Part shown: positions 1 to 64,000 of the stretch, piece after piece | How positions within the stretch are numbered: the first letter of the stretch is position 1 | How the letters are laid out: every line of letters begins with the position of its first letter | Assembly: GCF_037042905.1 (NCBI RefSeq) | Contig: NC_087250.1 | Span: 27,344,001-27,408,000 of the forward strand | Source: Lytechinus pictus | Taxonomy: Eukaryota | Length of the DNA stretch: 64,000 bases | Direction: 5' to 3' | Position numbers and translations under genes: made by a program | Notes under the pieces: generated by a model | The model's input: the letters and a program-made list of their open reading frames with translations, nothing else | What the model was told of the DNA's origin: nothing | Database searches by the model: none

Positions 1-175
1 TATCAGAAAAAAATTGACAAGCCAAAAAAAAAAAAAAAAAAGGCCTTCAAGCTCGTCAGGGGGGCAATAAAGGTCTTCAAGCTCGTCAGGGGGGCATGGA
101 TATGTCTGTTGTATGGGTTGTGGCTCGTCAGGGGGGGGGCAGACTGCCCCCCCCCCCCCGTAGGTACGCTAGTGC
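1..175. mobile_element. Partial hAT-like MITE (cut by window edge), same family as 1464-1768
   Basis: Ends ...GTAGGTACGCTAGTG; shares GGGCAGACTGCC, AAGACCTT and GACGAG modules with the element at 1464-1768 in opposite orientation. Confidence 0.5.
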
Positions 176-789
176 GCCATACAAGAGGGCAGGTGATGTT
201 AATCGAAGAAGGAAATCTTTGACACAATAACAAGTCTAAAATGAATATGATTGTTTTCGCTTTTTTTTGGGCATCCATCAAATTTTTAGGGGGGCACCTG
301 GGGGCACACGAAATTTGTCGGGGTCACGTGCCCCCCCCCATAAAGGTGCGTCGGTTATTTTTTTTTCTCTGTTTCAGTATAGTCAACCTCAGCAGTCTAA
401 AACCTTTTTGCATGAAAAATCCTCCCTAAATATTATAATTTATTATTAATAATTTCCTATTTTCTGAGATGAAAACTAGAAGTTATGAGCATTATTTGCA
501 ATCATGAATATGATTATATCAACAATCGACGCGTTCTCGAAGCGCGAGTTAAAAAATTGATTTTCCGACCTCAAACTGGACACTCTATACACTATTGGTA
601 ATCTTGAAGAATAATGTGTTTCTAAGTAAACATTTCATAACAGATGATTATTTGTTACTTTCAAGAGATAGAGATTTTTACAAAGCAAAATTTGATAAAT
701 GCAAATGTACTTTTGATATAAAAAAATTGAATATTTTTGGAAAGAATATAATAGATATATAATAAATTATATAATAATAATTATAATAA

Positions 790-2445
790 TAATAAATAAA
801 TAATATGAACAAAAAGTCGAAACGGGAATATTATTGTAACAAATTCAAAGATTTCGCGAAAAATGATCTAAAACAAAAAAAGGAAAGTAATAAAAGACCT
901 CCTACAAGCCAAAAAGTCGGAGTCTGAAATAATTTTAAGATAGAACATGAAAGTGTGAAAATCGAAAACAATGTAGAAATTGGTAATGTATTAAATCAAA
1001 TGTTTAATAGTTTCGCAGATAAAATAAAGGGCTCCAGTACGCAAAGCCAACATGATGTACATACTGATGACAACTATATGCAAAATGTACCAACCACATA
1101 GGATACCTTTTCTTTTTCAGATATTACTGAGGATTTTGTATTAAAAGAACTGAATAGTATTGATACGCGTAAAGCCTGTACGGTCTTGATGGCTTACATC
1201 CTACGTTGTTAAAATTTGCTGCTTTTATCATTGTTAAACCACTAACATATATATATAAAACTCTTCACTTAAAACAGGCAGTGTACCCAATGATTTTAAA
1301 CTATCAAAAATGATACCCTTATATAAAAGTGGCGATAAGACTCAACCGATGAATTATAGACCCATAATTATCTATTTTGTCAATACCAAGTAAAATATTA
1401 GAAAAACGAATTCACCAACAGTTATATGAGTATTTAAATGAGCATCCTCTATTGACTGATATCCATTAGCGTACCTACGGGGGGGGGGGGGGCAGAGGGG
1501 GCAGACTGCCACTCTGACGAGTCACAACCCATGCAAGGGATGTATCCCTGCCCCCCCCCCCCCACGACGAGTCACAACTGATCCCTGACGAGCCACAAGT
1601 GGACCGCTCCTTTGAACTTGAAGACCTTTTTTTTTTTTGCTTGTCAATTTTTTTTTCTGGTGCGAAATCCTTTATTTGTGATTGAAGACCTTTTTTTTCT
1701 TTGCATGTCAATTTTTTTGGCGGACGAATTTGACCCCCCCCCCTTGAAAAATCCTAGGTACGCCACTGCTGACAACCAATCAGGTTTTCGGCCTTTATTT
1801 CCACTCGACCATCTCTTGCCTTTTTGATATTTCAGAATATATTAAAAATATTAACAATGGGTTTATAATAGGTGGTGTGTTTTTAGACCTCCGTAAAGCA
1901 TTCCATGTTATACCGCATGAGAAACTGTTAAAGAAATTGTCATGTTATGGCATAAAAGAAAATGAATATAATTGGTTTAAATCATACATCACAGGCAGGA
2001 TACAACGTGTTTCAATAAATAGTACTTTAAGTGATTCGTTAATAGTAAAACAGGAATCCATCAGGGTTCAACCCTTTGCCCATTGATTTTTAGTATTTTC
2101 ATAAATGATATTGCCAATATAGATTTTATACCATCTTCAAAACTCTCTTTATATGCTGATGATACGGTAATATTTTGTAAAACAAAAACTGAAGAGAATT
2201 TGGAACATTATTTACAATCACAGTTTGATATGATTAATGAGTGGTTGGACAGAAACGAAATGTATATTAACGTCGACAAAACCAAAGTTATGGTATTTGA
2301 CTCAGTACAGAAAAAAAATATATATATGTAAAATTCATATATCATCTAAAAATCTAAAATTGGAAAACGTAGATAGATTCAAATATCTTGGAGTTACTAT
2401 TGACCCACTTATGAAATGGACAAAGCATATTAACACTGTGTTAAA
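790..2445 (+). pseudogene. Degenerate CR1-group (L2/Crack-like) LINE ORF2 reverse-transcriptase fragment
   Basis: Frameshifted RT motifs: PLYKSGDK..MNYRPI, DNQSGFRP, FLDLRKAFHVIPH, IFSIFIND, LYADDT, FKYLGVTID; interrupted by MITE 1464-1768. Confidence 0.85.
1464..1768. mobile_element. hAT-like MITE inserted in the LINE fragment
   Basis: Ends CATTAGCGTACCTA / TAGGTACGCCACTG; degenerate 8-bp TSD CTGATATC / CTGACAAC; removal restores LLTDNQSGFRP. Confidence 0.75.
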
Positions 2446-3249
2446 AAAAAGAGTTAAAGAAAGGGAAACGTATCCGGGGGATCCCCCCCCAAAAAAAAAA
2501 AAATAATAATAAAAAGAGAAAGAAGACAAACGGATCCGGGGTCCAGAGGAGCCATTACCCCCCCCCCCCCGGAAAAAAGACAAACATAAAAGGAAGATAT
2601 AAGACATAAAGAAAAAGGTAAATGGGAGAGAGAATTTGAAGAAACGGATCCAGTGAAACTGGAAGGGTATCCCCTTCGCCTGCCTCTCATGAGGAAGAGA
2701 GAGAGAGAGAGAGAGAGAGATAGAAATAGGGGGGGGGGAGAGGAGGGGTAAGGAAAAGGGGAACGAACAGGATAAAGATGGATAACAGATCTAGGGACTG
2801 ATAGGCGTCACCATCCCCCCCCCCCAAAAAAAAAAAAAGGAAAATAAAAATGGGAACACGGAAGAGAACAAGAAGACAAAAAATAGAAGAAAAAAGGGTA
2901 TATATTTGGAAAAAAATATGAAAAAATAAGAGAGAGGTGGATGACGGAAAAGTAAAAGAAAAGGAAGAAAAGTTGGACGATAAAGAGGAAATTACCTTGT
3001 ACATTATGTACGTATTTCGACTCATTCCAATCGTGTAAATATGTAATTATATTGATTTATTTCAATAAAACATACAAAAAAAGAGGAGAGGAAATGACAT
3101 GTATAGGCTCAGTTAGAATAGAGGAAAATTTTCTTTTCCATCCTTTTATTTTCCCTTTATTATTTTTTTTTGAGGGGGGGGGGGGCGGAGGGCAAGCCCT
3201 TCAAGTCCTTTGGATCTCTTCTATATATATATATATATATATATTTCAG

Positions 3250-3918
3250 GTGAATTTGACGCCCCCCTAGGTCGAACAACACAATTTACCGTACCTAGGT
3301 GGAACATCAACTTGACGCCCCTGTGTTTAAGGTCAATTTGGTGCCCCCCCCCCCCTCGAAGGTCGAACATCAATTTGGCGCCCCTTATGTGGAACATCAA
3401 TTTGACGCCCCCATGTTTAAGGTCAGTTCAGCACGCCCTCCTTACAGGACAATTTGGCGCCCCTAAGTTTAAGGTCCAAGGGGGATCCACAATTTACAAG
3501 CTTTGCTTTTTAGTGGATCCCCCTCATTTCCATTTATGCTCTATATTATACCGTTCTTTTCTATTTTTTTACGAAGTAAGAATGCCCTTCTGTAAAATTG
3601 TACTTGATTTGTATTACTTTATATTACTTTGTACTATGTTTTGAATGGAAATGAAATAAAAGAATTGAAAAAAAGAATTGAAGGTCAATTTGGCGTCCCC
3701 CAGGTCAAACATCAATTTGGCGCCCCCAAGTTTAAGGTCTGTTTGGTGCCCCCGTTACATGTCAGTTTGACGCCCCCAGTGGAATATCAATTTGGCGGCG
3801 CCCCCCCCCCCCCGTCGAATATTATTTCGGTGCCCACTAGGTAGAACATCAATTTGGCGCCCCCTCCCAAGTTTAAATTCAGTTTGGCGCCCCCTCATTA
3901 CAGCTCAATTTGGCACCC
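3250..3918. repeat. Degenerate ~25-35 bp tandem array (TCGAACATCAATTTGGCGCCCC unit)
   Basis: Many imperfect copies; same unit at 35298-36080 and 42322-43022. Confidence 0.8.
3477..3680 (+). mobile_element. 5'-truncated LINE 3'-UTR insertion (L2/Crack-like tail)
   Basis: 6-bp TSD AAGGTC (3471-3476, 3681-3686); stem GGGGGATCCAC/GTGGATCCCCC; AATAAA followed by AAGAATTGAA tail repeats. Confidence 0.65.
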
Positions 3919-4313
3919 TCTCTCTCTCTTCCTTTTTGTTCGCCTTTTTTCTCTCTTTCCCCTCCCCCCCCCCCTTTCACCCCCTTCCCTCTCCTTTATT
4001 TCTTCTCTCTATCCTCCCCCTTTTCCCTCTTTTTCTCTCCATTTTTCTTTTTTTTAATTTCCTTCCCCTTATTGCCGCCTCCTTTTCGCCTACTACCCCG
4101 GGTGCCAGGGCCCCTAAAGCCCCCATCCCTCCAGAATACGCGCATGATATACCACCGTCTTCATCATATGCAGGGTGGATCGAGCCCCAACCCATACTAC
4201 AAACTGACCTAGGACTGATGGAAGAACAACTTTCCAGTATTTTGATATAGAAACAGACCTTAATCCTATTGAGAAACGGAAGGCTATCCTTAAATTATTA
4301 GGTACTTCTGGTA

Positions 4314-7300
4314 CAGTGCCGGCCGTAGGAAACGTCACGCCCGAGCACGCAAACACCCTAGGGGGCTTTCGCGTCTAACCGAGGGTATTCAAGGGGAGCA
4401 ACCTAGGGTGTTTAGCCGCGCCCGCAGTTTCCTGCGTGCTATATAATATTGGCCGTGCCCGCAATTATCCTAGGGTACGTACTTTGCATTATGTTTACAT
4501 GTGCATGTACTTTGGTAATCTTGTGATAGACCATTATGTTTTTAAACTAGCGTGATCGGAATCTTTTGTAGATTATTATTTTTTATTTTATTTTAGATGT
4601 TATTTGTTTTCTTTTCTTTCATTTTTTAATTTCTGTTTTCCCTTTTAATTCTTTTCCCTTATTAATTCTTTCCCTTTCTTCCTTCCTTGCTTCCTTCCTG
4701 TTTTCTTCTGTCTTTGTTTCTTTCAAATAACGAAGGAATTCTTTTTCTTTCTTTCTTTCTTTCTCTTTTCCTCCATTTTTCTTACTTTTCTCTTTTCTCT
4801 CTTTATGTCTTTTTCTTTCACACATTTATTAATCTTCCCTTCCTTTATTTTAATTCTTTCTTTATTCATTTCAAGTAATGACGGAAACCGTTATCTGTCT
4901 TTTATTCTTTCTTTCGTCCTTTTATTCAAACTTTTTTCCTTTTAATTTTTCCTTATTCATTTTCTTTCCTCTCAATTCATTTCTTGTTTCCTCATTTTTT
5001 TTCTCTTTTCTTTTTTTCCGCTCACCCTCCCTTCCCCTTTCTTAATATATTTTGTTAACAAGTCTAACATTGTGTAGCCTTTTTGATGATTTTTTTGGCC
5101 TGGCTCGGTCGATCCGATGGTACATAGTGTTTTGTCGATTGTCCCGTATTTAATTTTGTGAAATCTGGTCACCCTGGCTGGAACATCGAATTCATTGTTT
5201 TTCATTTACCGCAATGACTCTAATAAATTAATCAAATTTGATGGATTAGGTACACTTTTTTCCTTACGCCTTACGTGGGAGGCATACATGTATCATACAA
5301 ACTTGTTAAAAAAAAATAGGACACAATTGTGATTTAATGTCATGGAGATCAATTCTCTATCTTTTGGGATAAATTTTTTTTTTCTATACGTACCCATTCC
5401 TCTCCCTTCAGCGTGAACTATACACCTAATCCCTTCTCCTTATGAACAGTGTAAGAACTAGAAAAAATTTGAAACATTTTTCCTTAAGTTTTAACGGGGT
5501 GCACAGGGTGGAATTAGGAAAGAAGAAAGAAAGGCATATCAACAACAAAAAAGAACGAATTAAAATAGATAAAAGACATTAATAAGCAGACTTGATTTTT
5601 TTGGTAAATCAAAATTGACAAGTTATTAACAGAGTGAATGTTAACAAACATTAATAACAAACTTAAAATAACACAGAATTATGAATATCAAGGGCATTTG
5701 CGAATTCTCATTATGTTAAAACAAACGTGCGGTCAATATTGGGATCGGCAATTCGTTGACATGGTTGATAAAACCCTAATAAAGGGAATGAAAGGTACGT
5801 GAAAACGAATACTAGTATGACCAAGATCATACAAAGTAGACGTGCAAAAAGCGAACACCAGCTGGTTGTGCTCATCGATTTGTTATTTGGTTCTTTTGTT
5901 ATTGTCAACAGTCTGGTCGAGTCTTGCTCCCCGCCCACACCTTTGATCTCCTTTGATCACATCCGCTTCCCAATTTATGACAGGATGTTCATAGAAATGG
6001 GGGGGGGGGGGGTTAATTTGTTGATGCATTAACAACAATAAATGAGGATGTTCTTTCCATTTCGGTTCAAATCGGGTCTCTAAAACCCTCACCCTATACA
6101 AATATATAAATTTACCTAAATGTAACAGATGGAACAGATTTATCTTTTTGCTAAAAAATCTGATTACATTACCTGCTCTCTATTGCGGTTTTTAAGTTAC
6201 ATTGGTAGATATTCTAATTGGGAAGAGATGAAAGTGGTGGAAATAATAAAGGAGAAGAAGGAAGAGGAGGATGAGAGAAATGAAGAGGGGTTCCAGCTTC
6301 ATGATGAGAACAACGCATATATTTCGCGCAATTTTATAAAAAAAAATATAGATGGGATTAAAACGAATATTGATATCCCTGATTCACCTACAAGATGATA
6401 ATAACACGAATAATTGACGTCGAGGTAAAGATTAAACTATCATATTTACGAACTGCGGTTTTATATTGATAGATTAGTCGGACATCAATTAAAGTTATAA
6501 ACATTTTTTATTTATTTATTTTATTTCAGTAAAGCAAGATTTTCCTTCGAAATATATTTTGTTATATGAAGTGGAAATGATAAAACCAAGTCACAACTTG
6601 GTATAATACAGAATTTCGTGTTATATGGCAGCTAAAAATAATAATACATGACATTTGTAAAGCGCACTTTCCATCTTGATTGGATGCTCAATGCCTTCAG
6701 AGCAAAGCAACAAAAGCTATTTACATAATGTAACTATTAAAAAAAAAATCTAGCACATTTAGCTTCAATGTTTAAACACATACCCAAGTAAAAGTATGTT
6801 TTCGAAAGCTACTATGACGTAGTGTGTGGAATGGGTACTTAACGAGTTAATTATCACTTGCCGACAAAGCAAGAATGGAGCTATACAAATCATTCTTTTC
6901 TTTTGTTAAGAGTTTTGGTGGGTGCTCACGCAAACGCTGGCTATCAAACCTAACAATTCTTTTCGGGGAACAAAGGAGTTAGTCAAGCCAAGTTAAAGAA
7001 TGAAAGCCCCGTCCCGGTTCACCTCTATATAGTCGAAAATCCTTTTAATCATCACGCGTGAGCATTAGTAAAACAAGTTTCATAACTAAGTACTGCAGAA
7101 CTATATGGTATCCATATTACCATGAAACAATAAGCGCCCTCTATTTTCTCTTTCTCCCCTTTCCCCTTCTTTTCTTTGCTCCCTACTCCTTTTCTCACTT
7201 TTTCTGTTTTCCTTCTCATTTTCCCTCCATCCCTTCCTTTTTGCCTTTTTCTTTCTTCTTTCTTGAATGAGCGGATGTTAATTCGGGACAAGTTTTTAAT

Positions 7301-7940
7301 TGATTCAACGAGAGCAGGAAATTGTGAGCATGGTGAGAGAAAATAATTACAAGATTGAGCGCAAAAATGTTCAATACTTGTCATCAGCGTAAAAATTGGC
7401 AGATGCGAGTTACTAAAGTATTTTCTGACATGAAAAACTGGACAATTTCCCAATTTTTTTTTTTTCCTGCACCCTTCCTTCTCTTCCCTCCTTCGCTTTT
7501 TTACTCCATTTTATTATGTCTCCCTTCTTCATTTTATTTAATTTCCCCCTCCTTATCATTCTCTCTTTCTCATTCTGTCCTCCTTCCTTTTCTTCCTTTG
7601 TCTCTTCTTTCCCCCTTCGATTTTCAATCTATTTTCCTTTTCTACTTTTCCCTCTTTTCTTTCTGTCTCACCTTCCCTTTTTTCATCCCCTCTGTTTTCT
7701 TCTCCATTTCACCTTTTCCTTATTTCTTTTCTTTACCCCCTCTCCCTCCTTCTTCCCTCCCTCGCCCCCCCTCTATTTTCTCTTTCTCCCCTTTCCCCTT
7801 CGCTCACTTTTTCTATTTCTCTTATCTCTTTCCTTCTCGTCTTCAATCCATCCCTTCCTTTTCGCCTTTTCTTTCATTTTTGCTTTCTTCTTCTCCCTTT
7901 TATCTGCATCTCGTAGATCCGCGCCTGAAAGGCGTGTAAG

Positions 7941-8010
<70 letters not shown>

Positions 8011-8589
8011 GATGACCATGCAGGGTAAGAATAGAGTAAATAGTTCTAGGACGACCTCCGGAATGTAGGGTCAACATCGACAAATACCTGCTCCTTTGTC
8101 AGAAACTCATTTACGATCACGACTAACCATGTTAGTGAATGAAATAACGGACACCACGGGAAGAATATTCATATATAGGAAAGGACCCTTTACGTTGGTG
8201 CCAGTTTGTAATCGAACACAATAAGTAATCCGGTGAAAAAGCCTAAAATCCCAGTTATCAACCCAAAACTTTGTCATTTTCATAACAGATTTTATCCACG
8301 ATAAATGATCGAAAACTTATGCTTGATATGAGATAAAAATCACATGCAGTCTTGAATGTGTCAAATCAGACCACTTCTTTCGACCAAGAATGCACGGCCA
8401 AACATCCTAGGAAAACACCCTAGGACCCTATGATAGACGCGGGCACTACCCTCGGGCGCTCCCCTAGGGCACTCATGTCCTAGGGGAGCGGACGCGGGCG
8501 TCTTCCCTCGTCCGCTCCCCTCAAATGTCCGTTACGGGCTACCGCGTTCGCCCTAGGGGGCACTGTGACGTTTCCCGCGGCCGGCACTG
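4314..8589. mobile_element. 4.3-kb non-autonomous TIR DNA transposon, Tc1/mariner-like ends
   Basis: 25-bp TIR CAGTGCCGGCCG(TA/CG)GGAAACGTCAC; TA on both flanks (4312-4313, 8590-8591); CCTAGG repeats near both ends; no transposase ORF recognised. Confidence 0.75.
7943..8006. repeat. (TA)n microsatellite
   Basis: Uninterrupted TA run. Confidence 0.95.
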
Positions 8590-9030
8590 TATAGTTAGAT
8601 TCAATCACAATTCGAGTAGTGTTGTGAAACAACAAAAATCCGGTGAATCATTTTCATCCAGTATAACAACCGAGGTATCCTCAAGAGTACTGAGGTGACA
8701 ATGACAATGACAATGACAATGATCTTATTTCTTTGACGGCCCCTCCTGGGGGCATAGAAGAAATATAACAACTTACAACAATGGCAATAATAGGCATAAG
8801 AAAAAAATACCAAGGTAACAAGAATCAAACATGATGATAATAAACATATGTACAATACAAGAGCAGTAATAGAAATAGAAACGGGCACAAATTAACCCAC
8901 CCACTCCCGACATGCCAGAGAGTATCTGGAGACCAGTACCCCACTGAGCATGTGCAGGTGCAATCCAACAAAATCTGAAATCATGCCCTAATACAAGAAA
9001 GTAACCAAGACAGCAACTACACTTAAGATA

Positions 9031-9204
9031 TTAAAATTTTGACATAATGAATTTACAAAATCTTGACAGATTTTTCAAGTCTTTTGTATTTCGCATATTA
9101 AACAGCTTGTGCATTTTAATCAAGTTTGGTCTGACAAAATAATACCCTCTAATTAAAGCTTTCCTTTCACTTTCAAAAGCAGGACAATTAAACACATAAT
9201 GAAT
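9031..9204 (-). pseudogene. Displaced C-terminus of the RTEX-like ORF2 (second half of CCHC zinc finger)
   Basis: Manual translation IHYVFNCPAFESERKALIRGYYFVRPNLIKMHKLFN...FIMSKF*; joins in frame to CTLCDSHEPGDE at 16143. Confidence 0.85.
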
Positions 9205-9711
9205 TGATTTAACGCATGTATGGTGTGTGTTGAATCTCTCTCTCTATTTTCAATATTTTCAACTGAATATTTTCAACTGAATCTTGGACTTGATTTGCCC
9301 CATTGATAAATGGATTGTGAGTATCACCTTTGTGAGATTGACTTTTATTAACAATGTAACATTCTCCTTTCATCATTGGAGTGTAAGCCAGGAAAAATCA
9401 CGTGGAAGTGAAACATCTTGACTTGTGGAATTTGATATACAGTCCCATATACAGTCCCATGTATATAATCTAGTGATGTTCCAGTAAACTTTATCTCTTC
9501 TTGTATATCCTGAAGGTGATCTTCAAGTTCATTGCTCTTTTCCTTGAATATTACCACTTGCGTGTATTAGCCATTGTTATCCTTATTTGTGCTGAACAAG
9601 ATTAGTTGAGAGTGAAAGCCCAATAGTGTATTCATTCCAACACCTTATTGAATAGAACCTACAGGCTTTTATTCCGAACAATGGCTGGTCCAGCCCCTGC
9701 TCCAGGCTTAA

Positions 9712-10314
9712 AGGTCAAGTCCACCCCAGCAAAATGTTGATTTGAATAAATAGAGAAAAATCAAACTAGCATAACACTGAAAATTTCATCCAAATTGGAT
9801 GTAAAATAACAAAGTTATGGCATTTTAAAGTTTCGCTTATTTTTCACAAAACAGTGATATGCACAACTCAGTGACATGCAAATGAGTCAGTCGTTGATGT
9901 CCATCACTCACTAATTCTTTTGTTTTTTATTGTTTGAATTATACAATATTTCATTTTTTACAATTTTGACCATAGAGACCGACTTGACTGAACCATATAG
10001 TATTAAACAATGCTAATTCCACGTGTTCAGGGAGGAATTAATTGTTGTTTCACAGGACAACAGGTGGAAAATGGGAATATTTCACATTTCATGTAATAAA
10101 ATACAAAAGAAATAGTGAGTGAGTGATGTCATCAGCCTGCTCATTTGCATATCGACAAGGATGTGAATATAACTGTTTTGTGAACTTAAGCGAAACTTTA
10201 AAATGTCATAACTTTCTTATTTTACATCCGATTTTGATGAAATTTTTAGTGTTATGCTTGTTGGATTTTTCTCTTTTTATTTGAATCAACTTTTTGTTGG
10301 GGTGGACTTGTCCT
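9712..10314. mobile_element. Non-autonomous Kolobok-type MITE (family A)
   Basis: TTAA both sides (9708-9711, 10315-10318); TIR AGG(T/A)CAAGTCCACCCCA; AG..CT termini; second copy at 62643-63242. Confidence 0.85.
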
Positions 10315-10571
10315 TTAAAGGAGTGGTCCAGGCCAGCTCCAAAAAATATTTAGCCCGTAGTAAATAATTACAGGAGCCATTTCAAAAAGTATTATCTCCT
10401 TACTCGACTTTGGAGATTTTTAAGAGCATTTCTTGTAACGGTTATTTGGGGCAAAAAGAATTAAATTTCGCGCACATGTAGCAAGATCGGTCACGTGACT
10501 GTGACGTACCATCTCCACTTTGGTTTCGCAACAATCCAGCGCGCGCGACGTCTCACAGCTGCAATAAGCCT

Positions 10572-10753
10572 ATGTGTCAGGCATTCGGCTGCTCGGTTCG
10601 GCCGGGAGAAAATATCCATAAAAGTGCGTTTTCTATACCAAATCCGATCCGAGATCGAGAGAGATGTGCCCAGTGGCTTCACAATATTGGGACTGACAAG
10701 TTTGACATAAAAACATACAAATATAACGCGAGTAGAGTCGTTTGCGAGGACCA
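10572..10753 (+). pseudogene. THAP zinc-finger N-terminus of Kolobok transposase (truncated)
   Basis: MCQAFGCS..FSIPNP..RERCAQWLHNI..RVVCED fits C2CH THAP pattern, cut at the expected His codon. Confidence 0.8.
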
Positions 10754-10945
10754 AATGCTCTCTCTGGCCGTCGGCATCACCGGGCAGTTCCCGCACCGTC
10801 ACCAGTCATTTCTCCCCACTCGATCGGCCGCTGGCTGCGGTACGATCGGATCTTCCTCCACCTCTTCTTCTTCTATTCTTCGACGGTTCTCCAACTCTTC
10901 CGCATTCCACCTTGGTTGGAATGCATATCCCGCAGGACCCGACAT
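10752..10945 (-). pseudogene. KolX (P2X7 C-terminal-like Cys-rich) N-terminus, truncated, one nonsense codon
   Basis: Manual translation MSGPAGYAFQPRW...DRVGRNDW*RCGNCPVMPTARESI matches WCxCGxCxxMPTxxExxCC motif; TGA at 10801-10799 replaces a Cys. Confidence 0.75.
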
Positions 10946-12313
10946 ATTAATTGTTCAAATTATGAAATAAACGGCGAGAAACAAACAAATTGTGAATTAC
11001 AGGGTCGACGGTGGCCGCAATCAATGCAAGTCGAAAACTACATGTAGCTAATACCGTACGTATGCGGCGCGGCCGGCGCTGATGATCTATACGCATACGT
11101 GCGAGCGATAGCTAGCTAGCTAGCTAGCTCGCTCGCGCTCGTAGCATGCAGCAGCCAGCGAAGCCAAAGTGGAGATGCTACGTCACAGAAAAAGCTGCGC
11201 ATTGCATTCTGGGATCGTACAGACTCGTGCCAGAATATGATTTTGGCAAAATTGAAAATTCAATAAAAAATAACTGTGCCTCTTATTTCTTTAAAAAAAT
11301 ATAGTATAGGAAAGAGAAGGTTTTTGTCTATCTAGTGGATATAAATTAAACCTGGCCTGGACCACCCCTTTAATGAATACCAGACAAACAGCTGCTGTAA
11401 CATGCCAAGTGATCAAAGACCTATTACAAAATGAAGAGTTCCTTAAGATTCTTGACTCGGCTGTCAGTAGAGCTGTGGATAAAAAAATGTCAGAGTTAAT
11501 TGAGCGCTTGGACAAAATGCAGAGCTCCATCTACGACATGCAAATGGAAATGGATTCCAAGAATAGAGAGATTCAGAATCTAACAAAAATCACCACAACA
11601 CAAATATCCCAAATCGAAATGCTTGATCGAAGTGTTAACAGTCTAGAGCGATCTCGTAGGTCATGTATCAGAATCCTAGGTAAAAATGAAACACAAGGAG
11701 AAAACACAGACAACATTGTTTCAGATATCTGTCAGTCAAAGCTAGGAATTCAGATTGATGTAACAAGAGATATTGACAGATCGCACCGCACAGGAAGAGC
11801 AAGCCCCAGTCCTCAGACCATTCTCTATCGCCGCGTCCAATAATCGTGAAACTTACTTCATATAGGAAAAGGAAAGAAATACTTCAAAAGAGAAGGCTTC
11901 TGAAGGGGTCCGGCATCATCATCGTGGAGGATCTTACTGTGAGAAATCAAAAATTGTTGAAGAAAACACGTGAACACAGTAAAGTTGTACAGTGTTGGTC
12001 ATCCGATGGTCGCATCATCGCCCTACTTCCAGCCCGAGGAGGGAAGACCATGACTAAGCTGATTACCTGCGAAGAAGATTTAAACAAACTATAAACTTAA
12101 AACGAACAGAACGCGATCGGAACAATACAAAAAAAGAAATGCATGTAATAAACATTTGTTCTCACTTCTTAAATGAATTATAATGTGGGTAATACCACAC
12201 CTAACATATGTTTTACCCCGGTGAACTCCATGCATGTTTTAATATTGCCCTTTTTTCACATCCTTATGTACTTTTATGAATATTGATGTTTTTTATTCGT
12301 TTGTCGTTGTTAA

Positions 12314-15300
12314 ATGTCTACCTGTAATTTTTTTAGAGAATGCCTAAACAATTGCAACCATGACTTAAACATCTTGCATGAATTTCTGTTGCTTGATAAT
12401 TTAGAATTTTCTCCTTGTAAGAAATATTTTACACCTGATGAGTTTAACACATACATTGAGAGTAAAGCAAAATCAGCATATCCATTTTCATGTATCCACT
12501 TGAATTCAAGAAGTCTACTCAATAATTTTGATAATATCATTTTATTTTTAAACAGTGTGAAACTTAAACCTACAGTAATTTGTATCACTGAAACTTGGTT
12601 CCGGGAGCACACTATAAACCCTTTGTGTAATATAGATGGATATAGTTTTGAAGGCGTTAGCCGTTTATCAAGAAGAGGGGGAGGAGTTGGAATTTTTGTA
12701 AATAATAGTGTGCAATATGTAAGACGCTCCGACTTAGAACATAATGATAGTTGCATCGAAAGTGTGTTTGTGGAAATCGTCAATGATAATTCTGGTATTA
12801 TTGTTGGTTCAGTCTATAGGCCCCCAGATCAGTCAATTGATGATTTTTTTGAGAGATGCTCAAATGTTTTAAGTATTGTAAATAATGAAAATAAAATAGT
12901 TTATTTATTAGGTGATTACAATATCAATTTATTAAATGTGGGTAAAGTGCAATATGTTCTGGATTGATCACATCCCATCCTCCAACAATCTCCTTTATCC
13001 GAAGACCACACATTCCCCTGTCATCCGTTATGCACTCATTGTCAGAGCCCAATTACTTTCTTCCACGTATCTTACTCAGTATCGCCTCCACACATTAGGA
13101 AAGTCCTCCACCCGTACTTGCCCCCTTTGTGCCTCATATGATGAGACAGTAGAACACTTTGTCGGATCGTGCTCCTCTCTTGATCACCTACGCCAAGACT
13201 TCATACACAGAGTCGAGGAGTGTCTCACTGACCACCCACATTACCTAGACTTGTATACTGCTGAGGATCCACACCAATTTTCCTGTGCTACCCTATTAAC
13301 CCATCAACCTGGTCTCCCTTCAGAAGTTAATAATAGTCTGCTCCTTAAATCCCTCTTTTTTCTACATAAAATTCATGACTACCGCTCCAACTTGATGCTG
13401 AATCTGTAATTTACCGGACTGGGATTTGTTCTATTCGTATCTTAGAATCTCCAAAACAGTGGAGGGATCACCTAAGAGAGAGAGTTGATAATTTCATTAA
13501 TCTATTGTTATCACATCATATGTATCCATTGATTGACCATCCTACCAGAATCACGGATGAAACAATCTCTTTAATTGATAATATAATCACCAATGATATA
13601 CACGCAGACAAAGTTGAATCGGGAATATTAATAACTGACATCAGTGATCATTTACCTGTATACTCTATTAGCTGGAATGATGTTAAATCACAGCAAAATT
13701 TAGATAAACCGCTTCGAATAATCAATGACAATAGTATAAAGTGTTTCTTAAGATCCATTCCAATGGTCAATTGGTCTTGCCACAATAACAATCCAAATGC
13801 AAATTACGTGCAATTTCTAGAGAAGTTTTTAAATGTATATAACTTATGCTTCCCCTTGGAATATTTGAAGAAAAAACCTAAAAAGAATAAACCATGGATT
13901 AATTTTGATATTCGAAAGTTGTCAAAGAAAAAATGTCGTTTATATCGACTTTATCTGAAAAATCCATCACCATATCGTAAAGAAGTGTACAGAAAATGTA
14001 GAAATAAAGTCAGTAATATGATTAAACAAGCTAAAAAACATTATTTCTTGGAACGTTTTGCAAATTCCAAAGGAAATATGAAAAAAACTTGGAATACTGT
14101 TAATTGTGCAATGGGTCGTGCAAATAAAAAGTGCAATATTGATTTTCTGAAATGTAATAATCAAGTATTATATGATACCTCTGCTATTTGTAATGTATTC
14201 AATGAATATTTTATCAATATAGTAACTGAAATGAATTTTCCTGTTGATCAGGGCAATAATTTAAATTTGAATTTTTGTAGATATTTGGATAGAAATCCAA
14301 GGACTTGTTTTTTCAAACCAATCACTTGTACCGAGATTATTGATATTGTGTCAAACATAAAAAGTGATTGCAGTCCTGGGTATGATGATATAAGTATCAA
14401 GGTTATAAAGAAATCAATACATATTTTATGTCAACCCCTTTGTGCAATATTCAATCAATGTTTAGATATCGGTATATTTCCTGATGAATTAAAGATTGCT
14501 CGTGTTGTTCCTGTATATAAAAATGGTCCGAGTGAAAATGTTTCAAATTACAGACCCATATCAGTCTTGCCAATTTTTTCAAAGATTTTAGAAAAGTGTA
14601 TATATAATAGATTATTTGATTTTATAAACAAGTGCAATATATTATCTCTACATCAATACGGTTTTCGTGCTGGTCATTCAACTTCTTCGGCTCTTATTGA
14701 TTTTGTCCATACTGTTACCAACGCTCTTGATGATAAGAAATATTTGATAGCAATGTTTTTAGATTTGAAGAAGGCTTTCGATACAGTTGATCACGCTATT
14801 TTATTGAACAAACTAGAATTGTATGGCATAAGAGGTAATGTACTTAAATTATTTAAAAGTTATTTATCCAACAGAAAACAATATGTTGAAATATCCAAAT
14901 GCAAATCACAGCTTAAGATTATCTCATGTGGGGTTCCTCGGGGTTCTATTTTAGGACCGCTCTTGTTTCTCCTTTTTATTAATGATCTTAGTAAAGTATC
15001 CAACTTATTACATTGTATTATGTTTGCTGACGACACTAGTCTGTTTTTATCTCATACAAACTATCATGTTTTACACAATTTATTCAATTCTGAACTTGAA
15101 TTAATATCTGAGTGGTTTTATGCAAACAAAATGATAGTTAATCTTGCCAAAACCAATTATATGATTTTTAGTAATTTATTTTTACCAGATAGTCTTTCAA
15201 TTAGAATGTGCAATACAGATATTAAGTGTGTAACGTCAGTAAAATTTTTAGGAGTAACAATAGATAATAAGTTTACATGGAAAAATCATATTGATAATCT

Positions 15301-15859
15301 GTGCAATAAGCTTGCCAAAAATATAGGAATAATGTATAGATTAAGATCATTTCCCAAGGAGATTTTAAAACTAATGTATTATGCCATTGTATATCCATAC
15401 CTCAATTATGGTATTCTAGCCTGGGGAAGTGCAAGTAGCATTCACATTGATAGATTATATATTTTACAAAAACGTGCAATAAGAATTATGTCTCATGCTC
15501 CTTACCTTGCCCATACGAATCCTCTATTTGTTGAATTGAATGTATTAACATTTTATGATATTCATGCATTTCAAATTCTTATATTTATGTATTTATGTAA
15601 CAATAACCTCTTGCCAGATTACATCAAAACATTCTTTAAGTTCAATAGTGATTTCCATGGATACAACACAAGAAATGCAAAGGATTTCCATCTACCTAAG
15701 CCAAGACTCTCATCTTTTAAAAACTCAATTTTATTTCAAGGACCACAACTCTGGAATTCTATTTCTGTAGACATCAAGCAATCAGTTTCATTAAATGTTT
15801 TTAAGTCAAAATCAAGGCAATTTATTTTAAATAGTAATTCAAAAAGTTTCTTTGTATAA
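12314..15859 (+). CDS. LINE ORF2 (APE endonuclease + RT); ~1005 aa open after removing the insertion at 12959-13483 and one TSD copy
   Basis: APE: HLNSRS, ITETW, GGGVGIFV, YRPP, GDYN, TRIT, SLIDN, SDHLP; RT: NYRPIS, DLKKAFDTV, GVPRGSILGPLLF, FADDT, KFLGV; KVQYV|DNFINL is in frame. Confidence 0.9.
12959..13483 (+). mobile_element. 5'-truncated non-LTR retrotransposon 3' end (CCHC finger, (GA)n tail) inserted in ORF2
   Basis: CPLCASYDETVEHFVGSC, stop 13409, short UTR, GAGAGAGA tail; GTT duplicated at 12956-12958 and 13484-13486. Confidence 0.8.
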
Positions 15860-16142
15860 ATTTCATTCAGGCATTATAGGCACCCCCCCCCCTTCGTTGT
15901 AGTTTAGTGATTTTTTTCTATCTTTGTTATTGAAGTCTTTGTATAATTATTATGTTATAGGGTCAGCTAATCACAAGGCTTGTTCCTTTCTTGCTGTCCC
16001 TCTCATAGTCAATCCAATGTTTATTTCTATTTGTTGTTGTTGTTTTTTCTATTTTGTGAATATGATACTTTGTATATGTATGTTTTTGTATGGATTTTTA
16101 TGAGCAAATAAATTGAAATTGAAATTGAAATTGAAATTGAAT

Positions 16143-18554
16143 CTCGTCTCCTGGCTCATGCGAGTCACATAGAGTACAAGTTTGCAAACCTTGATTTGGC
16201 AGGTAACGACCATTAGCAATTGGCAATCTATGATTTCCACAACGATATTTACAGAGTTCAATCCTATCTGCAAAATATAATTTCACTAAATAGTTTTCAA
16301 ACCCAAAATCTTGTTTGAATATTCTATAATTCATGCACAAACGGTTTCTATTAATTTCAGTATTCAATTCCTGTTTAGCAATATCATCCAATCTGAGACT
16401 CACAGTTGACTTAACCCACTTAACGTCCAAGACTATATTCTCAACACTCCACAGGTTAGACATCCCACATCTATCCAAAATGTTTATCACTTTTACTATC
16501 CATGGTGACTTATAAAGGTCCCTATCATGAAGTTGACGCAAAAGCCTATAAATCATACTTGACAATTTAGATTTTCCATTTACACTTTGACGAATCCTTG
16601 CCCAAAAATGTATCATACGCTTTTCAATAATATAAAGCAGACTGACTCTTCCCAATTCGCCATATGCCATACAATTCGCAGACCCTCGACTAAGTCCAAG
16701 GAGGCTTTTTATAAACTTCTTATGAAACATTTCAATACAATCTACATCACCAAACCCCCAAATTTCACTACCATATAACAAAATTGGTACCACCAGCTGA
16801 TCAAACAATTCACATTGAATGTCCAAAGGCAAACTCAACACCTTGGCCTTACTTTTAAGATTAAACATTGCTCTCCTAGCTTGATTAACTTGCTTTTTCA
16901 TAGCTTTCTTGAAGGAGCCATTGTGATTAAAAGTGGTACCTAAATAAATATAATCCTCTACGACGTCAAGAGCAGTATCCCCAAACAAAAACTCTGGATA
17001 TTTACGAACCTTTCCACGTGAGAAAATCACAACTTTAGTCTTGCTTGTATTAACAGAAAGTTTCCACTGCTCACAATATTGATGAACAGCCGACAGAGCA
17101 GACTGAAGTTCTTGAGCCGACTCAGCCAATATTATTGTATCGTCAGCATATAATAAAACATATAGTCGTAAGAAAACTTCCACATCATCATTGCTCAGGT
17201 AGTCCCTTATTAGAGAAGAGCACATATTTAAGCCTTTATAATACCGACTAACAAAATATTCAAAATCATTAAGAAAAACTGCAAAGAGCAAAGGAGATAA
17301 ATTTTCACCCTGACGCACTCCGATATTACAGGTAAAGAAATCAGAAATGTTATATCCATACTTTATGCATGATTTAGCATTTTCATACATATTATAAACA
17401 ACACTAATAATCTTCCCATTGATACCACATGAAATCAACTTCGACCAGAGACTAGATCTGTCAACAAGGTCAAAGGCTTTTCTGTAGTCAATAAAGGCAC
17501 AGTAAATTCTCTTCGCATCGTGTAGATACAAATCGATCAAACCATGTAATGTAAATATGTGATCAAAGGTACTATGACTTTCTCTAAACCCTGCCTGCTC
17601 ATCGCCTACAATTCCTGCACATTCCAAATAATTGGAAAGCCTAGAGTTAATACAAGCAGTGAACAATTTACCTACACAACTCAACAAAGTGATACCTCTA
17701 TAATTATCAGGATCATCCACTGAACATTTGTTCTTGTACAAGGGTTTAATCATACCCAGACACCAGGCAGTCGGTACGACAGCAGAACATAAAACAATAT
17801 TAAAGATCTTAACCAACATAGTTACCATAAAATTAGGACAATATTTCAAAAACTCATTTATAACATTATCAATTCCACTTGCTTTGTTGTTTCGTAAGCT
17901 TTTGATGATTTTTGAGACTTCATCATATTCAAAATCTCTATTTATGTCTTCATTTAGAGAATGACTTATCTTAGTAGGATCAAAAGAGTGCCCTTCACCA
18001 ATTTCCGATGTGTTTGTCTTCATACTCAACTTATGAAAGTGCTCCACGAAGTTATCTAAGGAAATTTTGCTACCCTTTTCAATCGTTTTACACTCTTTAT
18101 TCAGAATATTCCAATATTCTTTCGAATTAGACTTCTTGAGATCCCGCAAAGATGAATGTAACTTCTTATTATATTTTCTACATTTGTTCCTGATAAAACA
18201 TTTATAGGACTTGGCCTTTGTTTTAATTTCAGCCTTAGCTTCCTCCGTTTTCAATTTATCTAATCTACGTTTATCCCTAAAATATTATTTTCTCCGACTC
18301 TCGCATGTATGATCGAACCATGGTTTATCCCTAGTCTTACCACAAGTGTTGCTTACATTACGTTTACGATTCATATTGACCAATTTACAAATGCCTACTT
18401 TTCTTGCTGGTTCTATTAACAAATCATTCAACTTCTGTACAATACTGTCAACAGCACCATGAGAAACATCTTGAATATCAATTGAATCTAGTTTCTCATT
18501 TAAAAGTTTCAGGTGAATAGGGCATAAATTGTCTGCATAAAATCTGTCCTCCAC
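16143..18554 (-). pseudogene. RTEX-like ORF2 reverse transcriptase (frameshift near 18280, 5'-truncated)
   Basis: KPWFD, KASGID, NYRGITLL, FIDYRKAFD, GVRQGENLSPLLF, LLYADD, YLG, YGELGR, YRCGNHRLPI, CTLC. Confidence 0.9.
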
Positions 18555-18890
18555 TAAGTTCCAGCCTGCAACCTACACTCTTTTTTCTTGGGGGGGGGGG
18601 GGGGGCATCAATTCTGACACACCCTATATATACCCCCTACACACAAGCACACACTACCTAGTGGTATCGCTTAGCGCACTGATCTATACCACTACGTAGA
18701 GGTATATTTCAGTGGTTCAGACACGGACAACCACGTGCATTCACTACAGTGGGTTTGGCACAGGATCTGCTATTACGGAGATTCTGATTGGACGGTCACA
18801 AACACTTCACCCAAAGTCTGCGCATACGTATGCTATTCGCTAAATAACCATACGTATGGTATACACCATACGTATGCTACAAGCTGACGT

Positions 18891-19270
18891 ATATGATGGG
18901 CCGTTCCCGCCAAAACGCATGCCAAAACCATACGCGTGCAAGTCAGAACGTACGCATGGTTCTTTCATAACGTACGCGTGGATCTGTCATAACGTACGTA
19001 TGGTCTTGACAGAACGTACGTATGGACATTTTCTATTATACTTCTATGACATTCTTAACGTACGTATGGTTTTGACATAACGTACGCGTGGTTCTGTCAT
19101 TACGTACGCGTGGTTATGTCATTACGTACGCGTGGTTCCCGGTAAAATAATCAACTCATAGACCAAACCACGCGTACATAATGACAGAACCACGCGTATG
19201 TTATGACAGAACCACGCGTACGTTATGCCATAACCATGCGTGCGTAATGAGAATACCACGCGTACGTAAT
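18891..19270. repeat. Terminal module T (copy 1) with 22-bp CATAACGTACGCGTGGTTCTGT repeats forming a local fold-back
   Basis: Repeats in one orientation to ~19137, inverted ~19162-19270; mirrored at ~53665-54064. Confidence 0.85.
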
Positions 19271-19762
19271 TCAGTACATTTCAGTACAACAGTCATACAA
19301 CCAATGAGAAAGCTTGTTGTATAATTGAACGTATGAAGCTGAATTCGATCCCGCCATTCTTTCAATTGCAACCTGCTGAGCATGCTTTGCAACGGAGATT
19401 CAACGAAGCTGTTAGCAGGATGCCTTCGGATCCGCCCATGATTTTGACACGTGTCCTAGCCGTTTCCTTTCTATGTGCCCTTTTTCTTTTTGTAATAGCT
19501 TATATTCCATTTCTCAGCATAATACCCTTTTCACCTCTCATAAATGCCCATATTTAAAGCTTAAAGTGACACTTTTCCTTTGACAAGTGTCCCTTTCAGT
19601 TATTCGCAACAAGAGCCCCTTCTATTCCTTTGAAATGAGTGCCCCTTTTCCATTCTGATAAGTGTGCCTTTTCATGCTTGTGGAGGGCCCCTTTTCAAGT
19701 ACAAACTACCTTTCCACCTTTGATAATAGTGCCTCATTAGCTCTTATAATTGCCCCTTGTCA

Positions 19763-21127
19763 CAGTGGCGTAGCTACAGGGGGGGGGGGGGGGGCTGGGG
19801 GCACGTGTCCCCCTGAGATTTGGTGTGCCTCCCCCCCCCAGGTGCCCCCCTAAAAAAATTGCCAGAGTAACATAAAAGGGAGAAAAAAGGGAGAAAGAAG
19901 AACAGGAAAAAGAAGGAGAAATACAGAAGAAAAAATAAGAAGAGGAAAATAAAAGGAGGACGAGTGAATAAAATAATGTGAGGGGAAGACTTGCCCCCCA
20001 AAAAAAAATCATGTTACTATATTAAACTTTTGCTTGCGCTTCGCGCCAGAATTATCTGTTCAATGAGATTCATATCTTGCTCATAATAGGCTGATTTGAA
20101 GTTTTGAAGTCAATATACAAAACATATTTTAGCTCGGACATCGAGCTTTCATTTTTTTCATTTTTTATTTTTTTCATTTACAAATTTAAGTGCTCTGTAA
20201 AATGTCCGTTTTATGGTCGACATATCACCATTTTAAGCTCACGCTGCGTGGTCACATTGTTTGATTTGCCAAGTTCCTCTTGTCTACGTGTATTCCATAA
20301 AGTTCAATTAAACAAATGTATTCAGAATGCCCAGATTCTAGGTCTAAAAATAAAACATGCGCGATAGCCTGCATGTTCATTATTTAAAATGTACTTAAAT
20401 TATCCAGTTTCACATCAGAATATCAACAAGTTGTCTGCTCACGCTTCACGATCGCAATATTAATGATACCCAATTAACTATATCCTGTCTATGATTTATA
20501 AAATATGAATAGATTGTCCCGCTTTTAGGTCTAAAATCTCAATTTTCTTCCTTTCGCGCTCGCATCAAATGTTTGGTTACATACCTATCCCATTTATTGA
20601 TACAAAAAGTGCTGAGAATGACAATTTTTTAGGTCGGAATGTCAAAACAAAATTGCTCGCGCTTCGCGCCCCCATTATTGAAATATACCATCTTCGTGGG
20701 TAACTGTAAGCAGTCCTTTAAATAACAGGTCCCTTTTCGATAATGCTAGAACAGTAAATAAAAATGTCTGCTCGCGCTTGGCGTTCGCAGTAATCATCTA
20801 GTTACATACGTATCTTGTTCAGGATCATACATAACATTGCCCAGAATATTAAATTTTCAGCACAAAATACATGAAAGTAAAAAAAAAGTCGCCCGCGCTT
20901 CGCGCTCGCACTTTTTATAAGGCTTATGAGATTAGTTCATGTTTATGTTGTTTTATAAGAATAAAACTAAGAAGTGACTGATCGGGGAAAATATTGGTGA
21001 AGATAATTTCGGGCCCCGTCCCCTATTGGCGAAAGTCGGATCCGCCCTTGTGACACACACCGGAAAAAATGGTGCCCCCCTGAAAAAGCAAGGACCCCCT
21101 AGGAAAAAAATTCTAGCTACGCCACTG
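19763..21127. mobile_element. hAT-like non-autonomous element (mirror copy 51721-53033)
   Basis: 14-bp TIR CAGTGGCGTAGCTA; perfect 8-bp TSD CCTTGTCA. Confidence 0.85.
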
Positions 21128-23810
21128 CCTTGTCATCTCTTGTGATGAGTGCCCCTTTTCACTTCTGATAAGTGACCTATGTTGACCTGTGCCCCTTTCC
21201 CCTTTTCCTCTCTAATTAGTAACCTTATTTCTTCTGATAAATATATTACCTTTTCCTTTATTATGATACAATGTACTTCTAGTCGTGGCCACGCACACGG
21301 AGAGGGACAAACTACATGTAATACTCTGTACACTGCTCTAGGTTTCACTCAAAATGAAATACTGTATTTCTTGGCAGCAAAGCATAGGGAGCTGTAACTC
21401 ATAGCCCCTTCTCAAGTGCAGGCGCGTAGCCAGGGGAGCGGTCGCCCCCAAAAAAAGAAAAAAAAAGGAAAAAGAGAGGAGAAAAGGAAAAGAGAAGGGA
21501 GGAAAGGGAAGAAAGGTAGCTTTGCGGGTTTTTCCTTTTATTCTTTCTTTTCTCAAAAAAGAAACTCCTTCATTCTTGCTCTAAATTTATATATATGAAT
21601 TTTGCTTCCGCGCTGCGCGCAGTTAAATGACAATATTGCAGTTCTCCTTTGTATCCCATTACCCTTTCTCTAACCCTATGTTTCCACCTCAGGTATATGT
21701 GTTTCTTGCCAGTTAAAGTTCAAATGTATACATTAGGGCATGGAATTAGACATGTTTTATAGCTCCATGGAATTAGGGTAAGGTTAGTCCGAAGTATATG
21801 AAGTTATCTTCTTTTTTTTCAAATTGATCGCACAATTTCTGGTCTGGTAAAATCTATATATCAATTTCTGCCGTCACCTCAACATAGGCAACTTCTCCCG
21901 CTTTCCAGCTCATTACTAAACAACTATAATTTGGGGGCAAACAGGCAGGCGCAGATCCAGGATTTCGTAGGGAGGAGGCCCAAATTCGACCTGATTTTGG
22001 CGCCCCTGTGTACTTTTAGGAAAATGGCGGCCCCTCCCCCTCCCTCCCCCCAGGCAATCATAAGTGCATGTTAAATTATTTCATTTCATAGGCACATGAA
22101 GAAGAGGCAATTTGATAATGGTTTCACAATGATGTGTTCATGAATAAATGTAATATCACTTTAAAAAAGAATCAATGCGAGCGCGAAGCGCGAGCGATTT
22201 CTATTTTAACCATTTGATGCTTCCAATCTCGTTTAATTTCTCATCAGAGTAGACCCTGCTAGAATTATGTGAGCGGGAGCCAGGCGCGGATCCAGGATTT
22301 CTTAGGGGGCCCTAATTTCAAGTCAAGTAATAATCGTGCCAAAAATATTGACTCCCATTGCCGAATGGGTAGTGTCTAGTTACTTCACACAGAAACCTCT
22401 CTTGCATTGTATAGGCATACTTCGTTCTTCTGGGTACCCCCATTTTTTCTACGTTTTGTTTCAGGGCTTGAAAAATCTTACGGGGATGACGCCCTGTATC
22501 GCCGCGTATGAACACTGGTTGTGCAATAACTAACTTGCATATTCTGCATGAGAGAAAATTAATGTTTTTTTTTTTTTTTTTTTTTTTTTTTTTGGGGGGG
22601 GGGTAATATATTCTTGAAAAGATATACATGCTCTTTATTATAGAATTGAGGTAGACTCGATCAGTAGTCAGCACTCAGCATTTACTGATTGGGAGTGTTC
22701 TGCCTACTTTAGATCTGTAAGTGTTTGGATATATTATATAATCTTGTGTTATTCGCTAGAAATCCATTCAAAACAGTGAGTTGTCTTGTCAATCCTATTC
22801 AACAAACATTGGATCTTCCGCTCTTGCAACAATCATACCAAGTATCAAAAGGTTATGTATGAAATGTATCTTATAATCTTGCTCAAATTGTATATACTCC
22901 AAATATATTTTCAAAAGAAACAGAATGCGTGTAAACGGTGTAAATAAACAAATACAAGATACTAAAGATAAATATGCTGTAAAAATATACTTTATTGACA
23001 ATGTCTATATAAATATGAAAATAATGATCTTAAGTTCGCATCATTTTGGACGATAGGTTCTTATCTCTCTCTTTCATACAATCATGGGTGTCGATCACGG
23101 GGGGGGGGGGGGATGGGGGGATATATCCCCCCCCCCCCCATATTTCAAGTGGGGGGATGACCTGTATTATCACCCCCCCCCAATAATTCAGGGTAGAAAA
23201 ATTGTAATAATGATGATGAAAAAATGAAAAGTTTGATAATAGTGATTATAGTGATGATTATAGTATGTCATCAATCAGTTTGTTTCCCTCGCAATTTGTG
23301 TATATTGTTATTAAATAAAAATATTCTTTTCCAGGACTTTTAAACAGATGGGTGGAGGTTCAAAATGAAAAAGAATTATATGTTTATGTACCGGTATATG
23401 ATATTTTTTAACACATGACATAAATGGACCCCGACGAAAAAAAACTTTTGTTGATAGGGTGTTCCATCCCACCAGTGGTGAATAAATTAATTTTCAGAAA
23501 TCAGTTAATTCAAAAGGGTGGAAAAATTAACGGGTGGAAAAGGGTGGCAAGATAAACAGGGAAACCTCCATGGACGTAAATCCTAGAGGGGTAGATCTTG
23601 AAAAAGTACAAACAACTTTTCTCAGATTTACCCCTCCCCACATCCAAGTGCATGATGTTTGTCACCATGCATTAAGAAGAAAAGAGATATTGCCAGTGGG
23701 GTTAGATTTAAGAAGTTGTATGCATCATGCTCAATAAACAGATCACTTTGTACATGGTCCAGACAATTTTTGTCATTTTTTCTTTCGTATGAGTTTAGAA
23801 TAGGCTCACT

Positions 23811-24922
23811 CAGTGGGGTAACTACGGGGGGCATGGGGGGCACATGCCCACCCAATCGGCTGACAAAAAAAAACGAGGAAAAGGAGAAAAAGAGGGAGAG
23901 AGGAAGGGAAATGTAATGGGAAAGAAGAAATTATTGTTCATTATGATGTTATATTGTACTATAATTTTGTTATAATTACATAAGACGCATTTTTTTCATA
24001 ACTTTATGAAACATAATTTGCTCAGGGCCCATGCCTTCATTGTTCCTGGTGCTCACATTGTCTGTTTAACTTTAACGAGATATATAATCCTGTGGTACTA
24101 AAACCTCCTGTTTTCAATATACTTCCTCGCACTTCGAATTATTATTTTATGTGCAATAGTATGCTTCTTTTCATGACTACTTAAAGTGATTGCCACATTT
24201 TAAGGTCTTAATATAAAATATTTCTTGTCCGTGCTTATGTTCGCATTAGTGAGATATGTCTGCTCTCCATGAATTCCTAGAATCAGTCCTTAAAATGTCC
24301 CTTTTTCTGATCTCAATATAAAAAAAATTCAGGTCGCGCTTCGCGCTCGCATCTTTTGGTTAATGAAATACGTATGGTCTTAGTGAATTCCTACAAACAA
24401 GCTTTAGAATGCCCCTTTTCATGTCTGAATTTCCTAAATTTTCAACTCGCGCTTCGCGCTCGCAATATTTGATTATTGAGTTGCGTATGTTAATAATCAT
24501 GATTACAATGACTTCAAGTGCTTCATGTGTAATTCTAACAAAATCAGCAAGCGCTTAGCACTCGCATTAGATGACTGTGGTGAGATATGTAGTGGATTCC
24601 TTAAATATAGTCCTTAAAATCTCCCTGTTTGGGGTAAAAAATTTCAGCTCGCGCTTCGCACTCGCATTGATTAGCGAGACAGGTACGTATCATGATTACA
24701 AAAAGTTGATTATAATGTCCCTTTTTACGTCCGAATATCAAAAATTTTAAGCTCGCGCTTCGCGCTCGCATTATTTCATCAGTGAGATACATATCTGTTT
24801 AATATATGGCACTGTCCTTAAAATGTATATTAGGTCAGTATACCTGGCAACTTGCGCGCTCACTAAGTGACTCAAAATTTTTGCTGGTGCCCCCCAATGC
24901 CATGACCCACGGTACGCCACTG
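23811..24922. mobile_element. hAT-like non-autonomous element with internal GCGCGAAGCGC array (mirror 47149-49130)
   Basis: CAGTGGGGTA / TACGCCACTG ends; degenerate 8-bp TSD GGCTCACT / GGCTTAAT. Confidence 0.8.
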
Positions 24923-25638
24923 GGCTTAATACTTGTAACACAAGTTTATTTTTTTTTTAAATTATATAAATACAGTACACTGCAACAATGAAGGAATTTT
25001 CAAGAACACCATGCATATCAACCACTCCCAAATGTCACAACTTGTGATTTTAGTGGGGGTAATATTGAAAGATCCCCATCCACAAGAATATTTGTGTCAA
25101 TCACCCCCCCCCCCCACCAAGAATACCGATCGACACCCTTGCATACAATACACGTAAACCATGAATTCCAAGGTCCCGTGTATCTTGTATATATCAACTA
25201 TTTCAAGATGTAACAATAAATGTAAATGATAGCAATGCAGTTTAGGCCTGAGTAAATCCACGTAATATTTTCAATGGAATTCGTTTTAAAAAATTACAAC
25301 GTGATTTCCCACTGTAGGTTGGAAACGAAAAGGTGTCGTATCATCAACTGTATCTAGCTGTCTTCTACGCGTTACTACTTGAAACAAAAATATAGGAACG
25401 ATATAAACCATAGAGTTATTTCAGTTATTTGAGTATTTGACAATTCGTCAAAAAATTAAAAACGCATCCGAAACTTTCACCATTACAATGAAAGTTTCAT
25501 TTATTCCTTTACATATTGCAAGTAAACTTCAACATTTCTGTAAATAATATATTATTAATATATCCATATACAATTAAGTTCACATGGTGGTATACTGCAC
25601 ATCCTATTTCAGAATATGATATGCGTTGTGGTATATAT

Positions 25639-25803
25639 TGTTATGGAATAGCGCCATCTGTGGCGAGATACCAGAGAGTGTAACAAGATGGAATCCAGTA
25701 AATGGCTGAACCCAAATGTATTATTAGTTTGAAGCCTCCGTTATTTAGGTTGATACTGTAGTGAAGTTGATAGTAGGAGTAGAAGAGACGACAAGACAAA
25801 ACA
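25639..25803 (+). repeat. 5' LTR
   Basis: TGTTATGG...CAAAACA, identical by eye to 31207-31371. Confidence 0.95.
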
Positions 25804-25814
25804 TGGTGTCAGGA
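25804..25814 (+). promoter_or_regulatory. Primer-binding site, probably tRNA-Leu
   Basis: TGGTGTCAGGA directly after the 5' LTR, complementary to the ..UCCUGACACCA 3' end of metazoan tRNA-Leu(CAG). Confidence 0.75.
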
Positions 25815-26206
25815 CAGAGCTTTTATTGGATTCTGTGATGTTGAGTTTGGACAGTTTTTCGTGATCGTCGGAGCAGATCGGAAAACGGAAGGATGCACTT
25901 CCGAAACGGCGAATGTTCACAGAGCATGACCGAGATGAAATTGTAAGTCCAGCTTTTGATGAGACATTTTATGACCTCCCAATATTCCTTAATGATGCTG
26001 GATGATGCTGAATGATGCTGATGATAAAGTAGTAATATCTGATTGGAAACAAGGGACAGAACTGGGTGCTGAAGGACGAGTGACCGGAAATACCAGACAG
26101 TTTTCATCCCATTGACATTGCACAGGAAAAGTGCAGTGAGTGACCGGAATTACCAGCTGTTTTCACTTGATTGTTTCCAGGGTTAGAAAAATTCATCATC
26201 AGTACA

Positions 26207-29200
26207 ATGGAGCAACTGAGGCCTCCCAGACAGATGAACTTTGAAGCAAGTGACCTTTCCTTAGAGTGGAAACAGTGGAAAGATGAGTTTGTGCTCTACG
26301 TGGATTTGAGCATGGATGGTAAAGAGGACAAGGTGAAGCTCAAGATGTTGAAGTACCTTGTTGGTCCACAGGGAAGGGAGCTCTACGAGACGATAAAACC
26401 TGAAGGGACAAGATTACCGAATGGATCCGTGCAAGACGTCACTATGGCCCAGGCTCTGGATGCTTTTGAGAAGCATTGTCAACCAGTAAGGAATGAGACC
26501 GTGGACAGGTATCGGTTCTTTACTCGAAGTCAAGGTAGTGGAGAATCATTTGATTCGTTCTTAACTGAACTCAAACTGTTGGCGGCTCACTGTAACTTCG
26601 GAGATTTAAAGGAGTCTCTGATTCGTGATCGGATCGTATGCGGGATCAAAGATGGCATGCTCAGGGAGAGACTTTTACGAGAATCTTCACTTGATTTGGA
26701 CAAGTGTGTCAAAGCTTGTCAAGCATCTGTGCTCTCTAAGGCCAGATTAGATGTTCTTGTCGGTGAGCAGCAACAATTGGTTCATGCAGTGAGCAATAAA
26801 GAAAAACCCAAGAACTTGCAGGCAGTGCAGTGTAAATTCTGTGGACGTTGTCATGAAAGGAAAAAAGAGAAATGTCCAGCCTTCGGGAAAGAATGCTTTG
26901 CATGCAATGGAAAAAATCATTTCTCTAGTGTATGCAGGAGCAAAGCCAAGAAAGATGGTAAGGATCAGAAGAGAGATCCAAAGAAACCAAAGAAAAGACC
27001 AGTCCATGTAGTGGAAGCAGGCAGTTCAGATGAAGAATTCCAGGAAGTTCAGACAGTGGAACTGGAAGGAGAGCATGCTGTGTACGGGATAGACGGGGGA
27101 AAGTTCAAAAAGAAAATTTTTGTGCTGATGACACTAAGTGGGAAAGATGTGAAGTTCCAGGTAGACTGCGGAGCAACATGTAATGTGATCCCTAAGGCGC
27201 TGGCAAAAGAAGTCATCAAGAGCAAGGACCTTGTACTTACTGTCTTTAATCAGACAACTGAAGTTCCTCTTGGCAAGACCAAAGTGAAAATGATGAATCC
27301 CAAGAATGGAAGGAAATACAAAGTGGACTGCATCGTTGTAGACAGAGAGTGCATGCCAATACTTGGGAGCAGTGCAGCCCAGCAGATGGGATTGATCAAG
27401 GTCTGTGAGGAAAACATAATGTTGCTGAAGGCTGACACAGATTGTGAGAGTACTCTAAGCAAGCAGACCCTGATGACTGAATATGCTGATGTGTTTGAAG
27501 GGACAGGAAAACTTGAGGGAGAGTATCATATGAGTGTGGACGAAGACGTTACACCGGTGATCCACCCACCAAGACGAGTACCAGTGGCTTTGCAGACCAA
27601 ACTAAAGGAAGAATTAGACAGGCTTGAAGAAGGCAATATAATTGCAAGGATAGAGACGCACACCCCTTGGGTCTCAAGCCTTGTCTGTGTGGAGAAGCCT
27701 AATGGGAAGCTGAGAGTATGCTTAGACCCAAGAGATCTGAATAAGGGATTGAAACGAAGCCACTATCCCATGACAACAATAGAAGACATCCTATCAGACT
27801 TGACTAATGCGAAGGTGTTTAGCACCTTTGATGCGAAGAACGGATTCTGGCATGTCCAATTAGACGAGTCCAGCTCGGAGCTGACAACATTCAACACTCC
27901 CTATGGCCGGTATCGTTGGAAGCGTATGCCTTTTGGTCTGTCCACCGCTCCTGAAGAGTTCCAAAGACGCCTGAACTTGGTGCTGGAAGGTCTTGAAGGT
28001 GTCAGATGTGTGGCGGATGACATACTGGTGTTCGGTAAAGGGGAGTCAGAAGAGGAATCAATAAGAGACCATGACAAGAAGGTTAGAGCCTTGATGAACA
28101 GATGTCGGGAAAGAAATGTAAAGCTTAACATAGAGAAAGCTAAGCTTAAAGTGAAGGAAGTATCATACATAGGACACACAATCTCTGCTGAAGGACTGAA
28201 ACCGGATCCTAAGAAGGTGGAAGCAGTCTTGAAGATGCCTAACCCTACGGACGTAGCGGGAGTCCAAAGATTTATTGGATTTGTGAACTACCTGAGCAAG
28301 TTTCTGCCTGGACTTAGCGACCTTTGTGAGCCACTTCGCAAGCTGACGCAGAAGGACGTAACTTGGTGGTGGGCAGAGGTGCATGACAGGGCAGTGACAG
28401 AAATAAAGAAGCTGGTGACTGCAGAGCCAGTACTCCAGTATTATGACCCATCCAAGGAATTGACGCTGCAAGCTGATGCTTCAGACACTGGATTAGGTGC
28501 AGCATTGATGCAAGAAGGACGTCCAGTGGCGTTTGCCAGTAGAGCCCTAACTGATACAGAGACAAGGTATGCACAAATTGAAAAAGAACTATTAGCAGTA
28601 GTCTTTGGTTTGCAAAGATTTCATGTGTATACCTATGGAAGACCAGTAAGTGTGCAATCAGACCACAAACCACTTGAGATCATCACTACAAAACCACTCC
28701 ATCTAGCACCAAAGAGATTGCAGAGGATGTTAGTGAGAATGCACACTTATGATGTGGTAATCAGATACAAGCCAGGAAAAGAGATGTACTTGGCAGATAC
28801 CCTAAGCAGAGCCTATCTTCAGAGTGGCAAGACTGATGAAATGAGGGAGCTAGAGACTGTCAACTTAGCAATGCACATCCCAGTTTCACAGCCTTTGCTT
28901 ACTGAGATCAGAGAAGCAACTAAGAGGGATGAGACTATGCAGAGACTACAAGAGATTATCAAGCAAGGTTGGCCCAATGACAAGAAGGATGTGGAGCTAG
29001 ACTTAGTCTCATATTTCCATGTTAGAGACGAGCTGAGTACAGAGAATGACCTCATATTCAGAGGAGAGAGATTGGTCATTCCAAAAGCCATGAGACGAGA
29101 GATGACGTTACAGATTCATGATTCCCACATTGGTGTAAATGGATGCCTGAGAAGAGCAAGGGAATGCATGTATTGGCCAGGCATGAGTAGCCAATTGAAA

Positions 29201-30190
29201 GACTTTGTGCAGAATTGTGAGACGTGCCAAGAATATGGTAAAGAACAACCCAAGGAAACACTAAAACCCCATGATGTGCCAGAGAGACCCTGGGCAAAGG
29301 TTGGTGCAGACCTATTTCAGCTGGATGGACGCCACTACTTAATTACTGTGGATTACTTCTCAGGCTATTGGGAAGTCGACTATCTGGAGAAGACACTGGC
29401 CACCAATGTTATTAGTAAACTCAAGGGCCAGTTTGCACGATTCGGGATTCCGGATCAACTTGTCACAGACAATGGACCACAGTTTACTGCAGACGAGTTC
29501 AAGAGGTTTGCAAGGAAGTGGCAGTTTGAACATACAACATCGTCTCCCCATTACCCTCAAAGCAATGGGAAGGCGGAAAGCAGTGTGAAAGTTGCAAAAT
29601 CTCTGCTGAAGAAGGCTAAGACAGCAGGAAGTGATCCATACCTCAGCCTTCTGGCATTTCGTAACACACCAACACCTGGTATGGGAAGCAGTCCGATACA
29701 GAGAATAATGAACAGGAGAACTAGGACTGTGCTACCAACTACCAAGAGGCTGCTCAAACCTGAGATACAAAAGAAGGTTGGAGAGGAGATGAGAGCAGCC
29801 AAGGAGAGGCAAGCATGTTACTACAACCGAGGAGCCAGAGATCTGACACCCCTGAAAATAGGTGACCATGTTCGTCTGAAATCAGCAGGGGGTCCAAAAA
29901 AGTCCTGGATGAGAGCAGTAGTGGTAAGCTTTGCTGCAGAACCTAGATCCTACAATGTCCTTACCCAAGATGGCGTTACTTATCGACGAAATCGACGCCA
30001 TCTCAGAAAAGTTAGCAAAACAACTGATAATGCTAACAATGAACTAGACGACCTGGTGATTTCTCAACCCGAGCGAGAGATTCAGCCTGTGGCCCCCCCA
30101 CAGGACCCTAACGAACATCAGGCCCAGACGACTAGATCAGGAAGGCGTATTCAACGACCTCGTTATCTGGACGATTATGTGACCAGATAG
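26207..30190 (+). CDS. Gag-Pol polyprotein (1327 aa from first ATG): Gag-CCHC, PR, RT, RNase H, IN
   Basis: CFACNGKNHFSSVC knuckle; VDCGATCN; RMPFGL, VADDILV; DAS..YAQIEKE..DHKPL; HDSH..CETC, VDYFS, TDNGPQF, NGKAE; no stops. Confidence 0.97.
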   Translation: MEQLRPPRQMNFEASDLSLEWKQWKDEFVLYVDLSMDGKEDKVKLKMLKYLVGPQGRELYETIKPEGTRLPNGSVQDVTMAQALDAFEKHCQPVRNETVDRYRFFTRSQGSGESFDSFLTELKLLAAHCNFGDLKESLIRDRIVCGIKDGMLRERLLRESSLDLDKCVKACQASVLSKARLDVLVGEQQQLVHAVSNKEKPKNLQAVQCKFCGRCHERKKEKCPAFGKECFACNGKNHFSSVCRSKAKKDGKDQKRDPKKPKKRPVHVVEAGSSDEEFQEVQTVELEGEHAVYGIDGGKFKKKIFVLMTLSGKDVKFQVDCGATCNVIPKALAKEVIKSKDLVLTVFNQTTEVPLGKTKVKMMNPKNGRKYKVDCIVVDRECMPILGSSAAQQMGLIKVCEENIMLLKADTDCESTLSKQTLMTEYADVFEGTGKLEGEYHMSVDEDVTPVIHPPRRVPVALQTKLKEELDRLEEGNIIARIETHTPWVSSLVCVEKPNGKLRVCLDPRDLNKGLKRSHYPMTTIEDILSDLTNAKVFSTFDAKNGFWHVQLDESSSELTTFNTPYGRYRWKRMPFGLSTAPEEFQRRLNLVLEGLEGVRCVADDILVFGKGESEEESIRDHDKKVRALMNRCRERNVKLNIEKAKLKVKEVSYIGHTISAEGLKPDPKKVEAVLKMPNPTDVAGVQRFIGFVNYLSKFLPGLSDLCEPLRKLTQKDVTWWWAEVHDRAVTEIKKLVTAEPVLQYYDPSKELTLQADASDTGLGAALMQEGRPVAFASRALTDTETRYAQIEKELLAVVFGLQRFHVYTYGRPVSVQSDHKPLEIITTKPLHLAPKRLQRMLVRMHTYDVVIRYKPGKEMYLADTLSRAYLQSGKTDEMRELETVNLAMHIPVSQPLLTEIREATKRDETMQRLQEIIKQGWPNDKKDVELDLVSYFHVRDELSTENDLIFRGERLVIPKAMRREMTLQIHDSHIGVNGCLRRARECMYWPGMSSQLKDFVQNCETCQEYGKEQPKETLKPHDVPERPWAKVGADLFQLDGRHYLITVDYFSGYWEVDYLEKTLATNVISKLKGQFARFGIPDQLVTDNGPQFTADEFKRFARKWQFEHTTSSPHYPQSNGKAESSVKVAKSLLKKAKTAGSDPYLSLLAFRNTPTPGMGSSPIQRIMNRRTRTVLPTTKRLLKPEIQKKVGEEMRAAKERQACYYNRGARDLTPLKIGDHVRLKSAGGPKKSWMRAVVVSFAAEPRSYNVLTQDGVTYRRNRRHLRKVSKTTDNANNELDDLVISQPEREIQPVAPPQDPNEHQAQTTRSGRRIQRPRYLDDYVTR

Positions 30191-31197
30191 AACTTATAAA
30201 TTCCGGACATAGCTAATAGAGTGGGAAACAACCAAAAGTTCTAAAGTTTGAAATGTCCACCCAAGTGTGGAAATACTTTTATTTGTATTATTTTTTAATT
30301 TGACGCAAATTTTGGCATGACAGGTTAAAAAAAAAAAAAAAAGAAAGCAGAAAGAAAAATAGATTGGCTACTCTGAAAGTATTTGATCTATCATATTTTG
30401 CAGGTTTTCATAATACATGTGTTACTATGAGGTAGATTGAGATAGTTGATATAACCATTATGTAGACAAAGACAACTTTCACAGCACATTTACAGAGATG
30501 CTGATGAGATATACACTATTTGACCAAATTTGTTATTTCCAGAATTTTTTTTTTCCAACTCATGTCGGATTCACAAATGCTGCCCTTGGATTATTCATAC
30601 AGTAGGACAACATCTTGTACAAAAAAAATAAAAAAAAAATAAAAGTGCAGCAATTTTGACGATTTTTGAGGCAACCTGTGATTAGTTTTGTTCTCTTTCA
30701 TTTCACTGAGGAAAGGATGATGTACTTAATTAGTTACATGAGTGAAGTGACCAAGCAGTTTGTTTATTGATATGTATTGATGACATGTTATATATGTTCA
30801 GTAGAGTTAGTTTTTAATTGTTATGTTTTAGAAAAGAGTTAGTATTGTTTGGGTAGCCAATCTAAAGCCTTTGAACAAACATACACAAAACAAACGACAA
30901 AAGAAAGTAATAAATCGGATATATCTTTAATAGAATTTTTGGTGGTCGCCCGGATGATTTCCCAATCACATCATAGATGTTTCGGAATCGACTGGAATAA
31001 CACAGGAGTTTGATATAAAATGAAAGCATAATCCGTTCAAGTATGGGACTGTCGCAGATATACAAGACGAATGGAAGGATCAAAGAACTGTGATGAACTT
31101 TTATAAACTGTGACTTCCTGAAGTGATTTGGATTTGGATGGACTCCGTTTAGAAGAAGGACTCTGTTTAAACAATGGACTAATTAAATTTTGTAAAC

Positions 31198-31206
31198 AAA
31201 GGGGGA
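31198..31206 (+). promoter_or_regulatory. Polypurine tract
   Basis: AAAGGGGGA abutting the 3' LTR. Confidence 0.85.
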
Positions 31207-31371
31207 TGTTATGGAATAGCGCCATCTGTGGCGAGATACCAGAGAGTGTAACAAGATGGAATCCAGTAAATGGCTGAACCCAAATGTATTATTAGTTTGA
31301 AGCCTCCGTTATTTAGGTTGATACTGTAGTGAAGTTGATAGTAGGAGTAGAAGAGACGACAAGACAAAACA
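31207..31371 (+). repeat. 3' LTR
   Basis: Copy of 25639-25803, followed by TATAT. Confidence 0.95.
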
Positions 31372-32047
31372 TATATGTTTACCCACCTAGAACATGCAAA
31401 ACGTTTACTAGTAACTAGTGACTATACTACTAGACCGATTTTTACTCAAACCCCTTTCCAATACAGAAATAACAAGAGAACATTCACCTAAGAATAGAAA
31501 TCCTCATTTGTTCTGATAAATATCAAGAGTATCAGTACAAAATGTAAACAGTGTCAGTATAAAATGTAATTTGAAATTAACAGAAATGTCAAAGAAAATC
31601 GGTTATTCAATCTGCTCAGATCAAAGAATAATACTCTCAGTACTGCTAAAGTTATATAATTGTTGGCCGTGTACTCCATTCACCGTCCAATTGAAACATA
31701 GGACCTATATATAATATTATATTCCACTTGTTAACATTATATTTTCCAATCCGTTTGGGATTTAGTGGCTTAAGTGTTGCAAGCAATATAAAAACAACAG
31801 TTAAAATCAGACGCTTCTCATACATTTGTCACAGTGCAGAGTGCTTCCCTTCATGCAAGAAGAATTCACAACTCTTATTCATATTTTGTTTCTTAGCCTT
31901 TAATAAACAAGAGCGGCTTTTGTTAGGAATAGAGTTATGGAGTGCTCAGCTCGTGAAGCTTACGAATTACTCATTAAAATATTGACGAATTGCCTACGTG
32001 CCCCCTACTAAAACATGTTACAAAAGTCGCTATAGGACAGAACATAT

Positions 32048-32330
32048 TTTTTGTCTCGCCTTCATAGCAGAGCGAGACAATAATTGGTGCCTCTTTTTGA
32101 CGATGGGGACGGCGTCAACACTGAAATCTTAACCAAAGTTAAGTTTTTGAAATGTCATAGTTCATGAAACTTGGAAACAAGGGTAATAAAGTATTGCGGA
32201 ATATCCTGACTACGTTTGTTTAAGGTAACATGACCAAGGTCAAAGGTAATTTAGGGTCATTGCAGGCCTGGCCGCCTGGGTCAATGAACTTAGAAAATGT
32301 TGGGAGAATCAACATCGAAATTAAAAACTA
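32048..32330 (+). mobile_element. Possible non-autonomous Helentron/DINE-like fragment (mirror ~45475-45755)
   Basis: T-run then hairpin TGTCTCGC..GCGAGACA and AAGGTCAAAGGT motifs; classification by resemblance only. Confidence 0.35.
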
Positions 32331-34070
32331 GAATAAGATATTCCAAAGCGTGTGTAAGATTAAAGCTAATCTCCCACATTAGATGTATTCAATTTAAAAA
32401 AAATACAATATAACAAATGTACGTCGTATTATATAAACTAGCAGATACACCCGTGTATGTGACAAGTTCGATGGTATAAGTAACATTGAGATGTTTTCTA
32501 TCATGTAGTGTGTATACTTATAAAGTGTTTTGAATTGGAAACATGCGCTAAATGTAAATATTTATTTTTATATCAATATATGAATTAAGTAATTTGAATT
32601 TATTTGGCGTTATTGTGTTTATGTATTTAGCTTGTATGTAGATTTAGTTGTATGTGAAATAATATGTAGAGTTTATGGAGTTTTGAAACTTTTGGAAACC
32701 TACTTGAAGTAGATCTGATTTAGTTGATTTGGGATTGTGGGGGCCTAACTTAAAAATAACATTACCTGCGGTTGATACGGCGTGCTATGCATTTTTCTTT
32801 AGTGTTTTAGATCAACTTGACCCCCCCCCCCCCCCCCCCCGTAGGGATAGTAATTTTTAGTTTGCTTGTGAAAGAAATATGCACCAGTCGGTGACTGGCC
32901 GTTTTCTTTGGGGACTTCTCATTTAACAGCATTTTACCTAGACCAATTGAGAGTTCCCTCATTAACTGGTTCACATGCAAAGTACAAAATTAATGAAGTT
33001 AACTTTCTTCCGGTTCATCAGTTTCTACAGGGGCCGCGGCAGTGATGATTTTGCAGTGTACAAAGAAAACGTCGAATCCAATCTCGTTTGGAAAATGACC
33101 CCAAAAGCCGTTACAGAAATAGATTACTTGACTCTGTGAAATCATTAAGTCTAAAATATTTTTATGCATGTTTTTATTATGTATGTAATGGAAATGTTAA
33201 TTATACATCATTAAAAATGTTTTGACCTTGTTGGCGAATAACGGCTCTTTTTTTTGGGGGGGGGGGGTTGATATTCGGTTGGCAAGCAAATCCACAGAGT
33301 GACACACGAAATGTTGACTTGCGCACAAAACTTGTCTTTCTTTTTGGTAAATGTCAAATATCATAGAGTCTATGTCAACTATTGTATGAGAAGGCCCCAA
33401 AGCAGAGTAGGAAATACACTGGAATTCAGCTCTAAGGCCGATTTTTTAGCTCCCCACATGAACTAAATAAATAGATCTAGCCCCCAAATAACAAAATAGC
33501 CGTCAGTCAATTATCCTCATAGCCTAGGGTTCAATGTATAACATACTGACATCACTAAGGTCGAAATACATTCATGACAATGGTGGTCAACTGGTCATGA
33601 GCTTTGAGCCATAATTCAAATGAAACAAATATTCAATTTGGCATAACTGAACATTTTTTGCCGTGAAATGTTTATTTTCCAACGATTCATCGAATAGGTA
33701 GGGAATCAAATATGTTTCATGCAACTTTTTCTCGACCGTGCGTCATTCATATTTTACGAAGAGGGTCTCATAATTATGAAAAAAAAAAGAAATGGATGTT
33801 TCAGTTATGAACTTTGATTGAATGGATAGCAGTAAAAGCCAGAAAAATCGTAAAATTGCACGAGCAAACGAAAATTTGGTAACACCATTTCCATTGTTCT
33901 AACTCAGTCATGCGTATTTTATGACCATTGATATATTTTGATTTATACATCACATGAAGAAAAATTATGATTATGGCAGCAAAAACTTTCACCGAATTAC
34001 GGTTTCGTTTTTTTTCTGGGGATTCACTATATTCTAACTTCTCAATGAGACATCAAATTATCAATCGATG

Positions 34071-35298
34071 CAGTGGCGTACTGTGGATCACGGCATTGGG
34101 GGGCACCAGCAAAAATCTTGAGTCACTTAGTAAGCGCGCGAAGCGCGCCCAGTCGCCAGGTATACTGACCTAATAGAGACATTTTAAGGACAGTGCCATT
34201 AGACGGATATGTCTCTCACTGGTCAAATAATGCGAGCGCGAAGCGCGAGCTTAAATATTTGATATTCTGACCTAAAAGGGGACATTATAATTAATCTTTT
34301 GTAATCATGATGCGTACCTGTCTCGCTAAATAATGCGAGCGCGAAGCGCGAGCTGAAATTTTTGTAAATATTGACCCCCAAACAGGAAGATTTTAAGGAC
34401 TATATTTTAGGAATTCATTAAGAGTATACACATCTCACCATAGTCATCTAACGCGAGTGCCAATAAGCGCTTGCTGATTTGTTAGAATTACATCTAAACA
34501 TGCACATAAAGCACTTGTAATCAAGATTAACATATACCCATCTCACCAATCAAATCTTGCGAGCGCAAAGCGCGAGCTGAAAATTTAGGAAATTCAGACC
34601 TGAAGAGGGGCATTTTAAGGCTTGTTTGTAGGAATTCATGAAGACCATACGTAGTTCACTAACCAAATGATGCGAGCGCGAAGCGCGAGCTGAAGATTTT
34701 TGATATTCAGATTAGAAAAGGGGACATTTTAAGGACTGATTCTAGGAATTCATGGAGAGCAGACATATTTCACCAATCCACTTCTGCGAACGTAAGCACG
34801 GACAGGGAATGTTTCATATTAAGACCTTAAAATGGGGCAATCACTTTAAGTAGTCATGAAAAAGGAGCATACTATTGTACATAAAACAACAATAACTCGA
34901 AGTGCGAGGAAATATATTTGGCAGTTTGGTGTATATTGACTTTAAAACGGGAGGTTATAGTATAACAGGATTATATATCTCGGTAAACAGACAATGCGAG
35001 CACCAGGAACAATGAAGACATAGGCCCTGAGCAAATTATGTTTCATAAAGTTATGAAAAAAAATTCTTATGTAATATAACATAACATAATTATGATATAA
35101 TATAACATTATAATGAACAATAATGTCTTTTTCCTTTCTCCCTCTTTTTCTCCTTTTCCCATTTTTTTATTTTTATTTTTTTATTTTATTTTATTTATTT
35201 ATTATTATTATTATTTTTTTTTTTTTTTTGGGGGGGGGTCAGCCGATTGGGGGGGGGGGGGGGTGGGTGCACGTGCCCCCATGCCCCCCCCCCCCGTA
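34071..35298. mobile_element. hAT-like element, same family as 23811-24922 in opposite orientation (mirror 43022-43734, partly deleted)
   Basis: Starts CAGTGGCGTACTGTGG, homologous along its length; far end runs into the GGCGCC array. Confidence 0.75.
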
Positions 35299-36080
35299 GT
35301 CGAACATCTATTTGGCCTCCATAGGTCGAACATGAATTTGGCGCCCCCAGTTGGAACATCAAATTGGCGCCCCTAGTTCGAATATAAATTCGGCGCCCCC
35401 TATAGTTCAAACATCAATGTGGTGCCCCTAGTTCGAACATCATTTCGGCGCCCTCCTAGTTCGAATATCAATTCGGCGCCCCTACATGTACGCCCAACAT
35501 CAATTTGGCGCCCCTAGTTCGAATATCAATATGGCGCCCCTACATGTAGGTCGATCATCAATTCGCCCCCCCCCCCCCCGTTCGAACATCAATTCGGCCC
35601 CCATTTCGAACATCATTTTGGCATCCATTCGAACTCAATTTGCCTTCCCTAGTTCGAATATCATTTCGTCCCCCCCCCCTAGCTCGAGTATCAATTTGGC
35701 GCCCCCTAGTTCGAACATCAATTAGGCGCCCCCCCTAGTTTGGGTATCAATTTGGCGCCCCCTCCCCTAGCTCGAACATCGATTTGCCCCCCCCCCCCTC
35801 CCCAGTTCGAGTATCAATTTGGCACCCCCAGTTCGAACATCATTTTAACATCCCTTCGAACAACAATTTGGCGCCCCTAGTTCGAATATTATTTCGTCCC
35901 CCACCCCTAGCCCGAGTCTCAATTTGGCGCCCCCTAGTTCCAACATCAATTCGGCGCCCCTACGTCGAACATCAGTTCCCCCCCCCCCCCCGTTCGAACA
36001 TCAATTCGGCCCCCAGTCCGAACATCATTTTGACGTTCCTTCGAACATCATTTCGGCGCCCTATTGGTTCAAACATCATT
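35298..36080. repeat. GGCGCC/TCGAACATC degenerate tandem array (mirror 42322-43022)
   Basis: ~30-bp imperfect units. Confidence 0.85.
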
Positions 36081-36980
36081 TTCTTTCCTCCTCTTCCTTT
36101 TTTTTCTTCTTCTCGTCCTTCCCCCTCTTCCTCTTCCCTTTTCTTTCCCCCCTCCTTTCTCTCTCTTTTTTCTTCTCTTCTTTCTTCCCTCTTTCTCTCT
36201 CTCCTTTTTTCTTCTTTTCCCCTCTTCCTCTCTCTTCCCCCTCTTCTTTCCCCGCTTCCTCTTTTTTCTTCCCGCTCCCCCTCCCTTTTTCTTCTCTTTC
36301 ACCCTCTTCCTCCTTTTTCTCTTTCTTTCCCCTCTTCTTCTCCTTGTTTTTTCTTTTCTTTTTTCTCTTCCTTTCTTTCCCCTCTCCTTTTTCTTCTCTT
36401 CTTTCCTCCCTCTTCCTCTCTTTCCTTTTTTCCTTTTCTTTTCCCCTCTTTCTCTTTTTTCTTCCCCCTCTCCCCCCTCTCCCTCTCCTCCCTTTTCTTT
36501 TCTTCTCTTCCTCTTTTTTCTCCTTTTCTTTCCTCTTTTTCCTCTCTCTCTTTTTCTACTCTTCCTTTCCACTTTTCCCCTCTCTCTCTCTCTCTTTCTC
36601 CTTTTCCTTTCCCTCTCTTTTTCCTTCTCTTTCTTTCCCCTTTTCCTTTCCCTTTTCCTTCCCTTCCTTCCCCCTCTTCCCTTTTTCTTCTTTTCTTTCC
36701 CCCTTTCCTCCCTCTTTTTTATCCTCTTCTTCCTTCCCCCTCTTCCTCTCTCTTTCCCCCCCTTTTTTTCCCTTTCTCTCTCTTCTCTTCTTTCCTCCTC
36801 CTTCCTCTCTCTTTTTTTTCTCCTTTTCCTTTCCTTTTCTCCCCTCTCCTCCTTTTCTTTCCCCCTTTTCCTCTCTCTTTTTTCTTCCCTTCTTCCCTCC
36901 TCTTCCTTTCTTCTTTTTCTTCTTTTCTTTCCCCTCTTCCCCTCTTTTTTCTCTTTCTTTCCCTCTCTTCTTTTTTTTTT
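36080..36980. repeat. ~900-bp polypyrimidine tract (mirror polypurine 41440-42322)
   Basis: Almost only C/T; source of spurious F/L/S/P and K/R/E/G ORFs. Confidence 0.95.
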
Positions 36981-38509
36981 AGCCGAAGAAGGGGGGGGGG
37001 GGGGTGCCAAGGCACCCTGGCCCCCCCCCCCATGGATCCGCGCCTGCAAACAAGTACCTAATTTAAAAAGAGGTAGGTATACAATTCGTGTCGTATTAAA
37101 TAAAAAAAGTACAATTTTTTTTTTATCAAATTCTATTAAACTTCATTTATAGAGTGACCTATTACAATTAGCCTCCCACTCAAACAAAATTTATAAATGG
37201 AAGAGAGGAGCGCTAGCAAAAGTTTTTCGATGTACTGACCTGAAAGCAAGGCATTATAGGCCTACCTTCAAACAAAATTCATCAGTGCGAGTGCGAAGCA
37301 CGTGCGAATTTTTTTTTGGACCTAACAACAAGCCATTTCAAGCTCTTTATTTCTTTAAATACCTTTAAGAAACATTTCGAAGTAATCATTACCCCCTACA
37401 TTAAAACATGCAACTAATTTGTTTCTACATCGTGCCCTGAAAAAAAAAATTATTAGCCACCTTTTTGTATCTGAATCCTCACAACCGCGTAGCATGGATT
37501 TAATTTTGGAGGGGGAGTTTTCCCCCTCCCGCGCGGAGCGCTAAGTATTTGATATCTCATCAAATTTGAATCAAAAGAAGACGTCTCTTATACCCTTATC
37601 AACTCGAATTAATTTGACTTGCTGTGATTAAAAACAAAACCTGTTTTCAAAAGAAAAGATGAGCGCCCTTAAAATGGGAAAAGATTGAGGAATTCAAAAT
37701 AATTTCTCTTACCGCGCAAAGCGCGAAAGCTAAGACGTTTATAAAAATAAAAATTGAGAACAGAAGTGGTATAGAATGCATACCTTAGTCACATCAGATT
37801 TGATTGTAAAAACTTTAGCCACATTAATTTCTTTAACTCGCAAACATAGTAGATGCGGGTATATGCAGGGAGGAAATATTTTTTCCCGCGAATTGCTTGA
37901 AGCTCTGAATTTTAGAAATTTCTTTGAAACTTTAACCTGCTCTAATTTTGATATTTCTATAAATAATACGAAGAAAAATTTTGCTCAAAATGTGAAAGGG
38001 ATGATGCCCGGATGATGCAAGCTTGAAGAGGGACTTTTCCTTTCCCATGCACGCGAAGCGTGGAAACTTCTGTGAGTTATTTTGGAAGGAAAAAATTGTG
38101 TAATTTCGCTCATAATATTAGGCGCTTCCTTTTGTATAATTAAGAAACTTCTGTGATATTCAAAATTTCAAATCAATGGCGCAAAACAGGACAGGAGATT
38201 TAAAAAATACTTCTCATACTCTTTAGACCCATGTGTACTTTATAATTTCTGGCAAGAATGTGATTCCCATGGCCGGGAAGGAGAAAAACGGAGTAGTAAA
38301 AAAAGGTGTGAGAAACAAAGGGGAGAGGCAATTTTGATATTTTCACGCGCGGAGCGCGGAAGCTAAATTTTGTATGAAGAGAGAGAACATCTCGTTTAGG
38401 TCTTTATTCTTTTGACAAAAAAAAAAAAATAAAGCTATACCCTTCTTCCCTTTTCTCACTTCACTTTTTCTTTTTCTCCCTTTTCCCTTTTTTTTTTTTT
38501 TTCGGGGGC

Positions 38510-38545
<36 letters not shown>

Positions 38546-39052
38546 GGGGGGGGGGGAGCGACCGCTCCCACCGCCCGCTCCCCCTGGCTACGCGCCTGAA
38601 TCCTCATATCAGTGATAACAAAAATGATATAATCATGAGAGCGTGAAGCACGAGCTGATTTTTCCCTCTACAATGACAGGAACTGGGCTTTTGGAGCTCT
38701 TCCAAATTTCTGTCGGCAAATGCGTCACTCTTTTCCTCCTTTTCTCCTTTCCTTTCTCTTCTGCTTTCCTTTTCCTTGGTTATAACATGGAATGGGCATG
38801 CATATATATAAATATATATGTATGCATGCACATATGCAAGCACACACTCGATCGGACCTATGGCTATACCCCGCATATATATATATATATAAAACGAGAA
38901 ATTTGATTGGCCATTCCAACATCTGTGTTAAAAGTTACGAACCGTTGCGTACGTTATGACACAACCATACGTACGTTATGACACAACCACGCGTACGTTA
39001 TGACAGAACCACGCGTACGTTGTGACAGAACCACGCGTACGTAATGACTATA

Positions 39053-39344
39053 ATAATATGGTGGGCCGTTCCCGCCAAAACGCATGCCAAAACCATACGT
39101 GTGCAAGCCAGAACGTACGCATGGTTCTTTCATAACGTACGCGTGGATCTGTCATAACGTACGTATGGTCTTGACAGAACGTACGTATGGACATTTTCTA
39201 TTATACTTCTATGACATTCTTAACGTACGTATGGTTTTGACATAACGTACGCGTGGTTCTGTCATTACGTACGCGTGGTTCTGTCATTACGTACGCGTGG
39301 TTCTGTCATTGCGTAAGCGTGGTTCTGTCATTATGCATGCTTAA
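39053..39344 (+). repeat. Palindrome spacer = terminal module T (copy 2)
   Basis: 39056-~39300 is a direct copy of 18891-19137 and inverted copy of ~53820-54064. Confidence 0.9.
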
Positions 39345-39523
39345 TATAGTCATTACGTACGCGTGGTTCTGTCATAACGTACGCGTGGTTCTGTCATAAC
39401 GTACGCGTGGTTGTGTCATAACGTACGCGTGGTTGTGTCATAACGTACGTATGGTTGTGTCATAACGTACGCAACGGTTCGTAACTTTTAACACAGATGT
39501 TGGAATGGCCAATCAAATTTCTC

Positions 39524-39571
<48 letters not shown>

Positions 39572-42500
39572 GTATAGCCATAGGTCCGATCGAGTGTGTG
39601 CTTGCATATGTGCATGCATACATATATATTTATATATATGCATGCCCATTCCATGTTATAACCAAGGAAAAGGAAAGAAGAAGAGAAAGGAAAGGAGAAA
39701 AGGAGTAAAAGAGTGACGCATTTGCCGACAGAAATTTGGAAGAGCTTCAAAAGCCCAGTTCCTGTCATTGTAGAGGGAAAAATCAGCTCGTGCTTCACGC
39801 TCTCACGATTATATCATTTTTTATCACTGATATGAGGATTCAGGCGCGTAGCCAGGGGGAGGGGGCGGTGGGAGCGGTCGCCCCCCCCCCAAAAAAAAAA
39901 AAAAAAATGCCCCCGAAAATAAAAAAAGAGAAAGGGAACAGGGAGAAAAAGAAAAAGTGAGGTGAGAAAAGGGAAGAAGGGTATAGCTTTATTGTTTTTT
40001 TTTCTTTCTTTTTTTGTCAAAAGAATAAAGACCTAAACGAGATGTTCTCTCTCTTCATACAAAATTTTGTACCGCGCTCTGCGCGTGAAAATATCAAAAT
40101 TGCCTCTCCCCTTTGTTTCTCACACCTTTTTTTACTACTCAGTTTTTCTCCTTCCCCGCCATGGGAATCACATTGCCAGAAATTATAAAGTACACATGGG
40201 TCTAAAGAGTATGAGAAGTATTTTTTTAATCTCCTGTCCTGTTTTGCGCCATTGATTTGAAATTTTGAATATCACAGAAGTTTCTTAATTATACAAAAGG
40301 AAGCGCCTAATATTATAAGCGAAATTACACAATTTTTTTCTTCCAAAATAACTCACTGAAGTTTCCACGCTTCGCGTGCATGGGAAAGGAAAAGTCCCTC
40401 TTCAAGCTTGCATCATCCGGGCATCATCACTTTCACATTCTGAGCTACATTTTTCTTCGTATTATTTATAGAAATATCAAAATTAGAGCAGGTTAAAGTT
40501 TCAAAGAAATTTCTAAAATTCAGAGCTTCAAGCAATTCGCGGGAAAAAATATTTCCTCCCTGCATAAACCCGCATCTACTATGTTTGCGAGTTAAAGAAA
40601 TTAATGTGGCTAAAGTTTTTACAATCAAATCTGATGTGACTAAGGTAGGCATTTTATACCACTTCTGTTCTCAATTTTTATTTTTATAAACGTCTTAGCT
40701 TTCGCGCTTTGCGCGGTAAGAGAAATTATTTTGAATTCCTCAATCTTTTCCCATTTTAAGGGCGCTCATCTTTTCTTTTAAAAAACAGGTTTTGTTTTTA
40801 ATCACATCAAGTCAAATTAATTCGAGTTGATAAGGGTATAAGAGACGTCTTCTTTTGATTCAAATTTGATGAGATATCAAATACTTAGCGCTCCGCGCGG
40901 GAGGGGGAAAACTCCCCCTCCAAAATTAAATCCAGGCTACGCGGTTGTGAGGATTCAGATACAAAAAGGTGGCTAATAATTTTTTTTTCAGGGCACGATG
41001 TAGAAACAAATTAGTTGCATGTTTTAATGTAGGGGGTAATGATTACTTCGAAATGTTTCTTAAAGGTATTTAAAGAAATAAAGAGCTTGAAATGGCTTGT
41101 TTTTAGGTCCAAAAAAAAAATCGCACGCGCTTCGCACTTGCACTGATGAATTTTGTTTGAAGGGAGGCCTATAATGCCTTGCTTTCAGGTCAGTACATCG
41201 AAAAACTTTTGCTAGCGCTCCTCTCTTCCATTTATACATTTTGTTTGAGGGGGAGTCTAATTGTAATAGGTCACTCTATAAATGAAGTTTAATAGAATTT
41301 GATAAAAAAATAATTGTACTTTTTTTATTTAATACGACACGAATTTTATACCTACCTCTTTTTAAATTAGGTATCTGTTTGCAGGCGCGGATCCATGGGG
41401 AGGGCCAAGGGGGCCTTGCCCCCCCCCCCCTCCTTCGGCAAAAAAAAGAAGAGAGGGAAAGAAAGAGGGAAAAGAGGGAAAGAGGGGAAAGAAAAGAAGA
41501 AAAAGAAGAAAGGAAGATGACGGAAGAAGGGAAGAAAAAAGAGAGGAAAAGGGGGAAAAGAAAAAGAGGAGAGGGGAGAAAAGGAAAGGAAAAGGAGAAA
41601 AAAAGAGAGAGGAAGGAGGAGGAAAGAAGAGAAGAGAGAGAAAGGGGAAAAGAAGGGGGGAAAGAGAGAGGAAGAGGGGGAAGGAAGAAGAGGGGAAAAA
41701 AGAGGGAGGAAAGGGGGAAAGAAAAGAAGAAAAAGGGAAGAGGGGAAGGAAGGGAAGGAAAAGGGAGAGGAAAAGGGGAAAGAAAGAGAAGGAAAAAGAG
41801 AGGGAAAGGAAAAGGAGAAAAAGAGAGAGAGAGGGGAAGAGGGGAAAGGAAGAGTAGAAAAAGAGAGAGAGGAAAAAGAGGAAAGAAAAGGAGAAAAAAG
41901 AGGAAGAGAAGAAAAGAAAAGGGAGGAGAGGGAGAGGGGGGAGAGGGGGAAGAAAAAAGAGAAAGAGGGGAAAAGAAAAGGAAAAAAGGAAAGAGAGGAA
42001 GAGGGAGGAAAGAAGAGAAGAAAAAGGAGAGGGGAAAGAAAGGAAGAGAAGAAAGAAAAGAAAAAAAGGAGAAGATGAGGGGAAAGAAAGAGAAAAAGGA
42101 GGAAGAGGGTAAAAGAGAAGAAAAGGGAGGGGGAGGGGGAAGAAAAAAGAGGAAGTGGGGAAAGAAGAGGGGGGAAGAGAGAGGAAGAGGGGAAAAGGAG
42201 AAAAAAAAGAGAAAGAGGGAAGAAAGAAGAGAAGAAAAAAGAGAGAGAAAGGGGGAAAAGAAAAGGGAAGAGGAAGAGGGGGAAGGACGAGAAGAAGAAA
42301 AAAAAGGAAGAGGAGGAAAGAAAATGATGTTTGAACCAAAAGGAAGCCGAAATGATGTTCGAAGGAATGTCAAAATGATGTTTGGACTGGGGGCCGAAAT
42401 GATGTTCGAACGGGGGGGGGGGGGGGGGGGGGAACTGATGTTCGACGTAGGGGCGCCGAATTGATGTTGGAACTAGGGGGCGCCAAATTGATGTTGGAAC

Positions 42501-45500
42501 TAGGGGGCGCCAAATTGAGACTCGGGCTAGGGGTGGGGGGCGAAATAATATTCGAACTAGGGGCGCTAAATTGTTGTTCGAAGGGATGTTAAAATGATGT
42601 TCGAACTGGGGGCGCCAAATTGATACTCGAACTGGGGGGGGGGGCGAATCGATGTTCGAGCTAGGGGGGCGCCAAATTGATACTCGAGCTAGGGGGGGGG
42701 GCGAAATGATATTCGAACTAGGGAAGGCAAATTGAGTTCGAAGGGATGCCAAAATGATGTTCGAACTGGGGGCCGAATTGATGTTCGAACGGGGGGGGGG
42801 GGGGGTGTGCGAAATGATGATCGACCTACATGTAGGGGTGCCGAATTGATACTCGAACTAGGGGGGGGGGCGTCGAATTGATGTTCGAACTAGGGGCACC
42901 ACATTGATGTTTGAACTATAGGGGGCGCCGAATTGATATTCGAACTAGGGGCGCCAATTTGATGTTCCAACTGGGGGCGCCAAATTGATGTTCGACCTAT
43001 GGAGGCCAAATAGATGTTCGACTACGGGGGGGGGGGCATGGGGGCACGTGCATGAATTCCTAGAATCAGTCCTTAAAATGTCCCTTTTTCTAATTTGAAT
43101 ATCAAAAATCTTCAGCTCGCGCTTCGCGCTCGCATCATTTGGTTAGTGAACTACGTATGGTCTTCATGAATTCCTACAAACAAGCCTTAAAATGCCCCTC
43201 TTCAGGTCTGAATTTTCTAAATTTTCAGCTTGCGCTTTGCGCTCGCAAGATTTGATTGGTGAGATGGGTATATGTTAATCATGATTACAAGTGCTATATG
43301 TGCATGTTTAGATGTAATTCTAACAAATCAGCAAGCGCTTATTGGCACTCGCGTTAGATGACTATGGTGAGATGTGTATACTCTTAATGAATTCCTAAAA
43401 TATAGTCCTTAAAATCTTCCTGTTTGGGGGTCAATATTTACAAAAATTTCAGCTCGCGCTTCGCGCTCGCATTATTTAGCGAGACAGGTACGCATCATGA
43501 TTACAAAAGATTAATTATAATGTCCCCTTTTAGGTCTGAATATCAAAAATTTAAGCTCGCGCTTCGCGTTCGCATTATTTGACCAGTGAGAGACATATCC
43601 GCCTAATGGCACTGTCCTTAAAATGTCTCTATTAGGTCAGTATACCTGGCAACTGGGCGCGCTTCGCGCGCTTACTAAGTGACTCAAGATTTTTGCTGGT
43701 GCCCCCCAATGCCGTGACCCACGGTACGCCACTGCATCGATTGATAATTTGATGTCTCATTGAGAAGTTAGAATATAGTGAATCCCCAGAAAAAAACGAA
43801 ACCGTAATTCGGTGAAAGTTTTTGCTGCCATAATCATAATTTTTCTTCATCTGATATATAAATCAAAATATATCAATGGTCATAAAACACGCATGACTGA
43901 GTTAGAACAATGGAAATGGTGTTACCAAATTTTCGTTTGCTCGTGCAATTTTACGATTTTTCTGGCTTTTACTGCTATCCATTCAATCAAAGTTCATAAC
44001 TGAAACATCCATTTCTTCTTTTTTTTCATAATTATGAGACCCTCTTCGTAAAATATGAATGACGCACGGTCGAGAAAAAGTTGCATGAAACATATTTGAT
44101 TCCCTACCTATTCGATGAATCGTTGGAAAAGAAACATTCCACGGCAAAAAATGTTCAGTTATGCCAAATTGAATATTTTTTTCATTTGAATTATGGCTCA
44201 AAGCTCATGACCAGTTGACCACCATAGTCATGAATGTATTTCGACCTTAGTGATGTCAGTATGTTATACATTGAACCCTAGGCTATGAGGATAATTGACT
44301 GACGGCTATTTTGTTATTTGGGGGCTAGATCTATTTATTTAGTTCATGTGGGGAGCTAAAAAATCGGCCTTAGAGCTGAATTCCAGTGTATTTCATACTC
44401 TGCTTTGGGGCCTTCTCATACAATAGTTGCCATAGACTCTATGATATTTGACATTTACCAAAAAAGAAAGACTGGCAAATTTTGTGCGCAAGTCAACATT
44501 TCGTGTGTCACTCTGTGGATTTTGCTTGCCAACCAAATATCAACCCCCCCCCCCAAAAAAAAAAAGAGCCGTTATTCGCCAACAAGGTCAAAACATTTCT
44601 ATTGATGTATAATTAACATTTCCATTACATACATAATAAAAACATGCATAAAAACATTTTAGACTTAATGATTTCACAGAGTCAAGTAATCTATTTCTAT
44701 AACGGCTTTTGGGGTCATTTTCCAAACGATATTGGATTCGACGTTTTCTTTGTACACTGCAAAATCATCACTGCCGCGGTCCTGTAGAAACTGATGAACC
44801 GGAAGAAAGTTAACTTCATTAATTTTGTACTTTGCATGTGAACCAGTTATTGAGGGAACTCTCAATTGGTCTAGGTAAAATACTGTTAAATGAGAAGTCC
44901 CCAAAGAAAACGGCCAGTCACCGACTGGTGCATATTTCTTTCACAAGCAAACTAAAAATTACTATCCCTACGGGGGGGGGGGGTCAAGTTGATCTAAAAC
45001 ACTAAAGAAAAATGCTTAGCACGCCGTATCAACCGCAGGTAATGTTATTTTTAAGTTAGGCCCCCACAATCCCAAATCAACTAAATTAGATCTACTTCAA
45101 GTAGGTTTCCAAAAGTTTCAAAACTCCATAAATTCTACATATTATTTCACATACAACTAAATCTACATACAAGCTAAATACATAAACACAATAACGCCAA
45201 ATAAATTCAAATTACTTAATTCATATATTGATGTAAAAATAAATATTTACATTTAGCGCATGTTTCCAATTCAAAACACTTTATAAGTATATACACTACA
45301 TGATATAAAACATCTCAATGTTACTTATACCATCGAACTTGTCACATACACGGTGTATCTGCTAGTTTATATAATACGACGTACATTTGTTATATTGTAT
45401 TTTTTTAAATTGAATACATCTAATGTGGGAGATTAGCTTTAATCTTACACACGCTTTGGAATATCTTATTCTAGTTTTTAATTTCGATGTTCATTCTCCC

Positions 45501-47712
45501 AACATTTTCTAAGTTCATTGACCCAGGCGGCCAGGCCTGCAATGACCCTAAATTACCTTTGACCTTGGTCATGTTACCTTAAACAAACGTAGTCAGGATA
45601 TTCCGCTATACTTTATTACCCTTGTTTCCAAGTTTCATGAACTATGACATTTCACAAACTTAACTTTGGTTAAGATTTCAGTGTTGACGCCGTCCCCATC
45701 GTCAAAAAGAGGCGCCAATTATTGTCTCGCTCTGCTATGTAGGCGAGACAAAAATATGTTCTGTCCTATAGCGACTTTTGTAACATGTTTTAGTAGGGGG
45801 CACGTAGGCAATTCGTCAATATTTTAATGAGTAATTCGTGAGCTTCACGAGCTGAGCACTCCATAACTCTATTCCTAACAAAAGCCGCTCTTGTTTATTA
45901 AAGGCTAAGAAACAAAATATGAATAAGAGTTGTGAATTCTTCTTGCATGAAGGGAAGCACTCTGCACTTTGACAAATGTATGAGAAGCGTCTGATTTTAA
46001 CTGTTGTTTTTATATTGCTTGCAACACTTAAGCCACTAATCCCAAACGGATTGGAAAATATAATGTTAACAAGTGGAATATAATATTATATATAGGTCCT
46101 ATGTTTCAATTGGACGGTGAATGGAGTACACGGCCAACAATTATATAACTTTAGCAGTACTGAGAGTATTATTCTTTGATCTGAGCAGATTGAATAACCG
46201 ATTTTCTTTGACATTTCTGTTAATTTCAAATTACATTTTATACTGACACTGTTTACATTTTGTACCGATACTCTTGATATTTATCAGAACAAATGAGGAT
46301 TTCTATTCTTAGGTGAATGTTCTCTTGTTATTTCTGTATTGGAAAGCGCTTTGAGTAAAAATCGGTCTAGTAGTATAGTCACTAGTTACTAGTAAACGTT
46401 TTGCATGTTCTAGGTGGGTAGACATTCATACCACAACGCATATCATATTCTGAAATAGGATGTGCAGTATACCAACATGTGAACTTAATTATATATGGAT
46501 ATATTAATAATATATTATTTACAGAAATGTTGAAGTTTACTTGCAATATATAAAGGAATAAATGAAAATTTCATTGTAATGGTGAAAGTTTCGGATGCGT
46601 TTTTAATTTTTTTGACGAATCGTCAAATACTCAAATAACTGAAATAACTCTATGGTTTATATCGTTCCTATATTTTTGTTTCAAGTAGTAATGCGTAAAA
46701 GACAGCTAGATACAGTTGATGATACGACACCTTTTCGTTTCCAACCTACAGTGGGAAATCACGTTGTAATTTTTTAAAACGAATTCCATTGAAAATATTA
46801 CGTGGATTTACTCAGGCCTAAACTGCATTGCTATCATTTACATGTATTGTTACATCTTGAAATAGTTGATATATACAAGATACACGGGACCTTGGAATTC
46901 ATGTTTCACGTGTATTGTATGCAAGGGTGTCGATCGGTATTCTTGGTTGGGGGGGGGGGGGGGCGAGTGATTGACACAAATATTCTTGTGGATGGGGATC
47001 TTTCAATATTACCCCCACTAAAATCACAAGTTGTGACATTTGGGAGTGGTTGATATGCATGGTGTTCTTGGAAATTCCTTCATTGTTGCAGTGTACTGTA
47101 TTTATATAATTAAAAAAAAAATTAAATTTGTGTTACAAGTATTAAGCCCAGTGGCGTACCGTGGGTCATGGCATTGGGGGGCACCAGCAAAAATTTTGAG
47201 TCACTTAGTGAGCGCGCAAGTTGCCAGGTATACTGACCTAATATACATTTTAAGGACAGTGCCATATATTAAACAGATATGTATCTCACTGATGAAATAA
47301 TGCGAGCGCGAAGCGCGAGCTTAAAATTTTTGATATTCGGACGTAAAAAGGGACATTATAATCAACTTTTTGTAATCATGATACGTACCTGTCTCGCTAA
47401 ACAATGCGAGCGCGAAGCGCGAGCTGAATTTTTTTTACCCCAAACAGGGAGATTTTAAGGACTATATTTAAGGAATCCACTACATATCTCACCACAGTCA
47501 TCTAATGCGAGTGCTAAGCGCTTGCTGATTTTGTTAGAATTACACATGAAGCACTTGAAGTCATTGTAATCATGATTATTAACATACGCAACTCAATAAT
47601 CAAATATTGCGAGCGCGAAGCGCGAGTTGAAAATTTAGGAAATTCAGACATGAAAAGGGGCATTCTAAAGCTTGTTTGTAGGAATTCACTAAGACCATAC
47701 GTATTTCATTAA

Positions 47713-48576
47713 AGACCCAGACCGGACTAAAAAAAGAAATTGACAAATTATATACCAATCGAAAGCTTATAAGCTACTAAATACAGCAATGTATGCTTTA
47801 TGCATTTTCACAGCTTCCCAGCTGAGTATTTGCTTAAGAATATTCCAATTATCGGGCTTCGAACCCGGCTTAGAAAATGTGCTTTATTGTGCTTTTCACC
47901 TGCCTCGAGACCGTGACGTCACGTTGTGTAAGAAGCGTCGTGATTCCATAGGTTTGTACACAGAAAAACTGGGTGATTTCTTTGCTTTCCAGATAACGCA
48001 TTTCATTCTCTTTACTTCTATCACAGAGGGATATCACATATATTTTTTCCCACTAGCTTGAATTTATGAAATCTACAGTTTTTATCTAGTTTTTGCCATA
48101 TTTTATTTCCTGCTTATTTGGCGCAGATTTCAATTCTATCTGCATTTAAATTATGTATAACAACTTTTCCTGACATAGCACTTTAGGCCCAATAAGAACC
48201 AAACAAAGAAATCACAAAAAAGGTAGTGAATAGTTGTAGGTTTACATCAATTTGAACAGTGAGTAATTTTAAGTGCCATTTTCATCTGGAAACGAAAAGA
48301 AAATGGATTCATAACATGGAAATGGAAGAAAATACCCAATGCTTTTGTACACAAGCCTATGGAATCACGACCCTCCAGACACAACGTGACGTCATCATTT
48401 CCAGGCGACGTGGGGGTGCTAAATCGAAGCGTACTTTGGAGGAGAAGTTTCTTAAATTTTTATTCAATATTTTTAAGAAATGGAAGGAAATATTTGTAAT
48501 ATTTTTGGTATATTTGTATTCTATGAATAATTGCCTTTCTTTTGATATATGATTGTTTTTACACCGGTCATGGTCT
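47713..48576. mobile_element. Kolobok-type MITE (family D), right-arm specific
   Basis: TTAA TSD (47709-47712, 48577-48580); TIR AGACC(CA/AT)GACCGG; empty site with a single TTAA at 24360-24363. Confidence 0.85.
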
Positions 48577-51500
48577 TTAACCAAAAGATGCGAGCGCGAA
48601 GCGCGACCTGAAAATGTTTTATATTGAGATCAGAAAAAGGGATATTTTAAGGACTGATTCTAGGAATTCATGGAGAGCAGACATATCTCACTAATGCGAA
48701 CATAAGCACGGACAAGAAATATTTTATATTAAGACCTTAAAATGTGGCAATCACTTTAAGTAGTCATGAAAAGAAGCATACTATTGCACATAAAATAATA
48801 ATTCGAAGTGCGAGGAAGTATAGTGAAAACAGGAGGTTTTAGTACCACAGGATTATATATCTCGTTAAAGTTAAACAGACAATGTGAGCACCAGGAACAA
48901 TGAAGGCATGGGCCCTGAACAAATTATGTTTCATAAAGTTATGAAAAAAAATGCGTCTTATGTAATTATAACAGAATTATAGTACAATATAACATCATAA
49001 TGAACAATAATTTCTTCTTTCCCATTACATTTCCCTTCCTCTCTCCCTCTTTTTCTCCTTTTCCTCGTTTTTTTTTGTCAGCCGATTGGGTGGGCATGTG
49101 CCCCCCATGCCCCCCGTAGTTACCCCACTGAGTGAGCCTATTCTAAACTCATACGAAATAAAAAATTACAAAAATTGTCTGGACCATGTACAAAGTGATC
49201 TGTTTATTGAGCATGATGCATACAACTTCCCTCTTAAATCTAACCCCACTGGCAATATCTCTTTTCTTCGTTAATGCATGGTGACAAACATCATGCACTT
49301 GGATGTGGGGAGGGGTAAATCTGAGAAAAGTTGTTTGTACTTTTTCAAGATCTACCCTCTAGGATTTACGTCCATGGAGGTTTCCCTGTTTATCTTGCCA
49401 CCCTTTTCCACCCGTTTATTTTCCACCCTTTTGAATTAATTGATTTCTTAAAATTAATTTATTCACCACTGGTGGGATGGAACACCCTATCAACAAAAGT
49501 TTTTTTTTCGTCGGGGTCCATTTATGTCATGTGTTAAAAAATATCATACACCGGTACATAAACATATCATTCTTTTTCATTTTGAACCTCCACCTATCTG
49601 TTTAAAAGTCCTGGAAAAGAATGTTTTTATTTAATATCAATATACACAAATTGCGAGGGAAACAAACTGATTGATGACATACTATAATCATCACTATAAT
49701 CACCATTATCAAACTTTTCATATTTTCATCATCATTATTACAATTTTTCTACCCTGAATTATTGGGGGGGGGGGGATGATAATACAGGTCATCCCCCACT
49801 TGAAATATTGGGGGGATATATCCCCCCATCCCCCCGTGATCGATACCCATGATTGTATGAAAGAGATAGATAAGAACCTATCGTCCAAAATGATGCGAAC
49901 TTAAGAGCATCATATTTATATAGACATTGCCAATAAAGTATATTTTTTACAGCATATTTATCTTTAGTATCTTGTATTTGTTTATTTACACCGTTTACAC
50001 GCATTCTGTTTCTTTTGAAAATATATTTGGAGTATATACAATTTGAGCAAGATTATAAGATACATTTCATACATAACCTTTTGATACTTGATATGATTGT
50101 TGCAAGAGCGGAAGATCCAATGTTTGTTGAATAGGATTGACAAGACAACTCACTGTTTTGAATGGATTTCAAGCGAATAACACAAGATTATATAATATAT
50201 CCAAACACTTACAGATCTAAAGTAGGCAGTGCACTCCCAATCAGTAAATGCTGAGTGCTGACTACTGATCTCATGCAGAATATGCAAGTTAGTTATTGCA
50301 CAACCAGTGTTCATACGCGGCGATACAGGGGCGTCATCCCCGTAAGATTGTTCAAGCCCTATAACAAAACGTAGAAAAGAAAAAAATGGGGGTACCCAGA
50401 AGAACGAAGTATGCCTATACAATGCAAGATAGGTTTCTGTGTGAAGTAACTAGACATTACCCATTCGGCAATGGGAGTCAATATTTTTGGCACGATTATT
50501 ACTTGACTTGAAATTAGGGCCCCCTAAGAAATCCTGGATCCGCGCCTGGCTCCCGCTCACATAATTCTAGCAGGGTCTATTCTGATGAGAAAATAAACGA
50601 GATTGGAAGCATCAAATGGTTAAAATAGAAATCGCTCGCGCTTCGCGCTCGCATTGATTCTTTTTAAAAGTGATATTACATTTATTCATGAACACATCAT
50701 TATGAAACCATTATTAAATTCCCTCTTCTTCATGTGCCTATGAAATAAAATAGTTTAACATGCATTTAAGGCACTTATGATTGCCTGGGGGGAGGGAGGG
50801 GAAGGGGCCGCCATTTTTCCGAAAAGTACACAGGGGCGCCAAAATCAGGTCGAATTTGGGCCCCCCCCCCCCCCTCCCTACGAAATCCTGGATCCGCGCC
50901 TGCCTGTTTGCCCCCAAATTATAGTTGTTTAGTAATGAGCTGAAAAGCGGGAGAAGTTGCCTATGTTGAGGTGACGACAGAAATTGATATATAGATTTTA
51001 CCAGACCAGAAGTTGTGCGATCAATTTGAAAAAAGAAGAAGATAACTTCATATAATTCGGACTAACCTTACCCTAATTCCATGGAGCTATAAAACATGTC
51101 TAATTCCATGCCCTAATGTATACATTTGAACTTTAACTGGCAAGAAAAACATATACCTGAGGTGGAAACATAGGGTTAGAGAAAGGGTAATGGGATACAA
51201 AGGAGAACTGCAATATTATATTTAACTGCGCGCAGCGCGGAAGCAAAATTCATATATATAAATTTAGAGCAAGAATGAAGGAGTTTTTTTTTGAGAAAAA
51301 AAAGAATAAAAGGAAAAACCCGCAAAGCTACGTTTCTTCCCTTTCCTCCCTTCTCTTTCCCTTTTCTCCTCTCTTTTTCCCTTTTTTTTCTTTTTTGGGG
51401 GGCGACCGCTCCCCCTGGCTACGCGCCTGCACTTGAGAAGGGGCTATGAGTTACAGCTCCCTATGCTTTGCTGCCAAGAAATACAGTATTTCATTTTGAG

Positions 51501-53061
51501 TGAAACCTAGAGCAGTGTGCAGAGTATTACATGTAGTTTGTCCCTCTCCGTGTGCGTGGCCACGACTAGAAGTACATTGTATCATAATAAAGGAAAAGGT
51601 AATATATTTATCAGAAGAAATAAGGTTACTAATTAGAGAGGAAAAGGGGAAAGGGGCACAGGTCAACATAGGTCACTTATCAGAAGTGAAAAGGGGCACT
51701 CATCACAAGAGATGACAAGGCAGTGGCGTAGCTAGAATTTTTTTCCTGGGGGGCACTGGGGGTCCTTGCTTTTTCAGGGGGGCACCATTTTTTCCGGTGT
51801 GTGTCACAAGGGCGGGTCCGACTTTCGCCAATAGGGGACGGGGCCCGAAATTATCTTCACCAATATTTTCCCCGATCAGTCACTTCTTAGTTTTATTCTT
51901 ATAAAACAACATAAACATGAAATAATCTCATAAGCCTTTACTTTCATGTATTTTGTGCTGAAAATTTAATATTCTGGGCAATGTTATGTATGATCCTGAA
52001 CAAGATACGTATGTAACTAGATGATTACTGCGAACGCCAAGCGCGAGCAGACATTTGTATTTACTGTTCTAGCATTATCGAAAAGGGACCTGTTATTTAA
52101 AGGACTGCTTACAGTTACCCACGAAGACGGTATATATTTCAATAATGGGAGCGCGAAGCGCGAGCAATTTTGTTGTGACATTCCGACCTAAAAAATGGTC
52201 ATTCTCAGCACTTTTTGTATCAATAAATGGGATAGGTATGTAACCAAACAATTGATGCGAGCGCGAAAGGAAGAAAATTGAGATTTTAGACCTAAAGCGG
52301 GACAATCTATTCATATTTTATAAATCATAGACAGGATATAGTTAATTGGGTATCATTAGTATTGCGATCGTGAAGCGTGAGCAGACAACTTGTTGATATT
52401 CTGATGTGAAACTGGATAATTTAAGTACATTTTAAATAAAGAACATGCAGGCTATGGCGCATGTTTTAGTTTTAGACCTAGAATCTGGGCATTCTGAATA
52501 CATTTGTTTAATTGAACTATATGGAATACACGTAGACAATAGGAACTTGGCAAACCAAACAATGTGACCACGCAGCGTGAGCTTAAAATGGTGATATGTC
52601 GACCATAAAACGGACATTTTACAGAGCACTTAAATTTGTAAATGAAAAAAATGAAAAATGAAAAAAATGAAAGCTCGATGTCCGAGCTAAAATATGTTTT
52701 GTATATTGACTTCAAAACTCGCTCCATATCAGCCTATTGAGCAAGATATGAATCTCATTGAACAGATAATTCTGGCGCGAAGCGCAAGCAAAAATTTAAT
52801 ATAGTAACATGATTTTTTTTGGCAAGTCTTCCCCTCATATTATTTTATTCACTCGTCCTCCTCTTATTTTCCTCTTCTTATTTTCTCTTCTGTCTTTCTC
52901 CTTTTTCCTGTTCTTCTTTCTCCCTTTTTTCTCCCTTTTTTGTTGCTCTGCCAATTTTTTTTAGGGGGGCACCTGGGGGGGCACACCAAATCTCAGGGCC
53001 CCCCCCCCCCCCCCCCCTGTAGCTACGCCACTGTGACAAGGGGCAATTATAAGAGCTAATG

Positions 53062-53256
53062 AGGCACTATTATCAAAGGTGGAAAGGTAGTTTGTACTTG
53101 AAAAGGGGCCCTCCCCAAGCATGAAAAGGCACTATTATCAAAGGTGGAAAGGTAGTTTGTACTTGAAAAGGGGCCCTCCCCAAGCATGAAAAGGCACTAT
53201 TATCAAAGGTGGAAAGGTAGTTTGTACTTGAAAAGGGGCCCTCCCCAAGCATGAAA
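53062..53256. repeat. 65-bp unit x3, single copy in left arm (~19667-19734)
   Basis: AGGCACTATTATCAAAGG starts at 53062, 53127, 53192. Confidence 0.9.
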
Positions 53257-54471
53257 AGGCACACTTATCAGAATGGAAAAGGGGCACTCATTTCAAAGGA
53301 ATAGAAGGGGCTCTTGATGCGAATAACTGAAAGGGACACTTGTCAAAGGAAAAGTGTCACTTTAAGCTTTAAATATGGGCATTTATGAGAGTTGAAAAGG
53401 GTATCATGCTGAGAAATGGAATATAAGCTATTACAAAAAGAAAAAGGGCACATAGAAAGGAAACGGCTAGGACACGTGTCAAAATCATGGGCGTATCCGA
53501 AGGCATCCTGCTAACAGCTTCGTTGAATCCCCGTTGCAAACGAGCAAGCATGCTCAGCAGGTTGCAATTGAAAGAATGGCGGGATCGAATTCAGCTTCAT
53601 ACGTTCAATTATACAACAAGCTTTCTCATTGGTTGTATGACTGTTGTACTAAAATGTACTGAATTACGTACGCGTGGTATTCTCATTACGCACGCATGGT
53701 TATGGCATAACGTACGCGTGGTTCTGTCATAACATACGCGTTGTTTTGGCTTAACGTACGCGTGGTTCTGTCATTACGTACGCGTGGTTTGGTCTATGAG
53801 TTGATTATTTTACCGGGAACCACGCGTACGTAATGACATAACCACGCGTACGTAATGACAGAACCACGCGTACGTTATGTCAAAACCATACGTACGTTAA
53901 GAATGTCATAGAAGTATAATAGAAAATGTCCATACGTACGTTCTGTCAAGACCATACGTACGTTATGACAGATCCACGCGTACGTTATGAAAGAACCATG
54001 CGTACGTTCTGGCTTGCACACGTATGGTTTTAGCATGCGTTTTGGCGGGAACGGCCCACCATATAATAAGCATGCACAATGGTATGGAAGGCCGATAGTG
54101 CCAAAAACGTGAACTACCATACCGTCATACGTATGCTCAAAAAAGAGTACGTGTTCTTTGTTAAGAGCACGTGTTCTCCGTTAAGAGTACGTGTGCTCTA
54201 ATGGACCAATCAGCGAGCTCGATTTGGGTTTTATGCACGCGTATGCTTTTACCATACGTCAGCTGGTAGCATACGTATGAGCTGAGAACGCGTATGCTAA
54301 TATCTCACGTCAGCTAAAAGCATACGTATGCTCAGTCCATTCTGATATTCGTTCTTATCACTTTGACCAATCACATGGAGCCTTTCATTGAAGTTTGGAA
54401 GCGCGATTGCTAGTGCGCAATGTATGTATGATAATGCATATATGCACATACTACTTAATAGCGATCTATTA

Positions 54472-55660
54472 TTGTTAAAAGAGAAAATTGCGAGGGAGCA
54501 AAGCGACCGAGCGGGGGGGGGGGTGGTCTGGGAGGAGGGTGTCCCACAGAAGGGAAAATTTTGCATTGTATCTAAAAAATAAAAAAAAAAACAAGATTTC
54601 TGGTGCATATTTGTGATGTGATTATGTGGTGTGTGATGTACTACTCAATAGTGGAGGTATTGTTAAAAGAGAAAATTGCGAGGGAGCAAAGCGACCGAGC
54701 GGGGGGGGGGTCTGGGAGGAGGGTGTCCCACAGAAGGGAAAATTTTGCATTGTATCTAAAAAAAAAAAAAAAAAACAAGATTTCTGGTGCATATTTGTGA
54801 TGTGATTATGTGGTGTGTGATGTACTACTCAATAGTGGAAGTATTGTTAAAAGAGAAAATTGTGAGGGAGCAAAGCGAGCGGGGGGGGGGTGTCCCACAA
54901 CAGGGAAAATTTTGCATTGTATCTCAAAAACAAGATTTCTGGTGTATATTTGTGATGTGATTATGTGGTGTGTGATGTACTATTCAATAGTGGAAGTATT
55001 GTTAAAAGAGAAAATTGCGAGGGAGCAAAACGACCCGAGCGGGGGGGGGGGGGTGGTCTGGGAGGGGGGGGGGTGTCCCACAGCAGGGAAAATTTTGCAT
55101 TGTATTTCAAAAACAAGATTTCTGGTGCACATTTGTGATGTGATTATGCGGTGTGTTAAGTACTACTCAAGAGTGGAAATTATCTGTAAAAAAAAAACAA
55201 ATTGCAAGGGAGCAAAGCTACCAAGCGTAGGAGTGTGTGCAGGAGACGGTGTCCCCATTATGCAGGGGCAGGGAAAAATAATTTTGGCGTATCAACAATA
55301 AACCTGTTTGAACCATGTTTGTGCTGTGATTATATTGATATGAATTATGACATACTCTGTAAAGCGGGAATTGTTGGAAGAAAAAAATATGAGGGAGCGA
55401 AGGGACCGGGTGGGTGAGTTTCTGGGAGAAGAGGTCCCTCTCCCAGAGCAGGGGAATATTTTGTTGTCAGAAAAACATGCTTTCTGTGCATATTTTGTGT
55501 TGTAATTATGTGGTGTGTGATGTACTCCTGAAAAGAAGATATTATCGTTGAAAGAGAACATTGCCAGGGAGCAGAGTGAGTGTCTGGGAAGGGGTGTTCC
55601 CATCTCAGGGCAGGGAAAATTTTGCATTTGGGGTCTCAATAAAAGTTTTCTGATGCATGT
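54472..55660. repeat. Degenerate ~155-190 bp tandem repeat (about 7 units)
   Basis: TTGTTAAAAGAGAAAATTG at 54472, 54660, 54845, 54999; more diverged units follow. Confidence 0.85.
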
Positions 55661-57225
55661 TTGTACTGCGTCTTTGTGTGCGAATGGAATACTCCAGAAT
55701 AGCAGAAATTTATTCCCGTTAACCAACAGCACAAGTAGTCAGTTTTATTGGGGGTATATTAGGCAAGAATCCATGCAATTTACTTAAATGTGCGAACGAG
55801 CGAAGCGAGCGAGCGCTTCGCAAAGTATAAATAGCCATGTCTAGTAAGGAAATGAAATGACGATTGAGAGACACAGAGAGTACATATAAGCCATGCAGTT
55901 TTCCGGAATGGAATATAAGTTGTGGATATTGTAATAAAGCATGACTTTAAAGTGGTATAATAAATGATCAATTTTTAGCAGATTAAGGACTGTTAAACTG
56001 CAATGCGACCGGGGGAAGAAATGTGGGCATTTCCCCTCCCAGGTCTGATAGAGATTCGGAGGATTTTTGGATATCAAAAGCAAGAGTTATAGGGAAAGCA
56101 TGTTAATCTAAAATTACATTATGTCCTCGTGAACATTTCCTGCATATAAAAGTTAAATACAATGTCACAACTTGAAGAGAATGTACGAGTGCTAGAGAAT
56201 GGAGGGAGCAAGCTTTGAAAATTGTATATTTAAAATATTTATATATATAGTTAAGTGTTTTTCCTTTATTTCATAAACAAGGGATTAGTGTGATATGGTA
56301 TTGATTATTTGAGTTTATTTTGGCACCGACAAAAGCGCTACCCCTTCTTGCAAAATCCCCAAAGTAGTTTTGTGTACGGTGAGTGGGTACGGGCGTACGA
56401 GCACACCTTTGTGGAGGAGGGGGGGGGGGCGGGAGGGCTTAACAATATCAATGTTGCCAGAATATCAGCCTTTTAGATTTTGTTAAGAGCAAGTGAGAAA
56501 AGTTGGTTATAAAAGCGTATGAATATTAATATCTATTATTTCAAGTGTATATTGCGAGATGAGTAGAAACTATACTTTTTGTTTTTAAAATAATATATTT
56601 TCATTATACTTTGTTGTGAATTACTAACACTATTGAATAGAAAAAAAAAACGTTTGTTGATGTATAGACTTAAATCGAGACGAAATTATTCTTACCTACT
56701 TGAGAGCTGAAAATAGTCAAGTGAAAATAGTTAGGAAATATCTTTCTTTACTGTGGGTTAATGTATTTAGGACATTTCGAGAAAGGTTTGCCAATGCAAT
56801 ATATACATGATATAGTTGTATACAAATTACTGATCAAAACACCAATTATCAACCGATCTAACTATATCTTCACTATGGGTTATCTACTACATTTCGAGAA
56901 AAGCTTACCAATCCACAATCAGTTGTATGCACATTATTCATCTAAGAACTAAGTATCAACCGATCTGAATAAATGCTTAATATTTTTAAACTGATCGAAA
57001 TCTTTGCAGTTTTTTTTTTAGTTCATTATCATGGTGATGGGGAGGGTGATTTTAATGCACAAACAATCATGTAATGTTATAATCAAATAATTTTGTCAGC
57101 ATAAACGAAATTAAATGTAAAAAAACCCGACTCTATATGCAGTTCATATTTGTGATTTACAACTGATTTTATTGGACATGTAGGACTGATGGTAACAGAC
57201 GAAGGGGGGGGGGGGGTGAGAAGAT

Positions 57226-57600
57226 AAAGGGAAAAGAGAGGGGGTGGCAAAGTGGAGGGGAGTGAAAGATTTAAAAAAATGGAGAGACGAGGAAAGTAAA
57301 GATGGAAAAAAAGATAGAGAGAAAAATATATATATGAAAATAAAAGGATAAAGAGACGGAAAGGAAAGGGATAGAAAAGATGAGAGAGAGAGAGAGGGGG
57401 GGGGGAGATAGAAAAAGGGAAAAGAGAGGGGGTGGCAAAGTGGAGGGGAGTGAGAGATTTAAAACATGGAGAGACGAGGAAAGTAAAGATTCAAAAAAAG
57501 ATAGAGAAAAAAATATATATATGAAAATAAAAGGATAAAGAGACGCGGAAAGGAAAGGGATAGAAAAGATGAGAGAGAGAGAGAGAGGGGGGGGGGAGAA
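57226..57600. repeat. ~190-bp purine-rich tandem duplication
   Basis: AAAGGGAAAAGAGAGGGGGTGGCAAAGTGG occurs twice. Confidence 0.8.
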
Positions 57601-58165
57601 AGATAGAAGAAGGGGAGAGAAAATAATGGAGAGACAGTGAGAATAAAGACTGAGAAAGAGCGAGAGAGAGAAAAGTGGAGGAGTGAGAAGGAGAAATGGA
57701 GAGACAAGGTGAATACAGATGGAATAAAAGAGAGAGAGAAAGAGAGAAGAAGAAGAAGAAGAAGAACTACCGAGAGACAAGGAATGATAGAGAGAGATGG
57801 GGGGAAGGGGACGGGGTGAATTTGTAATTAAGTTTGTATTTGTATTTTCTTTTCTTAGGAAACAAAGAAACATTACATTACAAAGTGAAATACATCACAA
57901 ACCATGTCAATCATAAAAAAAAATCATAACACAATTGAAGAAAGGATGAATTTGAACTCCGAATAGATAGATCTGGCTTCGTCGAAATTAAGTAAAAGGA
58001 AACATAACTGAGGGGCTTGCCAAGAACGAATGAATTTAAGAGATTAAAAAAAAATCATAGAAAAGAGTGAGAGAGAGAAAGAGGGGGGGGGGGAACCAAT
58101 CCGAACGCTACTTTTTTGTATCACTGGGAAATTTTGTACGATTAAATAATATTAAATTATATTAA

Positions 58166-58788
58166 AGGGATGGTCCAGGCTGAAAATGTTCATAATAACT
58201 AAATATAGTAAAATCCACAAAGCCAAATGCTGAAAATTGAATTAAAATCGGATAACAAATAAGGAAGTTATTGAATTTTAATTTGTCTAATTTTAAATAT
58301 TTTGTGAAAACAGTTATTTGCATATGGTCATGATTATTCATTAGGTGGGCTGATGATGTCACATCCCCACTTTCATTGTTCTTATGTTATTACATGAAAT
58401 CATACACTTTTCATTTCTTCATACATGTGCAAATGATGTGTCTCTATTACGATAAAATAGGTTGCAGCTATAAATAACTAATGCACTTGATCAGTTGCCA
58501 TCCAATTGTTTTAGCTCTTGGTAAAAAAAGTTTAATAAATCTAATTTCATATAATACAATACAAAAGAACTGGCGGGGATATGACTTCATCAGCCTACCT
58601 CATGAATATTCATAAAGACATGCCTAGAACAGTAGAACTCAGTGTTTCACCGGAATGATAATGCAAATCTTTAAAATTCAAATAACTTCGTTATTTTCTA
58701 CCCGATTTTGATCAAATTTTTAGCATATTGCTTTTTGAATTTTATTCTTTTTATTGAGTTTTAAATATCTCCAGCCTGGACCATCCCT
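58166..58788. mobile_element. Kolobok-type MITE (family C)
   Basis: TTAA flanks; perfect 17-bp TIR AGGGATGGTCCAGGCTG, related to family B TIR. Confidence 0.85.
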
Positions 58789-60535
58789 TTAAATGTGACC
58801 ATTATGCTACTTCTAAAAATTCAAAGAACTACGCCACTGTCATATTGAAATTATGTTCAACGCTTCACCAAAACAATATATCAAAATATAATAACACAAC
58901 ACCCAGTAATGGCTTCCATAAAGTGACAGTGATCTGGAGTCGGGTATCATCGATCGGGAATCCACCTTCATGTCTATCCATTCTACGTCAAAAGATGGCG
59001 CTCTTTCAAGTCTACATTTGACACACATTGAAACACTTGATGAAGATGTGATTTCTGACATTAATAAAATCAGTTGAAATCAGAAGTCCTAGCAGTCTAC
59101 AATGAAGCTGAAATGAAACGATTGATTTCCGTAATGTCAATACGCTAAAGATGCACTCCCTTACTCCTCACTTTTTTCCTTGCACAGAGCAAATATGCAA
59201 CTAAATAGCTCATGAAATAGATTCGATGAGATTGAGGAATTACCCCCCCCCCCCCATTGCCCAATTGGCAAGCATACACTGTTACTTTACAAACATGCAA
59301 GTCAGGTCAAAAAAATTTATGCAAAAGGAAGATCAAATGAAATATTTTCAAACTGAGAATGTCGTCTTCCATTATAATCGTTAGAGTAATCATGTCGGGG
59401 TTTTTTTTTGGTGAGGCACCGATCCCTCAGATATGACGAATAAGCTGGAGGTTTCGTGTTGAGATAGAAAGGCCAACGCAAAAAGCAGGGTAAAAACACG
59501 GTGTTGTGATCACGTATCAAGATGCTCAAAGCTACCCGTCACATGCTGAAAATAATATAGAGTGATACTCAATTACCTAAATGCTGAAAATTTTTATTAA
59601 AATATGTTACAAAATACTGTTGTTAGGGTATTTTAATGGGCTGGTGATATCACGTCCAGTGCCATAGAAAGGACTTAAAAAAAAATTGTTAACTAGATAA
59701 AATAAAATGAAAAAAAGAATAAGTGCGGATTAGTCTGCAGGCACAGACCCTGATTAGAACTTCGACCAACCAGTGTGCCTCCACGCAAAGACTAGCACAT
59801 ACAAAACTTGCTGTTCCAAGATAACCTTCAGTACACAAGGCATATAAGTAGGCTGCACATATAGACCCTTATCTCGAGTGAAGGGTTTTCCCAGCAGACT
59901 AAGTGCGGATAGACATCATCAACTTGTTCATTGTATATTCATGAAGACATGCAGATACCCTTCTTATCAGAACAATGAAGGTGCTTAAAATATCAAAAAT
60001 CTATCATTTCTTATCCGGTTTCAATGACATTGTCAGTATTTTAATTGTCTAATTTTACTTTTTCTATTCAAATCATATTATATCCAAGCCTAGAGTACCC
60101 CCTCTAAGCTTCCTTTCTTAGGCACGTCAACCCACATGAAATAATAATATTTGTTGACAACGAAACTACATAATTTTTATCATGTCATCTCTGCCTTCCA
60201 GAAGGTGTACGTTGTTCATTGAATCACATGGATCCTTTTAATTTATACAGTCTTTTATATATCTATATAATACACTGAAATATGAAGAGTTAATGGACGA
60301 GGTGTAATGTTTAATACTTAATTCTTATATTGCCCCCTTTCCTGTCCAAACGACGGTGTAATATTCGCAACAATCACCCTCATGAACATTTGGTATTTGC
60401 ATACTATACCAGCATGCTGACAATCACCATGTAGAAACATGCTCATTATAACTGTAACGTTAAATATTTTTTAAATGATATGTTATTTTTCCTGTTTAAC
60501 CATCCTTGTGATCCCATACAGAGTGTTGTGCATAT

Positions 60536-61537
60536 GAAGAGTTTAGTTACAAAAGGGGTTAGGTCCACTATGGACCATTTCGAGAAAAAAAACATGTTTT
60601 TTATTCTCACTTATGTAATGTTAAGTTGGTGGAATGACACTGTATATCACTGAGATGGACACGTGACTGATTGAACTCTCAAATAACAAGTTTATTAACA
60701 ACAACTCGGAGCCGTAGTTCTTACATCTCGGTTACATGTAGCGTTGCCTAGCAACCCATAGCAACCACTTAGCAACCACGCGCATGCGTAAACATATATC
60801 ATAACATGACAACTTGGTGCAATATTCTTATGAGAAACTAAATTATCATGATGTACTGCTCTATCACGTGAACATAAAATTGGGTATAAAAGAAATCTAC
60901 CTGCCTTCAATTTTTTTCTATATATTCTTTTAAAAATCATAATTGTGGACCTACCCTCTTTTGCAACTAAACTGAAATGAATCCAATCTATTTTGACTAA
61001 AGAAGTGATTGTTTCATTGCCACTTTTATTCACGTTTTCATGAAAATTTCAAATTTTCTTTGTTTTCATTAGAGCAACAAAAAATTTAGAGGTTTTGAGA
61101 CAGAAAACAATAAAATTTATGAAAAATGGACCTAACCCCTTTTGACAAATGAGCTCTTCAGAAGAGTTTGTTTGCATAAGGGGTTAGGTCCACTCCAAAA
61201 AAAAAAATCATTTTTTAAATTCTTCCATATTGCAATATTCTTATGCGAAACTAAATTTTAATGATACCCTACCATGATAACATAAAATTGGTTATAAAAG
61301 AAATCTACCTGTCTTCATCTTTTTCATGATATTCTTTTCCCCAAAAAAAATCTGTATGGACCTAACCCCTTTTGAAAAAAAGTGTAATTTTTCTTTGCCA
61401 TTTTAATTCGATTTTTAATAGGAATTTCAACTTTTCTTTGGTATCATCTTATAGAGCTACTAAAAATCTACACATTGAGACATAAAAATCAAATTTGATG
61501 AAAAATGGACCTAACCCATTTTCCAAGTGAGCTCTTC
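60536..61537. mobile_element. Two tandem related TIR MITEs (60536-61159, 61161-61537), superfamily uncertain
   Basis: GAAGAG..AAGGGGTTAGGTCC / GGACCTAACCC..GAGCTCTTC ends; ATAT outside both outer ends. Confidence 0.65.
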
Positions 61538-62642
61538 ATATACATTGGAAGTGATCGACGGAAATATGCAAATAAATGTTCAAGTTGAAAGTTGTTCATT
61601 CTAGGGACTGATACAGGATGTAAAACTGCATGTTCAAAACTTGTAGATTATATTCACATTCGTCCACAAAGTGAACAGAGACAGAGGGTGTGAACTTGAA
61701 ATTATCGGTAAGTTTTGATAATTAGGAATACCCTAATCCGTATTTTCTTTTCATTTTTCCGTATTGATAAACTGGAGAACATGTAAGCTAATACTACATA
61801 ATCCTGAATCATTTCATATGAATTTATAGGCCTACTTTATTAACACTTGGGATACGAGAAATTTCCTAGTCAATAGAAAATCGAATCTAAACATGATCTT
61901 GCTGTAGCCTATAACATTGACACTATAAATGTTAGAGGTGAGATAATTCAAAATATAAGTATGATAAGAGATGAAGAAGGACAATTTTATTAGGACTCGA
62001 ACATTTGTTAATAGAGATAATGAGGGTGACTCTTGCATGTGGTAAACGAATGTGGTGAAAGAAATAATTTTTGTTCTCGCTGATGTATGACTTTCTGTGA
62101 TAATACAGCACCCCCCCCCCATGGTTATGCACGTGATCAGGAAATTACAAAGAAACATGTTTGAAAGTCTCCGCTTCTTTAAATTTTTCGTTGTTCTTCC
62201 TTAATTGGAGCCATAGTATAATATAAAGTTCACTATCAAACCGTATTAACAAAAAAAGAAGTAAAGATTGTTTTATCTTGTCAATCTGAGACACTGACTA
62301 CACTCAAAGCAAAATATACAAAATTAGAAGAGATGTATTGTCTATCAACCTGATAATTGTAAACTGATGTTACATACATATTTTGTACATGCAACCAGCT
62401 AACTGTGACACCTCATCCCTCTCTTTCCCCTCTCTCTCTTTCTTGTATCACTTATCAATATCATGTAAAAGAGAGAGCTCTGGGGCTAGACCCACCCCAA
62501 AAGTTCAAGCACCAAGATAAAATTGAGAAAGAGAAAGAAAGGAAAGGAAGAGGTGTGAATTATATACACATATTTTTCTTAATTTTCTTATTATTTTTTA
62601 TCCATCACAAAATAAGCTGTCTTCTTTTGCTCGCTTTCTTAA

Positions 62643-63242
62643 AGGTCAAGTCCACCTCAGAAAAATGTTGATTTGAATCAATAAAGAAAAATCAGACAAT
62701 CACAATGCTGAAATTTCATCAAAATCGGATGTAAAATATTAAGAAAGTTATGACATTTTAAAGTTTCGCTTATTTTTAACAAAATAGTTATGTGAAGCCA
62801 GTTATATCCAAATGAGAGAGTTGATGATGTCACTCACTCCCTATTTCTTTTGTTTTTTATTGTTTGAATTATACAATATTTCAATTTTTACGAATTTGAC
62901 GATAAGGACCTCCTTGCCTGAAGCACAAAATGTTAAAATAATGGAATTCCACGTGCTCAGGGAGGAATGATACTTCATTTCACATGACAATGACGAGAAA
63001 ATAAAAAAAATCATATTTCATATAATAAAATACAAAAGAAATAGTGAGTGAGTGATGTCATCAGTTCCTTATTTGCATACTGACCGAGATGTGCATATAA
63101 CTGTTTTGTGAAATGAAGCGAAACTTTAAAATGCAATAACTTTCTTATTTTACATCCGATTTTGATAAAATTTTCAGTGTTATGCTTGTTGAATTTTTCT
63201 CTCTTTATTCAAAACAAGTTTTTGTTGGGGTGGACTTGTCCT
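62643..63242. mobile_element. Kolobok-type MITE (family A, second copy)
   Basis: TTAA flanks; same TIR and internal sequence as 9712-10314. Confidence 0.85.
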
Positions 63243-64000
63243 TTAACTCCGTTTTATGAACCTTTTCATCTTTTGGACAATGTTTGGCCCCCTCATGTTT
63301 TTGTTGGTTCATCACCGCATTGACACAAGGCTTTTATATTTGACAAAAGTTTCCGAAACTGTGATCAAATTTACCATTTTTGTTTTAATATCATTCAGAC
63401 TAAAAATATTCCTTCTGGATAAAAATGAAGGGAAATTATAAAACTAATCTGCATTTGTAATAATTCTTTTCTGTATTATCATAATAGTACAAAACAATTG
63501 AATTATATTGGATGGTTCAGAACGGAATATCAGAGATATTTCAATAGTTTTGTATAGTAGCCTGGTATGCGGAGGATATCAGTCCTTTGTTCAATGTGCT
63601 CTCATATTGAACAGACAACTGATTCAGACAAAAATAAACATTAAAAATGCATCGCTAAAATCATGGACCCTTGTAGGGTCCATGCTAAAACACTCTGTAG
63701 ATTACAATTCTTGATATCAGTATTAATAGTATATAACCATTATTGTCAAAGTCATGGTCAGTTATTAAATGTTATTATCATGTACAACATTATTATCATT
63801 CTTATTATAGTTATGGTGATTTAGATTTTTCGTTATCATAATCAAAATTATTATCATAAATGGTGACAATTATAATAATAATAATAAAGTAGGTGGCCCT
63901 AATGGTACTATTATTATGGTAATATTCACCATCAACGTTATCTAACATACAAAATAATAAAACATTTAAGTTTTATGCAGAAAATCTATAGAAAGTTCAA

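Follow-up and report, generated by a model that had tools for sequence, protein, structure and literature searches.

Our data show that Kolobok transposons of the sea urchin and other marine animals share an end layout, in which a putative host-factor site lies about 150-220 bases inside both ends and most likely belongs to two inward promoters. Reading inwards, we observe TTAA, a short terminal inverted repeat (TIR) and some 110-130 bp of AT-rich spacer; a GC-richer region with clustered promoter motifs follows, then the CRE-like site at about 150-220, and further in lies the start of a gene, that of the transposase on the left and of KolX on the right. This layout, the positional enrichment of the CRE-like site and the position of the gene starts are direct observations. 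The elements themselves are of a known kind, and we found no description of the end module: neither the CRE-like motif nor the shared end layout was met with in our searches of the Kolobok literature, and the accessible parts of the sources gave no account of the end content beyond the TIR.

Kolobok elements in the window

The window, a stretch of 64,000 nucleotides of Lytechinus pictus (contig NC_087250.1, positions 27,344,001 to 27,408,000), holds the following elements:

9712..10314, element A1, 603 bp, Kolobok MITE without genes, of a very high-copy family
62643..63242, element A2, 600 bp, 83% identity with A1
10319..11369, element B, low-copy Kol0 Kolobok derivative (two-gene parent), internally deleted
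58166..58788, element C, 623-bp MITE, spacer lineage that of A
47713..48576, element D, 864-bp MITE without genes
59530..60102 (limits approximate), sixth element, decayed, A/C-type, left end with deletions

TTAA flanks, as in a target-site duplication, are present in A1, A2, B, C and D, and all five have AG..CT termini of the RR..YY type with short TIRs, in which 11-14 of the first 14 bases are complementary. One TTAA is common to B and A1. The ends of A and B were additionally confirmed by reads and contigs, the A1 boundaries appearing as loose read ends at 9707-9709 and 10318-10319, with high depth. There is no coding content in A, C and D, and a tblastn comparison of D with the collected transposases gave no match; the Kolobok membership of these three rests on the termini, because nothing is encoded in them.

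Element B retains the 5' parts of two genes:

10566..10751, + strand, THAP-domain transposase gene, 5' part (Pfam THAP, E 2.8e-5)
10745..10945, - strand, KolX gene, 5' part with one internal stop, start 425 bp inside the right end

The THAP fragment matches at 74% a Lytechinus pictus protein of 1005 aa, a full-length relative in which THAP stands together with DDD/E; B has lost the DDE part. The first codon of the transposase is AAG in the window and ATG in reads and contigs of three runs. The KolX fragment gave no Pfam match on its own and is 31% identical over 58 aa (E 2e-9) to an ORF of the relative L088, which matches Pfam P2RX7_C, as is proper to the P2X7 ballast-like KolX of Kol0. Both genes start inward of the motif, the transposase 64 bp and KolX 240 bp behind it. 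By its sequence, B is a Kol0 Kolobok with an internal deletion and two inward genes; KolobokP elements have long terminal direct repeats, whereas B has inverted ends and KolX. RNA reads run inward on each half of B in one of two runs (depth <10), and no start-site peak was seen over B in two same-species RNA runs at depth <10.

The motif sites and their neighbours are listed below; a position is the start of the motif from the terminus, 1-based.

9876..9883, + strand, octamer-like ATGCAAAT, position 165 of A1 left
9895..9902, + strand, A1 left CRE-like site TGATGTCC, position 184, two mismatches
10124..10131, - strand, A1 right CRE-like site TGACATCA (inward reading), position 184
10492..10497, + strand, E-box CACGTG, position 174 of B left
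10499..10529, + strand, B left inner inverted repeat arm, 31 bp, with TGACGTAC at 10502, position 184
11158..11188, - strand, B right inner inverted repeat arm, with TGACGTAG, position 185
47914..47921, D left, perfect TGACGTCA, position 202
48387..48394, D right, perfect TGACGTCA, position 183
58354..58361, + strand, C left TGATGTCA, position 189
58582..58589, - strand, C right TGAAGTCA (inward reading), position 200
59911..59918, right-end motif of the decayed sixth element, position 185
62825..62832 and 63053..63060, A2 motifs, positions 183 and 183

Our positions are one above the counts of the sequence-only reading, whose ten motif positions and distances all proved correct. The two B sites have two mismatches each and lie in arms of 94% identity (31 bp on the left); among the window elements only D has a perfect site at both ends, and its inner inverted similarity starts at the motif. 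The octamer-like sequence recurs at the same position (165) in A1 right and A2 right, and the CpG core is lost from both window copies of the high-copy family A. With up to one mismatch allowed, 24 sites occur in the window, 7 of them at 183-202 within the element ends. The names CRE, E-box, octamer-like and YY1-like are used here for presumed matches of the end motifs to these known sites.

The spacers of A and C align over positions 18-172 (z 6.6-9.9), while B and D gave no convincing alignment (z <=4.0) with A or C, with each other or between left and right. The window had been read as holding four families; B and D do stand apart, but since A and C align the count becomes three lineages, or five spacers that do not align.

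The motif in related elements

Relatives were chosen by transposase only, the motif being ignored, and their transposases are mostly 30-50% identical. The motif was found at both ends of L127 (197/198), L174 (196/198), L159 (185/186), L167 (197/209), L184 (196/218), L087 (160/160) and L088 (157/158), and where a THAP or KolX start was found in these elements, it lies 54-154 bp inward of the motif. Among 24 mutually unalignable outside spacer clusters, which are not fully independent as the two ends of one element are counted apart, 11 have a CRE-like site at 173-213 (300 shuffles: mean 0.61, maximum 5) and 8 have the version with at most one mismatch (shuffle mean 0.32, maximum 2). The second control, the outside flanks, gave 0/17. 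In an unbiased scan TGACGT was the top 6-mer, at 165-210 in 15 of 29 clusters, and a YY1-like site at 141-160 (near 145), usually accompanying TGACGT, was present in 9/29. Mean GC along the ends rises from about 0.30 to 0.46 near position 140. Thus the proposal of a positionally constrained cis-element withstood a motif-blind collection with unalignable spacers.

The constraint is not an exact geometry. A fixed spacing of 183 bp had been proposed, and this rule was rejected: distances to the terminus span 140-218 (mean 188, SD 17). Over 14 ends, the SD of this distance is 17 (157-218), as against 53 without the outlier for the distance to the start codon (54-572). The left and right distances agree within 2 bp in B, L127 and L174, where the spacer z is -1.3, 3.5 and 3.2.

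Several ends lack the motif. It is absent from the gene-bearing ends of L147, L195 and L201, the first two of which carry THAP. Among 13 short TTAA elements with both ends present in the G001 contigs, 25 of the 26 ends have no motif at 140-220, the sole positive end belonging to a gene-bearing derivative. Decayed copies of the L088 family (L212) have TGATGT and TGAAGT at the place of the motif, variants also seen in A and C. A survey of 301 genomes in the family of G003 gave one match, G003 itself. In viral contigs one TIR-pattern scan gave 0 matches and another 86 with 0/86 paired ends, and a transposase scan found none.

Function of the end module

We consider it fairly probable that the motif is part of a conserved host-factor promoter at each Kolobok end, which would have been passed on to the MITEs. 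A host bZIP-type site is the favoured reading of the motif, because YY1-, E-box- and octamer-like motifs adjoin it just upstream of both inward genes: it appears as a CRE or half-CRE upstream of a gene amid other promoter motifs, the GC-richer cluster containing the YY1-like site and, in urchin families, an E-box or octamer. This promoter context was absent from the sequence-only reading. The motif would be the most constant piece of a small inward-facing promoter at each Kol0 end, where CREB/ATF-type host proteins may bind and drive both genes. Selection on autonomous elements would have preserved the site, and roughly its distance, as the spacers diverged, and the MITEs A, C and D would inherit it because they retain the terminal 200-300 bp; the CpG in MITE copies would then decay to TGATGT or TGACAT. 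That short motif-less elements exist is as expected if the motif serves transcription.

Some observations speak against the promoter reading. The distance of the motif from the terminus varies less than its distance from the start codon, which is not required of a plain promoter; the two ends match in B, L127 and L174 despite barely aligning spacers; gene-bearing ends without the motif exist, and the gene-less D retains two perfect sites. Four plus-strand RNA reads over B already cover 10483, upstream of the motif. The YY1-like site is mostly oriented as GCCATnTT inward (10/29 clusters, opposite in 2), an orientation that suits outward starts.

A rival reading is that transposition needs the host-factor cluster in cis: bound bZIP and YY1-type factors would open or bend the last 150-220 bp at each terminus, a length of about one nucleosome repeat, and so let the transposase reach and pair the ends. 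We regard such a role, which may coexist with the promoter role, as possible though doubtful. It would account for the tighter distance to the terminus, for matching ends in elements whose spacers do not align, and for retention of the motif by the gene-less A, C and D as well as by the decayed sixth element. Left and right distances differ by more than 3 bp in six cases, and these differences (10, 11, 12, 19, 22 and 29) are also near whole helical turns (p ~0.015, post hoc). However, the pooled distances lack a 10-11 bp period, their range is wide, the CpG core is lost in family A, and 25 of 26 short-element ends in G001 lack the motif, possibly in lineages that never had it. A universal cis requirement was rejected on the last count. 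A first test of helical phasing gave p 0.02 at 10.5 bp and 0.003 at 11 bp (20 values, five periods tried); with a jitter null, p at 10-11 bp was 0.06 for 32 ends and 0.22 for 23 collapsed values, and over 8-14 bp it was 0.007 at 12.3 bp for the 32 ends and 0.32 for the collapsed set. We take this as a weak post hoc hint and do not claim phasing.

It is quite improbable that the motif is an inner binding site of the transposase's own THAP domain, comparable to the inner repeats of Sleeping Beauty or the internal sites of the P element. Kolobok transposases do contain THAP, the inner inverted repeats of B and D begin at the motif, and the accessible part of PMC7776569 describes internal sites bound by the P-element THAP. 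Yet the core is unchanged across transposases 35-50% identical and across differing TIRs, the motif is unlike the TIR whereas the inner and outer repeats of Sleeping Beauty are related, recognisable host promoter motifs surround it, and the THAP-bearing L147 and L195 lack it. No more credible is neutral shared descent or chance, the spacing being left from a common ancestor with no present function. Descent does hold within the alignable group of A, C and the decayed sixth element; faint homology is possible for some outside spacers and D-right, which reach z 3-4.7, and the 24 clusters are not fully independent. On the other hand, spacers of 113 bp fail to align and proteins are 30-50% identical, yet a 6-8 bp motif is still present and in place, and shuffles and flanks give almost none. 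Full subterminal alignment, named beforehand as the sign of simple descent, was found for A against C and not for B, D or the outside families.

A broader picture, which we think rather unlikely, is that Kol0 has kept, in distant animal hosts, a cluster of host-factor sites roughly one nucleosome repeat from each terminus and in helical register with it. This cluster would serve two purposes: driving the two converging genes, and opening the ends or pairing them for the transposase. In the same slot, other lineages would use other host motifs, candidates being FOX-like near 200 in L147 and L195, RFX-like in L156 and ETS/GC-box-like in a Xenopus MITE, so that host chromatin factors would determine how long the ends are.

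The end module is conserved and testable: it indicates where both promoters should lie, predicts a minimal Kolobok end of more than 200 bp and points to host factors that may switch the element on. Thousands of MITE copies are predicted to scatter CRE-, octamer- or YY1-like sites across the genomes of marine animals. An additional need for the module in cis, if true, would make Kolobok a clear example of a DNA transposon that couples end access to host promoter factors.

Comparison with known systems

The elements resemble the Kol0 group (type Kolobok-1_XT), defined in PMC9587614, and the T2-MITEs of PMC6004289 in the TTAA duplication, RR..YY termini, short TIRs, THAP+DDE transposase, KolX with a P2X7-tail-like domain and short non-autonomous derivatives. 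The accessible parts of these two papers describe no subterminal motif, promoter or fixed spacing, and a search of the accessible part of Supplement 4 of PMC9587614 for the motif gave 0 matches. KolobokP, with long terminal direct repeats and a His-Me nuclease as hallmarks, shows an unexplained length constraint on these repeats (about 450 or 660 bp), and TGACGTCA occurs, counted by eye, at 195, 195 and 219 in three of them (PMC9587614, accessible parts). If end length is indeed set by host chromatin factors, these could also explain that constraint. However, the KolobokP architecture is one of direct repeats, the motif is not mirrored at both ends, and it is rare there, in 5 repeats among 14 of the 55 places listed, two near position 25 (same parts of PMC9587614).

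The ends of Sleeping Beauty likewise consist of two parts, the inner site being far from the cut site, and the host factor HMGB1 aids assembly (PMC5224488). The inner site there is one for the transposase and is related to the outer site (PMC5224488), whereas the Kolobok motif is host bZIP-like and unrelated to the TIR, the motif region being unlike the TIR both in the end sequences and in a self-search. A host bZIP dimer binds the ends of the Drosophila P element. This transposon shares a THAP transposase, internal binding sites and 11-bp subterminal inverted repeats, but has one gene, 8-bp duplications and transposase sites as close as 9 and 21 bp to the TIR, according to the accessible part of PMC7776569. 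The 'blurry' promoters of Tc1/mariner also lie within the transposon end; they are AT-rich with weak core motifs in the accessible part of PMC6446368, whereas Kolobok has a defined motif cluster at both ends, mirrored and preceding two converging genes.

Motif copies in the window elements

The five Kolobok elements delimited by the sequence-only reading were confirmed together with their limits; each is flanked by TTAA and has AG..CT termini. The distances of the CRE-like motif (TGACGTCA or a near variant) from the termini also hold, our 1-based values being the former numbers plus one.

Features of the window (motif distances left/right)
9712-10314, element A1, motif at 184/184
10319-11369, element B, motif at 184/185
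47713-48576, element D, motif at 202/183
58166-58788, element C, motif at 189/200
62643-63242, element A2, motif at 183/183
near 60102, end of a decayed A/C-type element, motif at 185
11310-15859 (+) and 16098-18284 (-), open frames like ORF1, endonuclease and reverse transcriptase of a non-LTR retrotransposon, the first starting immediately at B's right end
26171-30190 (+), intact-looking 1339-aa open frame, by eye like LTR retrotransposon gag-pol
about 31800-46000, inverted repeat of great length centred near 39200, its arms identical over many stretches; either an inverted duplication or an element of foldback type

Among the five, only D has two perfect TGACGTCA sites; A1-left and both B sites carry two mismatches, and B retains the half-site TGACGT. 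Sites with at most one mismatch number 24 in the window, 7 of them inside the end zones of the five elements. An inner inverted repeat begins at the motif in both B and D. The copy number is very high for A and low for B. A, C and D, without detectable coding content, are Kolobok MITEs as judged by their termini. Four families had been proposed; the ends of B and D indeed showed no convincing alignment to anything compared (z at most 4.0), whereas A and C align over positions 18-172 (z 6.6-9.9 against dinucleotide shuffles) and therefore represent one lineage. A1 and B stand head to tail with one common TTAA (10315-10318), two short elements of an outside locus (L253, 520-1094 and 1099-1672) form the same TTAA-sharing tandem, and a contig of sequencing run X9 spans B alone (10315-11373).

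Motif position in relatives

Relatives were chosen by transposase alone: 5 loci in three genome bins with animal-like DNA, 80 metagenome sequences that were the best among 283 matches, and a further 20 stretches of bin G001. The ends were called by TTAA and TIR likeness, and the motif was not used. We retained 61 of 70 candidate ends, those oriented towards a transposase match or paired by their TIRs, and discarded nine, three with the motif (159, 194, 197) and six without. Together with the 10 ends of the window and four paired ends that start with GG or have an imperfect TTAA, this gives 75 ends in 29 spacer clusters at z >=5, 24 of them from outside the window (a cutoff of z 4 gives 24 clusters in all).

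Of the 24 outside clusters, each entered by one representative, 8 have a site at 173-213 with no more than one mismatch (shuffle mean 0.32, maximum 2, 300 shuffles). Inclusion of TGACGT half-sites, a rule fixed only after B and L087 had been seen, raises this to 11 (shuffle mean 0.61, maximum 5), and to 13 in the wider zone 150-220; shuffling restricted to positions 130-260 gave similar means. At least one end counted among the misses, L158_362, may not be genuine. The motif is absent from all 17 flanks beyond element ends. An unbiased scan over all 6-mers placed TGACGT/ACGTCA at the top (15 of 29 clusters at 165-210), with AT-rich words ranking below, and a YY1-like GCCATnTT occurs at 141-160 in 9 of 29 clusters. 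The motif reaches further than the sequence-only reading supposed, but its spacing is looser: in place of a strict ~183 bp, distances range over 140-217 across 20 clusters (mean 188, SD 17), with values of 148-160 in L087, L088 and L257.

The transposases of the collected elements are mostly 30-50% identical, and their deep tree is without resolution, so motif gains and losses are left unordered. Among named relatives, the L159 protein comes closest to one from the coral Oculina (60%). Loci L087-L091 are animal-like contigs with whole Kolobok transposons inside three prokaryote genome bins (G001-G003), which therefore carry host DNA.

The motif is absent from L147, L195, L201, L213, L156, L091-left and L209-right. 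On G001 contigs, 13 short elements with both ends present provide 26 ends, of which only 1 has it at 140-220; the element in question has gene starts. At a comparable depth, CRE-less ends (L147 5-300, L195 28-330, L156 4380-4700) have different host-like motifs: L147 and L195 show TGTTTAC near 200, presumably of FOX type, and L156 shows GTTGCCATGGCAAC, which we take to be of RFX type. In the searched supplement text for the Xenopus MITE Kolobok-N2_XT (PMC12676858) there is no TGACGTCA. In KolobokP, a separate group with long terminal direct repeats, the motif is rare among the matches listed (5 terminal repeats among 14 of 55; PMC9587614), at positions ~25, 25, 195, 195 and 219 by eye, where line breaks can hide sites. 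By eye, several oyster KolobokP repeats in supplement 3 of that paper have TGTTTAC at ~179-181 in families 7, 8, 9 and 10 and at ~220-235 in families 4, 5 and N3.

Element B as a Kol0 derivative

B contains a THAP fragment (Pfam E 2.8e-5) that shares 95% identity with a Lytechinus pictus protein and 74% with a THAP+DDE protein of 1005 aa, which makes a Lytechinus-like sea urchin the probable host. The start codon of the fragment, at position 248, is ATG in other copies. A second gene, on the minus strand, begins 425 bases inward of the right end. On its own it has no Pfam match, but the ORF at the right end of L088, to which it is similar (E 2e-9), passes Pfam P2RX7_C. Having both inward-facing gene starts, B is therefore a deletion derivative of a two-gene element. 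Its gene content and termini fit the Kol0 group as defined in PMC9587614 (TTAA, RR..YY, transposase plus KolX), and B is a Kol0 Kolobok. In the Lytechinus pictus protein P0001 the B-family THAP domain (95% identity) is combined with a stretch weakly similar to KRAB (E 0.002, under the Pfam cut-off), possibly a transposon-host gene fusion.

Function of the end motif

Gene-bearing ends, left and right, have the motif a short way upstream of their first gene, inward of the AT-rich spacer and amid YY1-like, E-box and octamer-like motifs. That the palindrome stays invariant while transposases and TIRs diverge speaks for a dimeric host factor. We consider it rather probable that the motif is part of two inward-facing promoters: each end would carry one, selection on autonomous elements would preserve its motif, and MITEs would inherit it, with subsequent decay of its CpG. 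TGATGT and TGAAGT, the variants of A and C, also occur in dead L088-family copies. Evidence from RNA is weak: run X23 over B gives plus-strand RNA at 10432-10687 and minus-strand RNA at 10688-11071, by mate order and provided that the library was stranded in the usual way; the depth is below 10 without a start peak, and run X24 gives mainly minus-strand signal.

The promoter reading leaves unexplained that the motif is tied more tightly to the terminus (SD 17) than to the start codon (SD 53-135; 14 ends) and that left and right distances agree although the spacers do not align. That leaves some lesser probability for a function in cis, in which the motif would help to make the ends accessible or to pair them. 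Left-right differences of 10, 11, 12, 19, 22 and 29 hint at a helical register (p ~0.015, six values, post hoc), but the pooled distances have no 10-11 bp period. Less likely than either are a THAP site, which we regard as improbable, and neutral descent of the spacing, to which we give marginally less credence still.

Comparison with known systems

Kol0 Kolobok elements have at their ends a conserved module that is real and apparently undescribed: no earlier description was found in the literature searched, outside which lie Repbase Reports, most subscription papers and older T2-MITE papers, so that a prior mention is possible. Most likely the module would be a pair of inward promoters. The two-part Kolobok end bears a loose resemblance to Sleeping Beauty (PMC5224488) and the P element (PMC7776569) with their inner sites. 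However, it is not an IR/DR-type end such as that of Sleeping Beauty; it would work like an end-embedded promoter.

Follow-up and report, generated by a model that had tools for sequence, protein, structure and literature searches.

We analysed a 64,000-nt stretch of Lytechinus pictus DNA (the window), in which positions 18891-39052 and 39345-54064 are reverse complements of each other. A first-pass annotation had drawn attention to this 35-kb palindrome, and its coordinates proved exact: both arms were recovered by a repeat search and by self-BLAST, the inverted matches run co-linearly from 18890/54065 inward to 39048/39371, and reading by eye brings the pairing up to 39052/39345 at the centre. 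The arms and their surroundings contain the following features, in window coordinates:

1-4317, plus strand: body of Z1, a copy of transposon family Z, co-linear with Z positions ~2,830-7,126 of the 7,748-bp C11 reference copy
4318-18510: nested retroelement block splitting Z1, with LINE-like reverse transcriptase and endonuclease ORFs and no Z homology
18511-18891, plus strand: right part of Z1, ending inside the right terminal inverted repeat (TIR) of Z at the hexamer GACGTA
18892-39056, plus strand: L, the presumably older copy of transposon family F, running alpha to beta, lacking its beta terminus along with the rest of its final ~270 bp
18892-19138, plus strand: terminal repeat A of L (alpha terminus), starting TATGATGGGCC and carrying 22-bp subrepeats
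19166-19270: 22-bp array of L in the opposite orientation, following terminal repeat A
21946-37046: hAT-like non-coding element nested in L, with CAGGCGCGGATCC-type TIRs and an 8-bp duplication, itself holding an LTR retrotransposon
25639-31372, plus strand: Gypsy-type LTR retrotransposon private to L, 5,734 bp, with TG..CA ends and a TATAT duplication
39051-39056: left copy of the target-site duplication of R, TAATAA
39057-54063, minus strand: R, a complete F copy of 15,007 bp, opposite to L, with canonical termini at both ends
39057-39345, plus strand: beta terminus of R, with repeat A (to 39303) and the start of the 22-bp array; the same end occurs in F copies C8a and C19a
39112-39472: 22-bp array of R
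41382-50902: counterpart of the hAT-like element nested in R, 9,521 bp, the two copies of its 8-bp duplication reading TCTGTTTG and CCTGTTTG
47713-48573: TIR element private to R, 861 bp, flanked by TTAA, with an empty site in L
53817-54063, minus strand: alpha terminal repeat A of R, with 99.2% identity to the repeat at the beta end
54064-54069: right copy of the target-site duplication of R, TAATAA
54070-54082, plus strand: beta subterminal remnant of L, 13 bp, of which 11 bases match the reverse complement of the R beta end
54083-56531, plus strand: Z2, consisting of a precise Z left terminus and the first ~2.44 kb of Z alone

L without its LTR retrotransposon (14,431 nt) was aligned with the reverse complement of R (14,724 nt), yielding 13,252 matches over 13,522 aligned bases, that is, 270 substitutions (2.0%; 146 transitions and 124 transversions), and 84 gaps totalling 2,111 gap columns. 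The divergence of ~2% estimated earlier from a short sample was thus borne out over the full arms, a match far beyond chance, and, as had been proposed, the inverted duplication is old enough for its arms to have gained insertions and indels separately. Such private changes were found in both arms. The LTR retrotransposon of L has 166-bp LTRs that are 100% identical, marking a young insertion, and an open 1,339-aa protease-RT-RNaseH-integrase frame at 26171-30190, while R carries the 861-bp element and a 65-bp tandem expansion at 53062-53270 and lacks 513 bp of L (34755-35267). The 9.5-kb hAT-like element is present in both arms; probes over both of its junctions matched end to end at L and R only (40 scored matches each; as scoring covered the best candidates, two loci is a lower bound), and its empty site is present in the F copies C8a and C2a. 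The arms had also been described as free of recognisable genes. None of the 40 ORFs of R (at least 70 aa, not of low complexity) had a Pfam hit and no Rfam match was found in 18000-57000, in keeping with that description, to which the pol frame of the retrotransposon is the exception.

Both arms belong to F, a low-copy, non-coding TIR transposon family with 5'-TA..TA-3' ends, 6-bp target duplications, 248-bp TIRs (around a core of ~5.5 kb in a single copy) and 22-bp subterminal repeat arrays that occur in both orientations. The 248-bp terminus has 65 matches in the genome, and a search with the 24-nt end pattern gave 19 occurrences, a reversed-pattern control 0. TATGG starts 21 of the 22 F termini listed, the exception being a GATGG variant in C4a. 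By eye, five of eight distinct F end pairs (C8a, C3a, C19a, C8b and R) are flanked by perfect 6-bp duplications and C21a by one matching at 5 of 6 positions; C2a and C4a are without a target duplication.

The ~290 bp between the arms had been taken for a spacer. Its position was correct, but the DNA there cannot be called neutral: 39056-39303 duplicates the outermost 248 bp of the arms themselves at 98-99% identity and represents the true beta terminus of R, which matches the ends of C8a and C19a base for base, including a unique interruption of the 22-bp array. This finding bears on the earlier suggestion of a giant fold-back element, by which L and R would form one transposon with 14.5-kb TIRs that moved here as a unit. 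The outer ends of the palindrome do form a valid inverted pair of family termini. However, the hexamers flanking them differ (GACGTA on the left, TAATAA on the right), so that the 35-kb stretch does not lie as one mobile unit within its own target duplication; the junctions specific to L and R occur at no second locus among the matches scored; and the centre holds a full terminus with a duplication of its own. We regard movement as a single unit as hardly credible.

The flanks of R reveal where it sits. Its left flank matches the reverse complement of its own beta end, and beyond TAATAA (canonically TATTAA) the right flank continues the same beta-end sequence at 11 of 13 bases, for which we calculated a chance probability of ~1e-5 (at least 11 of 13 matches). 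Joined together, the two flanks restore one continuous subterminal sequence of L, so R sits inside L, in the opposite orientation and ~290 bp from what was the end of L. L and R are also each other's nearest relatives: they differ by 1.78% in the alpha segment, compared with 2.8-4.5% to C2a, C8a and C3a, and by 2.35% in the beta segment, compared with 3.1-5.4% to other copies. We therefore consider it very likely that the palindrome consists of two sister ~14.7-kb non-coding TIR transposons lying head to head, the right one having transposed into the subterminal repeats of the left. Because the two are sisters, the donor of R may have been L itself, for example its copy on the sister chromatid or homologue; a lost third copy as donor would look the same. 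Two tandem copies with an interior flipped by TIR-TIR recombination were also considered and dropped in view of the target duplication of R and the interruption of L.

An inverted duplication can also be made in place by replication or repair, through fold-back priming after a break or through template switching, and fold-back repair classically yields long palindromes with short spacers. Further damage is visible at the locus, both the end of L and Z2 being truncated. A fold-back copy is nevertheless expected to run beyond the terminus into the flank, whereas both arms stop at family termini and have unrelated flanks, and such copying yields neither a complete second terminus at the centre nor a matching 6-bp duplication 15 kb apart. 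Duplication in place without transposition is thus very unlikely.

The first-pass annotation had further raised a head-to-head mis-join of two allelic haplotypes, to which we add a chimeric fold-back read. Divergence of 2% together with presence and absence of insertions is also expected of alleles in a very polymorphic genome, and because these properties fit alleles too, the mis-join case was decided on the logic of the junctions. Among the contigs listed from four public runs over 38300-40100, none bridges 39056/39057, and one carries the flank of a C8 copy. Against an artefact, alleles should share their flanks, yet the alpha ends of L and R adjoin different sequences, the outer homology of the arms ending exactly at the transposon termini with unrelated sequence beyond; the join coincides exactly with the terminus of a transposon, and the second copy of its 6-bp duplication lies 15 kb away, linking the centre to the far right end; R is flanked on both sides by subterminal sequence of the F family; the window is free of N; and a chimeric read should give identical arms. 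Neither identical arms or homology extending symmetrically into the flanks nor a featureless junction was thus seen. We judge an artefact highly improbable: the 35-kb mirror stretch is very probably an ordinary transposon nest and not an assembly error, and the assembly is probably correct at this locus.

Both outer flanks of the palindrome belong to Z, a sister family of F with termini near-identical to those of F across the first ~27 bp. The left terminus of Z1 lies 2,589 bp outside the window, at C6:27341411, and its right part stops ~155-180 bp before the Z terminus (the range reflects different alignments); the retroelement block that splits it has RVT_1 in ORFs 13379-15859 (plus) and 16098-18284 (minus) and Exo_endo_phos in 12314-12967. 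All 18 Z termini start with TATGG, and four of five Z end pairs have a perfect 6-bp duplication by eye. F or Z sequence lies within 150 bp outside the terminus in 8 of 40 F/Z termini, and nesting among these relatives is common; the two sister families, with their near-identical TA..TA ends, are repeatedly nested in each other's termini. A 295-bp mini-element with one Z end and one F end was also found at C2:63314042-63314336; a target duplication was looked for around it, and none was found.

The proximity of Z offers another route to the palindrome, in which the ends of two neighbouring related elements were paired in an aberrant transposition that produced the inverted copy and the truncations in one event. 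As F and Z ends are near-identical over ~27 bp, one enzyme could pair both; the alpha end of R faces the left end of Z2 at a distance of 19 bp; the end of L, the TIR end of Z1 and most of Z2 are all missing; and in maize and rice such events are described as a source of both deletions and inverted duplications (PMC3239180). R alone, however, is canonical at both ends and has a perfect target duplication, for which standard insertion needs no extra assumptions, and Z2 shares more identity with copies on other chromosomes (95-97%) than with Z1 (94%). Aberrant transposition is accordingly improbable, and insertion of R into L remains the preferred reading. After R, L continues for 13 bp only. A later deletion would have removed its last ~270 bp together with most of Z2, which would have landed 13 bp away, and each arm gained its private insertions after the duplication. 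Because L is not intact and ends 13 bp after R, a more complex rearrangement may have occurred at its right end.

The end signature and duplication length of F fit the IS3EU/GingerRoot group, which is described as having TA..TA termini and 6-bp target duplications (PMC10045372, PMC6839031). F and Z both have TA...TA termini and 6-bp duplications, and they further resemble the group as described there in having TIRs of at least 100 bp and many non-autonomous copies (PMC10045372, PMC6839031). They differ from these descriptions in TIR length (189-248 bp here, 100-150 bp in GingerRoot), in the 22-bp subterminal arrays that F has in both orientations, and in that ORF scans of F, Z and a third related family found no integrase-like DDE transposase. 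These scans covered F copies C8a, C3a and C19a, two Z copies and Z1, the third family with TATGGGCGGCC ends (three elements of 4.8-5.9 kb and two larger ones) and twelve single-terminus loci. No rve/DDE domain was met in the ORFs of F, Z and the copies with related ends in this Pfam scan, which spliced genes escape; the domains encountered were LINE, retroelement or unrelated host-type ones, and C19a gave one sub-threshold zf-C17orf113 match (E = 4.8e-4). F may be moved in trans, by a putative integrase-like transposase of IS3EU/GingerRoot type that would bind the 22-bp subterminal repeats.

Among the closest known counterparts is double-Ds of maize, a Ds copy inserted in opposite orientation in another Ds, for which a copy on the sister chromatid or homologue provides the route into the own element. 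The same structure is present here, a complete F copy with its target duplication inside an F copy of opposite orientation. In both systems a non-autonomous cut-and-paste element lies in opposite orientation in or beside its own copy, as also in inverted Ac/Ds pairs, and extra opposed ends come close together. At our locus, however, the insertion is ~290 bp from the end of the host copy, so that nearly whole copies pair as 14.5-kb arms, the 6-bp duplication and TA..TA ends are not those of hAT elements, and the host is an animal. For maize, transposition to the sister chromatid and Ds pairs lying close together in inverted orientation have been reported (PMC3239180).

Head-to-head tandems and opposite-orientation nested insertions of transposable elements have been described in Drosophila (McGurk and Barbash 2018, PMC5932611), where inverted dimers of one family likewise form when further copies insert at or into one already present and both junctions can be identified (PMC5932611). 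The Drosophila cases, as described there, are short-read junctions of P, hobo and LTR elements of a few kb (PMC5932611), whereas the present example is fully resolved over 35 kb with 2% divergence. Foldback elements include Drosophila FB, Galileo and Tetris, and sea urchin elements cited in PMC4079207. F resembles them in being non-coding with tandem subrepeats in its ends, and the composite of L and R resembles a giant foldback; a single F copy is ordinary, though, and the long arms are two elements rather than one with lengthened TIRs. Mu killer and Ac killer 1 are natural inverted-repeat transposon alleles for which small-RNA silencing of the active autonomous element has been shown (PMC13635294). 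They share with our locus an inverted duplication produced by the transposon's own activity, which could yield hairpin RNA if transcribed; unlike those alleles as described, the arms here are without transposase sequence.

A host function of the structure is probably lacking. It is predicted to make the locus fragile, to offer neighbouring ends as a substrate for aberrant transposition, and to give hairpin RNA on read-through. The analysis resolves an alarming-looking palindrome into a readable series of ordinary events and provides a clean animal case of a transposon inserted into its own sister copy. A preference for nesting, if true, would suggest how giant fold-back elements could arise in a simple way from ordinary TIR elements. 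Self-nesting might even be the birth mechanism of giant palindromic transposons, a speculative idea that we hold to be rather unlikely. On this view IS3EU-like elements would target related elements at their terminal repeats, a single inverted insertion some few hundred bp short of the end of a sister copy would instantly give valid outer termini and 14.5-kb "TIRs", L and R would be a nascent giant fold-back before its first jump, and such structures could also be a source of hairpin RNA against the family. The survival of the palindrome to 2% divergence in spite of its ~290-bp spacer is a useful datum on how far the animal germ line tolerates long palindromes.

The first-pass annotation had read 18891-54064 as two reverse-complementary arms, and this observation was confirmed by inverted-repeat search, self-BLAST and arm alignment: the inverted matches in the window form one co-linear series from 18890/54065 (outer) to 39048/39371 (inner), and in the centre sequence pairing reaches 39052/39345, exactly the inner limit proposed. 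The left arm is longer solely because of a 5,734-bp insertion at 25639-31372. Alignment of the left arm without this insertion (14,431 nt) to the reverse complement of the right arm (14,724 nt) gave 13,252 matches, 270 substitutions (146 transitions, 124 transversions) and 2,111 gap columns in 84 gaps; the resulting divergence of 2.0% over the whole alignment agrees with the earlier estimate of ~2%. The window, C6:27344001-27408000, contains no N bases. None of 40 right-arm ORFs of at least 70 aa outside low-complexity sequence had a Pfam match and the arms had no Rfam match. The arms are thus non-coding apart from an LTR retrotransposon in the left one, and the claim that they hold no recognisable gene stands except for the frame of that element.

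What looks like a central "spacer" is the end of a transposon: 39056-39303 repeats the outer 248 bp of the left arm (18891-19138) directly at 98.4% identity and the outer 248 bp of the right arm in inverted orientation at 99.2%. This unit, the terminal repeat of a low-copy non-coding TIR transposon family (F), is made up of ~50 unique bases and then tandem repeats of 22 bp, and 22-mer arrays in both orientations adjoin every copy of it. It has 65 matches across the 812-Mb genome, and a 24-nt pattern from its first bases occurs 19 times, versus 0 for a reversed-pattern control. Compared with the right arm, F copies from elsewhere in the genome (C8, 10.9 kb; C3, 23 kb; C2) have both of its ends in common (~3.2 kb inward of 54063 and ~2.3 kb inward of 39057) and differ in the middle; mini-copies of 292 bp and 459 bp also occur. 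F termini begin TATGG with one exception among 22, a GATGG variant in copy C4a. Target duplications, read by eye from the flanks, are perfect 6-bp repeats in 5 of 8 distinct end pairs.

Target duplications of F copies
R (right arm, 39057-54063): TAATAA, perfect, 39051-39056 and 54064-54069
C8a: CCCCCG, perfect
C3a: CACTGA, perfect
C19a: TGATCA, perfect
C8b: GGAGTA, perfect
C21a: matching at 5 of 6 bases
C2a and C4a: without duplication

Two side observations concern the family. One 292-bp mini-element lies at C21:8656054 and C21:7532580 (L012:1054-1345, L013:9080-9370), 1.1 Mb apart in opposite orientations with identical flanks, which points to segmental duplication rather than two insertions. 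At C9:23455244-23457634, the 22-bp/66-bp subrepeats of F have grown into a satellite-like array of ~2.4 kb.

Having both F ends and a perfect 6-bp duplication, R is a complete F member; its end at the palindrome centre lines up base for base with the corresponding C8a and C19a ends, even at a unique break in the 22-bp array. To the left of R, the left copy (L, 18892-39056) matches the reverse complement of R's own end as far as the target hexamer; to the right, after the second TAATAA, 54070-54082 carries F sequence on with 11 of 13 matches (calculated chance ~1e-5), and beyond 54082 a different element starts. F sequence on both sides indicates that R interrupts L in opposite orientation. Since R is inverted and its insertion point lies ~290 bp from the expected position of L's own terminus, nearly the whole length of both copies pairs. 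The palindrome is real and explained as two sister F copies head to head, R most probably having transposed into L. An inverted duplication made by fold-back repair is very unlikely, as copying would run past transposon termini and would leave neither a terminus inside the palindrome nor a duplication to match it. The mis-joined allelic haplotypes suggested earlier are more doubtful still: a mis-join needs common flanks, whereas those of the outer (alpha) ends of L and R are unrelated, and the join is a transposon end whose duplication partner lies 15 kb away. Among the contigs listed for four public runs, none bridged the palindrome centre. The other earlier suggestion, a giant fold-back element moving as a single 35-kb unit, is scarcely credible, because that unit lacks a duplication of its own and had no second copy among the matches scored.

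Substitution distances between L and R are 1.78% in the alpha segment and 2.35% in the beta segment (at the other end), versus 2.8-4.5% and 3.1-5.4%, respectively, from either to other copies. Both also share a 9.5-kb non-coding element at one and the same position (R 41382-50902, L 21946-37046), with inverted ends of the CAGGCGCGGATCC type and bounded by an 8-bp duplication. Its family has about two thousand first-look candidates in the genome, but its F-junction probes matched end to end at L and R only, among 40 scored matches each, and C8a and C2a have an empty site. Together, the distances and the common nested element show L and R to be sisters, R being copied from L or from L's lost twin; the donor may have been L itself, for example on the sister chromatid. 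Within the nested element lie, besides purine-rich DNA of low complexity and 26-bp tandem arrays, a ~1-kb inverted repeat and one further copy of the element's own terminus (50548 in R, 22281 in L).

Private indels and insertions had been reported for each arm, and we could identify them. Once both copies were in place, L gained a Gypsy-type LTR retrotransposon (25639-31372; TATAT duplication), whose identical 166-bp LTRs and single uninterrupted 1,339-aa protease-RT-RNaseH-integrase frame make it apparently very young. R gained an 861-bp TIR element with TTAA flanks, for which L is the empty site, and two additional copies of a 65-bp repeat, and lacks 513 bp retained by L.

The outer flanks on both sides belong to one sister TIR family (Z), with copies of 7-33 kb, ~190-bp TIRs, a 184-bp tandem array close to the left end and 6-bp duplications in 4 of 5 end pairs. 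The Z terminus TATGGAAGGCCGATAGTGCCAAAA... is strikingly similar to the F terminus TATGGTGGGCCGTTCCCGCCAAAA..., being almost identical across the first ~27 bases (window 54083-56531, 1-4317, 18511-18891; loci L019-L036); a shared enzyme, or two closely related ones, probably mobilises both families. Both have TA..TA termini and 6-bp duplications, the structural criteria for IS3EU/GingerRoot in PMC10045372 and PMC6839031, and their membership is likely but unproven. ORF scans, which spliced genes would escape, found no integrase-like transposase in any F or Z copy or related-end locus examined; as seen in these copies, F and Z appear non-autonomous.

Features flanking the palindrome
Z1 (left Z copy): starts 2,589 bp left of the window; 1-4317 and 18511-18891
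4318-18510: LINE-type insertions, 14 kb, breaking Z1
Z2 (right Z copy): 54083-56531; precise left terminus, stops at Z position ~2,443

Z1 ends at 18891, within its own right TIR, and L's alpha end adjoins at the hexamer GACGTA. The 20 kb downstream of the window contain neither the last ~270 bp of L nor the outer portion of the Z1 TIR nor the remainder of Z2, and the chromosome region of the palindrome has no further F terminus. Z2 may likewise have landed in the end of L, 13 bp away from R, after which a single deletion would have taken everything from within Z2 to past Z1's end; this is the simplest reading, and of all the steps reconstructed it is the weakest. Aberrant transposition involving two elements, described for Ac/Ds in PMC3239180, could explain the truncations, but is unnecessary for explaining R and is unlikely. 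Members of the two families are often nested in one another: of 40 F or Z termini, 8 have F or Z sequence within 150 bp on their outer side, although the eight stem from three loci and are therefore not all independent events. For both L (18886-18891) and the C2 F copy (C2:63348600-63348625, L003:1100-1125), the border with a Z TIR falls on one hexamer (TACGTC/GACGTA), reflecting either a preferred site or an old Z+F composite that propagated. A third F/Z nest, at C9:23445101-23458600 (L030/L031), has a Z terminus flanked by F alpha-segment interior.

The L-R pair is a self-nested inverted element of an animal and of IS3EU-like type, with double-Ds of maize as a parallel. Self-nesting might conceivably be the origin of giant palindromic transposons in the source genome, which, if true, is the more interesting reading of the palindrome. 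In Drosophila, TE pairs that lie head to head or are nested in opposite orientation (PMC5932611) are a further parallel. The Mu killer and Ack1 inverted-repeat alleles (PMC13635294) are alike in form only, L-R being known from DNA alone, and giant foldback elements (PMC4079207) are similar in appearance, but L-R fails the foldback test as a unit.

Two other repeats were recorded. Copies of a third family, 4.3-5.9 kb long with TATGGGCGGCCATAAGGGCCAAAA ends and lacking long ORFs, follow one another roughly every 80 kb over ~1 Mb of C17 (e.g. C17:11790934-12753752), a pattern that points to a large tandem segmental duplication with the family inside. Finally, a ~610-bp repeat on both sides of the palindrome (9707-10318 and 62638-63246, 84% identity) is itself a small inverted-repeat element unrelated to F and Z.
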